Assembly (NCBI GenBank): GCA_035496715.1
Contig: DATJEK010000095.1
Span: forward strand, 264-64,263
Source: Candidatus Eiseniibacteriota bacterium
GTDB taxonomy: Bacteria; Omnitrophota; Gorgyraeia; 2-02-FULL-51-18
Direction of reading: 5' to 3'
Length of the DNA stretch: 64,000 nucleotides
Shown here piece after piece: positions 1 through 64,000 of this stretch (within the stretch, counting starts at the first letter, position 1; every line of letters starts with the position of its first letter). Both the position numbers and the translations under genes were made by a program. The notes under the pieces were generated by a model. The model ran no database searches. It had not been told where the DNA came from and saw only the letters and a list, made by a program, of their open reading frames with translations.

Positions 1-120
1 ATTGAAATGCAGCGACAGCGCCATGAAGAACGAGAGGTTGATGAAGAGCACGTCGATCAGCGCGATCATCTGGACGACCGGCAGCGGACGGACGTAATCG
101 CTCTGCTTGAAGCTGATCAT
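1..120 (-). CDS. ExbD/TolR-family biopolymer transport protein. N-terminal 40 codons only; the gene runs off the window start
   Basis: The reverse complement of 1-120 translates to MISFKQSDYVRPLPVVQMIALIDVLFINLSFFMALSLHFN. This matches the ExbD/TolR N-terminal TM-helix pattern (P..IDV.LVLL.IFM). The ATG (complement of 118-120) overlaps the upstream gene's stop in an ATGA arrangement, consistent with translational coupling. Confidence 0.6.
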   Translation of the reverse strand, partial: MISFKQSDYVRPLPVVQMIALIDVLFINLSFFMALSLHFN

Positions 121-836
121 CGGGCGAGCACCCGCGCGATCTCGGAGGAAAGGGCCTCGGCGGTCGTCGTGATGCGGCTGACGCGCCCGCGGAAATACGA
201 GTACGCGATGAGCGCCGGAACCGCGATCACCAGGCCGAACGCCGTGTTGATCATCGCCTTGGCGAGGCCCTGGGTGAGGACCGCGGGGTTCAGCGTGCCG
301 AGCTTGAAGTAGTTGAACGCGTCGATCATGCCCAGGATCGTGCCCAGGAGGCCGATCATCGGCGCGATCACGGCCATGTCGCCGAGATAGGTGAGGTTCT
401 GCCAGAGGCGTTCGATGCGGGCCTTGCCTTCGTACTGGATCGCCTCTTCGACGATGCCCTTGCCCTTGGCGGCTTTCTGCAGGCCCTTCTCGACGATCGC
501 CGAAATGAGGTTCGGCTGCTGACGGCAGACCGAGAGCGCCTTGTCATATTCTTTGCGCTCGATGAGAGACAGCAGGTTTTCGGTCATGTCCTGGGGGATC
601 AGCTTCTCCACGCGCACGTTCAGGAAGTGATAGATCACCACGGCCACGACGACCACCGAAAGCACGCCGAGGAAGTAGATGCACACGCCTCCGGAGGCGA
701 TGAGCTGGAGGAAGGTCATTTCCTTGTCGCCCGGACGCGCGGCGGCCGCGGCGGCGGCGTGCGCCGGCGCGCCGGACAGCAGCGCGAGGACGGCGGCGGA
801 ATACACCCAGGGACACTTGGCAGCGCGTTTATTCAT
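117..836 (-). CDS. MotA/TolQ/ExbB-family proton-channel protein (239 aa)
   Basis: ORF-track translation has an N-terminal signal/TM segment, three hydrophobic helices, and the family-typical motif IAPMIGLLGTILGMIDAFN in the C-terminal half. It is followed directly by the ExbD-like gene with a 4-nt ATGA overlap. Confidence 0.85.
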   Translation of the reverse strand: MNKRAAKCPWVYSAAVLALLSGAPAHAAAAAAARPGDKEMTFLQLIASGGVCIYFLGVLSVVVVAVVIYHFLNVRVEKLIPQDMTENLLSLIERKEYDKALSVCRQQPNLISAIVEKGLQKAAKGKGIVEEAIQYEGKARIERLWQNLTYLGDMAVIAPMIGLLGTILGMIDAFNYFKLGTLNPAVLTQGLAKAMINTAFGLVIAVPALIAYSYFRGRVSRITTTAEALSSEIARVLAR

Positions 837-841
837 GTCGT

Positions 842-846
842 CTCCT
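842..846 (-). promoter_or_regulatory. Shine-Dalgarno (AGGAG) for the ExbB-like gene, 5 nt upstream of its ATG
   Basis: Plus strand 837-848 reads gtcgtctcctaa. The reverse complement is ttAGGAGacgac immediately before the ATG at 834-836. Confidence 0.6.
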
Positions 847-927
847 AAGAAGTAACGGTCAGGTGGGTTCGAAATTTCCCCTATTGTATCAAATGAGGGG
901 GAGAAAAGGAAACCGAATCGGGACGCG

Positions 928-3900
928 TCAGGCGGCCTGCGCGGTCGCCGAGGCGGTGAGATAGAATTCGCGCAGCTTCCTCATATAGTCGATCGGGAGG
1001 ATCGGGTGGAAGATGAGGACGCCGTCGCGGAACGAGAGCCCGCGGGCGATCACGTCCTCCCATTTGCCCCCGGCGGCGAGGAGCCGGACGACCAGCTTGT
1101 CGAGCGTCAGCGTGAAATTCCCGCCCAGGTAAAGGAGGCCCAGGCCGCCGTCCCTCGCGGAGTCGCGGCGCAGGATGGGGCGCTCTTCGCTGTCCACGAA
1201 GAAGACGTGCTCCGGCGTATAGAGCCCGCCCAGCTTGGCGAAGGCGGTCGAAAGCGTCTCCCCCGCCTCGACGAAAACGACGTTGTCGCGGAATCGCTCC
1301 ATGAAATCCGCGTATCCCTGATCGCTCAGCCGGTCCATCAGCGTGCGGTCGAGCGAATCGAAATCCGCCCGCGTCATCGCGACGTAATCGCGGATCGCCC
1401 GTTTTCCGTCGGGACGCTTCAACTTTAAGTCTCTGTCTTTCAATGACTTAAGGAACAAAGGATCTTTCAGCACCGTCTCGAGCGACCAGACGGCCGCATA
1501 CGGGGCGCGGACGTCCAGCGTCACGTCGCCCAGACTGTCGCCGAAGCTCGGATGGAAGAGCCGGAATTTGAGCACCTCCCAGGCCTCCTGAGGATCGGCG
1601 AACGCGGCAAAATCGTCGACGTCCCGCGGCGCCATGCGCGGCAGGAGCCCGATGATCTGCCGGTAGACCGCTTCCTGGTCGGCCGCCGTGAGATCGGAGA
1701 ATTTCGTGTCGCCGTCGAGCAGCAGACGCAGCGAGCGGCGCGCCTCGAGGTCCGCGGCGTTGAGCGCGCGGAGGAAAGCGATCTTCGCCTGCCGGTTCAG
1801 GTCCTGGGCGTCGACGAAGAGCGTGAAAGCGCCCGTCTTCGCCGCCTCGGCTTCGAGCGCCGCCAGACGCGCCTCGGGCTCGAGACCGTCCGCGACGACG
1901 ACCACGCGGACGTCCGCCCGCGGCCCCATCGCCTCGAGAACATCCCGGCGGGCCTCTTCGGAACCGACGCCGACGACGACGGGAGTTTCAACCGGCGGCG
2001 CGCCGGCGCGCTCGCGACCTTGAAGGTCGCGCAGAGCCAGGCGCGCGCCGGGCGGGAGCTGAAGGCGGACAAAGGCCCCGCTCCCGTCCTTGGCCTGTTC
2101 GGCGAGGAAGAACGCCTTGACGCGGTCGAAGTAGTCGCGCCGCTCGGCGTCGAGTGTTTCGCCGAAATCGTAATAGACGGACGCCGGATCCGCGTACATC
2201 GCGAATCGGTCCGCGAACGCCTCTTCCTCCGGCCGGTCCCCGCGCTCGAGGCCCCCCTTCAACTCGTTCTTGAGCGCGATGATCGACTCGCCCCGGTCCT
2301 GGAAGCGCGTGAGCCACTCCTCGATGAGCGCCTGCGCGGCCGAACGGGAGGCCGGGTCCGCGTCCAGCTGGCCCTTGGCCTCCAGCACGATGAAGAGGGC
2401 CTCGCCGATCTCGTGGAGGACGCCCATCGCCATCGTGCGCCGGAGCGTCTGTTCGTCGGCGGGCGGCAGCGGCCGGGCGGCGAGGCGTCGCGCCAGGGCC
2501 TCGAGCTCGGCGATGCGGTCGTCGGTAAGGTTCGGGAAGCGGCTGCGGTCCCTGCGGACGTGCCGCATCAAATGCTCGGGGTACATGTCGCTCTGCATGG
2601 CTTCCGTCATCTCGGTCCCCGAGAAATCCGGCACGAGGATCTCGCTGCGCATCGCCCGCCGGCGGCCGTCGGACTCGTCGCGCGCGCCCTGGATATTGCG
2701 GACGATGTACTGGAATCCCTGCGCGCCGAGGTTCACCCGGGTGCGGACGAAGGCGACGCGCTCGAGCATGAATCCGAACCCGCCCGTCGTGAGCGTCGCC
2801 GCGACGGCCTCCAGGTCCGCGTCGGAGAGAATACGGCGGTACGACGGCAGCGGCCCGGCGAGCGAGGCCAGCTGTCCGGTCGGCTGCCCGCTCCCGGCGA
2901 GCCCCTGGATCAGCGTGTCGCCGAAAAGCTCGACCGAGGACTTGAACGCCCAGCGGCCCTCGCGGACCTGCGTCATCGGCACGGACGCCGGGGCGGGCGC
3001 CTTGGGCGCGAACGCTTTCTTCACGGCGCGCGCGACGGTCTGCACGACGAATTTATTGGAGGCGTTGCGCTTGATGTCGCCCTTCGTGAGATGCGGCATC
3101 CGCGCCTCCTTCTTGATCTCCGCGAGCTTCACGGTTCCCAGCGCGGCGACGGCTTCGAGGAGCTCCCGGCCCTTCTTGGGCGTGAAATTCTTGAGCACGT
3201 CGTCGGCCACCTCGGTGATCGACGCGAGCCTCGCGCCGTAGGCGGCGAGCCTCACGGTCCACGCGCTCAGGCGCGTGAACTGCGCGTCGACGAGCGAGAG
3301 CTCGGGATCGAGGCCGTTTTTCACGGCGATCCCGCGCGCCCGGTCGAGCGCGTTGATGGCCTGGGCGTAGCGCGAAGCGGCCTCGGCGAGTTTTTCCTCC
3401 GCGATGAGCGCTTCCATGCGGTCGACGATCTCGCGCCCGCGCGCGTAAGCGTCGGCGAATTTCGCCTGCTCGACCGACTTGGGGCCCGTGAGGCGCTCCA
3501 CCTCTTTCCTCACCGCCGGCAGGGCGAGCTCGCGGTCGAGCGAGCGCACGGGGATCCCCGCGCGGCGGGCGAGCTCCTCGTTGCCGGTCAGGGTCTTGCC
3601 GTTCAGGGAGCCGGCGAAGACCGCGTCGCGGCGGAGCGCGTTGAAGATGCGCGCGGCGGCGAGGCTGATCAGATACCGGTCGAGAAGCGCTCGGAAACCC
3701 GGGTCCACGCGGCGGTAACGCTGGATCCCGGTCGAGTCGATGCCGGCGGCGGTCGCGATGCCGTTCACGCCCTTCATCAGCACGGGCTTCGACTCCGGCG
3801 CCTGCCGCGAAGCGATCCACGCGCGCTTGGCGGCATTCAAGATGCGGGCCTGCGGTTCGGAAATTTCAAAAGATTCGATCGGAAACGGCTTGAGCTTCCT

Positions 3901-6900
3901 GAGGCGCGCGAGTTCCTTCTCGTCGAACATGAGCGGCCCGTAAACGGCCGAGAATTCGGCGCGCACGGCCGCGTCGCCGCGCAGTCGGTCGAGCACCGTC
4001 TCGTCCGCGACCCCGGCGGCGGCGGCGACCGTCTGGCGCGTGAAAACGGGGTATTCCGCCTCGGGCGACGAGACGGCGGCGGCCGCGCGCAGGCGCGTCA
4101 CGCGGGTCGAATTCAAAATCGCGGCCGTCCACTCGTCCATCAGGGCGCCCCGCACGGCGAGCCTCACGGAAGCGTTTTCGGCCACCCGGCGCGCGAGCAG
4201 GTGACGATTGACGGAAACCCCGTCGGCCTTCAGCTCGGCGACGATGGTTTCGTAAACCACTTCCCGGACGACGGCGCCGGAGCGGTTGGCGCGGCGCAGG
4301 CCGTCGGCCGCCCGGAGGATGGCCGCGTCGAGCTCGCCGAGCCGCGGGGCGCGGGCGCGCGCCAGGATCCCCGCGCGGTCGGCCTCGGCGATCCGCTCGA
4401 GCCGGGCGACGCGTTCGCGGACCGGCTCGCTGTCGTCGAAATGGACTCGGAACGTCTGCTTCGAGATCTCGAGGCGGCGGTTCAGGCGGTACCCGCGGAC
4501 CGGATAGAACCGCTTCGACGGATCGACTTCGAATTCGCCGATGAGGGCGTCGAGCCTCTGCAGGATCTTCGCGCGGACCGCGGGATTGCCGGCGAGCCGG
4601 GCGCCCTGGCCGAACGCGGGGAGCTCGAAGAGCCGGTTCAGGAGTCCGTCGCTGAGATGCCGGTCTCCGGAGGCGTGGATGTCCGAGGCGGCGACGGCCA
4701 GGAAAACGGTCTTCATCTCCTCGGCGAACGCCGCGCGCTCCGTCTCGGCGAGGATGCCGCGCCGCACGAGCCCGCGCGACCAGTCCCCGATCGGGTCGCG
4801 TCCCGTGAGAAAGCGCGGCTTCTCCTGCTTCCAGCCGTCGGTCAGAAGCCAGGGATCGGTGTGTCCGAGCACGACTTTCGAGACCGCCTCCTGCACGAGC
4901 TGTCCCTCCCCCGCCGCGTGGAGCAGCGCCGGCGCGATCTCCGAGCCGTAAAGCTGGTGGGAGCCTCCTCCCAGATCCGTCGCGTAGCCGATGTCGTGAA
5001 ACGCGTTCGCGTACACGAGGATGCGCCGGCCGCGCTCGCTCAGCGCGCCGATGCGGACGATCAGCGCCTCGAGCCTGCGCTGGTCGCGGACCGCGCCGAA
5101 CTCGTCGAGCGCGAGGAAACCGCTCAAGTCGCCGGCCAGGAGCGCGTCCATCGCGCGCGCGTCGATTTGCAGGTGCTCGGAGCGCGTGCGCCGGCGGCCG
5201 ACCTGCCGCCCCTCGGCGTCGCGCATCGGCCACGATCCCTGGGCGGGGTTCTTCGTGTCGAACGCCTCGAGCGGGAACCCCTGCTCGGCCAGCGACAGAA
5301 GATAGGTCTCGGCGGGAGCCGGGGAGGCGAAAGCCTCGCCGGACGACGGCGTCCCCTGCGGGGCCGGCGGAAAGAAGGGCCGCGCCAGCTCCTCCATCTC
5401 CTCCCGCCCGGGCGTCAGGAAGGTGCGCCGGCTCGGGAGGTAGTCGGAGAGCTTGGAGGTGAAGCCGAGGCGCCGGCCGATCGCGCGGGCGATCGCCAGC
5501 GCGTAGTAACGGATCTTGTCGAGCGCGCGCTCGAAGCGGCTTTCGGTGTGCACCTTGAGATTCGCGGGGAGGAACGAATTGTCGCCGAAGACGAGCAGTT
5601 TCCAGCGCCGTTCGGCGGGCTCCCACGCGAGCACGGTCACGCTCGCGTTCCGGGGGTTGAGCAGCGCCTCGTACATCGGTTTGTATTTCCGGGACGGGAT
5701 CTGGAGCGCCGTCATGACCGCCAGGAGAATCGTCATCCCGTGGGAGCCCACGAGCACGTTCTCGTCGTTCGAACGCGTGACCGCGTCGAGCCATGCCGCG
5801 AGCCCTTCGCGGAAGCGGCGCCCGGAATAGAGTCCGTTCACCTCGTACGCGTCCGGATCGCGCGTGAAGCGGGCCATCCATCCCGGGAAGAGATCGATGC
5901 CGCTCGACACCGGCACGCCGCCGATCGGCTGGATGAGCACCTCGCGGAATTCCTTCAGCATCTCGGGCGCGCGGCCGGAGAGCCCGGCGTAGGCGCCGAC
6001 GGTCTCGTAGGCGCGTTCGAGATCGCTAGAGACGATGCGGTCGAACCGGGGGCCCGCGGCCTTCAGGAACTCCGCCAGCGCGCGCGCCTGCCGGCGGCCG
6101 CGCATCGTCAGCGGCGAGTACGCGTCGTGCGACTGCACGAAGCGGAAAAGGTTCGAGACCGACTCGCCGTGGCGCGCGAGCACGACGACCTTCGCGTCCG
6201 GATGTTCGGCGCGCCAGGCGTCGAACCCTCCGAAAAACCCGGCGGCCGTTTCGAAAACCGGCCGGAGGCGCTGCTTCTCCGACTCGTCGAGCGCGGAGAC
6301 CGCCAGGCGGGCGCCCGCGTTCTCGCCGAGCAGGCGTTCGCGGAGCAGGCCCTCGAGGAACCGCCCGCTCCCGTCCAGGTTGAGGGCCGCGCGCGTCCAG
6401 CGGTATTCGTCGCGGTCCTCGAAATAGAAAGGCTCGAGGCCGTTGCGGATCAGCAGGTAATTCATCATGAACCACGCCAGGCGGTGATGGCCTTCGGCCG
6501 CGTGGGAGCTCTCAAAAATCTTGTCCTGGCGGGACGCGCGCACCCGGGTGAAACCGGGCAGCTCGGCGAGCAGCTGGTGGACGCTGATCACGGCGTACAG
6601 GGCGGCGGCGGCGCGGACCGTCTCGGCAGGCGACGCGAAGCGACGGTTGGCGGCCCTCAGCACGTCCGGCCACACCTCGGCGAGCGACGCCAGACGCCGG
6701 GCGCGTTCGGCGGGCGTGTAGGCGGCGTTGCGCCGGTCCCCGCGGAACAATTCGTAGAGCGTCACGACCTTCTCCCAGGTCAGCGGCGCGACCGGGTCGA
6801 CCTCCCGGTTGAAATAACGGATCGCGTTCCTGAAATCCGCGTCATCGATCAGCCGGCCCGCTTTCGCCGGGTCCAGAGCCAGCCGCGCCCCCAGGGCTTC

Positions 6901-9900
6901 GAGGGGCAGACGCGCGCCGTGGTCGTGCTCGTGGTCATGATCGTGGTCATGGAAGGCGGGCGGCTCCGCGTCCGGTCCGTGCTGCGCGCGGTAGAGCGCG
7001 CGGCGGATCCTCCACTGCACCCACGTGTAGAGCGACGGGAAATAACCCAGGAAGAAATGGAACACGGCGTTCAGGCGGAAAGACTCGCTCGCCATCACGC
7101 CGCCCCGCACCTCGGTGCCGTTCACCTGCAGGGCCCCCGAATAGCCTTCCTTGCGGGCGCCGTAGACGACCCGCGCCAGGCCCAGACGCGCGAGCATCCT
7201 CGTGCACTTGGCGCACGGCTCGAGCGTCACGTAGAGCGTCGTGCCCTTGATCGCGTCGGCGAGGCTCGCGTCGAGCGCGACGAAATCGTTCGCCACGCTG
7301 TCGAAGAGGCGTTCATAGGCCTCGGAGTCGTCGAGATACCGGGCGGACTGGGCGCGCACCGACGCCAGGCGCGCCAGCGCCTCGTCGCGAACCGACGGCG
7401 CGATCGGAGCGGTGCGGGCGATCCGTTCGAACGCGTCGAGAAACGCGAAATGCTCGGCGTGGAGCTGGTTCTTCGCCTTGTTGTACCCGCGGCCGATGAT
7501 CACGCCGTCCCTGACGACGACCGCGCCGACCCGGGCCGAGAAAATGCTCCGCTCCTTCTGCGATTTCCTCGCCTCCTTCATCGCCTCTTTCATGAAGAAA
7601 CGGTCCGGATCCGCGGCGTCGGAGAGCCGCGCGCCCGACGGAGGCAGGAATTCGGGATACGCGGCCATGAGCGAGCGGACGGAGCCGTCGAGCTCGTCCT
7701 GGATCGCGTAAAGCGGCGAACGCGTCCGCTCTTCCTTGAGTTTATGGCCCGCCTTCAGGTCCTTGGCGTCGGCGAACTGGATCCAGAAGCGGCTCTGCTC
7801 GGGGCTCAGGGTCGTCCAGAATTCGAGCGCCGTGCCCGCGTCGAAGGTCGCCAAGGGCACGCCGAGCTTCCTCATGCCCTCCCGCACGGCCGCGCGGAGC
7901 GCTCCCCAGGCGGCGCGTCCGCGATCGCCGCTCTCGCCTTCGGCGAGCGACGCCAGATAGGCGCGGTAGCCCCAGTAGGACAGGTCGATCCAGCGGCGGT
8001 GGTTGTCCGCGACGTCCCCGTGGATGCCGGCGAAATGCCAGTCGGGGTTCGTGACGAGGTTGCCGAAGCGGAGCTCCAGGCGGTCGCGTTTCCGGGCCGG
8101 ATCCGACGGGTCCTGCGCCTCGTCGTTTTTCCGGAACGGGACGAGCATCTTGGCGAGGAAGAGCCTCGCATTGCCCGTGAAGAGGATCGCCGTCAGCACC
8201 GAAAGCGTCTTTCCGACCTCGGCCACGCGGGAGTCGGCGATCCCTTCCGGAAGCAGGAGATTCAGGTGCAAGGAATACGCGCCGCCTTTTTTCCCGTCCG
8301 CGACCCACGGGCCGGTCTGCGCTTCCCTGCCGGGATACGCGGCGAGCGTGGCGTGATCGGGCAGATAGCCGAATTTTCTCAGGAAGCGGTAAATCGCCTC
8401 CTGGTCGCGGGGATCCTCGGAATACGGCAGCGCGTATTCCACGATGCCGCCGTAGCCCAGCGGGATCCCGGCGACGGCCGCGAACGCCTTCGCGTCGGAC
8501 GCATTGAAAACGTCGACGTGGTGCCGCCAGACCTCGACCTCGGTGCCGGCCGTCAGATCCGTCTTCCGCTGGGAGTCGTCTCTCGCGCGGGCCGCGTAAT
8601 CGGCCTTGAGTTTCTCCGTGACGGCGGCCGCGTCGAGGCCGGACCGGAAGCCCTCGCCGCCGTCCATGAGGAACCGCACGCGCGCGGCGGGATACAGGCT
8701 CCGGTAGAGCGACGCGAGCGTCTCGTCGCGGGCCAGGAGCGCGCGGGTCAGGAGGATCATGAGACGCGCCTTTGAATTCGCCCGGAGCCTCTCCTCGAGC
8801 GGCACGGCGTCGGGACGGCCGGCCTCTTTCTCGAGCGCGGCCGCCAGGATCGGGAACACCCGCTCGTCCCGGGCGGCGGCGTGGAGGATCAGTTTGGCGA
8901 CGTTTTCCGTCCGCTCCGACTGGCGCAGGGTCGCGAACGCCTCCACGAGCCCGGCCAGCTCCTCCGCGGAGGGCCGCGGGCCCTGGGCGTACGCCGCGAT
9001 CACGAGTTTTTCGAGCTCTTCGAGGCGCGCCGGGACGTCCTTCACGGGACCGTCCCAGTACACTTCGTCGGCCGCGAGGGCGAAGCGCTCGAGGCCGTCG
9101 GCCAGCGTCGAGGAGGCGAGCCTGGCGCCCCGGCTTTCGGCCGAGGGCCGGCGGAAGCCGGCGATGAGCATTTTTTTGATCTCGGCCGTCTCCGAAGGTT
9201 CTTTGTAAAGGCCGGCCAGCGCGTGAAAGAGCGTCCTCACGTACTCCGGGTCCGCCTCGTAGTCCACCGCCAGGTCCTGGACGCTCGCGAACCGGGCATT
9301 CAGCTCGGCGGCCGTCTCCTGCGCGAGGCCGCGGCCGAAATCGGCTTCGAACTTCTTGAGCAGGTCGTCCATCGCCCCCGCCAGCGACACGGCGCGGTCG
9401 TAGGTCAGCCCGAGCGTTTCGAAATAGACGTAAAGGGAGTTTTTCCGCGCGGCCGTGCGGGCGAAACCGCCGGTGACGTTGGCCGACTCGCCGGGCATCA
9501 GGATCGACAGGAGCGTCCGGCGGGCCTCTTCTTCGAAGTGCGGCGCTTCCCCGTTGGCGCCCTCGGCCATCCGGTGATAAACCAGGGCCGTGTTGCGGAG
9601 CATCGTGATCGGGAGGAGCCCACCCTCCTCGGCGGACAGGCCGAAATAATTGACGGCCTTGGTGAAGTGAAGCCTCGCCGCGGCGAGATCCTTGCCGTCG
9701 AAGAAATACATGGAGGCGAGCGTGTATTCGCGGCGCCCGAGGTCGATGAGGTCCGCCTGGACGTTGTAGAGATGTCCGGTGCGCTCGCGGTTGCGCTCCG
9801 CCTCGACCACCAGGCGCTCGACCCGGACCGATTCCCGTTCGATGACGGCCTCGAGCGCGCGGATCTCGTCCGCGAAGTCGGTATGCGTCTCGCGCAGCGC

Positions 9901-12900
9901 CCACTCCACCCACTCGCGCACGAGCGGCTCGGCCTCGCTCGGGTCGAAATAGGCTTCCTTGAGGCGCGACACCGCCTCGGGCCCGCCGAGGCGGCCCAGC
10001 GTCCGCGCGGCGTTGGCGCGCACGCGGTAGTACTCGGAGGAGCCGGACAGGAGCAGCCGGCCCATCAGCGCGACGAGCTCGCGCGCCTCCGCCGGTTCGA
10101 GCATCTGCACGGGGATGCTTCCGAGGCGGTAGGCCGCCGCGCGCCGGGTGGTCTGGTCCCGCGAAGACAGCTCCTGTTTCAGCTGTTTCAAATCCCTGAG
10201 ATAGAGCTCGCCGTTGGCGTAGTCGAAGACCGCGATCTTCCGGGCGAGGGCGTCGTTCGTGTTCTTGGTCAGAAGGTATTCGTAGCGCGCCTTGAGAGGG
10301 CCGGAGAACTCGGAGGAGATGAGACGGTTGAGATGCCGGAGCTCCTCGAGGTTCATCCTCGAGACCACTTCGGCGAACTCCGACGGGTGGCGACCCTCCC
10401 TTTCGAGCGTCTCGAACACTTCCAGCAGATTCGAGAGCGTCCTCTCGTTGATGCGGCTTCTCAGCTGGGACTTGCCGAGATGGGCCGGCGGGATGCCGTA
10501 CACGTCGATCAGGGTTTCCTGCCGGGCGATCGTCGCGCGGGCGATGTTGATCGTCGAATACGGGATGAAGAGGATCTTCTCGCGTTTCATGAGCTCCACC
10601 GCCCGCGTGGTGACCGCGTTCGCGGACGCTTCTATGACGATCTCGCCGCGGAAACGACGCACGCTGTCTTCGTCGAACGTGTGAGGGGCCGTGTCGACGA
10701 CCAGCGCGTTGGCGTCCTCGAACTCCTGCGGCAGGAGCGGCTCCGATCTCTCCACGCGCCGGACCTCCGCGCGCTCGGGCAGGTGGTTCATCTCCACGAT
10801 CTGGTCGAACGGCATGCCGTTGACGAGCTTCGCGTTCACCCGTCTCAGGACGGGCCACGACAGCGGCTGCTGGCTCTCGAGGACGGTTCCCGCTTCCTGA
10901 ATGCCGTGGATCTCGACGCCCGTGTCGAACGCGTAACCGTCCATCAGGCTCGTCGTCGCGGTCACGCTCTTGATGCTGTACCCGAGGAAGGCCACGCGAA
11001 GCCGGCGGCCTTCCATGAAGAGCTTCCCGTCCCCGCGGAGGTAGGGGCTCTTCGCCAGGAACGCCAGCGCCGCGGCCATCCCGTCGCCCAGGCTCGTCAT
11101 GTAACGCGGGAGGCCCCCGCTGCTTTCGGAAACGCCGACCACCGGATGCGAAACGCCGCCTCGCGCGCGGCCGCGCTTCACGACGCGGAGAATGGCGTCC
11201 ATGTCCTGGATTTCCAGCCCCTGGCCGGGGCCCACGATCAGGTGCCGGCCCAGGACGCCCTGTTTTCTCATGGTTTCCGTCCAGCGAGCCAGCACGCGCG
11301 TCTTGTCCGCTCCGGGCGAGGCGACGATCTGCATCTGGGCGCCGTCCAGGAAGCTCGAACCCCTCCTCAGGTCGTCGGCGGTGTGAGCCAAAAGCGGCAC
11401 GAAAGTCAGGTCCGCGGCGCGCGCCCGCCGTTCGGCGTCGTCGGCGGGGGCGAAATAATCGAGCGGGCCGTCCGCGATGATGAGGTTCGCCGGCTGGCCG
11501 GCGCCGTAGATCGCCACCAGCGACTCGAACCCGTCCTTGTCGTCCGCGGCGGCGGGCGAACGCGAAAGATAATAGATCCTCCAGGGCATTTCGGCCGGGC
11601 GGCGTTCGGGCGCGATGCCCTGCATGAATTCCGCCGGGTCGAGCGAGACGAAGGAAACGGCGCCCGCCGTTCGGGGCAGGAAGGACTCGCTCCGGACGAT
11701 CAGTTTCCGCAGGTCGGCTCCCGGCAGGAGGGCGCGAAGATTTTCCTCGGCGGAGAGACGCGCGCCCGCCGGAGCCTCTTCACCGGCCGGAGGAACTTCC
11801 TCGTCCGCCGCCGTCGCTTCGGACGGGCCGGCCCCGCGGGTGCGCGCGCGCATGCCCACCGTCTGGAAGGTTTCGGGACTGCCCGAGAGCTTGAGCCGCT
11901 TGAACAGGTTCCGCACGTCGACCGCCGTGAAGCGGCCCTCCGAGATCGCGGCGATTTCGTCCGGCGCGGGACGCTGGTCTTCGTGCGCGGCGCGGTAGCG
12001 GGCCACGAGCGCTTTCAGGTCGGCCAGCAGCTCGGCGTCGGGACGCGCCCCCGCGGGGACCGGCCTGGCCGTGCGGCCTTCGACCCGGATGCCCACCGTT
12101 TCGTAGGTCTCGGGGCTGGCGGCCCTCTTCAGTTTCCCGAACAGCGAGCGGATGTCCGCCGCGCTGAACCGGTCTTCCGAATGCTCGGCCAGCTCGTTGG
12201 GCGTCGGCAGCGGTCCGTGCGCGGCTCTCCAGGAGAACACGAGGTCCGCCGTCTGGTTGGCCGAAGGCTCGTAACCGTTGGCGGTCCGGAACTGCTCGAC
12301 CATCCCGATCACGGTCTCGACGTCGGGGTGCTCGGCGTGTTCGGCGCGGTAATCGGCGACGAGGGTCTTGATCTCGGCCAGCGTCTCCGCGGGCGTCTGG
12401 GTCGCGGGCTTGATGCCGAGCTCCTGGTACGTGACCGGCTTGCTCGCCTTCTTGAGCTTGTAAAGCAGGTTGTAGATGAGGCTCTTGGTGAACTGGCCGT
12501 CCGAAGCGGCGGCGACCTGGTCGATCGAGGGCTGGGAGCCGGCGGCGAACTTCGTGGCGATGATCGCCTTCAGGTCGACCAGGAGCTCGTCGATGGATTT
12601 GTATTCCGAGACGACGCCGGGCGCGTCCGCGTCGTACGGGATGCCGTGGAAGTCCATGTTGAGCCGGATCGTGTGCGCGTCGACCGCGCCGTCGGACTGC
12701 GCGGCGACGTTGTTGGCCGTGGGCCGGGTGCCGGGGGGCACTTTCTTCACCAGTTTCGACAGGTACTCGATCCATTCCTCCTTCGTGCGGCGCGTTTTCA
12801 GGACGTACGTGGGTCCGTCGCCGTCGGCCGTGAACGGGATCGACTCGTAGTCGAACGCGGCGTAAATCTGGCGCACGGAGAGGGGGCTCGCGAACGCCCG

Positions 12901-15900
12901 GGCCGCCTCGGCGAGGTTTTCGACGGTCTTGCGCTGCGAATCGGGAACGCGCATGGCCAGCGCCCGCAGGAGGACGATCCATTCGTCGCGGTCCCTGCGG
13001 GACTTCGCCAGGAGCCGTTCGATCTCCGGCTTCTCCAGCTCCTGCACGGCCGCGTTGAAGTCGCCGGAACGATGACGGTAGACCTGGTCGGCGGTGATCG
13101 GATTCGGGAACGCTTTCGACTCCTCGGCCACGTTCTCGGGCGTGCGCCGGGCGGGGTCGGGAATACGCATCGCCAGCGACCAGAAGAGCGTGTTCCAGTC
13201 GTCGGGAGTCTTGGCGTCCTTCGCGAGAAGCCGCTCGATGACCGGGGTCTCCAGCTCCTGGAGGAAAAGGCGGTACTCGTCGGCAAGCATCCGGAACGTC
13301 CCCGTGTCCCTGCGCTCCAGGGCGCCGTAGAGCGCGTTGACGTAGAGCGTGTGCGGAGACGGCAGGTCGGGACGGGCGGCGGGCAGCGGCAGGCCCAGCT
13401 CGATCGACTTGCGGGCGATCCGCGTGTACCGGAACTGCCCTTCGACGATCTCGTCGTAGAGTCGGGTCATCGCGCGCTGTTCCCGCGCGCCCGCATGGAA
13501 ACGGCGCAGGCGCGCCAACTTGAAGAGGAGCGGAATTTCCGCGTCGGTCGGAGCGGTCGAAGCCGACGCCAGGTACTCGGCGAGTTCCGCCGGCGCGAAT
13601 TGGCGCAGGTAGCGGTTGCCGCGGACGTGGTCGACGATCTGCACGACGCCGGGCCGGCCGCGGCGGCCGGCGCGCGTGACGACCTGGCGCTCGGCGCGCT
13701 CGGTGCGGCTGTGGTGCGTGCTGAGCACGATGAGCCCGGCGACGACGCCCAGCGGGCCGTGCGTGTCGTAGGGTTCGTACATCTCCTTGTCGAGCTTGAT
13801 CTCCTGCCCGCGGCTGGCGACCTGCGCGGCGATCGTGACCGAGAACGCGTCGCCGATCTTGTTCCAAAGGCCCGCGTCGCGGTTCTCGTCGCGGCCGTCG
13901 ATGACGCGCACCGCGTTCGGCTGCAGGAAAGGCCGCCGCGCGTTCGCCTGCTGGATGAGCTCGCGCAGGCGCTCGGCCTCCTTCGGCGATTCGGCGTTGA
14001 TCAGGATCGGCCGGCCGCTCGCGTAGGCGCTCTCGACGAGCTCCACGAGGTAGGCGTGCTTCTCCTCGATCGTCATGAAATAACGGACCGGCTTCTCGTC
14101 GCGGCGGCTCCGGTAGACCTGCGGGAGCTCCTTGATGCGCGCGCGGTAGAGCTGCCGCATCTCCTCGCGCGTGTGATCGCCGATCACGCCGACGACGGCG
14201 CTGAACGGGAGCCGGTTGTAGAATTCGGGCGTCGTCATCACCGACTCGATGACCGTCTCGCTCTGGACCGGGATGCCCTCCTTGATCTCGAGGAACGTGT
14301 GGATGCTGCGGCCCCAGCGCTTCTGCAGCTTGGTCTCGCCGGTGTTCTCGTCGCGGATCATGACCTTGCCCTCTTTCACGAAATAGCTGACGTCCTTCTC
14401 GAAGACCTTCATCGCCTCCAGGGCGGCCAAAAGCATGTCGAAGAGATCGCGCGAGCCCAGGAGCGCGTCGAGATTCTTCACGTCTTTCAGTCTGTCCCGC
14501 AGGCGGCGGGTCGTTTCCTGCCGGTCCCCGAGGAAGCGCACCGACAGCGGCTCGACGGCGTAGTCGACGTTCTCGCGCAGCGAGCCGGCCGCCGCCCAGA
14601 TCGTCTGGTACACCTTCGCCATCTTGGCGTCGAGCCGGTAGACCTTGCTGAAAAACGCCAGCGGATCGTTGACGACATCCAAGAGCGGCGTGTCGGCCTC
14701 CTCGACCAGGAGCCACGGCGGAGTCCCCTCGGGATGAAGCTTTTCCCCCTCGGTGCCGAACCAGTCGCTCATCCAGAGGAAGATGAGCTCGTCGTACGGC
14801 CCGTAAACGACGTCGGACTCCGCGAAGATCTTGCGGATGCCGGCGCGGCGCGTCATCACGCTCCCCTGGCCCTTGGCGGCCAGCGGACGCAGGTGCTTGT
14901 TGGTCTTGCGCAGGTTGTTCGGCTCCTCGTCGAACTCGTAGGCGTTGTTGTTCAGCACGGTCGCGACCTTGAGAGCGAGGCGGTGCAGGATGGCGCCCGC
15001 CACCTGCGAGTCGCGCGCGGTCAGGAGCGCGCTCCAGTCGTGCACCTCGACCTTGCGGCCCGAGAGCACCTGCAGATAGGAAGCGAGCACCGTGGTCAGC
15101 GTCTTGCCTTCGGAGGGCTGCATCCCGACGATGTTCTTGTTCTCGAGGAGGAGGAGCGCCGCCTGGATCTGGTTCCTGGCCGGTGCGCCGCCGACGTACT
15201 GCACGGTGTCCGGATGGACGCGTTTCACGCTCGACAGGCCGATGCGCTCGTCGTTGCGCTCGATCTCGGCGCGGATTTCGCCCTTGCCTCCCCGGCCCGT
15301 CTCGCGGTGGCGGAAACCGGTCACCTGGCCGGACTCGATGACGGGCGTGTACCCGGCCGGGAGCGTGGAGCTCTGGATCTTGCCGCTTCGCATCACCACC
15401 TCGGCCTGGCCGCCGGGCAGTTCCGCGTGACGGATCACGTACGTGACTTCGTTCTGCGCGGCAATGCGCCCGGCGGCGACCGAAAAGAGCGCCACCGCGT
15501 ATCCGGCGTCCTCGGCGGTCATCTCATGGCCGCGGAGCCGCCGCTTCAGCTCTTCCGACTTTTGGAAGATCGCCTCGTCCGAATCCGGCTGGATCTCCGG
15601 CAGGCGCCGGTCGCGCTCGCGCAGCACTTCCTCGAGAGGGAATCGGCCGACCATGTCGCCGGCGGCGACGGGCGCCGGAGGGATCGAAAGCTCGGCCACC
15701 TCGTCCCTCAGCCGGTCCACGAGGGCCAGCCTCGCGCCGGCGACCTTCGTGATCGTGGCTTCCGCTTCGTTCACGGCGTAGGAGCCGGCCGGCAATTGGA
15801 TCTGCTCGAGATAGGAGCCCTGGCCGGTGAAACGCGTGAAAAGCGTCCTCTCCGATTCGCCCTGGCCCCACTTCAGGCGGAGCACCCACTGCGCGGGCGG

Positions 15901-18900
15901 GCCGTCGGAAGAGGCTTCGAGAAAATACGCCGAGACGCGCACGACGGCCCCCGGTTTGATCGCCGACAGGCCGATCGCGACCGCGTGCGTTTTCTCGTCG
16001 GGGCCCCGGCCGCTTCCGAAATAGAGCGTGGCGGCGTCCGCGCGGCCGCTGCCGGAGGTCTTGAGCGAAATCTCCTTCTCGGCGAACGGACGGCTTTCGG
16101 GATTCGAGTAGGCGCCGGCCAGCGCGAAACGGGCGACGCGCTTCTTGGGGTCCTCGATGTCGGAGCCCTTGGCCGTGCGCACCTCGCCGGAGCGTTTCAC
16201 GACGCGCAGGAGCGCCTGCAGGTGGCTCTTGTTGTCCGCGAGGAGATAATAGGCGTCGTAGTCCCTCTTGGACGCGGCGCGGAGCACGATCCGGTTTCCG
16301 GAAGGAAGATAAGCGGCCGCGGCCGGGACTTTCGCTCGCAGGCCTTCGAGAGTCAGCACCGTGTATCGCGCGGTTTCGCCGGGGACCCACGGCCCGTTTT
16401 CGATCTTTTCCTTGGTCTCCCCCTCGCGCCAGCCGCCGTGATGGTGGAACGGGAACTTGGCGGTCAGCGAATAGGAAGGCTTGTCCGCTTCGGCCGTCGC
16501 GTCGAGCGCTTTCAAGACCTCCGGGTCGGCGAATTTGGCGCCGCGCGCGGCCCAGACGATGAAGTCCCGCGGCGAGAGCGCAAGCTCCGTCAGATGCGTG
16601 CCCGTGTCTTCCGAAAAGCGGTAATAACGGGGCGAGCGGCCCTCCCCTTCCTCCTCGGCGACGAAGAGGATCTCGTCCTTCTCGGGGAGCATCGGCCCCA
16701 GGTAAGGAAGTTTGGTTCTGAGCTCCTGGACCGTCGTGAAACGGAAGCGCACCTTCGTGCCCGGATCGTGACGCGTGAGGACCGCGATCCGCCCGGCCGC
16801 CCCCTCGGGCTGCCAGGAGACGTGCTGGATCGTCCTCGACGAGCCCGCCGTTTCTTCATACGACCCCGAGGGGACGCCCAGCGGGAACCGGCCGTCCTCC
16901 CCGGGCCGGTAGGCGTTTTTCTCGAGCAGCGTGCGCAGGACCTGCGGCTCGGCCGCGGAAACCGGGAAATACCGGATCGCGAAGCCGTCGCCCTTGCGGA
17001 CGATCTCGAACGGCGTGAAGCGCCGGTAGTCGATGTCGCGGGTCTTGCCCGAGCGCTTGCGCTCGCGCGTCTCGATCGTGATCTCGTCGCCGTCCTTGAC
17101 CGGCTGGAAGGCGCTCCACTCGTTCGCGGCCCCTTCTTCGCCGTCCTTCATCTTGACCTGCGTCGCCTTCGAGAGGACGTAGACGTCTTCGCCGCGCGAA
17201 ATGAAGACGTCTTCGCGTTCCAGGTCGAGCCCGTTGGCGTAGCCGGGCAGGGCGTCCCAGCGGGCCAAAAGATGAAGGAGCTGCCGGAAGTTGATCGGCT
17301 GGTCCTGCGCGTACGGTAAAAAGCCGCGTTCGGGAACTTCGAACGGGACGTCGTTGACGGTGAGGCGAAGCCGCGCGGACGCCAGACGCGCGCCGGCGAC
17401 GACGGGCGGAGCCGGCGGACGGGACGTGACGGCTTCCATCGGGCGCGCGGCCGAAGGAGGCTCTCCCGCGCGCACCGGCGAGGGCCTTTCGGGCTTGCGA
17501 AGGACGTATACCTGCCGCGGCACGCCGGTGTGGAGCGCGTGAGCGGGCACCGCCTTGTTGAGCACCTCGAAGCCGAGCGCCCGGAAGTCGTCCGAATCGA
17601 CCATCAGCGTCGTGTAGCCGGTCGCGATGAAGTAACCTCCCGGCTCGAGCGCTTCATAGGCCCGCCGGGCCATCACGAGCGCCTGTTCGCGGGTGACGAC
17701 CATGTAGTTGATGCCGCCGAGCGTCGTCAGAAGATGCGCCTTCGAGCCGATCTTCGCCTCGAGCGGCGCGTCCTCGGTCAGGTCGGCCTGGACCACGCGC
17801 GCGACGCCCGAGTCGCCGATGCGCCCCTGGGCCGCGCGGACGAGACCGGCGTTCCGCTCGAGCAGCACCAGCTGCGCGAACGGCAGGTCGTAGTCGCCGT
17901 CGGCGTAGCCGTCGTACAACGCCTCGTGAAGTTTGCGCAGAAACCGGCCGTCCCCTCCGCCGAGGTCCGCGACCACCGCCCGCGAGACGCCCGCGCCGTT
18001 CAGCGCCCGCAGGACCCGCAGGGACGCGTCCACCATCGCGGCGTCGATGCCCTGATCGTAAAAACGGTAGCCGTCCTGCCGCTGCCACGAGTTCCAGTGG
18101 CCGTCCTCGAACGGCTGTCCGAACGAGACGCCGGTGTGGAGCTCAAATTCATCCCCCTTCAGGAGGTCCAGAAAACGCGGCGGGAAATAATAGGGGTTGC
18201 GCATGTCGTCGGGCTCGAAAAGGAGAACAAGCCGCTTCTGCGAGGGCACGTAAACCGCCTGGGCGCCCTCCATGAGCAGGCGGTCGAAGACGAACTGGAC
18301 TTTCTCGACCTCGAGCGGCGCTCCGGGCGGCAGATCGAGCGACAGGCCCCGGCCCGAGAAGTCCATCGACCAGTAAACCGGCTCCGGCGTAAAGGCGTCG
18401 CGGATCTCGATCTCGCGGTCGGAGGCGAGGCCCTGCAGCGTCGTCTTGATCTGTTCGAGACGTTCGGTCTCCGTCCCCGTAAACACGGGCCTCACCTCCA
18501 GCCCTTCGAACTTCACGGCGGCCAGCCGAGCCCCCAGGCTCGCAGTCCCGAGAGGGTTCCCCTCGAGGGACAGTCGAGCGCCCGCCCTCACCATCGTCTC
18601 GGACGGCGCCGGCGGCTCTTCGCGCCGGATCGGCGCGGGCGGCCGCTGTTTCGGATAAAAGTCCGCCAAACGGTCGGCCGCGACCAGCGAGATGCCGATG
18701 AGGATCGCGAAGTCGGCGGGATTGGCGATCGAGCGGTACATCACGATCATGTCCGTCGCGCCCTGGAAGAGAAACACTTCGGTGACGTTGGAAATCCATC
18801 CGGCCACCATGACCACCCAGCCGACGTGCGCCCCGGCGCGGCGCGCGAACACCACGGCGGCCGTCCAGAAGGCCTGCGCGATCACCAGCGCCGTCAGGAA

Positions 18901-21900
18901 CTGCCAGGGCTGGAAGATTCCGCCGTAATAAATCCGGTCGCCCGCGAGAGACTTCACCCACCAGTCGAGGAGCGGGATCCCTCCCAGGAGCGCCCAGACG
19001 ACGGGTTTCGAGAAGGTCTCCTGCGAAGGGCGCCCGGAGCTGCGCGCGAGCGCGACGGCGCCGTAGACGATCATGAAAAGGGCGGTCGACACGAGGCTCT
19101 GCATCGGCCAGAACGACGCGGAGAGGTAGGCCAGATTGACCGTCGCGTCGAACGTCCAGGCGTACGCGGACGCCCTGCCGTACGCGAGCGCCTGAGCGGC
19201 GCGCAGCGCCAGGAGTCCCGCGTAACCGGCCGCCAGCGCCGGGAAAAAGGCGACGGGCCCCAGAAGATGGAGCGCGGCGGTGGCCGTGAGGACGGGCACG
19301 AGCGAGACGAAAAAGTTTCCGATCGGCGCGAGCCTGGCTCCCCGCACCGCCGGCGGGGCGGACGGCGCCGGAGGCGCCTCGTACAGGGTCTCGTAGCGCA
19401 TCGGCAAAAGACGCCGGCGGCCGCTCACGTCTTCGTCGTGGCGCGGCGCCAGGAGGACGTTGCTCACCAGGAGGGCCGAGGGAACGACGCCGGGCCGCTC
19501 GTTCGTGACGATGAGGGAACCCCTGGCGTCGTTGTAATCGAAGAAAGCGCCGCGGCGCGGCGCCGCGTTCAGCGCGCGGAAGTAGTCCTCCTGCAGCAGG
19601 TTTTCGATGTGCATTTCCCGCAGGCCGCTGACGAAGCCCTTGCCTCCGCGGCGCAGGAGCTCTTTCACGTCGCGCACGGCGGCCATCTTGTCGATCACGT
19701 ACGGCAGCGTCTCGAACGTCACGAGGACCAGATCGAAGCTCTCCTTCCCGTAGACGGGCGCCAGGCCCTCCTCGAGATCGTGGTATTGGACGCGGGCGTC
19801 GAAGTCGGCCAGGAAATTTTCGAGCTCCTCGCGGGACGGCACGCGCGCCACCAACCCGCCGCGAGCCAGATCCTTCAGGTATTCCTCGTACACGCGGGAG
19901 GGAACCCGGATCGGGTCCTTGTTGACGAACGTCAGGTCGAGCGCTCGGCCGTATCGGCCCCGGAGATTGCGGATCACCTCTCCCCCGCCCGCGCCGACCA
20001 CGAGCATGCGGGCCGATCCGCGCGAGGCGATCGCGTCGCGGATCGCGTCGTCGAGTTTTCCCGCGTAAAGGTTGTCTTCGGTCGAGAGCGGCCGCAGCAC
20101 GTTCCCCGGCGCGAGATAGGGATTGATGCCGCCGGTGTGGATCAGCTCGGAAAGCGCGTAGCCGGCGTCGCTGAAATGCGAGGCGGCGCGCGCCAGGTAG
20201 AGAGCGGAGATCTCTCGGCCGTTTTCGTTCACCTCGACCTCGGCGCCCGCGGGGCCGAACCGCGAGAGCGACCGGAAGGACGGCAGCGCGTTGAGCTCCT
20301 CGGCGAGGTCCTCAAACCGGCCCGCGGCCCATTCAAACGTCGTCCGGAGCGTCTCCCCGATCGGAGCGTCGGCCAGACGCCCGAGCGCGGCGCGAAGTTC
20401 CGCGGCGTGACGGACGAATTCGCGGGCGCGCCGGTCGTCCAGATCGCCCTGGGAGAAAACCTGCTCGACGGCGGCCAGCGATTTCACCGCGCGCTCCAGC
20501 GGCCGCGAGAGTTCGACGGCGAGCCGGGCGCCCGCGGGCTCCCGGTCGAGGACGCTTTCCATCTCGCGGAAAAGCCACCACGCCTTCTCGAGCGACACCA
20601 CCAGGCGCTCGCGGGCGGAATCCGAAAGATCCGGATGCTGGCGCGCGGCCGACAGAAGATCGGCGGTCCTCGACGTCCAGGTGCGGAGTCCGCGGACCGC
20701 CGCCGCGTCGTCGTCCGGGCGGCGCAGAGCGGCGCCGCTGGCGGAACGCAGGCCCGCCAGGAGTTCCTGCGCGTCCTCGCGCATCCCGGCGGCGCCGGCG
20801 CCGGCTTCGTCCAGGTGCGCGATCAGACGGTTGGCCTCATGGACGTGGGAAGCGGCCAAAACCAGCAGGACGTTCACCCGCTGGGGAGTCGGCAGGGCCT
20901 TGGACGCCCAATCCGCGAAGAAAATCTGAAATTCGTTCTGGAACGATTCCATGGCGCGGCTGAAATCCGCGCTGCCGGCCGCGAACGGCAAATCGAGCCG
21001 CACGACCAGCCCCCAGGCGAGCATGAGGGCGGAGCGGAGCGGCTCGAGCTGCCGCTGACGGGACATCTCCGCCGCATGGTCCGAGAACTGCCGCAGGCGC
21101 GCGAGCGTCTCCGCGATGGGTCCGGCTTCGGGCGTTTCTTCGGGCGCGCGGCCGATCTCGGCGATCAGGTCGTCGACGGCCTTCGCAAAGTAGCCGAGGC
21201 CGCGGCGCGCGAACTCGAAACCGTCCTCCGGCGCGGAAGGCCCCGCCAGGCGGGCTCCCGCGTAAAGGATATCCGAGACGGGATCACCCGCTCGCTCGGG
21301 ATAGAGGTTCGCCGCCTGTTCGGCGACCCAGTAGAACTTGTCGGATGCCCCCCGCAGGGACTGCGCTCTCAGCTGGACAAGCCGCAATGTCTCCAGAAGC
21401 GTGAAATGCGTTTCTCCGCCCAGAGCGAACTCCTCGCCCTTTTCCGAAAGGATCGCGCGCAGGCGCGCCTCTTTACCCGGCGTCCAGCGCCGGGCTTCGC
21501 GCTCGAGGCGGTTATGGATGACGCGTCGGACGGCCAGCGCGTAGGCGGCCGCCTCGGCGTCGCGCGGCGGCTGCGGCGAAAGAAGCCGGCCCAGGCTCCA
21601 GAGGATCGCGTAACGCTTGTTGCGCCGCCCGCGGACGGGATCGAATCCGCGCGGTGTGCGCGGGTCGGCGAGGAACGTCACGACCGACGCCAGGGGGTCG
21701 GCCAGGTGCTGGATCAGTTTGCCGGGCGACAGCCGGGGGGCGCGCGCCTTTTCCGTCTTGTGCGCGACGGCGTTCGCCGCGTACGCGCGCACGGTGTAAT
21801 CCTGGTCGAGAAGCGCGTAAAGCACGGCTTCCCTGCGCACCGAAGCGAAGCGCGGGTCGTTCAGGATGCGCTCGAGCGCGCCGAGGCGGTCGCTGACGTA

Positions 21901-24900
21901 CTCGGCGCGAAGCATCGCGCCGGTCCGGCGCAGGAGCTCCGCCTGGTCGAGCTCGGCGGGCAGGCCTTCGGGCTCCGCGGGTTCGCGGCGCTTGAGAGCG
22001 ATGAATTTGAAATCATCGGCTTGCGCTTCCACCGGCACGGCGAGGACGGCGGGCGAGGCGGCGTTGGCCGGTTCCCACCGGCTGAAGTCGAACGCCCGCC
22101 CTTCGGCGTCGGACGCCGTGAACAGGGCCGGATCGAAACCCGCTTCCCCGCGGTCGGGCAGCTCGATGCGGACCTGCTGTTTCGTTTCCCAGGGTCGCAG
22201 GTCCAGGAGGAGCGTCGTCCAGTCCCCGGCGTCCCCCTTCCAGGCGAGAGTGAAATAGCGGTCGCGGTTCGAATTGTTGAGCACGCGGAGGAAGCGCTCT
22301 TCGCCGGCCGGCACGCGCCGCAGGAATTCCTGGAGCAGTCCTCCCCACGGCGCCTCCTCGACCAGGTCTTTGAGCGCCGCGAAATCGGGCCGCGAGCGCG
22401 CCTCTTCGAGCGTCAGGAAGGGATGCGTGTGCAGGTCGTCGGGGTCGCGGTTCCCGCCGACCGTCTTGATGAACTGGCCGCGATGGCCGATGAAATCGCG
22501 CAGGTCGATCATCGCGGGCACGCCCAGATGCGCGAGCGCCAGGAGGAGCATCGCCGCGGGGCGCGAGGGGCCTCCCATCGCCTTGAGCGAGAGCTGGTCA
22601 AAATTGGACAGATACGCCAGGACGTGCGGGCGGCGGGCGATCGCGTCGAGCACGGCCGGCTCCAGGGACGAGGCGGGCCGTCCCTCGCGCGCCATGCGGT
22701 AGTAGGCCTCGAAGAGCTTGCCCGAATAGGCGGCATCCGCGCCCAGCGCGAAGAGCTCGTTCTGGTCGGAGGGGCTGGGGACGTCGTACGTTTCCATGTT
22801 GAAATGCACGTCGCGGCCGTAGCGCTCCTGCGCGTAATAGCGGACCTCGGCGAAGACGCCGCGCCACAGCTGCTCCTGCCGGGCCCACCAGGCCTCGAAG
22901 GTCTCACCCTCGCGGATGTCGAGGCCGTTCGCCGCCAGCCACGGCTCGAGCGCGACGCCGCGGGACTTCAGCTCGTCGAAATAGCCGCGCACGTTGTTCT
23001 TGAGGAGCAGGTGCCCGAGATCGATCCGGAACTCGCCGACGCCCTGGTCGACGAGCTTCTTCATCGCTTCGACGTAGTAGCGCCTGTTTTCGGGATGGAA
23101 CGGGTTGGGAATCGCCTGGTCCGCGCTGTGCGAGCCGAAGAACGCGAAATGTTTCACGAGGATCACGCGCTCGGTCCCGCCCTCGTTCAGGCGGACGGCG
23201 AACCAGGAGGGGTTGTCGGCGAGGAGCCGCTCGATCCGCGAGCGCTTCCCGGCCTCGTCCTGCTTCCTCCAGTCCCCGTTCCAGTCCGCGCCGATCTCGC
23301 GGTAGAACATGCGGCGATAATTGGTCTCGTTGACCGCGCCCGGCGAGAGCCAGGAAATGAAATCCGTGACGAGCGTGACGCCCATCGCGGCGGCGTCGGC
23401 GCCGAGCGCCTTGAAATCGGCCTCGACGTCGCCGTCGGACAGAAGCGGGTTTTTGCGGCGCATGTCGTCGACGGAAAACGGGTTGCCGAACGAATCCCGC
23501 AGCTCGAGGCCCGCCAGATCGGCGCGGTGCGTCTCGTAACCGGAAACCTGCACCGTCGCCTCGCCGTCCCGAAGATAGTGCGTGCCGGCGTCCGGCACGC
23601 GGTGGACCTCGCGGGAGAGCTCGCTCATCCCGAAGAGTCCGCCGTACACGTAGAGCTTCTTCACGCCCTTCTGCCGCAGCGACGGCAGAAGCTCCCTCAA
23701 TTTCTTGAGGCTGTTCCGGTAGACGAGCCGGCCGTCCCTGAGCTCGGCGCCCAGGTCCATGAGGCTCACCGAGAGGACGAGCCGGTCGATCCCCGGCGCG
23801 GCGCGCAGCTCCGAGGCGTCCGGACGCGCGGAAAGCCGGGCGCCGCGGCCGGCCGTTTCGACGTAGCGGTCGATCGAGACCGCCTGCTCCATCCGCCCCC
23901 AGGCCAGGTAGAGCTCCGTGAACGCGACCCCGATCTCGTTCGGTCCGCCGCTCAGCGCCTCGACGTCGCGCTCCACGGCGTCGCGGATCTCGTTCAAGAT
24001 GTTCCGGACGCGGTGCTGCGCGCGCTCTTCGGCCGTCGTCGTCGGGCGCCGCTCGAGAAGCGAGAGGAAAAGCGTCAGAGACTGGGCGAAATTCATCGTG
24101 AGCACGTCCTGAAGGCTGAGCCCCGGGCGGCTCGAAACCGCGTAACCGGCGGCCACCGCCCAGGAGTCGGGCGCCGCGACGCGCCAGGTGTAACGGCCGA
24201 AAATCCTCGCGACTTCCGGCATCGCGAACATCGACCGCAGGCTCTCGCGGCCCGCGTCGAAGGATCGGAAAAGCTCCGCCGAAGCGCCGTCGCGCGTGGC
24301 GCGAAGGTATTCGGCGAAACCGGCCGCGGTTTCGTTCGAGGTCACGGGGAGCTCCGAGGCGTAATCGGAAACGGCCCTTCCCAGGAGCTCCTGGAACCGC
24401 GCGTCCGCGTTCGCGAGCGTCTTGAAGCCGGGATCCGCCAGCAGCTGTTCGCTGAAATAGGACGGCCCCAGCTCGAAATCGGTCTCGTCGGCGGCCAACC
24501 GCGCCCCCGCCAGGTCGTACAACCGGCTCCAGAGGGCGCCGAACGCAGGCTCTTTCGCGGACAAGGGATGCGATTCGATGAGCGTCTGAGAAAAACGGGC
24601 CGGGCCGGCGATACTTCCGGCCAGCCGCGCGATCGCCACCACGAACGGCTCGCTTTTCGCGGTCGCCAGCGCGTTCCGGAACGCCGCCGAGGCCGGATCG
24701 AGATCATAAAAATAGCCGGACAGGAGCGCTGTGAGGGGACCCGTGAAGTCGACGTTGAAATCTTCCGGCTCGTTGTCGTAATACGACGTGACCCGCCGTT
24801 CGTGAACGACGTCGTAGATCAGGCGCGCGAGATCCAGGAACCGGTAACCCGCCAGCCTGCGGCGCGCCGTCTCCTGATTCGCGCCGCCGGCGACGATTTC

Positions 24901-27900
24901 CTCCCGCCGCAGGGTCGTGTCCAAATCCCGAAGCGTGACGACGGGCCGCCCGGACTCGTCGAAATCTACGCCGAGATTTCCCAGATGCGGAAAGCGGTGG
25001 AAATAGCCGCCGTCGTGATACGCGCGGAAGGCCCGCCCGATCGCCGCGTACACCGCGGCCGTCTTTTCGTCGTCGAGAGGCTCGCGCGTTCCGCTCTTGA
25101 TGTCGACCCTGGACAAACGCGGCCGGAACCCTTCGGATTCGCCCCCGGCCGTATAAACCGTCAGGCGGCTGTCGGGCCCCTTCATGCCGGCGATGACGAA
25201 ACCCACGCGACCGCCCTCGAACGTCTTGCCTTCGAACGCGCCGACCGCCAGCGGGCGGTCCGAGGCGAATGACGTTCCGCCCGGGACGCGCATCTGATTG
25301 AATTCGATCGTTGCCCGTTCGAGCCGCATGGCGCCGTGCGGCACGGCCAGTCTCGCGCGAACCGTCAAATCGCCGTTCGGATCGATGTCCAGCGGACGTG
25401 CCACGGCGCTGACCCCCGCGTAAGGGGGCACTTCCCCGCCGGGGCCGGCTTTCGGTCGTCCGCCCTTGACGCGAAGAACCCGGATGTCTCCCAGAGGTTT
25501 TTCGAGGTCGATATAAAACGCGCGGCCTTCCGAGGCGGGCGCGTCGGCCTCTTCGGCCTTGACGTAAAGTTTTCCGGGATGAGACGCCAGCAGCGGAAGA
25601 AACCCTTCCTCGCCGGCGGTCAGAGCCTCGCGCAGGAGACCCGCGTCGGCGGCGGAAATCCGGCCGTCGGAGAGGGCCTCGAGGAAATCACGGTCAATCG
25701 TCTCGAGCGAGACGGCGGTCCAGCCGAGCTTTTCCGCCGCGCGGACGTCCTCGACGAATTCGGCCTGGGCCAGCCTGGCGCCGTCCGTGCGCACCGCCCC
25801 GGCCGGCCCCGCGGCCGAAACCGCCTTGACGGTCGGAAGGAGCCCCAGTTGCAGCAGCGATTCCTCGGCCCCCTCGGCCGCGCGGGTCAGATGCAGGTCG
25901 GTCTCCGAGATCAGCGGCGGGTCGTGCTTGAGCATCGTGTCTTCGAGCGTCTTGAGGAACGGGTTCCACAACCGCCGGCCGCCGATCAGGACGATCGGGC
26001 GCACGCGGATCGTGTTCGTCTGCATGGCGACGACCAGGTCGTAGAGGCGGTTCATCGTGCCGACGCCGCCCGAGAGGACCACCAGGCCCTTCACGTGGAA
26101 CGGGCCCACGATGCGCTGATTGGTGGGGTCTTCGGTGAGAAACACCTGGCTGGGGAAGCGCCGGCGCATGCTTTTCTCCTCCTCCGTCCAGTTGATGTCG
26201 TAGTCCGAACGGAAAAGCGCCAGCTGGACGAGATCCTCGCGGTCGACTTCGCGGGCGGCCTGGAGGACCGTGCGCAGCACGACGCCGCGCGAGAGGACGC
26301 GCACCGGCACGCCCTGCCGGAAGAGCTCCTTCACCAATTTCGTGAGCTCTCCGAGCTCGGGGCTCGAGAGCGCGGGTTTGCCCAGGATCGCCACCGGCGG
26401 GCGCAGGCGATGGAATCTCCGCATCGCGTCCGCCAACTCCGCGTTCTTGGCGTCGATCTTGTCGTCGGACTCGTCTTCCAGGAGCTCCACCTGGCCGTAG
26501 TCGAGCACCTCGGAGAAGATCTCGCTGGGCGCCTCTCCCATCTTGAACTCCTTGATCGAGGGCCACGTGCGGATCCGGTCGACGATGCCCGCGCGCGTCC
26601 AGAACTCCCGCAGGGCGTCCAGGACCGGCTGCCAGAAACCGATGCCCACGAGCGTCAGCGGCAGGTCCAGCCGCCACGACTCGAAGATCTCGTCGAGGGA
26701 ACCGAATCCGCCGGGGAACGCCGCGACCGCGCGCGTCTTCGTGTACAGCGCGAGCTTGCGGAAGGCGAAATGGTAGAAATTGTAGATCCGCTCGACGAAC
26801 GGGATCGAGGGCTCGAAGAAGTTGAGGAGGATCTTGATCCCCTGGGCCTTCAGCGTCTCGTGCACCCATTGCGCGGGCGGAACGCCGTCGCGCTCCTCGG
26901 CGACCCGCATCGCGACGTAGACCCTCACGAGGCGCTGCATCTGGTCCATCGTGGGGAACCAGCCGACCTCTTCACCGGCGCGCTCGGCTTCCCGCGCGGC
27001 GATGTATCCGGCGAGCACGGCGGCCATGACCGACGGTCCGGCGCCGGTGCGCGGGATGATGTTCAGCTTCCACATCTGCCATCCCAGGAAGAACGAGGCG
27101 GTGTAGACCGCGTGGCCCTCGGGGATGCGGGCGCTGCCGAAGACGGCCATGGCCGCGACGAAGTCGCGCTGCGCCTGCACCACCAGACGGCGCTCGGTCG
27201 TGAGGCGCTCGATGACGTCGTCGATCGGCTCGTAGAACATCCGCAGCTGGGCCGACTCGAGCGTCGACGTCAGCTGGCGGTACGTGACCGCGGGGTTTTC
27301 GAGCCAGTTGCGGACGATCTCGGCCGAGGGATCCGTCCGGAGGATGGAGCTGGCGCCGGCATGCGCCGTGAAGGGCACCTCTTCCCGGAACCGGCGGACC
27401 GCCGCGCCGCCCGAGGCGCTGTCGGCGTCCGCGACGTTCACCTGCCCGACGGGGGTCAGGAGGATCGTGAAGATCTCTTTTTGAAGGCGTTTCGCCTCCT
27501 CGCGGTCGACGGGCCCCAGGAGCGGATCTTCGAGCGTGTCGAAGTCGAGGCCCAGCACCGTCAGGCGACCGAAGCGCTTCACGCCGACGCGAATTTCGCG
27601 GCGCACGCGCTTGAGCGCCGTGACGTAATCGCCGGGCGTCCATTCTTCGCCGACGTGGGAGGCGGTCTTGAGGCCCAGCTGTTTGGCGCGGCGAAGGACC
27701 GGAGCCATCACCCAATTGATGTAGCGCGTCTCGTCGCCGACCGACGCGATGCCCACGACGCGCGTGCGCAGTTCCGGGTCCACGCTCTCGAGGCGCTGGA
27801 GCTCGCCCTCGAAGCGGCGGATCTCGTCGAACGCCGCCCGCCTGGCCTCGTACATCAGGATCAGGCGCTCTCGCAGATTCATGTCCGGCGCGCGCCTTTC

Positions 27901-30900
27901 GTCCCTCGCGCGCCGTTCTTCGGCCTCCTGCTGGCGGGCGATCTCCTCATACGCCTCGTCGAACTCCTTGCGGACGCTCGCCGGGCCGAGGCCGAACGCC
28001 TCTTTCTCGTCCGCGATGAGCAGTTTCAGGAGGTGCTCGCGCACGGCCGTCGCCGTCGGCAGGGCCGCGTAGCCGGCAAGCGCGCGGGCGCGAGCCTCCG
28101 GATCCGACGCGATCACCTGGAAGTGGTCCTTGCGGAACGATTTCAAGACGCCGACGTCGAATCGGCGGCCGTCGCGGCGCGCCCCCGAGACCGCCGCCAG
28201 CTCGCGCTCGGTCGCGACCGCCGCGCGAACCAGAGGCTCGATGGCTCCGGTGTCGGCTTCGGTGATCTCGAGATGATTCACGCCGTGCCGTTCGTACTGC
28301 TCGACGATCCCGCGGCGGATGAGCTCGTAGCGCAGGTTCGGGCCGCCGTCGGTGACCGCGCGGAGATAGACGTGCGCCGTGTCCTGCGGCGCGGGCCCTT
28401 CGGGCGCGGCGAAAGCGCGCAGTCTCTCGGTGAGCTTCTCCCGGGTGTCCTGGGGTCCGCCGTTCGGGAACCCGACTTTGTCGCCGAACACCCGGTCCGC
28501 GTCCGAAAGCCGGATGGACGAGGGATCGAGCGCCGCCTTCGCCAGAAGCCTCGGGTCGGCCGGCAACGCGGGCCGCGCGATGTCCGGATATTCGTCCGGA
28601 TGAAGCGCCAGATAAACGAGCGCGAAGCGGCGGCGGGCGTCCGTGAACCCCCGGTTGACCGTGCTGTCGAGAAAATACGGCAGGAGGTCCTCGGCTTCGA
28701 TCAGGCCCTCCGAGCGCTCGTGCAGGTTGACCTTGGGAAGACGGTCGACGTAGGCGGTCAGCTCCTCGCGGAAGGCGGGGCTGTTCAGCTCGAGACCGAG
28801 AGCCGCCGCGGCGTCGGTGAGATTCGCGCCGGGATGAGCCGTAAAATAGTCCCGCGCCGCGTCGCCCGCCAAACGGGCCCCCGAAACCGGAGCGCCGGGA
28901 AGATTCCTTCCCAAGAGCGGACGCTCACCCAGGCGCGCGCCGGTCCCCTGCGGCGCCGGAGGAGCGGACGGCTCGCCCAGGAGCCTCGCGAAATGCTCGA
29001 CCGACAGGTCGACGTGCTCGGTCTTGTTCGCGAAAAGATAGTGGTCCTCGTTCGGATAGAACCGCACGGTGGCCGCGGTGCCGGTGAAGAAGTCGCGCAG
29101 CCATTTGTTGTCTTCGGGCGCGATCACCTGGTCGCGGCCGCTGCCGACGACCATCAGGCGGGCCGAGCGCTCCTTCAGGATCCGCGGCTGGCGGTTCTCC
29201 GACTTGAGGAGACGCCGCATCGCCAGGTAGATCGTCAGCGAACGCAGCGCGCCGATCTCCTCGGTGTTGAAGAGATACTGCAGGTAGTCGCGGTTCTGAT
29301 GCAGCACCTTCCGGAAATTCTGGAACGTGAACGCGACCGGCGCGTTCATCACGACCACGGCCTTCCAGCGCTCGCCGATGCGCCCGTGAGCCAGGCCGCG
29401 CAGGCCGAGATATCCGCCGAAGCTGAACCCGTAGACGCCGATGCGCTCCCCGTCGATCTCCGGATGGCGCTCGAGGAACCGCGTCGCGGTCTCCATGAAG
29501 CCGTTCATCCGTGCGCGGGTGATCAGCGGCTCGGCGCTTTCGCCGTGACGGAGCAGATCGACGCGCAGGACGCCGATGCCCCTGGCGAGAAGTTTCTCCT
29601 CGAGCTCGTCGAAGTAGGGGTTTTCCTTGCGGTTGGTGAACCCGTGATAGATCTGCACGACGGGCACTTTCCGTCCGGGCGCGCGGCCGGCCGGAAGGAA
29701 GAGATAGCCGGCGATCGAGTGGTCGCGATACGGGATGTCGACGCGGGTGATCTCCGGCACCGGCAGATGACGGTTCCGGTAGTCCATCCGGCGCGCGTCG
29801 ATGTACTCCGCGCGCAGCCTCTGCTCGACGGCCGCGTACGCGGGATTGCCCGGCACCATGAACTGGACGGCCGTGTAGAATTCCTTGATCCGCGGCGTCA
29901 CGGCCGGGTCCTTGCCGGCCGCTTCGGCCGCCCACGCGTCGAACCAGGTGGACGCCCAGCCGGTGATCTCGAACTTCCACGAGTCCCGGCGGATCTTGAG
30001 GACCAGCGGGGAATTGAGGGCGATGCGCTCGACCACCCGGCGCGCGGTGGCCGGATCGACGCCGAGGGACTCGGCGTAACGCTGCGCGCCGCCGTAATTG
30101 AAGAAGAGCCACCGGCGCAGCCAACCCCAGCGCGGGATCGGGATCGACGGGTGGCGGAAATACCAGTTGTCGTTGGCCGGCGGCGTCGGCGACAGCGCGC
30201 CGAAGAGCGGCGCGGCGTCCCCTTCCCGCTCGGGCGGCTCGGGAACCGAAGCCAGACGGGCGCCCTTGCGTCCGGCCAGATGCTCCTGCACGGCCTGTAT
30301 CTGGGGATCGGTCGCGCGGATTCCGGAAAAACCCAGCTGCATCTGGATCGAACCGAAGTCGGGATAGAGAAGGGACTGTTCGAGCAATTTCAGCGCCTGC
30401 TCGAATCTCGCGGCGTCCACCGGAAGACCGAGGCGGTTGACGCGCTCGAGGAGAGTCTCCTCCGCCGGGGGTTGAGGGACGGCGGGCGCGGGAACCGTCT
30501 GCGTCGCGGAGGCCCCGGGCAGTCTCTGCAGAATATCGTCCAGATGGGCCTGGCCGGTGACCAGAAGCACTTTCTTGCCGGGGTTTTCTCCCATGAGCCG
30601 GACGACCTTTTCGTACGTCTTGTCGCCCGAGATACGCACGAGATTCGACAGGATCAACCGTTCTTTTTGACGGATGACCTGCGGCGCCTGCGCCTCGAAC
30701 GTTCCGGCGGCGCGCGAGAGCTCATCCGCGTCCCGGCGGTTCCAGACGCGCGCCCAAATCTGCGCGGACTGGCCGCGCGTCGTCCCGCTCTTCTGCGCGT
30801 GCGCGGCGATCAGGTATCCGGCCACCTCCAGGGGAGTCGAATCGGACTCGCGGGCGATCTGCTCGACGATTTCCCAGTCCCCTTCCGAAGCGAGTGGATC

Positions 30901-33900
30901 CATTATTTTCACGCCCAAAAGCCGCGCGACCCCGACGACCAGCCCCGCCGTCCTGCCGTCCAGGACCTGCAGAGCGGGATCCTCGGAACCCTCGATCAGA
31001 AACAGCCACGCGCCGGCCGCCGCGTCGGGAACGAACGGGTTGTTCTTGCGCATGATCTGGTCGAGATGGTCCAGCGCCTTGGCGTCCCAATGAAATTCTC
31101 CGACCGCCCGGACGTCCCGGCCCATCATCTTGAAATCCTTGAGCACGGACCGGCCCTGGATCTGCTGAAGCCTGGGGCTCCCGCTGATGTTCGCCGCGTT
31201 GGCCTTCCGGCTGAGTTCAAAGTAACGGTCGATGGTTTCGCGTTTTTGCCGGATCGTGGCGAGACGGGCGCCCAGGCTCCGGACCCACCCCTCGAACCGA
31301 CGGATCCGCCCCTGGTCTTTGGCGACGGGGACGCCTTCATACCGCAGCGAAACGCCGCCCGCCAGCCGCGCGCCCGCCCATTGCCGGGCGAAACCGTATT
31401 GCCGGATCATCTCCTGGCGCACGCGCCGCTGGCGCAGGATCTCCACGCGGACTTCGTGCCTGGAAATTTTTTCGTAATCGAAAACGTCGTGGCGGTCGTC
31501 GCGGAATCCGAGCGTGAGCACGTGATGGATCTTCGCGCCGTAAAGCGTGCCGGCGCCCCATTCCCTCTCCAGCCGCTGGATCGCGAAAACCCTCAGCTCC
31601 GCGCCCACTCCCTGCAACGCGGGCCCGGCGGTGCGGGGCCGGTTCCAGGGCGCGATCTCGATGCCCGAGCGGTCGCGGCCGTCCACCGCGAGGGCCGCGT
31701 ATCCTTCGATCGCCCGGTCCGACCACACGAAATACAGTCCGGACAGGATGGTGTCGTCATTTTCGTCGAGCGCCTGCATGAAGACGTCGATGTCGGCCGC
31801 GTGGACGACGGCGCGTTCGCCCTCGAACCAGTCCGCGAGGCGGTCGCGGGCTTCGGAACGCAGGCGCTCGGGCAGGTCGGAGGCCCGGATCACCGGCAGC
31901 GCCTCCATGACCGGCTCATCCCCTTCGCGGTTCAGGACGTAAATCTGTCCGGATTTTTTGACCTCCGCGGAGAGCCTCGCGCCGGAGAGAAAATTCTCGA
32001 CGCGGTCCATCACTTCGAGCCGCTCGGATTCCGTGCCGCCGCGGACGACGACCCGGACCGGGCTTCCCTCGTCGGCGCCGAGCGCCAGGAGGTCGAGATG
32101 ATCGAAGCCGTCGGCGAGGATGCCTTCCTTTTCCAATTCGAAACTCACGCCCGGGAATTCGTCCGTCCTCAGCAGCTGCGCCAGCGACACCGACGGGCGC
32201 ATGTGCAGGCCGCCCTTGATCCCGACCGTCACGGTCTTCGAAAACGCCTCCCCGACGGGCCGGCCTTCCTGCGCGAGACGCGCTCCCGGCCCGGCCGAGG
32301 CCCGGGCCTCGGCGAGAATCCGTTCGCGCTCCGTCCGGGTCCAGAAATACCGCGCGTACGCCCGCGCGGCCATCGCGCGCAGCTGCGGATTGAACGCCGC
32401 GGGGTTTTGCGCGATGCGGGCGCGGAACGCCTGATCGAGGCCTGTCAGCGAAGGCGGCGCGCCGAACTCCGGCGCGAGCGCCTCGGCGAGATAGATCGCC
32501 GCGATCTCGTAGATCCCGCCCCGGGCGGCGGCGTAGGTCGTGAGCGTGTAGGCCGGGAAGGGGTTGCGCGTCGGGTCTTCGTCGGCGACCGCCCGCAGGC
32601 GCGCCTCCAGCTCGACCATGGCCATCACCAGCACGCGCCGGCGTCCGGCGTCCGGTTCGGCGGAGAGGCGCGCCAGGAACGGGTTCGCGAAGGGCGCTCC
32701 CGCCTCGTCCCGGTCGCGCAGCGCGGCGCGAACGAGCGGCTCGGCGTCGGGGCCGATCGCGTCGCGGCCCGTGCCGCGCAGTTCGTTCAGCCGGAACCCG
32801 AAACGGAAAAGGTCGAAATGATTCAGCTCCTCGCCGCCGGCCGCCGCCCAGTAAAGCCGGCTCAGCGCTTCCGCGCTCTGCAGCGGGCCGAAGAAAAAGA
32901 GCGAGTTCCACGCGAACGGATCCGCGCGGACCCCCGCCGGAACGGGCGCGCCGCGCTGCGTGAGTCCCCAGAGCTCGCGGTAGAGGTCGACCGTCTTGGC
33001 CTCGTGCGCGGCGATCGTGGGCACGTACTGCCCGCCGGCGATTTCCGTGACGGGTTCGATGATGAAACGGTCCTGCGCGGCCTGCGCGCCGCCGAATAGA
33101 CCGGGCGCGCCGTTCCGGACCGGCGGATCGAGGATACGGTACACGCGCGCGGTGTTCCCGTCGGCCGTCGTCTTTTCGTAGGTGCCGACGACCGGCGCCG
33201 TGATGAGCGGGGGCCTCCCCTGTTGGATGAGCTCGCCCGCCATGCGCAGGATCGGGCGGCCGACGTACAGGCGCTTGGAAAGAAAGAGCGGCGCCAGCGA
33301 TTCGACGAAAGCGCCGTAGAGCCGGTCCGTGTCGACGGGGGTTTCGGCGGCGAGCGCGGCCGGCGGCTGAAAAGAGGGATCGAGAACGCGCGCCAGCGGA
33401 AGCAGGCGTTCCCCGGCGGCGGCGCCCGAAAGCCCGGCCGGCGAGGCGGCGCGCGTCCAAAGCTCGCGGAACACGGGCTCGAATTCCCTGCGATACCAGT
33501 CCGCCGTGTCGAAAAAGGGCGAGGCGGGGTCCTGGCGGAAACCCCGCTGGACGTCATCGAACGCGCGAAGCACCTGCTGGCGCTGGCCGGCGTTCAGGTT
33601 GAAGCGCTTGAAGAGGGCGGCGATCTCGCGGTCCGCGAGATTCCGGGTCGCCAGGAGTCCCGTCAGGGCGGCGTCGCTGACACCCTGACGCCGGGCCTTG
33701 GCGTCGAAATCGCGGACCTGCGCGCGAAGCTTGACCTTCAGCGCGTCGAGCGCCTGCGGCGGGACCCGCCATTCGGCGAGCCGGGCGCCCGCCGGGCGCA
33801 CGCCGACCGGCGGTCCGTCCGTGGGCCTCGGATAGGTGCGGCTGACGATGGAGAGCTCTTCCGCGAACGAATTGTGCACCTCCCGCAGGATGGCGCGGTT

Positions 33901-36900
33901 GGCGTGCAGGCGGAGGAACCCGGCGATCTCGCTTTCCGCGCGGCTCCGGGGCGCCTCGTCCTGCCGGTACCACTTGAACGCGTGGAGGAAGGAAAAGTCC
34001 TCGGTCCTCTTGACGCCTTCCGTCATGAACGTGACTTCGGAGCCGGCGTTGAGCTCTTTCCAGTGGTTCGAAAGGTATTCGCGCACGAGAGCCAGCGCGT
34101 CGACCAGGGACCGCTTGGCCAGCCGCGTCTGGGCGTCGGTCGCCTTCGCGTCGAACGCGGAGGCGGCCACCGTCTCCTGGAGCCGCCCGAAGAGCGCCAT
34201 CGTCTCGTCGCGGGAGAGGTCCGAGGCCGTCTTCAATTTCCAAAGCACGCGCACGTACGCGGCGATGATCTGTCCCTTCACCTTGGCGGAAACGGCCGCC
34301 GCGTACGCGTCGCGGAGGATTTCGAGATCCTCGCGCGAGGAGGCGATGTCGCCGAAGAAAAGCGGATAGATGTAGTTCTCGTCGACGAACTCCGTGATCT
34401 CGCGACGGTAGAGGTCCTGGGCCGCGGCGTTTCCGTCGAGATGGGAGTGCGTGAGCTCGAGGCTGCGGACGAATTCCTGCAGGTCCCTGCGGACCTCGGG
34501 CTGCCGCGGCGAATAATTTTCCGGAGCCAGCCTCAGGCGCGCGAAAGCGCCCTTCAGCGCGCGGAACCGTCCATCGAACTCGGATGCGATGTAGAGCTCT
34601 TTGGCGAATTCGGGATACAGGAGCGCTTCCGCCTGTTCGGCGACGGCCTTGCGGAAGCGGACGGGCGCCTCCCGGAGCTCGTCGGGAAGCGCACTCTGCC
34701 GCAGGACGTCCTCGGCGTAGCGGCGCAGCGCGGCGCGGGCGGCGTCTTCGGAAAGGTCGGCCTGCGTTTCGACGCGCTGGCGCAGCGCCGGCAGGCGGCG
34801 CCGCAGCGATTCGATGAAAGACGATTCGGGATTGGAAGCGTCGGCATGGACGTAGAGCCGGAAGGCCGTCAGGCCCCCGCGGATCCCCTCGTCCTGGCGG
34901 GAAACCGTTTCCTGATAGCGCGCCAGCCGCTCGCGGGCCGCCAGAAGGGACCGGTATTCGGGAATGATGCCGAAATTATAGCGCTTGAGGCTCTTGCCGG
35001 GCAGCATCCCCTGCACCTTGGAGCGGACCTTCTTTTCGAAAAGAGCGTCGTGCTCGGAGAAGCGCTTGCCGCCGTCCTCCCGCCACTGACGGCGCCATTC
35101 CTGGAGAGATTCGAGGAGCGAGACGATGTCGGCCTCGGCCGCGCCGGATGCTTGAAAAAGCCTGAGCCGCTCGGCGATCCCGCGGATCGTCTCTTCCGGC
35201 ACGGCCGGCTTGTAGCCGACGCCTTTGAACGCCGTTCGCATCTGGGATTCGGCGACGACCAGCTTCTCCGCCCTCTCGACGGCGGTCGCCAGCGTCTGGC
35301 GCGCCCATTCGGGATACTCCTCGCTCGAAAGGACGCGCCCGGCGAGCCTCGCTCCCAAGGCGGCCGGCAATCCGGCGGCGCGGCGGAAAATTTCCAGGCG
35401 GCCGTTCCCCCAGTCCCCTTTCATGAAAAACTGGGCGAACCGCAGGCGGAACGACACCGGCCAGGTCAGCTCCTCCGGACGGAACTCGAGCGGCGCCTGC
35501 TTGCCGAGCCACTCGTTGGACGACGGGAACAGCGGGTTGCCGAAACGCGGCAGGAGGAACCGGAAGCGGCTGTCCTGCTCGTTGTCGCCCACGAGATAGG
35601 CGCCGTTTTTCAGGAGGTCGCGCTTGAGCGCGTTGACGGCGAGTATCTCCCTCTCGCCGCGGGCGCCGTCGGCGCGAAGGTCCTGACCGAGATACAAATC
35701 CCGGTCATCCGCGAGGAGCTCGTGATAGTAGTTCGGCGCCTTCTCGAAGAAAAGGTCGAGCCCGCCGCGGGACCGCAGGTCTTCGAGGACGGCGTCGGGC
35801 AGAGAGGACGCTTCCAGCGATTCCGTGTGGGTCGAGCCCAGGAAATAAACCGTGCGGGGCCGCGCTTGGCTCTCCGACGGATGGCGCCAGCTGAAGCGGA
35901 TCTTCCAGGCGTCGTCACCGAGGGGCAGGATCTCGAGGTCGGTGATCGGCCCGCCCTGGAGGGCGGCCATGCGCTCGAGCGAGACCAGGAAAAGCTCGCG
36001 AAGGTTGACCTTGAGCGTCCCGAAGAGCGCCTCGAGCGAGCTCTCGCCCAGGACGGGAGAGGCGACGATGGCGCGCATGAGGGCGGCTTCGCGCTCGTCG
36101 CGCTTGGGCACGCCGCGCGCGAACTCGAACTGGTCGGTCATGACGAGGAGGTCGGGGTTTCCGGCGACGAACGGATCCAGGGCGTTCGCGGCGGAGTTGA
36201 CGTAGAGGCCCGCTTTCGGAGAATTTCCGGCGTTGACCACGGAGCGGATTTCGCCGAGGTAGGCGAGGCGGCGTCTCCACTCTTTCGTTTCGAGCGATTC
36301 GCGGCCGGTCGGCTCGATCCGCTGAAGAGCCAGGCGCGCGCCCGCGCCGGCGGCGGCCGCGTCGCGGGCCGCGAGATACGCCGCGAACGGCCCTTCACGG
36401 AGCGCGGCGAGCCGTTCGCGCGTCCAGCCGCCCGCCTCGACGTCGATCCACGCCACGTCGCGGAAAGGTTCCTCGCGGTACGTCAGGATGCGCTCGATCT
36501 CGCTTTGGCGGTTGAGATCCTTGGGCGTTCCCGCGAGCTCCGGCCGGTGCGTGCGCGGATAACCGAGCGCGAAACCAACGTTGCGCGTGAATTCCTCGTC
36601 GTCGGTGTAATCGGTCAGGCGCGGCTCGTACAGCGGCTCGATGAAAATCCCCCAGCCCGTGCCCTCGAGCTGGCGGAGCGCCGTCTGGTAGGAACGCAGG
36701 CCGTGCGGCGGCGTGCTGACCAGCTGAAGGCGGGCCGTGGCGAGCCCGCGGTCGCGGAGGACCTCGGGGATCGTCTTGTCGCGGCTTTCGACGAGGTTGG
36801 CCTTCGTGTGCTGCGAGGCCTTCTCGAGATAGATGATTGTTTGGCCGTCGATCCGTGACGGCACGCCCAGATGGTTGAGAAGCTTCTCGATCAGCTCGGC

Positions 36901-39900
36901 CTCGGTCGTGCGCGATTCGCCGGCGGCCGGCGCGCGGTAGCGCCGCACGAGCGCGCGGAACGCCTCACGCTCGGCCGCCTCCATCGGGCGCGAAACGTTT
37001 TCGACGTACGAGTGCTCGATCAGGGCGAAGAGGTCGTCGGTCGCGCGGCCGATGCCGCCGGTCACGATGACCGGGACTCGCGATTTCGCGGCGCGCGCTT
37101 TCCAGAGCGACGCGAAGGCCTCGAACGCGCGCAGGTCCTGCTGGCCGAGCAGCACGTAAATGTCGGGAAGCTCGCCGGCCGGAAGCGGGTGTGAAACGGA
37201 CACGGCGTCGACGTACGGCTGGATTTCGCGCGCGGCGTCGGCTCGCGCCCGGTCCAGCGAGAGCCGGGCTCCCTGCCGCAGCACGAACACGCGGCCGTTG
37301 GGATCCGGGTGGCCCGCCGGGACCGCCAGCGGCGCGTCCATGCCGGTGAAGCCGAGCTCTTCGAGGATTTTTCTGGCGATGGAATTCATCCGGGCGCCGC
37401 CGCCCGGAAGCTCGGAAGCCGCGATGCGCAGGATCACCGTCGCGCCGGGCTTCATGACGTCGCGCACGTCGGACAGCGCCCTGCGGAAATCTTCGGGGTT
37501 CATCTGGTAATTCAGGGAGCGCGATTCGTAGTACCCCAGGATCTTGTTTTCCCGGAGCGTCGGGTCCCCGGGCGCGAGGTTGGGCACGTTCCAGACGAAC
37601 ACGTCCGCGTCCGCCGCGCCGGGGAGGCTCTTCGGCGACCGCGCCTTGACGACCGTGGCCCGGCCGCGCGCGGCCGCGTCCTCGAGAAGCGCCAGGCGCG
37701 CCCGCGCGTTCATGACCTTGAGAAGGGTCAGGTCGTACGCCTCGACGTGTCCGGCCCGGGCGGCCAGAAGCGCCGTCACCTCGCCGCCGCCCGCGCCGAT
37801 TTCGACGGCCGACGCGCCGGCGGGAACGAGGTCGGCGTTGGCCGGATCGTTCAGGACGTCCAGGAGAAGCCGCGTCGACGGATCGTCGGGTCCGAACGAA
37901 CCCGGAAACGTGAAGCCGCGCTCGGGCGAACCCGCATACTGGCGGACCGTCGTCTGGCCGAAGAAGCTGTCCCCCGCGTAGGGGTCGTCCGCGATGTTGA
38001 GCGCCCCGAACGGCGGCAGCGCGCGGTGATGCTCGGCGATGAAATCCTGCAAGAGCCTCTTCACTTGGTCGTCGCGCTGGCCGTACCAGCCCATCACCGC
38101 GCGGCCCCAGTCGTCCGCGGACCGCTTGAAGAGAGCCGCCTGGTCGTTGCGAAGGAGCGGATAATACAGAGTCTTCTCTCCGGGCCGCGACCAGACCAGC
38201 GCCAGCGGCCGCTTTTCGTGGGTCAGAAGATACAGGTCCTTCTCGAGCGATCCGAAGTCGCCGCTCTGCAGCATCCGCTCGGCGGCGTCCAGATAGGGCG
38301 CGGCCAGCCTGCGGGTGTTTTCCGCGAAGAAAACGTCCGCGGCGCTCTCGAGGGTGTCGAGCGTGGGTGAAACTTTGACTTTCCCGAATCCCGCCGCGCC
38401 GCCCGCCTGCCCGGTGGGGACGGGCTCGATGACGGCCGTCGAATCGTCGATCCCGAACGCCGCGAGAAACTGCCGGACCGGCATCTCGGGCTCGATGTCC
38501 GCGAAGACCGAACGCGCCGGCGCGGCGGTCGACAGCCTCGCCCCCAGGAGCTGGTGCTGGTGAAGCAGGCGCTCGACGTCCGATTCCTTGGCCATCCAGA
38601 CGCCGCGGGTGTACCGCTTCGTCGGGCGCGGGGCGCCTTCGGACGCGCGCACGGTCAGGACGTCGCGCAGCGGAAGCTTCAGATCGCGCAGCGAGACGTC
38701 GCCGCGGCTTTCGATCATTTTCCACTGCGGCGCCTCCGTGACCGGAACGGGCTTCACCGCGATCACTCCGACGGTGCGCTCCAGAAGCGCGTGCTTCAGC
38801 CATTCGGCGCTTTCGATCGACGCGGCGATCGATTCGTCGGTGTCGGTCTCGTCGCGGAGCTTCAGGAGATACAGGCCCTTCGGCAGTCCCTGGCCGTTGT
38901 CGTCGCCGATCTTCAGCAGCATGTCGAAACGGTTGCGCGTCCCCTGGTCCGTCGGCACCTCGAAGTCGAACCCGATGACCTGCACGCCGCCCAATCCCTC
39001 TCCCATGATTTCGTAAAGCCGGGAGGCCGTCCCCATGCGCCGCGCGTACAGCGCCAGGCGCGGTTCGGTGGGGTTGGCTCCGAGGTCGCGCATCAGCCGG
39101 CCCATGCCGGAGACGTTGAAAAATTTGGCGGCCATGGCCTGCAGCGCGTGGTGCGAGGGGTCGCCGTTCCAGACCACGTTGACCCCCTTGCCGATGTCCT
39201 TGCGCACGCGCTCCGTGATGATGTCCCTCTGCTCCTGCACCGTCTCGGGCACGGGGATCGCCTGGAAAAAACCGTTCACGGGAGAGGCGGCCAGCCGCAG
39301 GTACGAATGCGACTTCTTCACTTCGGTCAGGTCGGCCAGCCGCGGAGGACGGTCGATCCAGCTCTGCACGCGTTCGGGCCGCGGCCGCGGCAGTCCGGCC
39401 GGCAGCGCGTGCTCGGTGTCGTAATTCAGCGTCGCGATGCGCACCTGCGTCCAGCCGTGGTGCGGCGTCAGGCCTTTGCGCGGGATCAGGCGCGGGCCGC
39501 CGGCGGCGAGCACGATCCCCTGGATGTTGATGAGAAGCTCTTTCCTCAGCCAGTCGGCGCTTTCGATCTGCCGGGACAGCTGCTCTTCGGCGCGGGAGAC
39601 CATCGCCGACGGGGACACCTCGAGCGCGTCCTCCTTGGCTTCCACGAAATAGAAACCGGGCGCCAGGCTGAGGCGGTTGCGGGGACCGACGCGCAGGACG
39701 ATGTCGATCTCGTTGGTCTGGCCTTTCTTCGCGGGGACTTCCAGCCCGAGCGTCACGACTTCCGCGGCCTCGGGCCCTTCGCCGAGAATGTCGAGAAGCC
39801 GCGCGGCCGAAAAAAGCTCGCCCGCGATTTCCCGGATCTCCCCCGGATTGGGGCTCGAACCGATGCGCCTCAGGATGCGCACGACGCCCGGCACGTCCTG

Positions 39901-41892: not shown

Positions 41893-42045
41893 TTAGACTA
41901 TGAATATATAAATATATTTACTAAGAGACGCGAATAAAAAATACGCGCCAAAATAAACTCTCGAGGAGTCCATTTTTTACCTTATTTTGCCGTTTTCAGG
42001 GTTTGAAAATAGAGACCGATTTTACCCATGTCTATGCATGGCATA

Positions 42046-42074
42046 AGTTTACATGACCCCCTAGCGGGATGCAA
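42046..42074 (-). promoter_or_regulatory. Candidate sigma70-like promoter for giant gene 1: -35 TTGCAT (42069-42074), 17-nt spacer, -10 TAAACT (42046-42051)
   Basis: Read on the reverse complement. Each hexamer matches consensus at 4 of 6 positions. Several other AT-rich hexamers in the island are equally possible. Confidence 0.2.
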
Positions 42075-42115
42075 AAAAATGTGAACTCGTAACACTAATA
42101 TATGCATAGACTTAC

Positions 42116-42206
42116 AAAAAAAGGAGGCTACGCCCCGGACGATGTGGGATCGGTGTTCTGGAACCCGGCGCCGTCAGGCGGCGGGACAGATTCGCGAGGC
42201 GTAGCC
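42116..42206 (-). terminator. Candidate intrinsic terminator for giant gene 2: 9-bp stem (GGCUACGCC / GGCGUAGCC) enclosing a structured ~63-nt loop, followed by UCCUUUUUUU
   Basis: Stem arms are at 42198-42206 and 42126-42134, with the U-tract (plus-strand A7) at 42116-42122. This lies 12 nt after the TAA stop at 42218-42220. The large loop contains an internal 5-bp hairpin (CGCCG-ccuga-CGGCG). Confidence 0.35.
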
Positions 42207-42217
42207 CAGACTTTTCG

Positions 42218-45200
42218 TTATGCGGCAGACCCGACCGCTTTGATCGCGAACGCGGCCTGCTTGATCAAATCCACCAGTTTCTGGAGCGGCGGCAGCCAGC
42301 GGAAGATGCCGTTGCCGAGGTTTTCGAGTCCCGGCACGCCGGTCGTCTTGCCGTCCGACAGGCGCAGGCGCACGGCCACGTACGGCATGCCGTTGGCCGA
42401 CTTGGCGCCGGCGTTGAGCTGCAAAAGAAGGGGTTTGCGTTCCTGCTCGCCGGTCTCCCCCAGCTTCAGGTCCGTGCCTTCGCGCGCGACCATGATCCAG
42501 GGGTTGCGGTAAATTCCGTCGGCCTTCGCCAGCTGCGAGAGGTCGCTCAGGTTCGGGCGGAACACGAGCCGGCCCGGGAACGCCGCGGCTTCGGGATGCG
42601 CGGGAAGGCCCGCGGCCTCGTCGCCTTCGATGTATTTGCGCTTCAGCGTCTCTTCCGAAGCCAGCGCGGGGTCGAAAGCCGGATTCGTCACGACGAGCTG
42701 GTTCACGACGGCGAGCTGCTGGCCGGTGCGCCGGTTCATTTCCTCGATACGCGAATTCACCTCGTTCAACTGGCGCACGTAGTCCCATGAAAGCATGCTT
42801 TCGTGGGTCGCCACGACCGTCGTGCCCGCCAGGTTTTCGAGCGGAAGGTCCGCCGGATCGAGTCGCAGCGCCCTCTCGGTCCTCTCGAGGATCCGCTGTT
42901 TCGCCGCCGCGAACGCGGCCGAGAGATTCTCGAGCTTCTGCGCGAGCTCGAGGCCGTTGTCGGCGACGAGGTAATCGTTGGCCGCGGCGCCCGCGCGGAT
43001 GAGCTGAACGCGGGTCTCGGCGTCGGTCGGCGCCTCGAGCGCCGCGTCGAACCGTTTTTCGAAGTCGCCGAGGTCCGCCTGCCCCGCGATGAGGACCGGC
43101 CGCGCCGCGGAGATGACGGCCGCGCCCGAGAGCGCCCTCAGCTCGCCGTCCGCGGTGATCTCCAGCCGGACCGCCTGCGCGGCGGGCAGCGCGATCCCGG
43201 CGAGCTGCCGGCGAAGCTCCGCGACGGAGGCCAGTTTCAATTCGTCCAGAGTCCCTTTTTCGTTTTCGAACACGAACGCGATCGTCTCGAGGAGCCTGCC
43301 GGTGATTTCGCCGGCGACCGCGCGGGCTTCGGCGGCTTTTTCCTCGCGAAGGCGCAGCGCGTCCGCGAGCCTCGCCTCGAGGACGTCGGGCGCATTCACG
43401 GCGCTCTCGTCGACGAGCAGGTTGACGGGGGCGGACGCGGAGGCGGCGAATGCTTCCGCTCCGGTGACGGCGACGAACTTGAAATCCGTCTCGAGGCGCG
43501 CGGCGATCCGCGTGTCTTTCAGGGCTTCCGCGATCCGGCGGCTCTTCTCGCCAAGCTCGGCGGGGTTCGAGACGAGCGCCAGGACAATGGGCTCTTGTAA
43601 AAGAGTTGAAGAAGTGACGTCAAAAGAGGGGCCTCCGCCTCGGACTTCGGTGGCGAGGCGCGCCCCGTCCGCTCTCTCGCGGATGACCCGGCGGGCCCGC
43701 CGCGTCGTCGCGACCGGCAACGTTACGCTCTGCCGGGGCAGCGCGGCGAGGACCGTCGAAAGAAGCTCGGCGACGGCGTCGCGGGTGTCCGCATGCACTC
43801 TCTGGCCCTCGAACGCGATGACGCCGATGAAGCCGCGGACCACGTCCGTCCAGAGATCCGACTCGGCGGGCACGGCGTCGGCGGCCAGCGACGTGAGGCG
43901 CTCGGCGGCGCGGCGCATCACCAGCGGCCGCTGGTTGTTTTCCAGCCCGTTCGAGAGTCTCGCGAAATAAAGGACGCGGTCCGACTGGATGCCGGCGATC
44001 GCGTCGATCGCCGCCAGGCGGATGTCGTCGGCCGTCTGGTTGGAAGGCACGCCCAGATCGGTCGCGCCGTTCAGGATCGTCACCAGCGGCTGGGTGGCGG
44101 AAGGATCCAGCTGGACCGCCGCCCCGATGTCGCGCACGGCTTCGATCGCGAAGATTCTCAGGGCCGGCCTTTCCTGCGGGGTCTGGGCCAGGCCCAGGAG
44201 CGCGGCCACCGCCTGCGGGGCCTCTCCGGGGTGGGTCGTGGTGACGCGCGTGACGACGCGGCGCAGCATGTCACGGCGGGTGGCGACCTGCGCGCCCCGG
44301 TCGCGGATGCTGAGGCCGTCGATCAGGTAATCGGGCCCCACGCCGGGCTGGGCCGGCACGAGGTTCTGCACGGCCGCGTAGGCCTCCGCGAGATGATTGG
44401 CGAACGTCCGCACGTGTCCGCGGCGGAGGCTCGGGAATCCGGCGGCGGCGGCCTGCACGGCGGCCGCGAACGCCGCCTGCGTCTCCGGGCGGACGGCGGC
44501 CGTCTGCGGGTTGACGGCGGTCGTGCGGAACGCCACGAAACCGTCCGGCGTGAAGCGGTCGCGGACGAGCCCGGTCGCCGCGAATTCGACGAGATAGTTG
44601 GCTTCGACGGGCAGATTGTCGCGGGTGCGGTTGCCCTGGTTCCAGGCGGTCTGCCGCGCCTCGAGCGTATTCAGGATCCCTTCCACGCGCGTGACGATGA
44701 CCGGCACTTCCTGCCAGAGCTCGGCGTCGTATCGCAGCGCCTCGCGGAGCTCGGCGAATTCGTCGAACGTCGAGAAGCGCAGCGCGCCCCGCGGCTGGGC
44801 GATCGCCGCTTCGGCCCTCGAGCGGACCGCGGCCGTGGCGTCCGACACCGGGGTCGCGATGTCCGGCTGGACCGGCAGATGCCTCAGGCTGCGGTACGCG
44901 ATGCCCAGCGACGTGCGAATGGCGCCGAGGTCCTCCCGCAGCCAGTCGGGCGCGATGCCGATGTTGCTCGTGACACGGTTCATTTCGGTCGCGCGGCGAA
45001 GCTCGCGGATCGTCGCGCCCAGATTCCGGCGGTAGGTCGCCGGCAGGGCGAACGGGACGCCCTCCTGCAGGCTGTCGGAGTAGACCGCCAGGAGCGTGGC
45101 GAAAGACCCGATCTCGTCATTGGCCCTCTGCTGGAACCGCTCGAGATAGCGGCGGAGGTATTCGCGGTGGCGCGGGCCCTGGTCCCCGAGCTCCAGACGC

Positions 45201-45600
45201 GCGTGTTCCAAACGGTAGTCGACGAGGCGCAGATTGAGGATGAGCTGGGCGAACGACGCGTACTGGAGCGCCCGGCGGTATTCGCGTTGGAGCTCCTCCG
45301 GCACGTGGGGCCCGGCCAGCTCGAGCTGCTGGATGACGCCCGCGATCTCCCTCGTTTCGGAGGTGCGCATGATGAGCTGCTGGGTCAGGTCGCGGCGGAA
45401 ATTCACGGTCCGGTTGATCGTGTCGATGTCCGCGATGACCCGGCGCGCGCTTCCCGAGGCGGCCTCGACCTCGCTCAGCTGGCGCGCGAAATCGCGCGTG
45501 AAATTGAGGAGGACCGGCAGGATCTGCGTCACGGTCGCCCCGCCCTCGTTGAGGATCGCCAGTCTCGCGCCCGCCACCGCGTCCCTGGCCCGGACGAGAT
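42218..45600 (-). other. C-terminal ~1,100 aa alpha-helical region with HEAT/ARM-like repeats (AIEAVRDIGAAVQ..., IRLAAIDAIAGIQS...)
   Basis: Repetitive A/L/I-rich helical hairpin pattern in the translation. No catalytic motif recognised. Confidence 0.3.
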
Positions 45601-48600
45601 ACGGCGCGAGTTTCGCGTCGTCCTCCTGGGCGTCCGTGTCTTCCAGATAGGCCTTCACGACGTCCGCGGCGTTCCCCAGCTTGGCGGCATCTAGGTCGCC
45701 CGTGACGACCGCCGCTACGGGAGTCTTGTCCTCCATCGCCAGCATGAGGACCGTGAACGTGTTGTCCGCGCCCACCCGCTCTCCGGTGCCGACGTTCTCG
45801 ATCGAAAGCTCCGCTCCGCCCTTGCGCAGCTCCGCGGCGATCTTCACGAGCCGGCCGGCGGGGCCCATGTGGAGGCCGTTGGGATTGTTGAGCGCGGTCT
45901 CGCGCCGCTCCTCGGCGAGCCGGGCGCCCTGCGCGAGGGCCTGACGGATGCGAGTGGCCTTGTCGTTCAACGCGCGGGCTTTTCTCAGATCCTCCGCGAC
46001 CTCTCCCTGCGTCTCCTGGTCGAGCGAGGCGATGCCGGTGATCACCGCGGCCGTCTGCAAAAGCGTCCGGGTCAGAAGCGGGCGGATCTGGTCGCGCTTG
46101 GCGGAGTCCAGGCCTTTCAGCGCTTCGACGGAAAGATCGACGACGCTGCGGTCTTTTTCTTTTTTCTGCGGAAGGAGCGCGACGGCTTCCTTGAAAGCCT
46201 CCTGCGCCGACGTGAGCGGGGTCTTCACCTTGCGGTTCAATTCCTCGCTCCGGCGGGCCGTCTCGGCCGCCTCGAGCTTCGCGTCGCGGTGCCTCTTCAG
46301 GAGCACGTAGACGGCGGTCCCGCCGCCCAGGATGCCGACGGCGGCGATCACGTAGACGACGGCCGAGGTCTTCGCGGCCCCGACCGGCAAGGCCTTCTCG
46401 ACTTCGGCCTTCGTCTCCTCGACGACGACGGGCGGTTTTTCCTCCGCCTTTTTCGCCTCGGGTTCCTTTTTCTCCGCGGGTTCTTTCTTTTCTTCGGGCT
46501 TGGCCTTGGGCGCGGGCTTGTTGATGTCCAGACGCGCGTCGCCGCCGCGCCAGTACGCCAGAGGATCCCGCTCGAAGAACACGTACATCGACGCCATCGC
46601 CGTCACCCGCTCGTCGAGCGGAGGGATCCAGCCGAAGCCCGTGCCCTCCGCCTTTCTCCATCCGCCGAGGCCGGGGCCGGCGGCGTACGGGTTCGGACGG
46701 GTGTAGAGCCTCGTGCGCACCGACGCGAGGTCCTTGCGCAGCCCCTCGATGTCGTCGGCCGTCACGGATTCGGTCGGGTGGTTCAGATAACGGTCGATCA
46801 TGAGCGTCAGGACCGTGTCGGTCTCGCGCTCGGCGTCCTTGCCCCTGCGGGCGATGGCGGCGTTCCATTCGGGCGGGATCAGGGCGCTCGTCTCGTCGAT
46901 CACGCGGCCCTTGATCTGGTTCGTGTAGTCGAGGCCCGCCAGCGGGAGCTTGAGGCCGGCCGGACGATAGTCGGCGGTGCGTCCCGCCTTCTCGCGGATC
47001 GATTTCCACATCCGGAACGACGCGCCCTTTCCGAAGAGTTCGTCGATTTTCTCGACGCCCAGCGACAGGAGCGTCCACGTCCCGCCCGAATCCGTGGCGA
47101 ACTGGTTTTCGATCTCGAGGCGTTTGCGCGCCTGGTTCCAGAAGACGCCCATGTAGAGCGTGCCGTCCGCGGGGTTCAGCATGCCCTTCTGCGACTTCCA
47201 TTCCCCGCCCTCGGTCTGGACCCAGACCTCCTGCTCGCTCAGGAAGCGCAGGATCTTGTCCGCCGCGTCGGAATAGGCCTTGTCTTTCGTCAGGTTGAAC
47301 AGCGTGCGAAAGGCCGCGTAGGCCGACACGTTGTTCTCGGAATTGAGGTAGTAGTAAGCCGTGTCGTCGTTCTTGCCGGCGGCGGGATTGTACTGGCTGC
47401 GGGGGCCGTAGCGGACGCCGCCTTCGGTGGTCTGCAGGCGGAGCATCGCCTTGCCGAGCTTGTTCACGAGCGCGACGTACGCGCGGTTTTCAGGGGCGTC
47501 GACGCCGCCGTATTTCTCGATGTAACGCGAGGCCGCCATCGCCAGCCAGGCGTTGGGGCCCGTGTGCACGTTCCAGAACGACCATTCCTTCGTCCATCTC
47601 CCGGTGGCGTCGGTGAAATTGAAAATGTAATGCACGTCGGCGTCGAACGGCTCGAACGCGCCCTTGTTGTCGCGCGACGGATACGCGCCGAGCTGGAAGT
47701 CTCCGTAGCGGCCGCTGGCGTAAATGTCGAGGATGCGCTGGGCCGATTTCTGCTCGCCCTGCTCGGTCAGGATGAGGACGGCCAGCGCCGTGTCATACAG
47801 ACCCGACCCGCGGCGGATGATGAGCTCGTGGTCCTTGTTCTCGAACTTGATGCCGGAGACCGCGGGGACGTGGAACGTCGCGGGCAGGCCGTATTCGAAG
47901 CGGCCTTTCCGGTTGAAGCTCTGGGTCTCGATGAACGTGACGGCGTCCTTGGGGGTCTTGAGCGTGCGGATGACGCCTTCCTTGTCCTCCAGCACGTTCT
48001 GCGCGACGGCCTGGTTCAGGAAGGGGTTGATCGACGGCGGCAGGACGCTGAAGGAAAGAAGGGTGATCGCCAGGACCGCCGGACGCAGGAACCCGCCGAA
48101 GGTCCGCCCGAAAAACCGCACGGCCCTTTCCAGGAGCGACGGGCGCGAGGGGACCACGACCGGCGCGGCGGCGGAGGGGGTCTCGGCCGCCAGGCGCGCG
48201 CCCTTGACCTGCTGGTAATAGGAGCTTTCGTGGAGGCCGACCTTCACCCCCTTCTGCTCGAACGGCGTGAAGTCCAGGATCTGATAATCGTTGGCGCCCG
48301 GGGTCTTGCCGGGTCGGGCCATGAGCTCCGACCGGAACTGCGCGATCTCCGCTTCCACCGCCTGGCGGCTTTCGGCGCTGGGGTTCTTGAGGTAGAGCAT
48401 GAGCACGCCGCCGTGGCCGGCGCCGGCCGGCTTCGAGGCGACGATGAGGTCTTTCGCCTTCAGGCGCTCCGTGATGGTCTTCATCTCGGGCGTGATGAAG
48501 CCCTCCACGACGTCGTTGAACTGCGCGGCCTGGCGCTCGGCGAGCCGGAAGAGCTCGCGGATGTCGCCGCCGTGGCCGTCCTTCAGCCCCTGCAGCCAGC

Positions 48601-51600
48601 TCTCCGCGGCCTGCACGTCGGACTCTCCCTCGCGGAGGTTCTTCATGTAGTTTTCGTCGCGGCGCAGGTATCCGCGGATCAGCTGTCCGAGGACGTCCTT
48701 GGCCTCATGCCGCTCGGTGACGACGAGGACCGTGTGTTTCTGGATGTTCGAGAGGATTTCGGCTTCCCGCTCCTTGAGCGTGGCGTCCTTCTCGATCTGG
48801 TCGGCGAGCGTGCCGATGTCGCCGTCGATGGTGCTGAGCAGATGCAGGCCCGGCCAGGTGATCGCGTCCTGCCAGCCGCCGAGCGACTTCAGGCGGACTT
48901 CGAGGAACGAGCCCAGGAGAGCCAGCTCTTCCTTCGTCAGGCCTTCCGAGCGGCCGCTGACCCGGAGAAGCCCGTTGATGAAGAAGCTCGCCAGCATGAC
49001 GCTCCCGCCCAGGCCGGTCCGCGGCGGGATGTTGGTCACCAGTTCCACCGTCATGTCGAGCTGCTTGTCTTTCAGGTAGTTCTGCGGATTACGGGCGCCG
49101 TCCGGAATGAAACCCGTGGCCCGCAGCGCGTCGAGGAAATATTTGGCCTGCGGGTCCTCGTCCGGGCCGAGCTCGGCGACCGACTCGGCGTCGTACACGT
49201 GCGTGTATTCGGCGGTCGTCTCTTCTCGGACCGAGCCGTCCGGCTGCTCCGTGAATTTCTTGTACGTGCCCTTGTAGCTGACCCGTCCGCCGCCCGATTC
49301 GCTTTCGCGGACCGAGATCTTGAGCTCGTAGGCGGGCCGCGCCTTGCTCGGCTGGGGCTTCTGCCCCGCGGGGGCGCGCTTTCCGCCCGTCAGAAGGTTG
49401 GCCTGGAAATTCAGCACCTTTTGCGGATGCGTCGCCGAGCCGGCCCGGGAAACCAGGTCGCTGGCGAGGATGTGGAGGAGGTCGAGACGGAACGACGTGC
49501 TGAACTCGTACACCTTGCTCGTCCCCTGCCCTTCCATCTCGATCGGGCGGTAGAGACGCTCCGCGTAGGGCGCGAGCTTGGCCTCCATGTACTGGAGGAG
49601 GCTCGCCATCACCTTCTGCCAGTAGAACTCCGACAGCTTCTGCTGGTTGGCGCCGGTGAGAGACTTCTCCTGCGGGTAATACGGAATCGGCAGCTCCCAT
49701 CCTCTCGGGATCCCCAGGACGCCCTCGCGCCCGTCCTGATCGTAGATGTCGGACAAAAGCTGGTAGGCGCGCGCCTTCTGCATGAAGATCGGGGCGTTGG
49801 CCGGGACGACCGGCGTCGGACGGTCGACGAAATCGCGCAGAGCCTGCGCGATCTCCTTGACGTCGGCCTGGGTCACACCGCGCAGGAGCTCGTGGTTGGA
49901 AACGTCGAGATCGCGCTCGATGGCGTCGAACACCGCGGGCACCTGGGCGCCCGTCGTCCGCGTGGCCGCGAGGGCCCCGTTTTCCTTCTCCCCGGCCTGC
50001 CAGCGGATCTGATGGCCGCCGAACCACTGCGGCCCCTGGTGGGACGGGTCGATGTGGCGGGTCGTCACGAACGTGCCCTGGTAAGTCTGGGTGCCCGCCT
50101 CGTAGGGAACGAAGCCGGCGCTGACGCTGAACACGTACTCGGTCCCGTTGTCGGTGATGTCGTCGACTTTCGCCTGCCGGAACGCCCAATCCCTGCCCTC
50201 GATCCCGTAGTGCAGGTAGAAGGGCGAGACCGTCCGGAAGATCTCGACGTCTTTCACGGCCGATTTGAGAATGCGGATCTGCGTCTTGAAAACGATCTGC
50301 CTCGTGTGGAGGTCGAGGGTGACTTCCGGGATGCGCTTGGCGCGGTCGGCCTCGCGGGGGACGACGGCCCACAGGTCGTCCGCGTCGTCGGCCCAGGCGG
50401 CGGTCTGCACCGTCTGGGAAAGACGCGCCCCCGCCGGCACGCTGACCGGGACGCCGATGTGCCAGCCGGGCGGCAGCTGCTGGTACGGGTCCCCTTTGAT
50501 CAGGTGGCTGCCCGGGTGCTCGCGGTCGTAGGTGCGGCGGCTCTCGGAGAGCGGCGCATAGTGCGCGGGCCGGATCTCGAGCACCTGGAAATGCGTGCTG
50601 TCGGGATAGAAATCGTCGACCTTGTAGCGGCTGTTGAAATCGTCCCGCACCCCGAGGGACTCCAGGTCCGTCACGGCGAGCCAGGCCTTGCCGTCGATGT
50701 GGACGGGGTGGTTCGCGAAATGGAACGGGATCGTCACGTGCCGTCCGCCGGCGAGCGTCTTGGAAAGGACGATGGCCGTCTGCGGCTGGCTCTGGTGGAC
50801 GTGGAAGTCCGCGCCGCCGATCACCGGTTTGAGCGCGTTCAGCCGCGCGAAGACTTCCGGATTCCAGTCCTCGATGACCGAGAGGTAATCCGGGTACAGC
50901 GCGGTGATGAGCGCCATCACGGCCGGCACCGCTTCGCCGAAGCGCTCGGCGGCCTCTTCCGGCTTCAGGCGGACCAGCTGGCGGAGAAAATTCCGGAACC
51001 CCTGCGCGGGATTGGCGCTGTTGCGGATCTCGCGGATGCGGCGGCCCAGGAGCGCCGTCGGCAGCTCGCGCCCGTCGATGAATTCTTCGTTGATCGCCGC
51101 CTCGACGAAACGCGTCGCGTCGTCCCGGTCGATCTCCGAAACGCGCTGGAATTCGCCGTCGGCGGCCTGCGGGACCATCCGCAGGACCTGGAAATGCGTG
51201 ACGCCCAGCGGCAGACCCTTGCGCGCGAGCTTCTGCAGCGTGTGGGGCGGGTACGTGCGGCCCGAAATCACGTTGTACGCCGCGTAAATCTGGGGCTTGC
51301 CGGTCCCCTCGAAGGCCTCGGGCCCGAGCACCGCCCGCACGCCCTCGGGATAAAGCGTCGCCCGCGCCTTCGTCGCCGAAACGCTCTTGTAGATGAATTC
51401 CCTCCAGTTGACCGAGACGATCATCCGCTCGCCGTCGATGACGGCCGCGTACGCCTTCAGGTTGCTCGAGGTGGTCTGCAGGGGGGTCGTGTTCTTGTCG
51501 AGGTAGCGGATGAGGTTTTCCCGCATGCGGATGTCGTGCATGTACTCCTCGAGCGACTCGCGCGTGTCCCCGTCCCCTTCCTTGTAGCGCAGCAGGAGCT

Positions 51601-54600
51601 GCCAGGCGAGCTGGGCCGCGAGCTTGTCGACGAGCTCGAGCGCCATGAAATTGAGCTGAACCTTGCGTTCGGCGTCCGCGCCCCTGGCTTCGGCGGCCAG
51701 GCGCTCGATCTCCTCGGCGAAGGGTTTCAGCGACTCGCCGCCGTCCTTGAGGAGATTTTGGCGGATGAAATGGAAGATGTCTCCGTCGGGGCTGGCGGTC
51801 GTGTTGTTCGCGTGGTACTCGACGCTCGCGTAGGCGTTGTAGCCCTTCGTGCGCAGCCAGCGGATCGAATCGACGAATCCGAGGAAACCGGGCCGCTCCT
51901 GGCCGGACTCGAGGAGCGCGCGGCCCTGCGGGTCGGCGGGATTGGCCCAGTGGAAGCCGTTTTCGTTGAAGAACACCTTCTGGAGATCCTCGGTCTGCTT
52001 CTGCCTGGCCGGGACGGTCGTCGGATTGAGCGACGCGAAGAGCGCCTTCTCGCCGTTGCGCTGCGCGATGGCCTCCTCGAGGAGCCTCGCGTGCGCCCGG
52101 GCCTGGCTGCGCTCCATGTCCACCTTGTAGGAAGAAGCCCAGACCGCGTACTGCGTGGCGCGGCGAGTCTCGGGCGCCGAGTAATCGCGCTTCAGGCCTT
52201 TCAGCGCCTGGAGCAGCCCCCGGCCGGCGACCGACGAAGGACGGCGCCCGCCCCCGCGCTCGCGGCTCTTCTCGGAGTCGTTGTATTCCACGAGCTCGCC
52301 GTTGGGCATGACCCATTCGCCGCTGTTGAGTTTCTGGCGCAGCTGGTCGTGGGTGACGGGTTTTCCGTCGTTGTGGGTGAACACGTTGATCACGGGCCCC
52401 AGCCCGTCCGGAGCCGCCGGGTCCGCCTCGTGGATCGTGAAGATCTCCGGCATCGCGCCGCCCCACACGCCGATGTATTTGGCGAAATTGAGCGCCGCCT
52501 TCATCATGCTCGTCGCGGACGCCTCGAGGAATTCGTCCGAAAGCATCACGGTGCCGGCCATCGCCTGGAAGATCACCGGCGCCTCGTCGACGTTGTAGTT
52601 TTCGATCGTCGTGATCTGGTCCTGGAGGCCGAGCTCCTCGACGAGGCCCTTGATGCGGCCGAACATCGCGAGCGCCTCCGAGCCGAAAATGCGCCCGCCG
52701 ATGACCACGCGGCCGGCCTCGCGGCGGAACGCCTCCAGCTCCGACGGGTGGGCCTTGAGGTGCTCGAGCAGCTCGATCCATTTGTCGGGGCCCTTGTACG
52801 AAACCTGCCGGCGCACGTTCGAGACGATCGGCTGGGCGAGCAGGCGGTCCCGGACCTGGCCGAAGCGAGCCTCGATGTCCGCCCACCGGGCGTCGTCGCC
52901 CGAAGCCGAGGCTTCGGCGACCGCCTTGCGGAATTCGGCGAGCACGGCCTCCGCGTCGGCGACGCCGGCCATCGTGCTGTCGAGCCAGCGCCCGTTTTTC
53001 TGCTCATCCCTCATCCACACGAGGAACTGCGCGACGTACGAGGCGCTCACGAACTCGCTGCGGCGCGTGAATTCGTCCTTCAGCGCGGCGTTGACCGGGT
53101 CCTTGAACGCCGCGGCCAGCGCGGCGTCCGTCGCCTCGTCCTCCCAGGCCTCGACGGGCAGGCCCAGTTTCTTCTTGTAGTAGCTGAGGATCTGCCGCCG
53201 CTCGGCCGCGCGCCAGTGCTCGACCAGCGCGCCGTTGGTGCTGCGCATGCCGTCCTGGTTCCACCCCTTCAGTTTGTTCACGTGCGCGGCCAGGATGTCG
53301 CGCGCGAGCACCGGCAGGTGCTCGTAGATGCCGACGCCGGTCAGGACGTTGGCGTCCATGGCGACCGCGTCGACGACGTTGATCTTGCCTCCCTGCACGA
53401 CGTAGGGGCGCTGGTATTCGGGGTAACCCAGCATCTCGAACGACGCCGCGTCCGGCTGGTACAGGCCGGGGCGGAACACCGTGTGGTTGATGTGCAGGCG
53501 CACGGAATCCGGGAAAAGCGGGGTCGGCATGCTGACGAACACCTCGTTGTCGACGAACACGACCTCGTCCTTGATCGCCTTCTTTTCCTGGAGGCGCTTG
53601 ACCAGCGTCTGGCTGGCCAGCGCGTACACGCCCATGTGCACGTCGCGCCAGAGGTACGAATAGTCGTTGCCGCCGTCGGCGTCGGGATAGACCTCGTCGA
53701 AGACGGGCCGGAGCACCTGCCCCTGGGGACCTTCCGCCACGAAATGCGCGTCGATGTAGTAGATCGGAGTCCCGAACGGCGTCTCGGTCCGGTAGACCTG
53801 CACGCGGATCTCGCGGTCGACGATCTCGCGCGACTTGCCCTTGGCCTTGGCGCGGAAGTCGTCCCCGATGTTGAGCCGGATCGTGAAGCTGAGCTCGGGG
53901 TCGGGCTTGCCGAGCGCCTCGCGCGTGTAGTCGCCGAGCGACTTTCTGCCGCTGCGGACTTCTTCGGGAAGGTCTTCGGGGCGGATGAACGGCTGCCCCT
54001 TGATCGTGTCGTAAATGGGGTTGATGGAGATCGCGTCGATGCCGTTTTTCTTCCAGGCGTTCACGAGGTCGAACATCAGGGCGCCGAGGCCGCCGGTCAG
54101 CGTCGTCTGCGTGACGAACCGGGTGATCGCGCGGTAGAGGCGGACGAACGGCGCGAACACGCCGCGGGGTTCGGGCCGCGGCAGGGATTTCTCGCGGATC
54201 CGCTTGATCAGCTCGAGGTCCATCCCCTGCTCGAACTGGCGGGTGACGAGCGTCGAGCGCTTGAGGAGCGGCGTGAAGTAATCGACCCACGGCGCCAGAC
54301 GCGCGCCCTCGACGAGACCGCGGCTCGGCGCGCGGGTCTCCCGCGCGACCACCTCTTCGATCGCCCGCGAGACGATCGAGGAGCGGGGCGCCTCGGGCGC
54401 GGAGGCCAGGCGCGCGGCGGCCACGCGGACGCCCGTGTCGATCTGGTGGCGGATCTCGCTCGAGGCGGACCACTCGTTGATCTGGCGCGTCGTCTGGGGG
54501 CGGAAGTCGGGCCTCGCGAACGGCCCCAGGCCGAGCGCGTTTCCGGCGTGATCGGCCCGCGTGAGAGCCTGCGAGCGGGCGGCGACGAGAGTCTCCACGT

Positions 54601-57600
54601 TCGCCGGCGTGACGGCGCCGAGCTCGGGGGTCTGCAGCCCGCCGGCGGTGGCGCGCGCCCGTGCGGCTCGCTGCTGGCGGTCCCGTCCGCTCTGCGTGCT
54701 GAAGACGTAGCCGAACGTGCGGCGGATCACGAAGAACGATTTGCCGAGCACGAAGAGAGGCGAATACCGGAAGCCGCTCATGAGGCCGTCACGGTCCCGG
54801 AACGCGCTGAACGAGTACATGCCCGAAAGGAACGCGAACGAGGTCAGGAGATACGGCAGGAGGATCGCCGGCCCGAACGGCGTCATCATGACGAACGCGA
54901 TCATCCACGAAAGCACGCCGGCGAAACCGACGAGGCTGTTGAGCGGGATGCCGCGGGCGCCGAAGAACGGGATCCCGCGGAAGATCATGAGCTCGTCGAA
55001 GCGCTGCTCGTCATCCCAGGACCGCAGGAACGCCTCCTTCACGGTGCGGAGGAACGAGAACATTTCCTTCGAAGCCAGCATGACGCCGCGGAAGAAGAAC
55101 GGGATCAGGAACACGTAGAACGGCAGCGCCGTGATCAGGTCCTTGCCCGCGAGGTAGAACGCCTGCCAGAAGCTGCCCGACTCGCGCCAGTGCCGGGTGA
55201 AATTGTTGGTGTTGATGGCCTCCATCAGGATGAAGCTCGACCCGACGAAGAAAAAGAACGGCTTCAGGAACGCGAACGCCGAGAACGGCGAGAGCACCGG
55301 AAGCAGGATGAGGAGCGTCAGGGCGAACGGCGCGATGAAATAGTGGAACCAGAGGAAAATGTGCGTGAGCTTCACGCTCGCCGGGACGTTCGGGTTGTAG
55401 AAGACCGCGAACGAGCCGCGGTCCATCATGAACCGCGTGACGTTGAACGAGTAGCGCATCTCGGTCGTGACGAGCGACTCGGCCAGGAGCGACGGACGTC
55501 CCCAGCGGTACGTGAACCAGTCGATCTGCGTGCCGGTGTAGAAGACGCCGTACCGGTTCGCCGAGCGCTGCAGCATGAGCAGGCCCTCGGAGTCTTCGCC
55601 GGGCGGCGAGAACGGCCCGATCGTCTGCGGGATGCCCATGTACTTGCCGTAATCCAGGAGCTTGCCGCGCAGCGCCCGCTGGACGTCGGTGGTCCAGACC
55701 ATCTGCGCGATCGCGTAGATCTTGGTCGCCGGGAACGAGTCGGAGGTGCTCGCCCAGATCTTCATCATCGGGTTGATGGCGGCCAGGTTCGGCTGGCGCT
55801 GGCGGCTGTTCATCGAGGCCCAGGTCGAGCGGAACACGTGCTGGCCGTGCTCGTTCATGACGTGCGCGTCGTAATCGACGGTCGTGCCGTAGAACTCGGC
55901 GAGGTTCAGCGCGATGCCCTGGTGCTTGCCGGGGTAGTTGTTGAGGAAGTTGTCCGCCGCGAAATTGTGGAACGCCACGCGGACGTTGTTCTGGCCGGCC
56001 TTGCGGTAGGTGAGCGCGCTCTGGGTCAGCGTGTTGAGGCGCTCGCGCACGTCCGCGGCGTTGACGAGCGTCGCGTCGGGTCCGCGGCCCAGGAGCTCGA
56101 CCATCCGCACGAGACGCTCGTTGTTGGCCTCTTTCCAGGCGAGAAACGCCTCGGACCAGGCCGCCATGCTGGCGAACTTCGCGCGCCGCGCGGCGTCGGT
56201 GACCGGCACGAACTGCGGGTTGAATTCGTTGAGCTCGTTGATGAGGCCGGTCACGGCCGGGCCCATCAGGCCGGCGGGGCCACCGAGGAGGGATCGCCGC
56301 ATCGGGTCGTCGGCCGGAAGCCGGTTGGCGTAGTCGGTCAGGATCTTGATGAGTCCCGTGTCGGCGGCGGGAGGCCCGGCGACCTGCAGGGGGCGCACGT
56401 CGGTGAGGTTCACGCCTCCGGCGGAGCCGCGGAAATTCCCCCAGAGCAGCGCGTCCTGGAAGATCGGCCGCAGCTTGAGGTCGATTTTCGCCTGGTAGCG
56501 CGCGTAGTTGTCGACGAACACCAGCTGGCCCGGGGACAGCGAGGCGCGCGGAAGCGCCGAAAGCGTGCGGTGGGCCTCCGCGAGAGACGTGTTCGAGGCC
56601 GCGATTTCGCGGACCGCGGCCTGATAAGCGAGATTGCCGGTCTCGAACGCGGCCAGGAGGTGATACTCGACGTAATCCTGCGCCATCGAATCCATCACGG
56701 CGTCGTTGTTGGGACGCATTTCGTTCATCCAGCCGAGGATGGCGCGGTAGACGACCTCGCGTTCCGACACGGTCAGGCCCGCGGTCGTGAGGAGCTCGAC
56801 GATGTTGGTCCGCTCGTTGACGTTCCGGAGGAGAACCGTGGCGCGGCGGACGTTGGCGGAAGGGTTGTGCGCGAGCGCGCTGTCGATGCCGACCAGGTTT
56901 TCCCATTCGGCGGGGTTCGTGCGCGCGACGTAGCCGGCCAGCGACGTCCGCCGGTCCGCGCCCGGCGGATCGGACGGCACGGCCGGGATCTCGTTGAACG
57001 TGCCCAGGACGATGCAGTTTTCGAGCGTGTGGCCGAACATTTCTCCGGCCGCCTGCACGTGCGTGGAGCTCGCCTGCAGGAGCGCCCAGACGTCCGGGAC
57101 GACTTTCTTCTGGCTCAGCGTGAAAAAGGTCATCTGCAGGAGGTCCAGCGCCTTCGCCGAGCGCGGACGCACGAGCCGCCCGTCGGGGGAGCCGCGAAGC
57201 GCGTCGCGCCACTGCTGCGCCTCGTCCTGCGAGAGCAGGTAGCGGCGCTCGAGAATGCCGACCAGGCGCTCGAGATACTCGGCGACCGACTCGCCGTTGG
57301 GGATCGGCGAACGGTGATTTTCTTCCACGTCCCGGAGCTCGCTCAGCCATTCCCCGAACTTGCCCTCCCAGAATTCGGGCAGGTCGCCGCGCGGCAGCGA
57401 ACGGAAGACGAGGTACACCGCGAGGCCGCCGATCACGAAGAGGACGGTGAACAGCGTGAATCCGACGGGGATCACCGCGAAGATGACGCCCAGCGCGCCG
57501 AGCAGATACAGCGGGACCGCCAGCTTCATGAAATGGGAGAAGAGCTCCGACGTCGGCACGCGGCTCGAGAACATCGCGCCGAGCAGGCCGCGGAACGGGT

Positions 57601-60600
57601 TCAGCGACCGCCAGCCGATGAGCGACCGGGCCGTGTCGCTCCAGAGCTCGCCGTTCAGCGCGAAATAGCTGCGCAGGCTCACCGCCAGGTGATAGAACGA
57701 AATGACCGTCACCGGATAGGTCAGGGCGAGGAGGATGACGGTGAACAGGAATCCCAGCGTGAACGCGCCCACGACCGTCACGCCGCTGAAGAGGAAGAAG
57801 ACGAGGAGGCCGCCGACGTAGACGGTGCTGGCGCCCATGATCACGCCGCCCCAGAAGAACTTCTCGTTCCAGGGCATGCTGGACCAGAGGATGGGCAGAA
57901 GCAGCGGCGCCACCAGGATCACGAGGATGCCGACCGCCAGGAGCTTCGGCGCCATCAGGATGATCGCGGCGCCCGCGGCGACCGTGAGACCCGCGGTCAC
58001 CAGGAATCCGATCTTCTGTCCCGTGCCCATGCCCCAGAATTTCCCGAGGGAAAAGAGCGGCTTGAGGAGCCTTCCGCCGTACAGCGCCCGAAGGCCGATC
58101 CCGGCGGGCCGGAACGCGAAGATCAGGAGCCCGAGGCCCGCGGCGACCACGAGCGTCGGCACGACGAGACCGCCGACGAACACCCCGATCGCGACGCCCG
58201 CGGCGGCGGTGACCAGGCCGAGAAGGAGCGGGATGCGGCGCACGCTCGCCGGCCGTTTCGTGGAGAGATCCGCCGCCGTGGCCTCCGGGTGATCGATGCC
58301 GGCCAGGCGGAGCGTCGTGCGCTTGTAAGCGGCGGCGATGTTGTTCTTTTCGTTGTCGTCGGCGCCGGTGGCGATCGCGCGCAGCTGCGCGGGCGTGCGG
58401 ACGCCGCCGCCGACGGTGGCGGCGATCTGCTGCTCGACGGTGAGCGCGGGGCGGCCGTCCCGGCGGGCCTTTTCGGCCTCGATCTGGACGGATTCGAAAA
58501 GGTCCCAGATGTCCAGGTCGATGAAAAGGTCCAGGAGCTGGATGCGGTCCAGGTCGCGGCGGATCACGTCGAGGATGTCTTCGACGGAGCGGCCGGCCGT
58601 GAGCGCGGCGTCGACCTGCGCGACGAGCACGTCGCGGCGGTTGCGGCCCAGGAGCGCGCCGCGCACGCCGTCGAGGACCTGCGCGCGCGTGAGCGCGCCG
58701 TTGCGGAGGATGCGGTCGATGTTGGTGAGGACCATCTCTTCCGCGGTGCTCCACTGGTCGCGGCCCGTCACCAGCTTGTAGCGGTCGAATTCCCGTTTCA
58801 CGATCGGCCCGAACGCGCCGTTCAGGTCGTCGACGGTCTGCAGCACTTCGGCGGGCGTGCGGCCGGCGGCGATCGCGGCGTTGGCCTGGCGGACGACGTA
58901 CATCGAAAACGGCCACATCGCGGCGAACTGGCCGATCGAATGGTTGCCGGTCTGCGACGGCGGGCGCTGGACGAGCTTCAGGAGGATGAATTCATTCAGG
59001 CTGACCGGCTCCACGGCGCGGTTGATCGGGTTCGGGTTGTAGACGATGTCCCCCGTGGCGGCCTGGCTCAGGAGCGTCGGGTTCTTCATGAGGTACGGCA
59101 GGAGCTCCGCCTGGGCCGACTGGAGGATATCCGCCTGCACCGCGGGGCTCACCTGCCCGGCGTAGCTTGCCGTCATCACGGCCGTCATCCTCGGCTCGAT
59201 GAAGCGGCGCGACACGAGAGCCTCCACGAACGTCGTCAGGCTCGTGTAACCGGCGGCCAGCGCCGTGATCTGGGCCATCGTCAGGATGCCGCTGTCGAGG
59301 AGGTAGCGGAGCGTGTTCGCCTCGGGCGTCACCGGCAGCGCGTCGACCCAGCGCTTCTTCGCGGCGTCGGACATGCCGGGGCGCAGGATGGCGGCGGTCA
59401 GGACCTTGTCCTGGGCCTTCTCGATGAGGATCTTCGTGACCCATCTCCACAGGAGATCCCCTTGGCGGCGGCCGCCGTCCGAAGCGGCCGTGACCGCGCT
59501 CTGCAGCTCGGCGTCCGAGATGAGCCGCGGCCCGCCGGTGGCGTCGATCAGGTCATAGAGGATGAGCGCCTGCGGATATTTGTTTTTCGCCCGCGCCATC
59601 CGCACGTCCACGGCCGCGTTGGCCGCCGTGAGGCGGGGCGCCGTCGGGTAGAGATGGGGATCCCTCTCCAGGTCGTCGAACGGATAGGTCGGAATCCTCA
59701 CTCCCACCGCCTGGAGCGGCCGTTTGAGATGCAGCGTGCTGCTCAGGAATCCGACGAGCTTCCCTCTCCAGGAGCGGCTGTACTGGTCGGCGTAGACGAG
59801 GCGGTCGACTTCGTCGTTCGAGAAGCCCAGCACGTTGCCGTAATGGTTCCGGATCAGGGCTTCGCGCTCCGCTTCGGGGATGTGGGGCCCCAGGACGAGA
59901 CCGGTGCCGAGCTCCTTGGCCATCACGAGCCTCTGGCCGGGATCGGCCGTCGCCAGGCGGGCGCCGAAAATGTTGCGGTTGGCGTCGGCCGCGTCGTTCG
60001 CCTCCGGGCTCTCGGCCTCCGGAGAGCGGCGCAGACGCCTGTATAAAGGAAACAGCGTCATGAGAAGCAGCGCCGCCCCGCCCATCCACCAGGCGTTGTT
60101 CATGGTCCAGATGAGGTAGTCCCGGCTGACGCGCTGGGGGCGGTCGTTCTCGCGCTCGACCGGGAGGGCGGTCCCCTCTTTTTCGATCTGGTTGAAAAGA
60201 TTTTCCACCTTGTCGCGGTCGATCGCGCCGACGCGTCCGGCGACCCATCCGGGAACGCCGTTGTAAAACTTGTCGTAAAGCATCTGCGTGAGCGTCAGGT
60301 CGTCCGGGTTCTGGGGGTTCATCACATGGATCGCGCTGATGCCGGCCTGGCCCTTCGACGTGATGCTCGCGACCAGCTCGCCGTTGCGGATGAGGTACGC
60401 CGAGGCGCCCTGGCCGCGAACCTCGGGGCTGAGGATGTGCTCGGAGATCAGGATGTAGATGTCGCCTTTCTTGCCGTACTCGCCCTTGTGGTCGACCCAG
60501 GTGCGCGTCGAGAATTCGCTGTAGATCGTCGCCGTCGGCGACCGGCGGTCGTAGTCGGTGCCCGTGAAATTGTAGACGTTGAGGAAGATGCCGTCGCGCG

Positions 60601-63600
60601 AGGTCTGCACGTACGGATACGGGGTGTTCGTCGCGTACTGCTTGCCCTCGGCGTTGTAGCGCACGCCGTACACTTCGTACACCGTGTGCGTCTGGTAGTT
60701 GTACACGACGATGCCGGGGTTGCGCTGCTCCGCCGCGCGGTCCGAGGGGATGACTTCGTACACGTACTCGCCCTTCGCCTGCTGGTGCTCCCGGAAGCGC
60801 GTGTTGCGGATGACCCGGTTGGGATCGCGGCTGACGTCGACGACGATTTCGCCCGGCGAGACCCCGAACGGCGCGTGGATGTCCTTGGCCTGCCACTTGA
60901 TGAAGCGCACGAAGCCCGAGCCCTCGACCGCCAGCGTCCGAACGAGCGGATCGTCGATGTCGACGTAGCGCGCGTCCATCGCGAACTCCGTCCCGTTGGC
61001 CTTCAAATACCGCGTGATGCGCGAAAGCCGCACGTCGTCGCGCACGGGCACGCCGTTGTCGCGGAGCTCCTGGACCACCGAGGCCGGCAGCCGCATCTGC
61101 GTCATTTTGTTCCCCTTAAACTGCTTCTCGAGCGCGGGAGATAGCGCGCGCTCCCCGACGAGCTGCGTCATCGCGACGGGGATCGGGTCGGCCTGGATGC
61201 GGAACACGAGTCCCTTCGAGAGCTCATAGCCGTTGGTGGCGTTCTCCTGGTTCCACCGCGTGTTGATCATGACGTTCGACTCGCGGTCCGAGGAGAAGAA
61301 GAGCACGATGCGCGCGAACGGGTCTTCCTTCACGCGGACGGTGTAGCTGGTGCCGCCGTTTTCCATGCGCACGGCGGTGACGACGAGCGTCAGCGGCCCG
61401 TTGACGGCCATGCTGCGGCGAAGCTCGGTGAGGCTCTCGTGCAGATAGGTCTTGGCCTCGGCCTTCTGGTTCGCGGGGATCTGGTTCGCCAGGTCGCGCA
61501 CGATCGGAGGAAGCGCCCCGTTTCCGTCGACGATCCAGTCGGCGTCGGCCGGGACCTGGTAGGGTGCCTCGTATTTGTAGGTCGTGCTGATCGCCCGCTC
61601 GCCGAGGGAGTAGACGCCGTTGGACTTCTCGGCGACGTAGGTGACGCGGATCGGCAGCCCTTTGAGCGTCATCGCCGTCGGGTTGTCCGAGATGAACTCC
61701 GCCATGTAGCGTCCGTCGGGCAGCTGGGAGATCGTCGCGCGTTCCTTGCCCTGGGAGTCGACGGCGCGGGCGCGGACGAACGCTCCGTTGGGGGCGATCT
61801 CCTCGAGGATCCGCCAGCCGGTGGGGCTGATGGGGAAAAATTCCTTGGGGAAGCTGCTGAACGTATTTTTCGTCTGGACCGCGTAGCCGACGGCCGGAGC
61901 GGCTTTGCCGGCCTCGAGGGGCGCGCCGTTGCGGTCGAGAGGCCGGTACTGGTTGTCGAAGAAGAAGGTCTGGTTCACCGGCAGGTCGTCCTCGTAGCCG
62001 CGCGCGTCGCGCACGCGCTTCTCGAGGATGGCCGCGGTCTGGTTGCCCTGGATGACGACGATGCCGTGGACGGGGACGGCGTTCACCGTCTGGGGGCGGA
62101 GATAAAAGGAAGCGCTCTCGCCGCCGTTGGGATCCGTGGCGTACGCGCGGTCGAAACGGCCGAAGCGGTCGACGCGCACGTAAACGCGGCCGCCGTTCAG
62201 GGTCTTTCCGGTATCGTGGACGCCGCCGACGACGTTGCCGAGGACGATCTCTCCCTTGGCCTTGTCGTCCAGGTAGGTCCGCACTTCGAACATGCCGGGG
62301 CCGATCCGGACGATCGCCTCGCCCGTGAGCCCGCCGTCGGTCGGATAGAACGTGATCTGCTCTTCGCCGGTGACCGTGTCGTTGGCCACCATGCGTTTCT
62401 GGTTGTTGAGCTCTCCCGCGGCGGGGCCGAAACGGACGTCGTACACCGTGCTGCCGTTGACGGTCTGCGGCGCGCCCTTGGCCATGCGGATCGTGCGCTC
62501 GGAGACCATCCCGCCCTCGCGGATGGCGTCGCCTTCCTTCGTGTAGGCCGTCGTGACGCTGCGCGAAGGGATCGCGGTGTTCGGCAGGTAGGCCTGGTGC
62601 ACGGTCCGCGTCCAGTTCTCCACGACGCGGTCCGCGGCGCCCGGCACGGGGATCACGCTCGTGCTGATCAGCGTGTTCCGCTCGAGCGGGCGGGTCTCGC
62701 GGTAGGCGCTGCCCCCGACGGTGACCGAGATGATGTCGAACGTGTCGATGTAGACCCGCCCGCTGCGCAGATCGGTCACTTTCACGCGGCTGCGGCCGAG
62801 ATTGTCCACGGGCAGCGGCTCGTAGATGCGGTCGCGCTTCCATTCGCCGCCGTCCCAGAACCAGACCACGGCGACGCCCGTCTGCACGCCGAGCGGATCG
62901 CGCTGGAAATAAACCTCTTCGTTGGCGCTCACCGTGCGCCGGATGAACTGGTTGAGCTCCCTCTCCGCTCCGCGGAAGCCGCCGAACACCAGGACCGTGT
63001 CGCCGCCCTCCGTGTAGCGGTTGCCCGATTTGATCTGGTCGGCGAGCTCCAGGATCCGGGCGTCGCGCACGCGGCGGGCGTGGTTGAACGGATCGGCGGG
63101 CTGAGTGGGATTGGTCTTCTGGTCGGCGCGAAGCTTCTCGTATTCCGTGCGGGCCTCTTTCAGCCTCTCCGCGAGCTTCGTCTGGGCCGGGCCGACGACC
63201 GCGGGGTCGACGCTCAAATCGGCCACGCCGGCCCGGATGCGGATCACGGCCCCGGTCAGCTGGCTGGGCCCGGCGAGCGCGGCGGTTTTGACGAGCGCCT
63301 GGTTGCGGGCGACCTCGGTGCGGGCCTCGCCGGCGCCGCCCAGGAATTCGACGACGTAGAGCGTCCCCTTCGGCCCGAACGTCCCGGCCGCGTCGACGTA
63401 CCGGAAGGTGTTGTCCGCGAACTCCTTTTCGCGGGACACGATCTCGGCCTCGACGGCGCCGCGGGGTTCTCCGGCGCGCATCTTCTGCACCCAGGTGTCG
63501 CGCAGGCGGTCGAGCTCGACCGCTTTCTGGCCGATCACGGCCTCCCACTGCGCGATCTGCGGCGGGTTCTTGGCCACGACGGGGTCGCGAACGAAAATCC

Positions 63601-64000
63601 GGGACATCACCGGATTCGCGGGAACCGAGACGACGAGCCCTCCGCGGTCCAGCGCGAGCGCGTGCTCCTTGGCGTTTTTCACGTTCTGGTCGTAAAGGGC
63701 GCGCGCCTTGGCCAGCTCCACCTCGGCGCTCGCCGGCGTGGGCACGATCACGACCTGCACGGTCTTGTTGGGATTGGGCCCGATGAGCTTCAGCTCGTCC
63801 GCGCCCGCTCCGTCGCGGACGTACACGTTGCGGCGTTTCAGCGTCACGTCATCGGGGCTCTCGGTGTCCGCGATCCGGCGCTGGAGGATCTCGATCTGGA
63901 TGCCGAGCTGGTACACCTCCACCAGGGCCTCGTTCCTCGCCTTTCCGGCCGCGGCCGGCACGGCGGCGACGGCCGCTTTGTAATCGGCGCGCTTGGCGAC
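42218..64000 (-). CDS. Giant multidomain membrane protein 2, 5'-truncated at the window edge. At least 7,247 aa are in the window and the frame is still open at 64000
   Basis: The ORF track gives 42218..63961 (its apparent GTG start is a window-edge artefact). Stop is TAA at 42218-42220. Recognisable domains run throughout (below). Confidence 0.85.
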   Translation of the reverse strand, partial: VAKRADYKAAVAAVPAAAGKARNEALVEVYQLGIQIEILQRRIADTESPDDVTLKRRNVYVRDGAGADELKLIGPNPNKTVQVVIVPTPASAEVELAKARALYDQNVKNAKEHALALDRGGLVVSVPANPVMSRIFVRDPVVAKNPPQIAQWEAVIGQKAVELDRLRDTWVQKMRAGEPRGAVEAEIVSREKEFADNTFRYVDAAGTFGPKGTLYVVEFLGGAGEARTEVARNQALVKTAALAGPSQLTGAVIRIRAGVADLSVDPAVVGPAQTKLAERLKEARTEYEKLRADQKTNPTQPADPFNHARRVRDARILELADQIKSGNRYTEGGDTVLVFGGFRGAERELNQFIRRTVSANEEVYFQRDPLGVQTGVAVVWFWDGGEWKRDRIYEPLPVDNLGRSRVKVTDLRSGRVYIDTFDIISVTVGGSAYRETRPLERNTLISTSVIPVPGAADRVVENWTRTVHQAYLPNTAIPSRSVTTAYTKEGDAIREGGMVSERTIRMAKGAPQTVNGSTVYDVRFGPAAGELNNQKRMVANDTVTGEEQITFYPTDGGLTGEAIVRIGPGMFEVRTYLDDKAKGEIVLGNVVGGVHDTGKTLNGGRVYVRVDRFGRFDRAYATDPNGGESASFYLRPQTVNAVPVHGIVVIQGNQTAAILEKRVRDARGYEDDLPVNQTFFFDNQYRPLDRNGAPLEAGKAAPAVGYAVQTKNTFSSFPKEFFPISPTGWRILEEIAPNGAFVRARAVDSQGKERATISQLPDGRYMAEFISDNPTAMTLKGLPIRVTYVAEKSNGVYSLGERAISTTYKYEAPYQVPADADWIVDGNGALPPIVRDLANQIPANQKAEAKTYLHESLTELRRSMAVNGPLTLVVTAVRMENGGTSYTVRVKEDPFARIVLFFSSDRESNVMINTRWNQENATNGYELSKGLVFRIQADPIPVAMTQLVGERALSPALEKQFKGNKMTQMRLPASVVQELRDNGVPVRDDVRLSRITRYLKANGTEFAMDARYVDIDDPLVRTLAVEGSGFVRFIKWQAKDIHAPFGVSPGEIVVDVSRDPNRVIRNTRFREHQQAKGEYVYEVIPSDRAAEQRNPGIVVYNYQTHTVYEVYGVRYNAEGKQYATNTPYPYVQTSRDGIFLNVYNFTGTDYDRRSPTATIYSEFSTRTWVDHKGEYGKKGDIYILISEHILSPEVRGQGASAYLIRNGELVASITSKGQAGISAIHVMNPQNPDDLTLTQMLYDKFYNGVPGWVAGRVGAIDRDKVENLFNQIEKEGTALPVERENDRPQRVSRDYLIWTMNNAWWMGGAALLLMTLFPLYRRLRRSPEAESPEANDAADANRNIFGARLATADPGQRLVMAKELGTGLVLGPHIPEAEREALIRNHYGNVLGFSNDEVDRLVYADQYSRSWRGKLVGFLSSTLHLKRPLQAVGVRIPTYPFDDLERDPHLYPTAPRLTAANAAVDVRMARAKNKYPQALILYDLIDATGGPRLISDAELQSAVTAASDGGRRQGDLLWRWVTKILIEKAQDKVLTAAILRPGMSDAAKKRWVDALPVTPEANTLRYLLDSGILTMAQITALAAGYTSLTTFVEALVSRRFIEPRMTAVMTASYAGQVSPAVQADILQSAQAELLPYLMKNPTLLSQAATGDIVYNPNPINRAVEPVSLNEFILLKLVQRPPSQTGNHSIGQFAAMWPFSMYVVRQANAAIAAGRTPAEVLQTVDDLNGAFGPIVKREFDRYKLVTGRDQWSTAEEMVLTNIDRILRNGALTRAQVLDGVRGALLGRNRRDVLVAQVDAALTAGRSVEDILDVIRRDLDRIQLLDLFIDLDIWDLFESVQIEAEKARRDGRPALTVEQQIAATVGGGVRTPAQLRAIATGADDNEKNNIAAAYKRTTLRLAGIDHPEATAADLSTKRPASVRRIPLLLGLVTAAAGVAIGVFVGGLVVPTLVVAAGLGLLIFAFRPAGIGLRALYGGRLLKPLFSLGKFWGMGTGQKIGFLVTAGLTVAAGAAIILMAPKLLAVGILVILVAPLLLPILWSSMPWNEKFFWGGVIMGASTVYVGGLLVFFLFSGVTVVGAFTLGFLFTVILLALTYPVTVISFYHLAVSLRSYFALNGELWSDTARSLIGWRSLNPFRGLLGAMFSSRVPTSELFSHFMKLAVPLYLLGALGVIFAVIPVGFTLFTVLFVIGGLAVYLVFRSLPRGDLPEFWEGKFGEWLSELRDVEENHRSPIPNGESVAEYLERLVGILERRYLLSQDEAQQWRDALRGSPDGRLVRPRSAKALDLLQMTFFTLSQKKVVPDVWALLQASSTHVQAAGEMFGHTLENCIVLGTFNEIPAVPSDPPGADRRTSLAGYVARTNPAEWENLVGIDSALAHNPSANVRRATVLLRNVNERTNIVELLTTAGLTVSEREVVYRAILGWMNEMRPNNDAVMDSMAQDYVEYHLLAAFETGNLAYQAAVREIAASNTSLAEAHRTLSALPRASLSPGQLVFVDNYARYQAKIDLKLRPIFQDALLWGNFRGSAGGVNLTDVRPLQVAGPPAADTGLIKILTDYANRLPADDPMRRSLLGGPAGLMGPAVTGLINELNEFNPQFVPVTDAARRAKFASMAAWSEAFLAWKEANNERLVRMVELLGRGPDATLVNAADVRERLNTLTQSALTYRKAGQNNVRVAFHNFAADNFLNNYPGKHQGIALNLAEFYGTTVDYDAHVMNEHGQHVFRSTWASMNSRQRQPNLAAINPMMKIWASTSDSFPATKIYAIAQMVWTTDVQRALRGKLLDYGKYMGIPQTIGPFSPPGEDSEGLLMLQRSANRYGVFYTGTQIDWFTYRWGRPSLLAESLVTTEMRYSFNVTRFMMDRGSFAVFYNPNVPASVKLTHIFLWFHYFIAPFALTLLILLPVLSPFSAFAFLKPFFFFVGSSFILMEAINTNNFTRHWRESGSFWQAFYLAGKDLITALPFYVFLIPFFFRGVMLASKEMFSFLRTVKEAFLRSWDDEQRFDELMIFRGIPFFGARGIPLNSLVGFAGVLSWMIAFVMMTPFGPAILLPYLLTSFAFLSGMYSFSAFRDRDGLMSGFRYSPLFVLGKSFFVIRRTFGYVFSTQSGRDRQQRAARARATAGGLQTPELGAVTPANVETLVAARSQALTRADHAGNALGLGPFARPDFRPQTTRQINEWSASSEIRHQIDTGVRVAAARLASAPEAPRSSIVSRAIEEVVARETRAPSRGLVEGARLAPWVDYFTPLLKRSTLVTRQFEQGMDLELIKRIREKSLPRPEPRGVFAPFVRLYRAITRFVTQTTLTGGLGALMFDLVNAWKKNGIDAISINPIYDTIKGQPFIRPEDLPEEVRSGRKSLGDYTREALGKPDPELSFTIRLNIGDDFRAKAKGKSREIVDREIRVQVYRTETPFGTPIYYIDAHFVAEGPQGQVLRPVFDEVYPDADGGNDYSYLWRDVHMGVYALASQTLVKRLQEKKAIKDEVVFVDNEVFVSMPTPLFPDSVRLHINHTVFRPGLYQPDAASFEMLGYPEYQRPYVVQGGKINVVDAVAMDANVLTGVGIYEHLPVLARDILAAHVNKLKGWNQDGMRSTNGALVEHWRAAERRQILSYYKKKLGLPVEAWEDEATDAALAAAFKDPVNAALKDEFTRRSEFVSASYVAQFLVWMRDEQKNGRWLDSTMAGVADAEAVLAEFRKAVAEASASGDDARWADIEARFGQVRDRLLAQPIVSNVRRQVSYKGPDKWIELLEHLKAHPSELEAFRREAGRVVIGGRIFGSEALAMFGRIKGLVEELGLQDQITTIENYNVDEAPVIFQAMAGTVMLSDEFLEASATSMMKAALNFAKYIGVWGGAMPEIFTIHEADPAAPDGLGPVINVFTHNDGKPVTHDQLRQKLNSGEWVMPNGELVEYNDSEKSRERGGGRRPSSVAGRGLLQALKGLKRDYSAPETRRATQYAVWASSYKVDMERSQARAHARLLEEAIAQRNGEKALFASLNPTTVPARQKQTEDLQKVFFNENGFHWANPADPQGRALLESGQERPGFLGFVDSIRWLRTKGYNAYASVEYHANNTTASPDGDIFHFIRQNLLKDGGESLKPFAEEIERLAAEARGADAERKVQLNFMALELVDKLAAQLAWQLLLRYKEGDGDTRESLEEYMHDIRMRENLIRYLDKNTTPLQTTSSNLKAYAAVIDGERMIVSVNWREFIYKSVSATKARATLYPEGVRAVLGPEAFEGTGKPQIYAAYNVISGRTYPPHTLQKLARKGLPLGVTHFQVLRMVPQAADGEFQRVSEIDRDDATRFVEAAINEEFIDGRELPTALLGRRIREIRNSANPAQGFRNFLRQLVRLKPEEAAERFGEAVPAVMALITALYPDYLSVIEDWNPEVFARLNALKPVIGGADFHVHQSQPQTAIVLSKTLAGGRHVTIPFHFANHPVHIDGKAWLAVTDLESLGVRDDFNSRYKVDDFYPDSTHFQVLEIRPAHYAPLSESRRTYDREHPGSHLIKGDPYQQLPPGWHIGVPVSVPAGARLSQTVQTAAWADDADDLWAVVPREADRAKRIPEVTLDLHTRQIVFKTQIRILKSAVKDVEIFRTVSPFYLHYGIEGRDWAFRQAKVDDITDNGTEYVFSVSAGFVPYEAGTQTYQGTFVTTRHIDPSHQGPQWFGGHQIRWQAGEKENGALAATRTTGAQVPAVFDAIERDLDVSNHELLRGVTQADVKEIAQALRDFVDRPTPVVPANAPIFMQKARAYQLLSDIYDQDGREGVLGIPRGWELPIPYYPQEKSLTGANQQKLSEFYWQKVMASLLQYMEAKLAPYAERLYRPIEMEGQGTSKVYEFSTSFRLDLLHILASDLVSRAGSATHPQKVLNFQANLLTGGKRAPAGQKPQPSKARPAYELKISVRESESGGGRVSYKGTYKKFTEQPDGSVREETTAEYTHVYDAESVAELGPDEDPQAKYFLDALRATGFIPDGARNPQNYLKDKQLDMTVELVTNIPPRTGLGGSVMLASFFINGLLRVSGRSEGLTKEELALLGSFLEVRLKSLGGWQDAITWPGLHLLSTIDGDIGTLADQIEKDATLKEREAEILSNIQKHTVLVVTERHEAKDVLGQLIRGYLRRDENYMKNLREGESDVQAAESWLQGLKDGHGGDIRELFRLAERQAAQFNDVVEGFITPEMKTITERLKAKDLIVASKPAGAGHGGVLMLYLKNPSAESRQAVEAEIAQFRSELMARPGKTPGANDYQILDFTPFEQKGVKVGLHESSYYQQVKGARLAAETPSAAAPVVVPSRPSLLERAVRFFGRTFGGFLRPAVLAITLLSFSVLPPSINPFLNQAVAQNVLEDKEGVIRTLKTPKDAVTFIETQSFNRKGRFEYGLPATFHVPAVSGIKFENKDHELIIRRGSGLYDTALAVLILTEQGEQKSAQRILDIYASGRYGDFQLGAYPSRDNKGAFEPFDADVHYIFNFTDATGRWTKEWSFWNVHTGPNAWLAMAASRYIEKYGGVDAPENRAYVALVNKLGKAMLRLQTTEGGVRYGPRSQYNPAAGKNDDTAYYYLNSENNVSAYAAFRTLFNLTKDKAYSDAADKILRFLSEQEVWVQTEGGEWKSQKGMLNPADGTLYMGVFWNQARKRLEIENQFATDSGGTWTLLSLGVEKIDELFGKGASFRMWKSIREKAGRTADYRPAGLKLPLAGLDYTNQIKGRVIDETSALIPPEWNAAIARRGKDAERETDTVLTLMIDRYLNHPTESVTADDIEGLRKDLASVRTRLYTRPNPYAAGPGLGGWRKAEGTGFGWIPPLDERVTAMASMYVFFERDPLAYWRGGDARLDINKPAPKAKPEEKKEPAEKKEPEAKKAEEKPPVVVEETKAEVEKALPVGAAKTSAVVYVIAAVGILGGGTAVYVLLKRHRDAKLEAAETARRSEELNRKVKTPLTSAQEAFKEAVALLPQKKEKDRSVVDLSVEALKGLDSAKRDQIRPLLTRTLLQTAAVITGIASLDQETQGEVAEDLRKARALNDKATRIRQALAQGARLAEERRETALNNPNGLHMGPAGRLVKIAAELRKGGAELSIENVGTGERVGADNTFTVLMLAMEDKTPVAAVVTGDLDAAKLGNAADVVKAYLEDTDAQEDDAKLAPYLVRARDAVAGARLAILNEGGATVTQILPVLLNFTRDFARQLSEVEAASGSARRVIADIDTINRTVNFRRDLTQQLIMRTSETREIAGVIQQLELAGPHVPEELQREYRRALQYASFAQLILNLRLVDYRLEHARLELGDQGPRHREYLRRYLERFQQRANDEIGSFATLLAVYSDSLQEGVPFALPATYRRNLGATIRELRRATEMNRVTSNIGIAPDWLREDLGAIRTSLGIAYRSLRHLPVQPDIATPVSDATAAVRSRAEAAIAQPRGALRFSTFDEFAELREALRYDAELWQEVPVIVTRVEGILNTLEARQTAWNQGNRTRDNLPVEANYLVEFAATGLVRDRFTPDGFVAFRTTAVNPQTAAVRPETQAAFAAAVQAAAAGFPSLRRGHVRTFANHLAEAYAAVQNLVPAQPGVGPDYLIDGLSIRDRGAQVATRRDMLRRVVTRVTTTHPGEAPQAVAALLGLAQTPQERPALRIFAIEAVRDIGAAVQLDPSATQPLVTILNGATDLGVPSNQTADDIRLAAIDAIAGIQSDRVLYFARLSNGLENNQRPLVMRRAAERLTSLAADAVPAESDLWTDVVRGFIGVIAFEGQRVHADTRDAVAELLSTVLAALPRQSVTLPVATTRRARRVIRERADGARLATEVRGGGPSFDVTSSTLLQEPIVLALVSNPAELGEKSRRIAEALKDTRIAARLETDFKFVAVTGAEAFAASASAPVNLLVDESAVNAPDVLEARLADALRLREEKAAEARAVAGEITGRLLETIAFVFENEKGTLDELKLASVAELRRQLAGIALPAAQAVRLEITADGELRALSGAAVISAARPVLIAGQADLGDFEKRFDAALEAPTDAETRVQLIRAGAAANDYLVADNGLELAQKLENLSAAFAAAKQRILERTERALRLDPADLPLENLAGTTVVATHESMLSWDYVRQLNEVNSRIEEMNRRTGQQLAVVNQLVVTNPAFDPALASEETLKRKYIEGDEAAGLPAHPEAAAFPGRLVFRPNLSDLSQLAKADGIYRNPWIMVAREGTDLKLGETGEQERKPLLLQLNAGAKSANGMPYVAVRLRLSDGKTTGVPGLENLGNGIFRWLPPLQKLVDLIKQAAFAIKAVGSAA
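45635..45930 (-). other. HPr-like phosphocarrier domain 2 (NNPNGLHMGPAGRLVKIAAEL...), His6031
   Basis: His codon complement is at 45869-45871. Aligns with HPr (SGIHARPATVLVQTA...GxxITIxAxGxDEx.A). The Arg17-equivalent is replaced by Gly, and the domain is preceded by QGARLAEE. Confidence 0.55.
46290..46525 (-). other. Lys/Pro/Glu-rich low-complexity linker (KPAPKAKPEEKKEPAEKKEPEAKKAEEKPP) plus a single TM helix (SAVVYVIAAVGILGGGTAVYVLL)
   Basis: Plus-strand 46441-46500 is a run of ttc/ttt/ctt/cgg-type codons complementary to the K/E/P codons. A hydrophobic 23-mer follows. Confidence 0.55.
46595..47975 (-). other. Single TM helix (LRPAVLAITLLSFSVL) followed by an (alpha/alpha)6-barrel glycoside hydrolase/epimerase-like domain (WSFWNVHTGPNAWLAMAA)
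   Basis: The GPNAWLAMA-type motif at ~47540-47600 is typical of six-hairpin glycosidases. Fold assignment is tentative. Confidence 0.35.
48170..49325 (-). other. GHMP-family sugar kinase domain (PPRTGLGGSVMLASFF ... KPAGAGHGGVLMLYL)
   Basis: GHMP motif II PxGSGLGSSAA-like, with Met4989 at 48995-48997. The C-terminal glycine-rich motif III lies about 230 aa downstream. Confidence 0.6.
52200..54160 (-). other. GT35 alpha-glucan (glycogen/maltodextrin) phosphorylase catalytic core
   Basis: The N-terminal TGGLGALMFDLVNAWKKNGIDAISINPIY matches GGLGxLAGDxLKSAxDLGxPxVGVGL. The PLP-lysine block EASATSMMKAALNF matches EASGTSGMKAAxNG. The Lys is at 52499-52501 (aa 3821) and the GGLG Met3296 at 54074-54076. 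Their separation of about 530 aa equals the GGLG-to-PLP-Lys distance in E. coli MalP. Confidence 0.7.
54680..55430 (-). other. Transmembrane cluster 2 of giant protein 2 (about 6-7 helices, ORF aa ~2850-3090)
   Basis: IFLWFHYFIAPFALTLLILLPVL ... LITALPFYVFLIPFFF ... LVGFAGVLSWMIAFVMMTPFGPAILLPYLL. Trp2925 is at 55187-55189. Confidence 0.6.
57380..58370 (-). other. Transmembrane cluster 1 of giant protein 2 (about 8-10 helices, ORF aa ~1870-2190)
   Basis: Long run of hydrophobic helices (LLLGLVTAAAGVAIGVFVGGLVV ... ILWSSMPWNEKFFWGGVIMG ... VLFVIGGLAVYLVF). Met2029 is at 57875-57877. Confidence 0.6.

Follow-up and report, generated by a model that had tools for sequence, protein, structure and literature searches.

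Giant proteins that carry sugar enzymes have already been described in Omnitrophota. Glycogen-synthase-like GT5 domains and sugar-phosphate enzymes lie on such proteins, and their cleavage was raised as a possibility (West-Roberts et al. 2023, 10.1101/2023.11.21.568195). Nielsen and Lui (2026, 10.64898/2026.06.07.730766) then defined a class named "multi-enzyme metabolic" that has a sugar-metabolism module, and in their catalogue the sugar-metabolism domains form a community that statistically co-occurs over hundreds of giant proteins and 80% of the long-protein sequence clusters are singletons. With sugar modules in both preprints, the statement in a preliminary description of this DNA that giant genes are usually read as adhesins or predation devices is out of date. 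Neither preprint refers in its main text to GT35, GH13-like, GHMP or HPr modules. In Escherichia coli, HPr binds and phosphorylates glycogen phosphorylase (PMC13324651).

The window analysed here, a stretch of 64,000 nucleotides, is filled by two neighbouring minus-strand open reading frames, A and B, with a GC3 of 0.88-0.91 in frame. Their general features are:

928..41892, minus strand: giant ORF A ("protein 1"), complete at 13,654 aa, signal peptide at the N-terminus; GC3 0.88
42218..64000, minus strand: giant ORF B ("protein 2"), 7,260 aa or more, truncated at its 5' end by the edge of the window
40093..41844, minus strand: signal peptide and conserved N-terminal 'head' of A (aa 17-600)
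13783..15201, minus strand: SecA-like module of A, with DEAD motor, preprotein-binding and P-loop domains but no scaffold/wing domain
18673..19332, minus strand: transmembrane cluster of A (aa 7521-7740) that weakly resembles signal peptidase II
54881..58243, minus strand: a pair of transmembrane clusters that precede the GT35 module in B (aa 1920-2190 and 2894-3040)

From colinearity with the relative P0055, ORF B probably lacks about 2,300 aa at its cut end. Both proteins are free of repeats and nearly free of cysteine, which is a trait of the whole family and not of A and B alone. Membrane spans were called from hydropathy and form clusters in A and in B, in agreement with the earlier proposal that the chains span the membrane. 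The head of A is common to 37 of 99 related proteins and found no match in Pfam or the PDB. A and B resemble the 'Archaeovorin'-type and 'multi-enzyme metabolic cluster' proteins of Omnitrophota (>10,000 aa, non-repetitive, with signal peptide and transmembrane helices). The class hallmarks are the SecA_DEAD and preprotein-binding module, HEAT repeats, transmembrane clusters and a signal peptide; a SecA-like module without scaffold/wing is itself a hallmark of Omnitrophota giant proteins, and here it is divergent. Methyltransferases, a signal-peptidase-II-like segment and sugar-metabolism domains are likewise shared, and the relatives are mostly Omnitrophota MAGs. A and B are a divergent addition to these proteins and not a new kind of system. 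The closest identity to any relative was 47-62%, over partial stretches only, and the GC content of the window is 68% compared to 37-61% across 56 related loci.

The carbohydrate and HPr modules are:

52031..54343, minus strand: GT35 alpha-glucan-phosphorylase-like module (B aa 3220-3990), PLP lysine at B aa 3834
50411..52033, minus strand: 'post' module of 540 aa with no assigned family (B aa 3990-4530)
21973..23784, minus strand: GH13-like module (A aa 6037-6640), putative triad D6291/E6367/D6432
48215..49327, minus strand: GHMP kinase module of the fucokinase type (B aa 4892-5262), from Pfam, NCBIfam, PDB and motifs
46556..48013, minus strand: (alpha/alpha)6 six-hairpin-like module (B aa 5330-5815), from an AF2 model and Foldseek
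45674..45904, minus strand: HPr module of B (aa 6033-6109), motif GLHMGP
32008..32241, minus strand: HPr module of A (aa 3218-3295), motif GLHMRP, with GARL on either side (aa 3203 and 3304)

All carbohydrate modules named in the preliminary description are thus present on the giant chains, the GT35, GHMP and six-hairpin modules in B and the GH13-like module in A. The GT35 module lies 2.7 kb past the end of the range given there, 22335-49325.

The GT35 module shares with GlgP and MalP the full-length GT-B phosphorylase fold, GGLG, R-x-x-x-Y-K, ENYNV and the PLP-lysine motif, here EASATSMMKAALN. Its own sequence reached 17.9 bits, below the Pfam cut-off of 27, whereas a profile of 16 sequences matched 48 GT35 chains in the PDB (E 1e-11 to 3e-5). 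When the AF2 model (pLDDT 87.5, pTM 0.89) was searched with Foldseek, the best 50 matches were all phosphorylases, over the full length and at E ~1e-16; PDB 9s8k was among the fold matches. In all 16 aligned family members E-A-x-x-T-x-x-x-K and R-R-x-V-x-Y-K were kept, and the PLP lysine and the phosphate-site residues were invariant. Unlike the canonical enzymes, the module is embedded in a giant chain, is 12-15% identical to solved phosphorylases and has the equivalents of H571 and E572 replaced. The 'post' module follows directly, as it does in 34 of the 56 related loci, and gave no match in the PDB or NCBIfam.

The GH13-like module had no Pfam match with its own sequence, but regions I-IV were all found (DFISWL, EFRIDLGH, NMETYD and LSNFDQ). 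With its family profile, 191 matches in the PDB reached E<=1; all of the 60 listed were GH13-type chains, with E down to 5e-9. The Asp/Glu/Asp triad was invariant in 8/8 family members, 4/8 of which matched PF00128. Two of the canonical GH13 histidines, those of regions I and IV, are absent. With this module the window system has a GH13-type partner, as GlgP has in the debranching enzyme GlgX. The window sequences of both the GT35 and the GH13-like module are below Pfam cut-offs, which counts against the proposal made below.

The GHMP module scored 22.7 with PF00288 (cut-off 22.3), matched the NCBIfam fucokinase model in its kinase part at E 4.6e-12 and fucokinase structures in the PDB at E 0.007, and keeps motifs II and III (PPRTGLGGS and KPAGAGHGG). 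It resembles the kinase half of the bifunctional L-fucokinase/GDP-fucose pyrophosphorylase over ~250 aa, but the guanylyltransferase half is missing. A word-indexed search found no homologues of it. For the six-hairpin module no Pfam, NCBIfam or PDB family was matched at the sequence level. Its AF2 model (pLDDT 67, pTM 0.78) has paired helices, and Foldseek matched only six-hairpin enzymes (E 6e-5 to 3e-3); the likeness, at the level of the fold, is to AGE-superfamily epimerases, GH8, GH76, GH105 and the GH15-like dextran dextrinase.

HPr modules had been proposed for both proteins, and both exceeded the PF00381 gathering cut-off of 23 (31.4 bits in A, 28.9 bits in B). NCBIfam TIGR01003 was matched at E 3.5e-8 and 4.7e-6, respectively. 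The G-L-H motif with the active-site histidine is retained in both, and the HPr of B has Gly instead of Arg17. As in the E. coli HPr-GlgP pair, HPr occurs in the same system as a phosphorylase. Since the PLP lysine, the GH13 triad, the GHMP motifs and the HPr histidine are all kept, a carbohydrate-active reading is justified.

Relatives of the GT35 module were found in 99 proteins, 40 of them at E<1e-30, and the strongest were all large proteins. In reference genomes they occupy 56 loci, mostly labelled Candidatus Omnitrophota. The GT35 module was paired with a GH13-like module in 11 of the 56 loci and 11 of the 99 proteins, often on one polypeptide, and this recurrence supports a functional alpha-glucan unit.

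We propose, at a probability of about 0.5, that A and B are adjacent Omnitrophota-type "multi-enzyme" giant envelope proteins with an embedded alpha-glucan cassette that works at the membrane. Separately folding enzyme modules would be strung between transmembrane clusters on long cysteine-poor chains. The conserved core would be the divergent GT35 module, its 540-aa 'post' partner and the GH13-like hydrolase or transferase; unlike in the Omnitrophota giants described, it is divided here between the two adjacent genes. The GH13-like module may trim or debranch an alpha-1,4/alpha-1,6 glucan, taken from the cell's own glycogen or from prey or host, and the GT35 module would then phosphorolyse it to glucose-1-phosphate at the membrane. 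The fucokinase-type GHMP, the six-hairpin and the two HPr modules would be additions specific to this lineage, and HPr may regulate the phosphorylase as in E. coli. A tethered metabolon of this kind is plausible. The modules with their folds, key residues and family, and the co-occurrence of GT35 with GH13, are shown by the analysis; catalytic activity, substrate, compartment and lasting tethering are inferred.

The membrane segments bear on where the modules would act. Two of them flank the six-hairpin module:

48020..48097, minus strand: hydrophobic segment of B (aa 5302-5327), a putative span by hydropathy only, between an Arg-rich flank and the six-hairpin module
46298..46384, minus strand: transmembrane helix of B (aa 5873-5901), preceded by a Lys/Glu/Pro-rich linker and followed by KRHRD

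The flanks obey the positive-inside rule, and the six-hairpin module probably lies in an extracytoplasmic loop between the two segments. In the majority of the relatives a signal peptide is present and the GT35 module is not preceded by any strong hydrophobic segment, which would place the PLP enzyme outside the cytoplasm, whereas canonical GT35 enzymes are cytoplasmic. By the same layout the HPr, LOG and methyltransferase-like modules of A would also be outside. Such a site counts against the proposed cassette because the cofactors and partners are not expected there.

A different reading, which we consider unlikely, is that the exported chains are cut at a short motif into domain-size free enzymes that act as effectors in the periplasm, outside the cell or within prey or host, for example by mobilising glycogen there, and not as a tethered assembly. 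GARL has 32 copies in A and 7 in B (1.5 and 0.5 expected); none of the 39 copies is within an identified domain (domain coverage 27%, P ~4e-6), and many are 3-50 aa from a domain edge. In relatives the variant RSE[LMVI]R takes the same place just before the GT35 module (76 copies, 0.9 expected). The colinear relative P0055 lacks the cargo region B 3190-6900, and GARL lies at the junction. Most of the relatives have signal peptides of the classic kind, among them short forms that consist of signal peptide and GT35 only. The family-wide cysteine depletion and the cleavage raised by West-Roberts et al. also fit, and multi-effector toxins (for example MARTX) and viral or bacterial polyproteins likewise carry many unrelated enzyme modules per exported chain with a recurring border motif. 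However, their autoprocessing protease domain and repeat regions were not found in A and B, no other protease was identified, and the head gives no hint through Pfam or the PDB. GARL could equally serve as a linker or docking signal, the internal transmembrane clusters argue that some parts stay in the membrane, and modules that depend on ATP or PEP would have no use outside a cytoplasm unless injected. With GARL at the module borders the chain might not stay intact, which counts against the tethered cassette and leaves room for cleavage.

Within the range of the preliminary description lie two further modules that are not sugar-specific:

29020..30003, minus strand: alpha/beta-hydrolase (FrsA-like) module of A
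25855..27159, minus strand: LOG/TIGR00730 Rossmann module of A

Together with methyltransferases, a deaminase, a histidine phosphatase, HD and the SecA-like module, these have no evident alpha-glucan link, and about 12 of the roughly 18 recognised modules (about two thirds) are not evidently connected with sugars. GHMP, HPr and six-hairpin modules were found near GT35 in 0/56 loci and 0/99 proteins, so their coupling to the glucan cassette lacks comparative support. The alpha-glucan and sugar theme seen earlier thus holds for the GT35/GH13 pairing but is a subset of the content and not its organising principle. The sugar theme could even be a by-product of unrelated domains accreting on a fast-evolving giant scaffold, with GT35 and GH13 as the only real unit. 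The nine stand-alone homologues of the six-hairpin module, with uninformative gene neighbourhoods, and the high share of singleton clusters agree with this, but the co-occurring sugar-metabolism community and the documented contact of HPr with glycogen phosphorylase argue against it, and we regard such accretion as rather improbable.

That the enzyme-like modules have lost catalysis and bind glycans or give structure within an adhesin or predation device, roles favoured in the literature, would fit their high divergence below family cut-offs and the missing GH13 histidines, but is very improbable with the PLP lysine and phosphate-site residues invariant in 16/16 and the GH13 triad in 8/8 members, and with GHMP motifs II/III and the HPr histidine kept.

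The enzyme modules described here are carried by two giant open reading frames of the minus strand, A and B. The features to which we refer are the following:

928 to 41892, minus strand: ORF A, 13,654 amino acids, whose start is a signal peptide of the classic type, MKLRALSAVLIAAFFCQDLASA/QG
42218 to the window edge, minus strand: ORF B, at least 7,260 amino acids, 5' end cut
1 to 836, same strand as A and downstream of it: exbB (MotA_ExbB, 98 bits) and the start of an exbD/tolR-like gene
40093 to 41844, A residues 17 to 600: the 'head', a region of about 550 residues after the signal peptide
21973 to 23784, minus strand: GH13-like module, A residues 6037 to 6640; A residues about 6000 to 6630 are homologous to a module adjoining GT35 in several relatives
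52031 to 54343, minus strand: GT35 phosphorylase-like module, B residues 3220 to 3990
50411 to 52033, minus strand: 'post' module, B residues 3990 to 4530, conserved, downstream of GT35
about 31980 to 32285: tetrapeptide GARL at A residues 3203 and 3304
about 54305: GARL at B residue 3232

The phosphorylase-like module of B was examined by structure prediction. The AF2 model had a pLDDT of 87.5 and a pTM of 0.89, and its best 50 Foldseek matches in the PDB were all glycogen, maltodextrin or starch phosphorylases (E 3.5e-16 to 3e-14), which ran over the full length with about 860 aligned columns. As modelled, the module has the complete two-domain GT-B fold of a phosphorylase. The PLP-lysine signature reads EASATSMMKAALN at B residues 3826 to 3838 and deviates only by a Gly to Ala exchange from E-A-[SC]-G-x-[GS]-x-M-K-x(2)-[LM]-N, the PLP-attachment signature PROSITE PS00102 with the Schiff-base lysine. 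Its E, A, T and K were invariant in all 16 aligned relatives. For the phosphate and glucosyl site, the equivalents of K568, R569, H571, Y573 and K574 were checked. In a motif-based, not structural, alignment R-R-Q-V-x-Y-K was invariant, so that R569, Y573 and K574 are kept and H571 is replaced. The invariant columns include GGLG, NH, TNG, R-R-x-V-x-Y-K, GGR, YN and E-A-x-x-T-x-x-x-K.

At the sequence level, the module scored 17.9 bits with PF00343, below the gathering cut-off of 27, and 7 of 10 tested homologues passed it with 33.7 to 51.3 bits. A profile built from 16 family members matched 48 GT35 chains in the PDB, and the 11 PDB sequences that matched B residues 3051 to 4000 at E<=10 were all alpha-glucan phosphorylases, aligned on ENYNV and EASATSMMKAALN. 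With B residues 3041 to 3990 as the query, an exhaustive HMMER search returned 99 relatives, of which 40 had E<1e-30; nearly all were proteins of 2,000 to 8,000 amino acids, aligned over about 750 residues at 35 to 58% identity. The module is therefore a divergent yet complete GT35 domain. Weak PF08323 matches were seen in the N-terminal half of the module in homologues, and one related protein (P0080) had both PF08323 and PF00343. For this reason, some of the "GT5/starch synthase" domains reported for Omnitrophota giant proteins may in fact be this module, which would then indicate glucan breakdown and not synthesis.

The GH13-like module of A came to light when A and B were compared locally with the 99 GT35 relatives. 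The four GH13 regions read DFISWL, EFRIDLGH, NMETYD and LSNFDQ, and by this alignment the catalytic Asp, Glu and Asp of regions II, III and IV correspond to D6291, E6367 and D6432. The R, D, E, N and D of the R-x-D, E and N-x-D positions were invariant in all eight aligned sequences, one of which is a canonical GH13. A lacks the histidines of region I (DxxxNH) and region IV (NHD), where it reads DFISWL and SNFDQ, and keeps only that of region II. The module's own sequence in A matched nothing in NCBIfam and nothing in Pfam, even at E<=1. PF00128 was matched by 4 of the 8 family members, blastp aligned the A sequence to the canonical member at E 2e-9, and the profile of all eight, the canonical one included, gave 191 PDB matches at E<=1 (best 5e-9), the 60 listed being all GH13-type chains. 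Since the A sequence has no library match of its own and two canonical histidines are missing, "GH13-like" is the correct wording.

The conservation of these modules was followed with the GT35 profile, which found 56 loci in reference genomes (one genome per species). They were mostly labelled Candidatus Omnitrophota, with a few Elusimicrobia or Planctomycetia, and their GC content of 37 to 61% does not reach the 68% of the window. Neighbourhoods of 10 kb to each side were taken. In 34 of the 56 loci GT35 was followed by the 'post' module, and in 11 a GH13-like module lay nearby on the same strand, whereas GHMP, HPr, six-hairpin, LOG, alpha/beta-hydrolase and SecA-like modules occurred in none within these 10 kb. 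Likewise, 11 of the 99 related proteins contained the GH13-like module and none an HPr, GHMP or six-hairpin module. What is conserved is GT35 together with 'post', either with the GH13-like module or without it; the remainder of the sugar theme is peculiar to the locus of the window. One relative of 5,973 amino acids (P0055) was colinear with B residues 22 to 3190 and with the C-terminal domain of B (residues 6902 to 7259). Because it lacks B residues of about 3190 to 6900, the GT35, GHMP, six-hairpin and HPr modules of B are a block of cargo (window 43300 to 54430) that has been inserted into a scaffold which is itself conserved. The tetrapeptide GARL stands at the junction of the cargo block in both proteins. 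Two shorter relatives, P0022 (1,032 amino acids) and P0027 (940 amino acids), have only a signal peptide and, immediately after it, a GT35-like module, and one related locus (L001) has three consecutive large genes.

The sugar kinase module of B was recognised by its motifs. Motif II (P-x-G-x-G-L-G-S-S) reads PPRTGLGGS and motif III (K-x-x-G-A-G-x-G-G) reads KPAGAGHGG. In Pfam, the GHMP N domain was marginal (22.7 against a cut-off of 22.3) and the C domain remained below (15 to 19 against 21). The kinase half of NCBIfam PRK13412, a model of a bifunctional fucokinase, matched B residues 4959 to 5211 with E 4.6e-12, which agrees with the two motifs and with the matches to fucokinases among PDB sequences. 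A word-indexed homologue search returned nothing for B residues 4892 to 6133, nor for the GHMP module alone. HPr (PF00381) was found in both proteins, with 31.4 and 28.9 bits against a gathering cut-off of 23. The active-site His15 (G-x-H) is kept in both (GLHMRP in A, GLHMGP in B); the adjoining Arg17 is present in A and is Gly in B.

The six-hairpin module, B residues 5330 to 5815, had no match in Pfam (even at E<=1), in NCBIfam or in the PDB by sequence or profile. Nine stand-alone homologues of 440 to 600 amino acids without annotation were found, the gene neighbourhoods of which were uninformative. An AF2 model computed from their alignment showed paired helices, with moderate quality (pLDDT 67) and a pTM of 0.78. 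The best 50 Foldseek matches were six-hairpin sugar enzymes and a few related toroid proteins (E 6e-5 to 3e-3, TM 0.2 to 0.5). They were spread over AGE-type epimerases, GH8, GH76, GH105, GH100 and a GH15-like dextran dextrinase. The predicted structure thus supports the (alpha/alpha)6 fold, and no specific CAZy family acting on alpha-glucan (GH15, GH133, GH65 or similar) could be assigned. The module is enclosed by two hydrophobic segments with outer flanks rich in Arg and Lys, which suggests that it lies in an extracytoplasmic loop and that the kinase and HPr modules are cytoplasmic.

The preliminary description had read an alpha-glucan and sugar theme into both proteins, with the GT35, GHMP and six-hairpin modules on B, a GH13-like module on A and HPr on both, and all of these are present. 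It placed them at 22335 to 49325, which leaves GT35 (52031 to 54343) outside and starts at A residue 6519, the end of the GH13-like module. Library searches alone, which gave neither a GH13 nor a six-hairpin match in Pfam at E<=1, would have left two of its calls unsupported. They were rescued by remote homology, the GH13-like call by profile and alignment and the six-hairpin call by AF2 and Foldseek. Its interpretation, a tethered metabolon, is partly supported: the combination of GT35 with a GH13-like module recurs in 11 of the 56 loci, but GHMP, HPr and six-hairpin modules accompany GT35 in none.

The conserved key residues argue for active enzymes. Glycogen and maltodextrin are classically broken down by such a pair of GT35 and GH13 enzymes, as in GlgP with GlgX and MalP with MalQ. 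By analogy, the HPr modules could plausibly have a role on the GT35 phosphorylase, since in E. coli the glycogen phosphorylase is bound and phosphorylated by HPr (PMC13324651). In most relatives, the short proteins of signal peptide and GT35 included, there is a signal peptide and GT35 is not preceded by any strong hydrophobic segment. This suggests that the GT35-like family may be exported, which would be unusual in comparison to canonical GT35 enzymes. In B, the GT35 module lies after transmembrane clusters whose segments are not reliably countable, and the counts for B and P0055 were too uncertain to fix the membrane side.

By hydropathy, transmembrane clusters were located at A residues 7521 to 7740 and at B residues 1920 to 2190 and 2894 to 3040, and lone hydrophobic segments at B residues 5302 and 5873. 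The A cluster (window 18673 to 19332) coincides with a weak signal-peptidase-II (Peptidase_A8) match of 21.2 bits against a cut-off of 25, a domain type that is also listed for Omnitrophota giant proteins (Nielsen and Lui 2026, 10.64898/2026.06.07.730766).

The borders between the modules were inspected for a common motif. We counted 32 copies of GARL in A (1.5 expected) and 7 in B (0.5 expected), and the next residue is usually A or S. None of the 39 copies falls inside an identified domain (P about 4e-6), and they are often 3 to 50 residues from a domain edge. In the relatives the motif is either GARL or RSE[LMVI]R, a second form seen 76 times where 0.9 would be expected, and both share the same position immediately before the GT35 module. 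Judged from this placement, GARL is a punctuation between modules. As such it could be a linker or a docking signal. It could also be a processing site, and the proteins would then be polyproteins instead of tethered metabolons, but no protease was identified. In its furthest form, A and B would be polyproteins that are exported by the signal peptide and the SecA-like module and cut at GARL (at RSE[LMVI]R elsewhere). They would free dozens of enzymes, among them a PLP-dependent alpha-glucan phosphorylase, extracytoplasmic or delivered into prey, together with its GH13 partner and HPr-like regulators. Jointly these would take over glycogen and sugar-phosphotransfer metabolism in a host or prey cell. 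We consider this unlikely, with roughly one chance in seven. As a border motif between modules, GARL offers a direct handle on whether the giant proteins work whole or in pieces. A repeat-adhesin architecture was ruled out because no internal repeats were detected at E<1e-3, within or between A and B.

Further modules were searched with Pfam on long pieces of A and B and then on tiles of 1,000 residues. Matches were obtained to a FrsA-like alpha/beta-hydrolase, LOG, methyltransferases, DUF218, a SecA-like module, HEAT repeats, dCMP deaminase, histidine phosphatase, HD and, weakly, signal peptidase II; a weak Phosphorylase/Glycos_transf_1 signal was seen in B. In the SecA-like module PF07517, PF01043 and PF21090 were present, the PDB match covered SecA residues of about 77 to 435 only, and there was no match to a SecA scaffold/wing model. 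The 'post' module matched nothing in Pfam, NCBIfam, the PDB sequences or a PDB profile search. The 'head' of A is common to 37 of the 99 related large proteins, with the invariant motifs IQDAH, EGA and GGFH, and matched nothing in Pfam or in a PDB profile search. No relatives turned up when genomes were scanned with A residues 3201 to 5400.

The locus is a divergent, GC-rich member of a class that has already been described (West-Roberts et al. 2023; Nielsen and Lui 2026). Like the multi-enzyme giant proteins of Omnitrophota, A exceeds 10,000 amino acids and has many distinct enzyme domains without a dominant repeat. Signal peptide, transmembrane clusters, HEAT repeats, methyltransferases and sugar enzymes are also shared with them, as is a divergent SecA DEAD and preprotein-binding module without scaffold and wing. 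The class of "multi-enzyme metabolic cluster" was defined by Nielsen and Lui 2026 (10.64898/2026.06.07.730766). GT5 domains resembling glycogen synthase have been reported, as have sugar-phosphate enzymes and a community of sugar-metabolism domains that occur together (10.1101/2023.11.21.568195; 10.64898/2026.06.07.730766), and the main texts of these two papers make no mention of GT35, alpha-amylase, GHMP or HPr. Most of the length of the Omnitrophota giant proteins is unannotated. A concrete biochemical handle is provided here by a compact phosphorylase-like module of 770 amino acids with an intact PLP site. Its conserved 'post' partner and the GH13-like module with an intact triad are likewise expressible and assayable.

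The minus-strand frame of A and B has a GC content of 0.88 to 0.91 at the third codon position. Long plus-strand ORFs of 2,400 to 4,725 amino acids (for example 45869 to 60046, 8881 to 17319 and 25336 to 33099) mirror this GC3-rich coding frame and are therefore not genes but shadow ORFs overlapping the giant genes. Rfam found no RNA family anywhere in the window. The exbB gene and the start of the exbD/tolR-like gene downstream of A indicate a diderm host; an exact-sequence look-up of the ExbB protein returned no identical entry. The spacer of 325 bp between the giant genes (41893 to 42217) is strikingly AT-rich compared to the 68% GC of the window and includes, behind B, a hairpin resembling a terminator and, ahead of A, a site resembling a promoter. 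Separate transcription of the two genes is possible.

Cysteine occurs 3 times in the 13,654 residues of A, once in the signal peptide and twice as the CxxC of the cytidine-deaminase module, and once in the 7,260 residues of B. It stays below 0.25% in 32 of the 40 closest relatives, with a maximum of 0.74%. At A residues 11647 to 11675 (window about 6890 to 6960), just after the cytidine-deaminase module, there is a His/Asp repeat, HDHDHDHEHDH, with two GARL motifs, nine residues apart, directly behind it. The His/Asp tract may be metal-binding.

Follow-up and report, generated by a model that had tools for sequence, protein, structure and literature searches.

A 5′-truncated giant gene of the Omnitrophota type with a predicted glycan-synthase-like membrane core and enzyme cassettes bounded by a GARL[AS] junction motif

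The giant gene at positions 42218–64000 of the window (the whole stretch of 64,000 nucleotides analysed in this study) is likely the 3′ part of a membrane-anchored multi-enzyme giant of the Omnitrophota type, in which a glycan-synthase-like core is joined to putatively cleaved cassettes bounded by the pentapeptide GARL[AS]. Omnitrophota are documented to carry giant multi-enzyme genes, frequently two to a genome (bioRxiv 10.1101/2023.11.21.568195; bioRxiv 10.64898/2026.06.07.730766; PMC10066038), and a gene of this kind as such is already known there. These genes fill a large share of small Omnitrophota genomes, and it is acknowledged that their function has yet to be explained. Cleavage of the published giants is suspected, no cleavage points are known, and this absence has blocked structure prediction and functional dissection. 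The present locus provides a junction motif that is invariant, kept within the clade and matched by recognisable counterparts in other lineages. It also provides evidence for cassette exchange at the junctions, and model-based structural identities for two parts: the core conserved in one family, which resembles processive glycan synthases, and a shared N-terminal domain, which has a predicted Tiki/TraB fold. Whether giants are cut, and where, thereby becomes a direct proteomic or biochemical test, and the junction motif offers a rational way of splitting giants into modules for modelling. Cleavage, if confirmed, would mean that a cellular organism uses a polyprotein strategy, on an unprecedented scale; if it is not, the gene remains useful as an annotated representative of a known class.

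The minus-strand frame of this gene, hereafter giant gene 2, contains 7,260 codons without a stop from the TAA at 42218–42220 to the window edge, beyond which its 5′ end lies; read from the first GTG (63961), it encodes 7,247 aa. All features described below lie on the minus strand unless stated otherwise. The GC content at the three codon positions in turn is 0.6–0.7, 0.4–0.5 and 0.82–0.94 in every 1.5-kb bin, with a third-position value of ~0.9, and this periodicity matches the minus-strand frame alone along the whole 21.8 kb. Plus-strand ORFs, which reach 4,725 aa (45869–60046), are in-register shadow frames. Giant gene 2 is a genuine giant gene that is truncated at its 5′ end. The stop-free frame and the third-position periodicity uphold the earlier note, which had described a second giant gene of more than 7,247 aa, 5′-truncated and on the same strand as the first, and had seen no plus-strand genes. 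Its figure of more than 20,900 aa for both genes together agrees with the sum of 13,654 and 7,260, namely 20,914 aa. The GC content of the window is 68%, above that of every related locus retrieved (45–64%).

The full length of giant gene 2 is estimated from alignment at ~9,600 aa, because the gene is collinear with the full-length relative P0131. Residue 2 of gene 2 aligns at residue 2340 of P0131, and collinearity extends over P0131 residues 2340–5486 at 47% identity (BLASTP); since P0131 reaches that far upstream, ~2,340 residues of gene 2 would be missing. The part of P0131 that precedes its window-equivalent region has a low-complexity, coiled-coil-like look. Queries with aa 1–500 of gene 2 gave no match in genome and metagenome contig collections. 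An exhaustive HMMER search with the membrane module retrieved 96 relatives (56 at E < 1e-30), most of which sit inside proteins of 2,000–7,600 aa. Relatives with source names are mostly Candidatus Omnitrophota MAGs, and the two closest relatives are labelled Candidatus Eisenbacteria. Independently assembled relatives are collinear with gene 2 at 47–62% identity over more than 3,000 aa. In one relative, the giant is split into two ORFs, and the split point is not at a motif. A split gene is present in assembly GCA_022072175.1.

Giant gene 1 (928–41892; 13,654 codons; likely start ATG 41844) encodes a signal peptide, a Tiki/TraB-like N-domain and 32 GARL junctions, which bound 33 segments with a median length of ~400 aa. 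Its modules comprise HPr, esterase, LOG, methyltransferase, LspA-like, SecA-like, HEAT, deaminase and histidine-phosphatase. Orthologues of gene 2 also begin with a signal peptide, and P0131, P0138, P0157 and P0220 all start with the N-domain of gene 1 (gene 1 aa 13–569 against P0131 19–569, 35% identity, E 1e-94). The N-domain of gene 1 was detected at 28 loci, almost all from Omnitrophota MAGs. Within the window, no BLASTP similarity was detected between the two genes (best E 1.5), no alignment was obtained between their HPr modules, and hhalign finds their C-terminal domains unrelated (probability 0.1); on these grounds the idea that the two are paralogues or duplicates was rejected. A duplication of gene 1 by mis-assembly is likewise excluded by the BLASTP result and by the lack of internal repeats in either gene. 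Kinship is indicated instead by the N-domain in gene-2 orthologues, the motif common to both genes and compositional peculiarities that they share. The proposal of a family of paralogous giant mosaics thus stands in part: the 96 relatives, mostly giants, support the family, but the two genes are not detectably paralogous in the window. The common design of the two proteins is confirmed, as both are non-repetitive, carry hydrophobic clusters and embedded enzyme modules, and have GARL junctions. A PKS/NRPS or repeat-adhesin identity was also rejected, since neither repeats nor such domains are present.

A conserved block at aa ~600–1745 of gene 2 (58766–62203), which has no assigned function and no Pfam match, shows 21–29% BLASTP identity to P0130, P0133, P0138, P0148 and P0164. 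It is followed by a first transmembrane cluster of six hydrophobic segments (aa 1945–2190; 57431–58168; Kyte–Doolittle scan), a soluble GT-A-like putative catalytic domain (aa 2195–2890; 55331–57418) and a second transmembrane bundle (aa 2890–3100; 54701–55333), which is the best-conserved stretch across the 96 relatives. The long hydrophobic clusters noted earlier are real: at least 10 TM-like segments were counted in gene 2, with six at aa 1945–2190, at least three at aa 2894–3040 and one at aa 5873. According to structural modelling, this hydrophobic core looks like a processive glycan-synthase-like membrane module. Its predicted fold is that of the processive cellulose, hyaluronan, chitin and beta-1,3-glucan synthases, with a GT-A domain between transmembrane bundles that form a channel, and the identity between model and structural templates is only 9–13%. 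The AF2 models of the family are confident. The strings DYDAH (aa 2709), GEDSEG (aa 2801) and TQIDW..YRWGRP (aa 2824–2836) were read by eye as candidates for the D, DxD, (T)ED and QxxRW motifs, and W2833 is at least 90% conserved. No Pfam or NCBIfam glycosyltransferase model, Pfam GT2 included, matched aa 1350–3235 or the corresponding region of 27 relatives. The only cysteine of gene 2 lies at aa 2329; it was considered as a cysteine-protease nucleophile and rejected, as it sits in the soluble part of the modelled glycosyltransferase module and no protease-like match was obtained.

Downstream of the core, five cassettes and a C-terminal domain are separated by GARL motifs. Cassette 1 (50432–54295) is GT-B/GT35-phosphorylase-like, with the string EASATSMMK at aa ~3826 and weak matches to Pfam Phosphorylase and Glycos_transf_1 and to NCBIfam P_ylase. 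EASGTxNMK is the PLP-lysine motif of GT35 phosphorylases. Three models match only ~60 aa around EASATSMMK, all at 14–17 bits against cut-offs of 27–553, and there is the weak Glycos_transf_1 match in addition; the GT35 assignment proposed earlier is supported only in part. Cassette 2 (48203–50419) contains a fucokinase-like GHMP sugar kinase domain at aa ~4960–5212. It matches the NCBIfam fucokinase PRK13412 (E 2.5e-10 over 253 aa), Pfam GHMP_kinases_N (22.5 bits against a cut-off of 22.3) and GHMP_kinases_C, and the PDB fucokinase 9iip (E 0.009), and its Gly/Ser-rich ATP motif is PPRTGLGGSVM. Cassette 3 (45929–48190), which bears the hydrophobic segment at aa 5873, and cassette 5 (43667–45559) have no assigned function and no significant family match. 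Between them, cassette 4 (45572–45916) is an HPr-like phosphocarrier, with a Pfam PF00381 match above the cut-off (E 3.2e-8; 33.9 bits against 23 for the excised segment). Its motif GLHMGPAG keeps the His of GLH(A)RPA and has Gly in place of Arg17, and the active-site His lies 16 residues after the GARL motif, the same spacing as from the start of a free-standing HPr. Three of the four enzyme calls in the earlier note were thus right or roughly right, the GHMP kinase and HPr firmly so; the fourth, a six-hairpin glycosidase-like module, is unsupported, with sequence searches of Pfam, NCBIfam and PDB giving no match.

The conserved C-terminal domain of the family (42221–43654; ~480 aa) ends in ...AVGSAA and shows 26–33% identity to the C-termini of P0131, P0132, P0138 and P0141. 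A word-indexed search with aa 4525–6150, which span the GHMP kinase and HPr, gave no homologue at 1e-5; the cassettes have diverged too far, and relatives were obtained only through the exhaustive search with the membrane module. At the cassette position, the relatives have hexokinase, starch synthase, GT1 and HEAT. The cassette block of gene 2 (reported as 3.5-kb; GARL 3232 to GARL 6779) is an insertion relative to P0131, which has a single GARLA where gene 2 carries the block. From this alignment, the cassettes of gene 2 are read as one insertion between two GARL sites.

Seven GARL motifs were located in gene 2, at aa 1346 (59954–59965), aa 3232 (54296–54307), aa 4524 (50420–50431), aa 5267 (48191–48202), aa 6025 (45917–45928), aa 6144 (45560–45571) and aa 6779 (43655–43666). 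The first is kept in position in P0131 (3710), P0130 (2415) and P0132 (128), those at aa 3232 and 6779 form the upstream and downstream edges of the cassette insertion, and those at aa 6025 and 6144 lie directly before and directly after HPr. GARL is the most over-represented tetrapeptide in each giant protein, at 7 occurrences in gene 2, where 0.5 are expected, and 32 in gene 1, where 1.4 are expected, which substantiates the boundary motif that had been noticed in both. The pentapeptide GARL[AS] occurs 7 times in gene 2 (0.08 expected) and 30 times in gene 1 (0.25 expected), i.e. 37 times against 0.33 expected, and one-off variants are not above chance. Every Pfam domain of both genes falls within a GARL-bounded segment, and HPr is flanked by GARL on both sides in both genes; a short conserved motif thus marks the borders of independently folding modules. 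The motif codons vary synonymously, including CGN/AGG for Arg and CTN/TTG for Leu, and selection therefore acts on the peptide; a DNA- or RNA-level signal was rejected on the same evidence.

GARL is also the top or joint-top tetrapeptide in P0130, P0131, P0141 and P0144. More distant lineages carry AASLG or RSELR in its place: [AS]S[LM]G was counted 17 times (1.1 expected) in four loci and R[SA]E[LVI]R 21 times (0.8 expected). The lineage motifs are mutually exclusive, all fit the template x-[AS]-x-[LV]-x, and their first site always lies just after the N-domain. Tandem double GARL sites, 9–34 aa apart, were also observed. A literature search on the motif strings found no relevant paper, and the GARL[AS] punctuation motif appears new relative to the described Omnitrophota giants.

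We propose the following order for the complete protein. A signal peptide and an N-domain of predicted Tiki/TraB/erythromycin-esterase fold would lie beyond the window, as known from the orthologues alone, followed by the long conserved region with no assigned function, the polytopic membrane module with the predicted processive glycan-synthase fold, a variable sugar-handling array (GT-B/phosphorylase-like, fucokinase-like GHMP kinase, a module with no assigned function, HPr and another such module) and, last, the conserved C-terminal domain with its -AA end. The invariant pentapeptide G-A-R-L-[A/S] bounds each cassette. The giant protein may act as an inner-membrane factory, in which the cassettes, placed in the cytoplasm by analogy, would activate or handle sugars, and the core, if it has the synthase activity that its model suggests, would polymerise and export a glycan. 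Judged from its sequence pattern, GARL[AS] is a junction motif and probably a proteolytic processing site; it would be recognised by a dedicated enzyme, most probably a protease, with the scissile bond presumably after Leu. This protease would free the cassettes as protein-sized pieces, and the gene would then act like an operon translated as one chain. Candidates for the protease are the Tiki/TraB-fold N-domain and the LspA-like (signal-peptidase-II-like) module of gene 1. The extension to Omnitrophota giants at large is more tentative, and we rate at somewhat below an even chance that they are cellular polyproteins in which GARL[AS], AASLG and RSE[LV]R are cut by a family-encoded enzyme and cassettes are exchanged at the junctions. 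The class-B motif RSELR, if cut after Leu, would leave an N-terminal Arg, which counts against the cleavage model. With only seven motifs in 7,260 aa, cutting would still leave very long pieces, among them aa 1–1346 and 1350–3232, which also counts against it.

A role in docking or modification would account equally well for a strictly conserved linker motif, and the most serious alternative holds that GARL[AS] is functional but never cut, so that the product remains a single giant membrane-anchored multi-enzyme chain. The partners of an uncut motif might be a chaperone, the SecA-like motor of gene 1 or a scaffold; in a variant, the motif is a fixed linker that aids the separate folding of modules during translation. 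This alternative accommodates the position of the motif in Pro/Ala-rich linkers, where Pro is enriched 1.8-fold upstream of GARL, and the rare Arg codons CGT and AGG, which are used in 17 of 39 motifs against 12–21% in controls (p ~8e-7) and would suit a translational pause at module borders. No cognate protease has been identified, and in V. archaeovorus peptides map to a giant ORF, with processing not reported (PMC10066038). Uncleaved linkers, however, seldom hold five invariant residues in 37 copies and across genomes at 45–60% identity, the lineage-specific swap of the whole motif set resembles co-evolution with one recognising enzyme, and the tandem sites look like redundant cleavage sites. 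We regard an uncut motif as less probable than processing.

An exported effector train, similar to MARTX, is considerably less probable. Cassettes would here be delivered to a host or prey cell and freed by cleavage after the Leu of GARL[AS], and the signal peptide and near-absence of cysteine would permit unfolded export. The region past the last transmembrane bundle of the synthase would nevertheless be cytoplasmic, by analogy with BcsA and HAS, the kinases and HPr require ATP or PEP, and sugar-activating cassettes would be functionally well placed in cis to a glycan synthase. Neither a secretion-system signal nor a cysteine protease domain was found, and gene 2 has the one Cys at aa 2329. 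A by-product of cassette gain and loss, with integron-like recombination leaving GARL-coding scars that have no peptide function, is very improbable: cassette content does differ among relatives exactly at the junctions, and doubled motifs do resemble deletion or insertion scars, but the peptide is invariant amid synonymous variation, largely as seen in the codon comparison, with DNA not conserved, four codons varying synonymously and the fifth residue limited to Ala or Ser, the motif, at 12 nt and with its variability, falls far short of what site-specific recombination would need, and neither repeats nor recombinase genes were seen. An artefactual ORF (a shadow frame, a chimeric assembly or genes fused by sequencing errors) is refuted for practical purposes, since the codon-position GC, the real domain matches within gene 2, the collinear relatives and the confident AF2 models outweigh the tendency of 68% GC to yield very long spurious ORFs.

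The preferred reading, a membrane-anchored and putatively processed giant, was compared with known systems. Published Omnitrophota giants include the 'Archaeovorins' (threshold >30 kAA; West-Roberts et al. 2023, bioRxiv 10.1101/2023.11.21.568195) and the 'multi-enzyme metabolic cluster' class (threshold ≥10 kAA; Nielsen & Lui 2026, bioRxiv 10.64898/2026.06.07.730766). The published catalogue of the latter holds 5,761 proteins of 10 kAA or more. The likeness lies in ORFs that are free of repeats, run to thousands of residues and encode a signal peptide or TM helices, in chains tiled by divergent sugar-metabolism, kinase, methyltransferase and HEAT domains, and in the frequent presence of more than one such gene per genome. 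Gene 2 has its TM-like segments and, in its orthologues, a signal peptide, and it carries many divergent enzyme domains, none dominant by copy number, with no internal repeats. A divergent SecA DEAD/PPXD without the scaffold/wing domain is described for 'most' Omnitrophota giants, and gene 1 has a divergent SecA DEAD/PPXD; the SecA-like module is absent from gene 2 in domain searches and from gene-2 relatives in a BLAST of gene 1. Gene 2 (at least 7.3 kAA; ~9.6 kAA estimated) would, at its estimated length, fall under the size thresholds of both papers, and neither paper mentions a glycan-synthase-fold core, a Tiki/TraB-fold N-domain, junction motifs, cysteine depletion or an -AA C-terminus.

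The gene-2 core differs from BcsA, hyaluronan synthase, chitin synthase, Fks1 and Cgs (cyclic beta-1,2-glucan synthase) in its identity of 9–13% only, in the failure of Pfam GT2, GT48 and GT84 to match it, and in being embedded in a chain of ~9,600 aa. Viral polyproteins and MARTX/large clostridial toxins resemble the giants in holding many unrelated modules per ORF, a short, strict and lineage-specific linker motif with a small residue after an aliphatic position, and tandem redundant sites. In contrast, cleavage of the products of genes 1 and 2 is putative and no protease domain is assigned in them; they are built on a larger scale, with 33 segments in gene 1, and come from a cellular organism, and their modules, unlike replication proteins or toxins, are metabolic enzymes of the housekeeping type. 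No paper combining 'Omnitrophota' with 'polyprotein' was found.

The N-domain shared by gene 1 and the gene-2 orthologues is, according to structural models, like the Tiki/TraB/erythromycin-esterase fold. The Tiki/TraB fold also covers esterases and a haem-binding protein. Unlike the Tiki/TraB/PrgY/GumN–erythromycin esterase–ChaN superfamily, the N-domain is not recognised by Pfam, apart from one weak ChaN match in one member only (E 0.022), and it carries a helical insertion of ~250 aa.

The region between the two genes bears the features that the earlier note had proposed. A terminator-like structure of gene 2 (42116–42207) consists of a long G+C-rich stem (−54.2 kcal/mol, z −5.5) followed by T7, and an AT-rich island (34% GC; 41893–42123) precedes gene 1, with one sigma-70-like match, TAGACA-17-TATTTT, at 42034–42006. 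An Rfam search of this intergenic region found no family. Separate transcripts for genes 1 and 2 are plausible from these sequence features. An ExbB protein is encoded adjacent to the giant genes.

Gene 2, the giant minus-strand frame that is 5'-truncated at the window edge, is best interpreted as one of the giant multi-enzyme membrane proteins of Omnitrophota. Giant ORFs are common in Omnitrophota (PMC10066038). West-Roberts et al. (bioRxiv 10.1101/2023.11.21.568195) described TM-rich giants with divergent SecA domains and suspected their cleavage, the cleavage points being stated as not known. Nielsen & Lui (bioRxiv 10.64898/2026.06.07.730766) described a class of giants, the "multi-enzyme metabolic cluster", in which sugar-metabolism domains abound, and at least one protein of ≥10 kAA in 94% of complete genomes (median two). 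Giants of this class have already been described, and gene 2 therefore belongs to a known kind. Cysteine, polyprotein, TraB and a junction motif are absent from both texts; the punctuation motif, the cassette-insertion pattern and the two fold assignments reported here appear to be new observations, thereby making the cleavage question testable.

Gene 1 (928-41892, minus strand) is an ORF of 13,654 codons, and gene 2 (42218-64000, minus strand) runs without a stop to the window edge for 7,260 codons; the 7,247 aa of the earlier note begin at the first GTG, and the frame is open and 5'-truncated as claimed. The GC-rich window (68%) also contains plus-strand ORFs of 2,400-4,725 aa, so the strand assignment needed a test. 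Codon-position GC was 0.6-0.7, 0.4-0.5 and 0.82-0.94 in all 1.5-kb bins, an order that only the two frames on the minus strand explain. The plus-strand ORFs (45869-60046 and four others of 2,400-2,800 aa) are in-register shadow frames of the real minus-strand frames, made very long by a GC3 of about 0.9, and the claim of no plus-strand genes stands. With a naive gene caller, these shadows carry a risk of mis-annotation. BLASTP between genes 1 and 2 revealed no similarity (best E 1.5) and neither contains internal repeats; a duplicated mis-assembly of gene 1, which the earlier note had considered, a repeat adhesin and a PKS/NRPS are excluded on this basis. Cysteine is nearly missing from both giants (4 of 20,914 residues in 928-64000: one in the gene 1 signal peptide, two in the CxxC zinc site of the gene 1 deaminase and the last at aa 2329 of gene 2), compared with 1.1-1.7% in ordinary genes on relatives' contigs and 3 of 239 residues in the adjacent ExbB. 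Relatives of both families are likewise Cys-poor.

An exhaustive HMMER search using the membrane module of gene 2 (aa 1930-3110, counted from the window edge) detected 96 relatives (E<1e-30 for 56), with few exceptions located in proteins of 2,000-7,600 aa; a word-indexed search with the GHMP/HPr region gave no match. The full-length relative P0131 (5,973 aa) is collinear from its residue 2340 with gene 2 aa 2-3206 (47% identity) and then directly matches aa 6773-7259. This places approximately 2,340 residues of gene 2 beyond the window edge on its 5' side, and makes the last ~480 aa a conserved C-terminal domain and the 3.5-kb stretch at aa 3236-6779 an insertion. This insertion holds all recognisable enzymes and is bordered by the tetrapeptide GARL at 3232 and 6779; the corresponding place in P0131 has one GARLA only. 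Cassette content at this junction differs in other relatives, and hexokinase, starch synthase, GT1 and HEAT cassettes occur elsewhere. In a Candidatus Omnitrophica MAG (L030 1-17635, GCA_022072175.1, 64% GC), the gene-2-type giant is divided into two ORFs with a GTGA stop/start overlap; the split falls within a cassette rather than at a GARLA site, the upstream ORF is at least 3,333 aa long with a C-terminal -STSA, and extra cassettes occupy the position of GARL 1346 of gene 2. The complete relative P0133 (4,502 aa) has three pseudopilin genes of type II secretion directly behind it (N_methyl/T2SSG; L032 13598-15052), in agreement with the T2SS neighbourhood of West-Roberts et al. Most relatives with a name belong to Candidatus Omnitrophota; the closest pair, P0130 and P0141 (HTL71573.1 and HTL71524.1, 62-72% identity), are labelled Candidatus Eisenbacteria by third-party annotation, reflecting either a mis-assigned bin or a family that reaches beyond Omnitrophota.

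The core domain of gene 2 was not recognised by sequence models. Foldseek with the core model matched BcsA (E 8.5e-5), Chs1 and Fks1/2 (TMq 0.40, ~930 columns). DYDAH, GEDSEG and TQIDW..YRWGRP, assigned by eye, follow the order of DxD, (T)ED and QxxRW, and W2833 is nearly invariant across the family. The predicted structure thus points to a processive glycan-synthase-like channel. Behind it in the chain come sugar kinase, phosphocarrier and GT-B modules, and relatives have hexokinase and starch synthase; the functional theme of core and cassettes is coherent. Domain content was searched in Pfam, NCBIfam and PDB sequences. Among the enzymes proposed earlier, HPr (PF00381, E 3e-8, above cut-off, with GLHMGPAG) and a fucokinase-type GHMP kinase (PRK13412, E 2.5e-10 across 253 aa) were recovered; the GT35 phosphorylase is reduced to a fragment of ~60 residues around EASATSMMK plus a weak GT1 match, and the six-hairpin glycosidase found no support in these searches. 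Gene 1 carries esterase, HPr, LOG, methyltransferase, SecA DEAD/PPXD/P-loop, HEAT, dCMP-deaminase and histidine-phosphatase modules.

GARL, which the earlier note had seen in both proteins, is the top over-represented tetrapeptide in each (32 copies vs 1.4 expected in gene 1; 7 vs 0.5 in gene 2). The next residue is almost always Ala or Ser, giving 37 copies of GARL[AS] vs 0.33 expected, and one-off variants are not above chance. Synonymous variation affects each of the four codons, with both CGN and AGG used for Arg and both CTN and TTG for Leu; in this junction motif, strong selection therefore acts on the peptide rather than the DNA. In P0130, P0131, P0141 (GARLA at 380, 558, 973 and 1387) and P0144, GARL ranks first or ties for first among enriched 4-mers, and P0132 has GARLA as well. 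Independent genomes at 44-62% identity therefore share the motif. Every Pfam domain of both genes lies inside a GARL-bounded segment, and the HPr of each gene has GARL on both sides. The deaminase and HPr modules begin within a few residues of GARL, so that the active-site His of HPr is residue 16 after the motif, as in free-standing HPr. Gene 1 segments have a median length of 396 aa, in the size range of ordinary proteins. Four junctions of gene 1 are doubled, with two motifs 9-34 aa apart (31261-31374, 28870-28941, 18523-18582 and 6880-6918, minus strand), and relatives also show doubling (GARLTGARLA in P0130; GARLAEEKSGSRLA in P0131); redundancy of the sites or scarring after a lost cassette could explain such pairs.

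Kinship between genes 1 and 2 shows in three features: the N-terminal ends (inferred for gene 2), the junction motif and the composition. The full-length gene-2 relatives P0131, P0138, P0157 and P0220 all start with the Tiki/TraB-fold N-domain of gene 1 (gene 1 aa 13-569 vs P0131 19-569: 35% identity, E 1e-94). The sequence of the two genes visible within the window shows no relatedness, and the paralogy proposed earlier was not detected there. The N-domain was detected at 28 genome loci, with few exceptions in Omnitrophota MAGs, and in proteins of ~1,000 to >3,800 aa. P0001 (L001 10001-15388, JGI 3300045502) is a 1,795-aa "mini" gene 1 and has cytochrome bc, PFK and ferritin genes among its ordinary neighbours. 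It comprises a signal peptide, the N-domain, a Fis-type HTH and a SecA-like part that is 41% identical to gene 1 aa 8892-9551, and it ends in -AAAA. GARL is lacking in the N-domain family relatives, including P0001, which has two AASLG-type motifs; other pentapeptides are over-represented there, mutually exclusive by lineage, namely [AS]S[LM]G ("AASLG"; 17 vs 1.1 expected; L004, L009, L016 and L017) and R[SA]E[LVI]R (21 vs 0.8; 28 loci). The first AASLG/RSELR-type copy always lies just past the N-domain, the site of the first GARL of gene 1 (aa 628) and of GGRLA and GSRLA in P0121, the closest N-domain relative. All three motif classes match x-[AS]-x-[LV]-x, with patterns found post hoc and an excess of 15- to 30-fold. 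In gene 1, TASLGARLA (18523-18534 and upstream, aa 7784-7791) has "ASLG" overlapping GARL[AS], in register with this pattern.

The core of gene 2 would polymerise and export a glycan, as its fold model suggests, and the cytoplasmic tail would carry exchangeable sugar-handling cassettes. GARL[AS] is most likely to be a protease site, a reading to which we give an even chance, because the motif is invariant and lies in linkers at module borders, modules start where free-standing proteins would, some sites are doubled, and the motif set of one lineage is replaced as a whole in another, a pattern that co-evolution with one enzyme would produce. A cut after Leu would leave Ala or Ser at the N-termini of released pieces, and these residues are stabilising under the bacterial N-end rule. 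L-[AS] resembles the first two lipobox positions. Candidate cleaving enzymes are the N-domain and an LspA (signal-peptidase-II)-like segment of gene 1 (18658-18909, minus strand, aa ~7662-7745; Pfam A8, E 0.0023, NVTE and NPAD motifs) within a three-TM cassette between GARL 7518 and 7771. A rival reading is an uncleaved docking or pause motif. The rare Arg codons CGT and AGG occupy 17 of the 39 GARL sites scored, more than in other Ala-Arg or Arg-Leu contexts (12-21%; p ~8e-7), with bulk usage for Gly, Ala and Leu; pausing of translation where modules meet, or avoidance of GCGCGC runs, may be the cause. An exported MARTX-like effector train is a less likely rival. Recombination scars fit poorly with selection on the peptide.

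In both families, almost every complete protein has the C-terminal residues -[A/S]-A (QAA, SAA, AAA, SSA, ASA, VSA, KAA, TSA), as read at 42221-42226 (gene 2) and 931-936 (gene 1) on the minus strand and in P0001, P0132, P0138, P0141, P0145, P0157, L008, L010, L012, L014, L021, L024, L025 and the L030 upstream ORF. This end is kept although the C-terminal domains of the two families are unrelated, and it looks like a putative C-terminal signal, resembling ssrA/ClpX-type or tail-specific-protease-type tags.

The TAA stop of gene 2 is followed on the minus strand by a G+C-rich 92-nt stem with a T7 tail (-54 kcal/mol, z -5.5) and then, ahead of gene 1, by a 231-bp AT-rich island (34% GC) with one sigma-70-like match; an Rfam search of this intergenic region gave no family match. 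The candidate terminator and AT-rich island of the earlier note were thus both recovered, and separate transcripts are plausible. An exbB/motA/tolQ-type gene (117-836, minus strand; PF01618, E 4.5e-28) and a second short ORF (minus strand, from ~120 and running off the window) lie 91 nt downstream of gene 1; the position after exbB and the hydrophobic N-terminus of the latter suggest a putative exbD/tolR.
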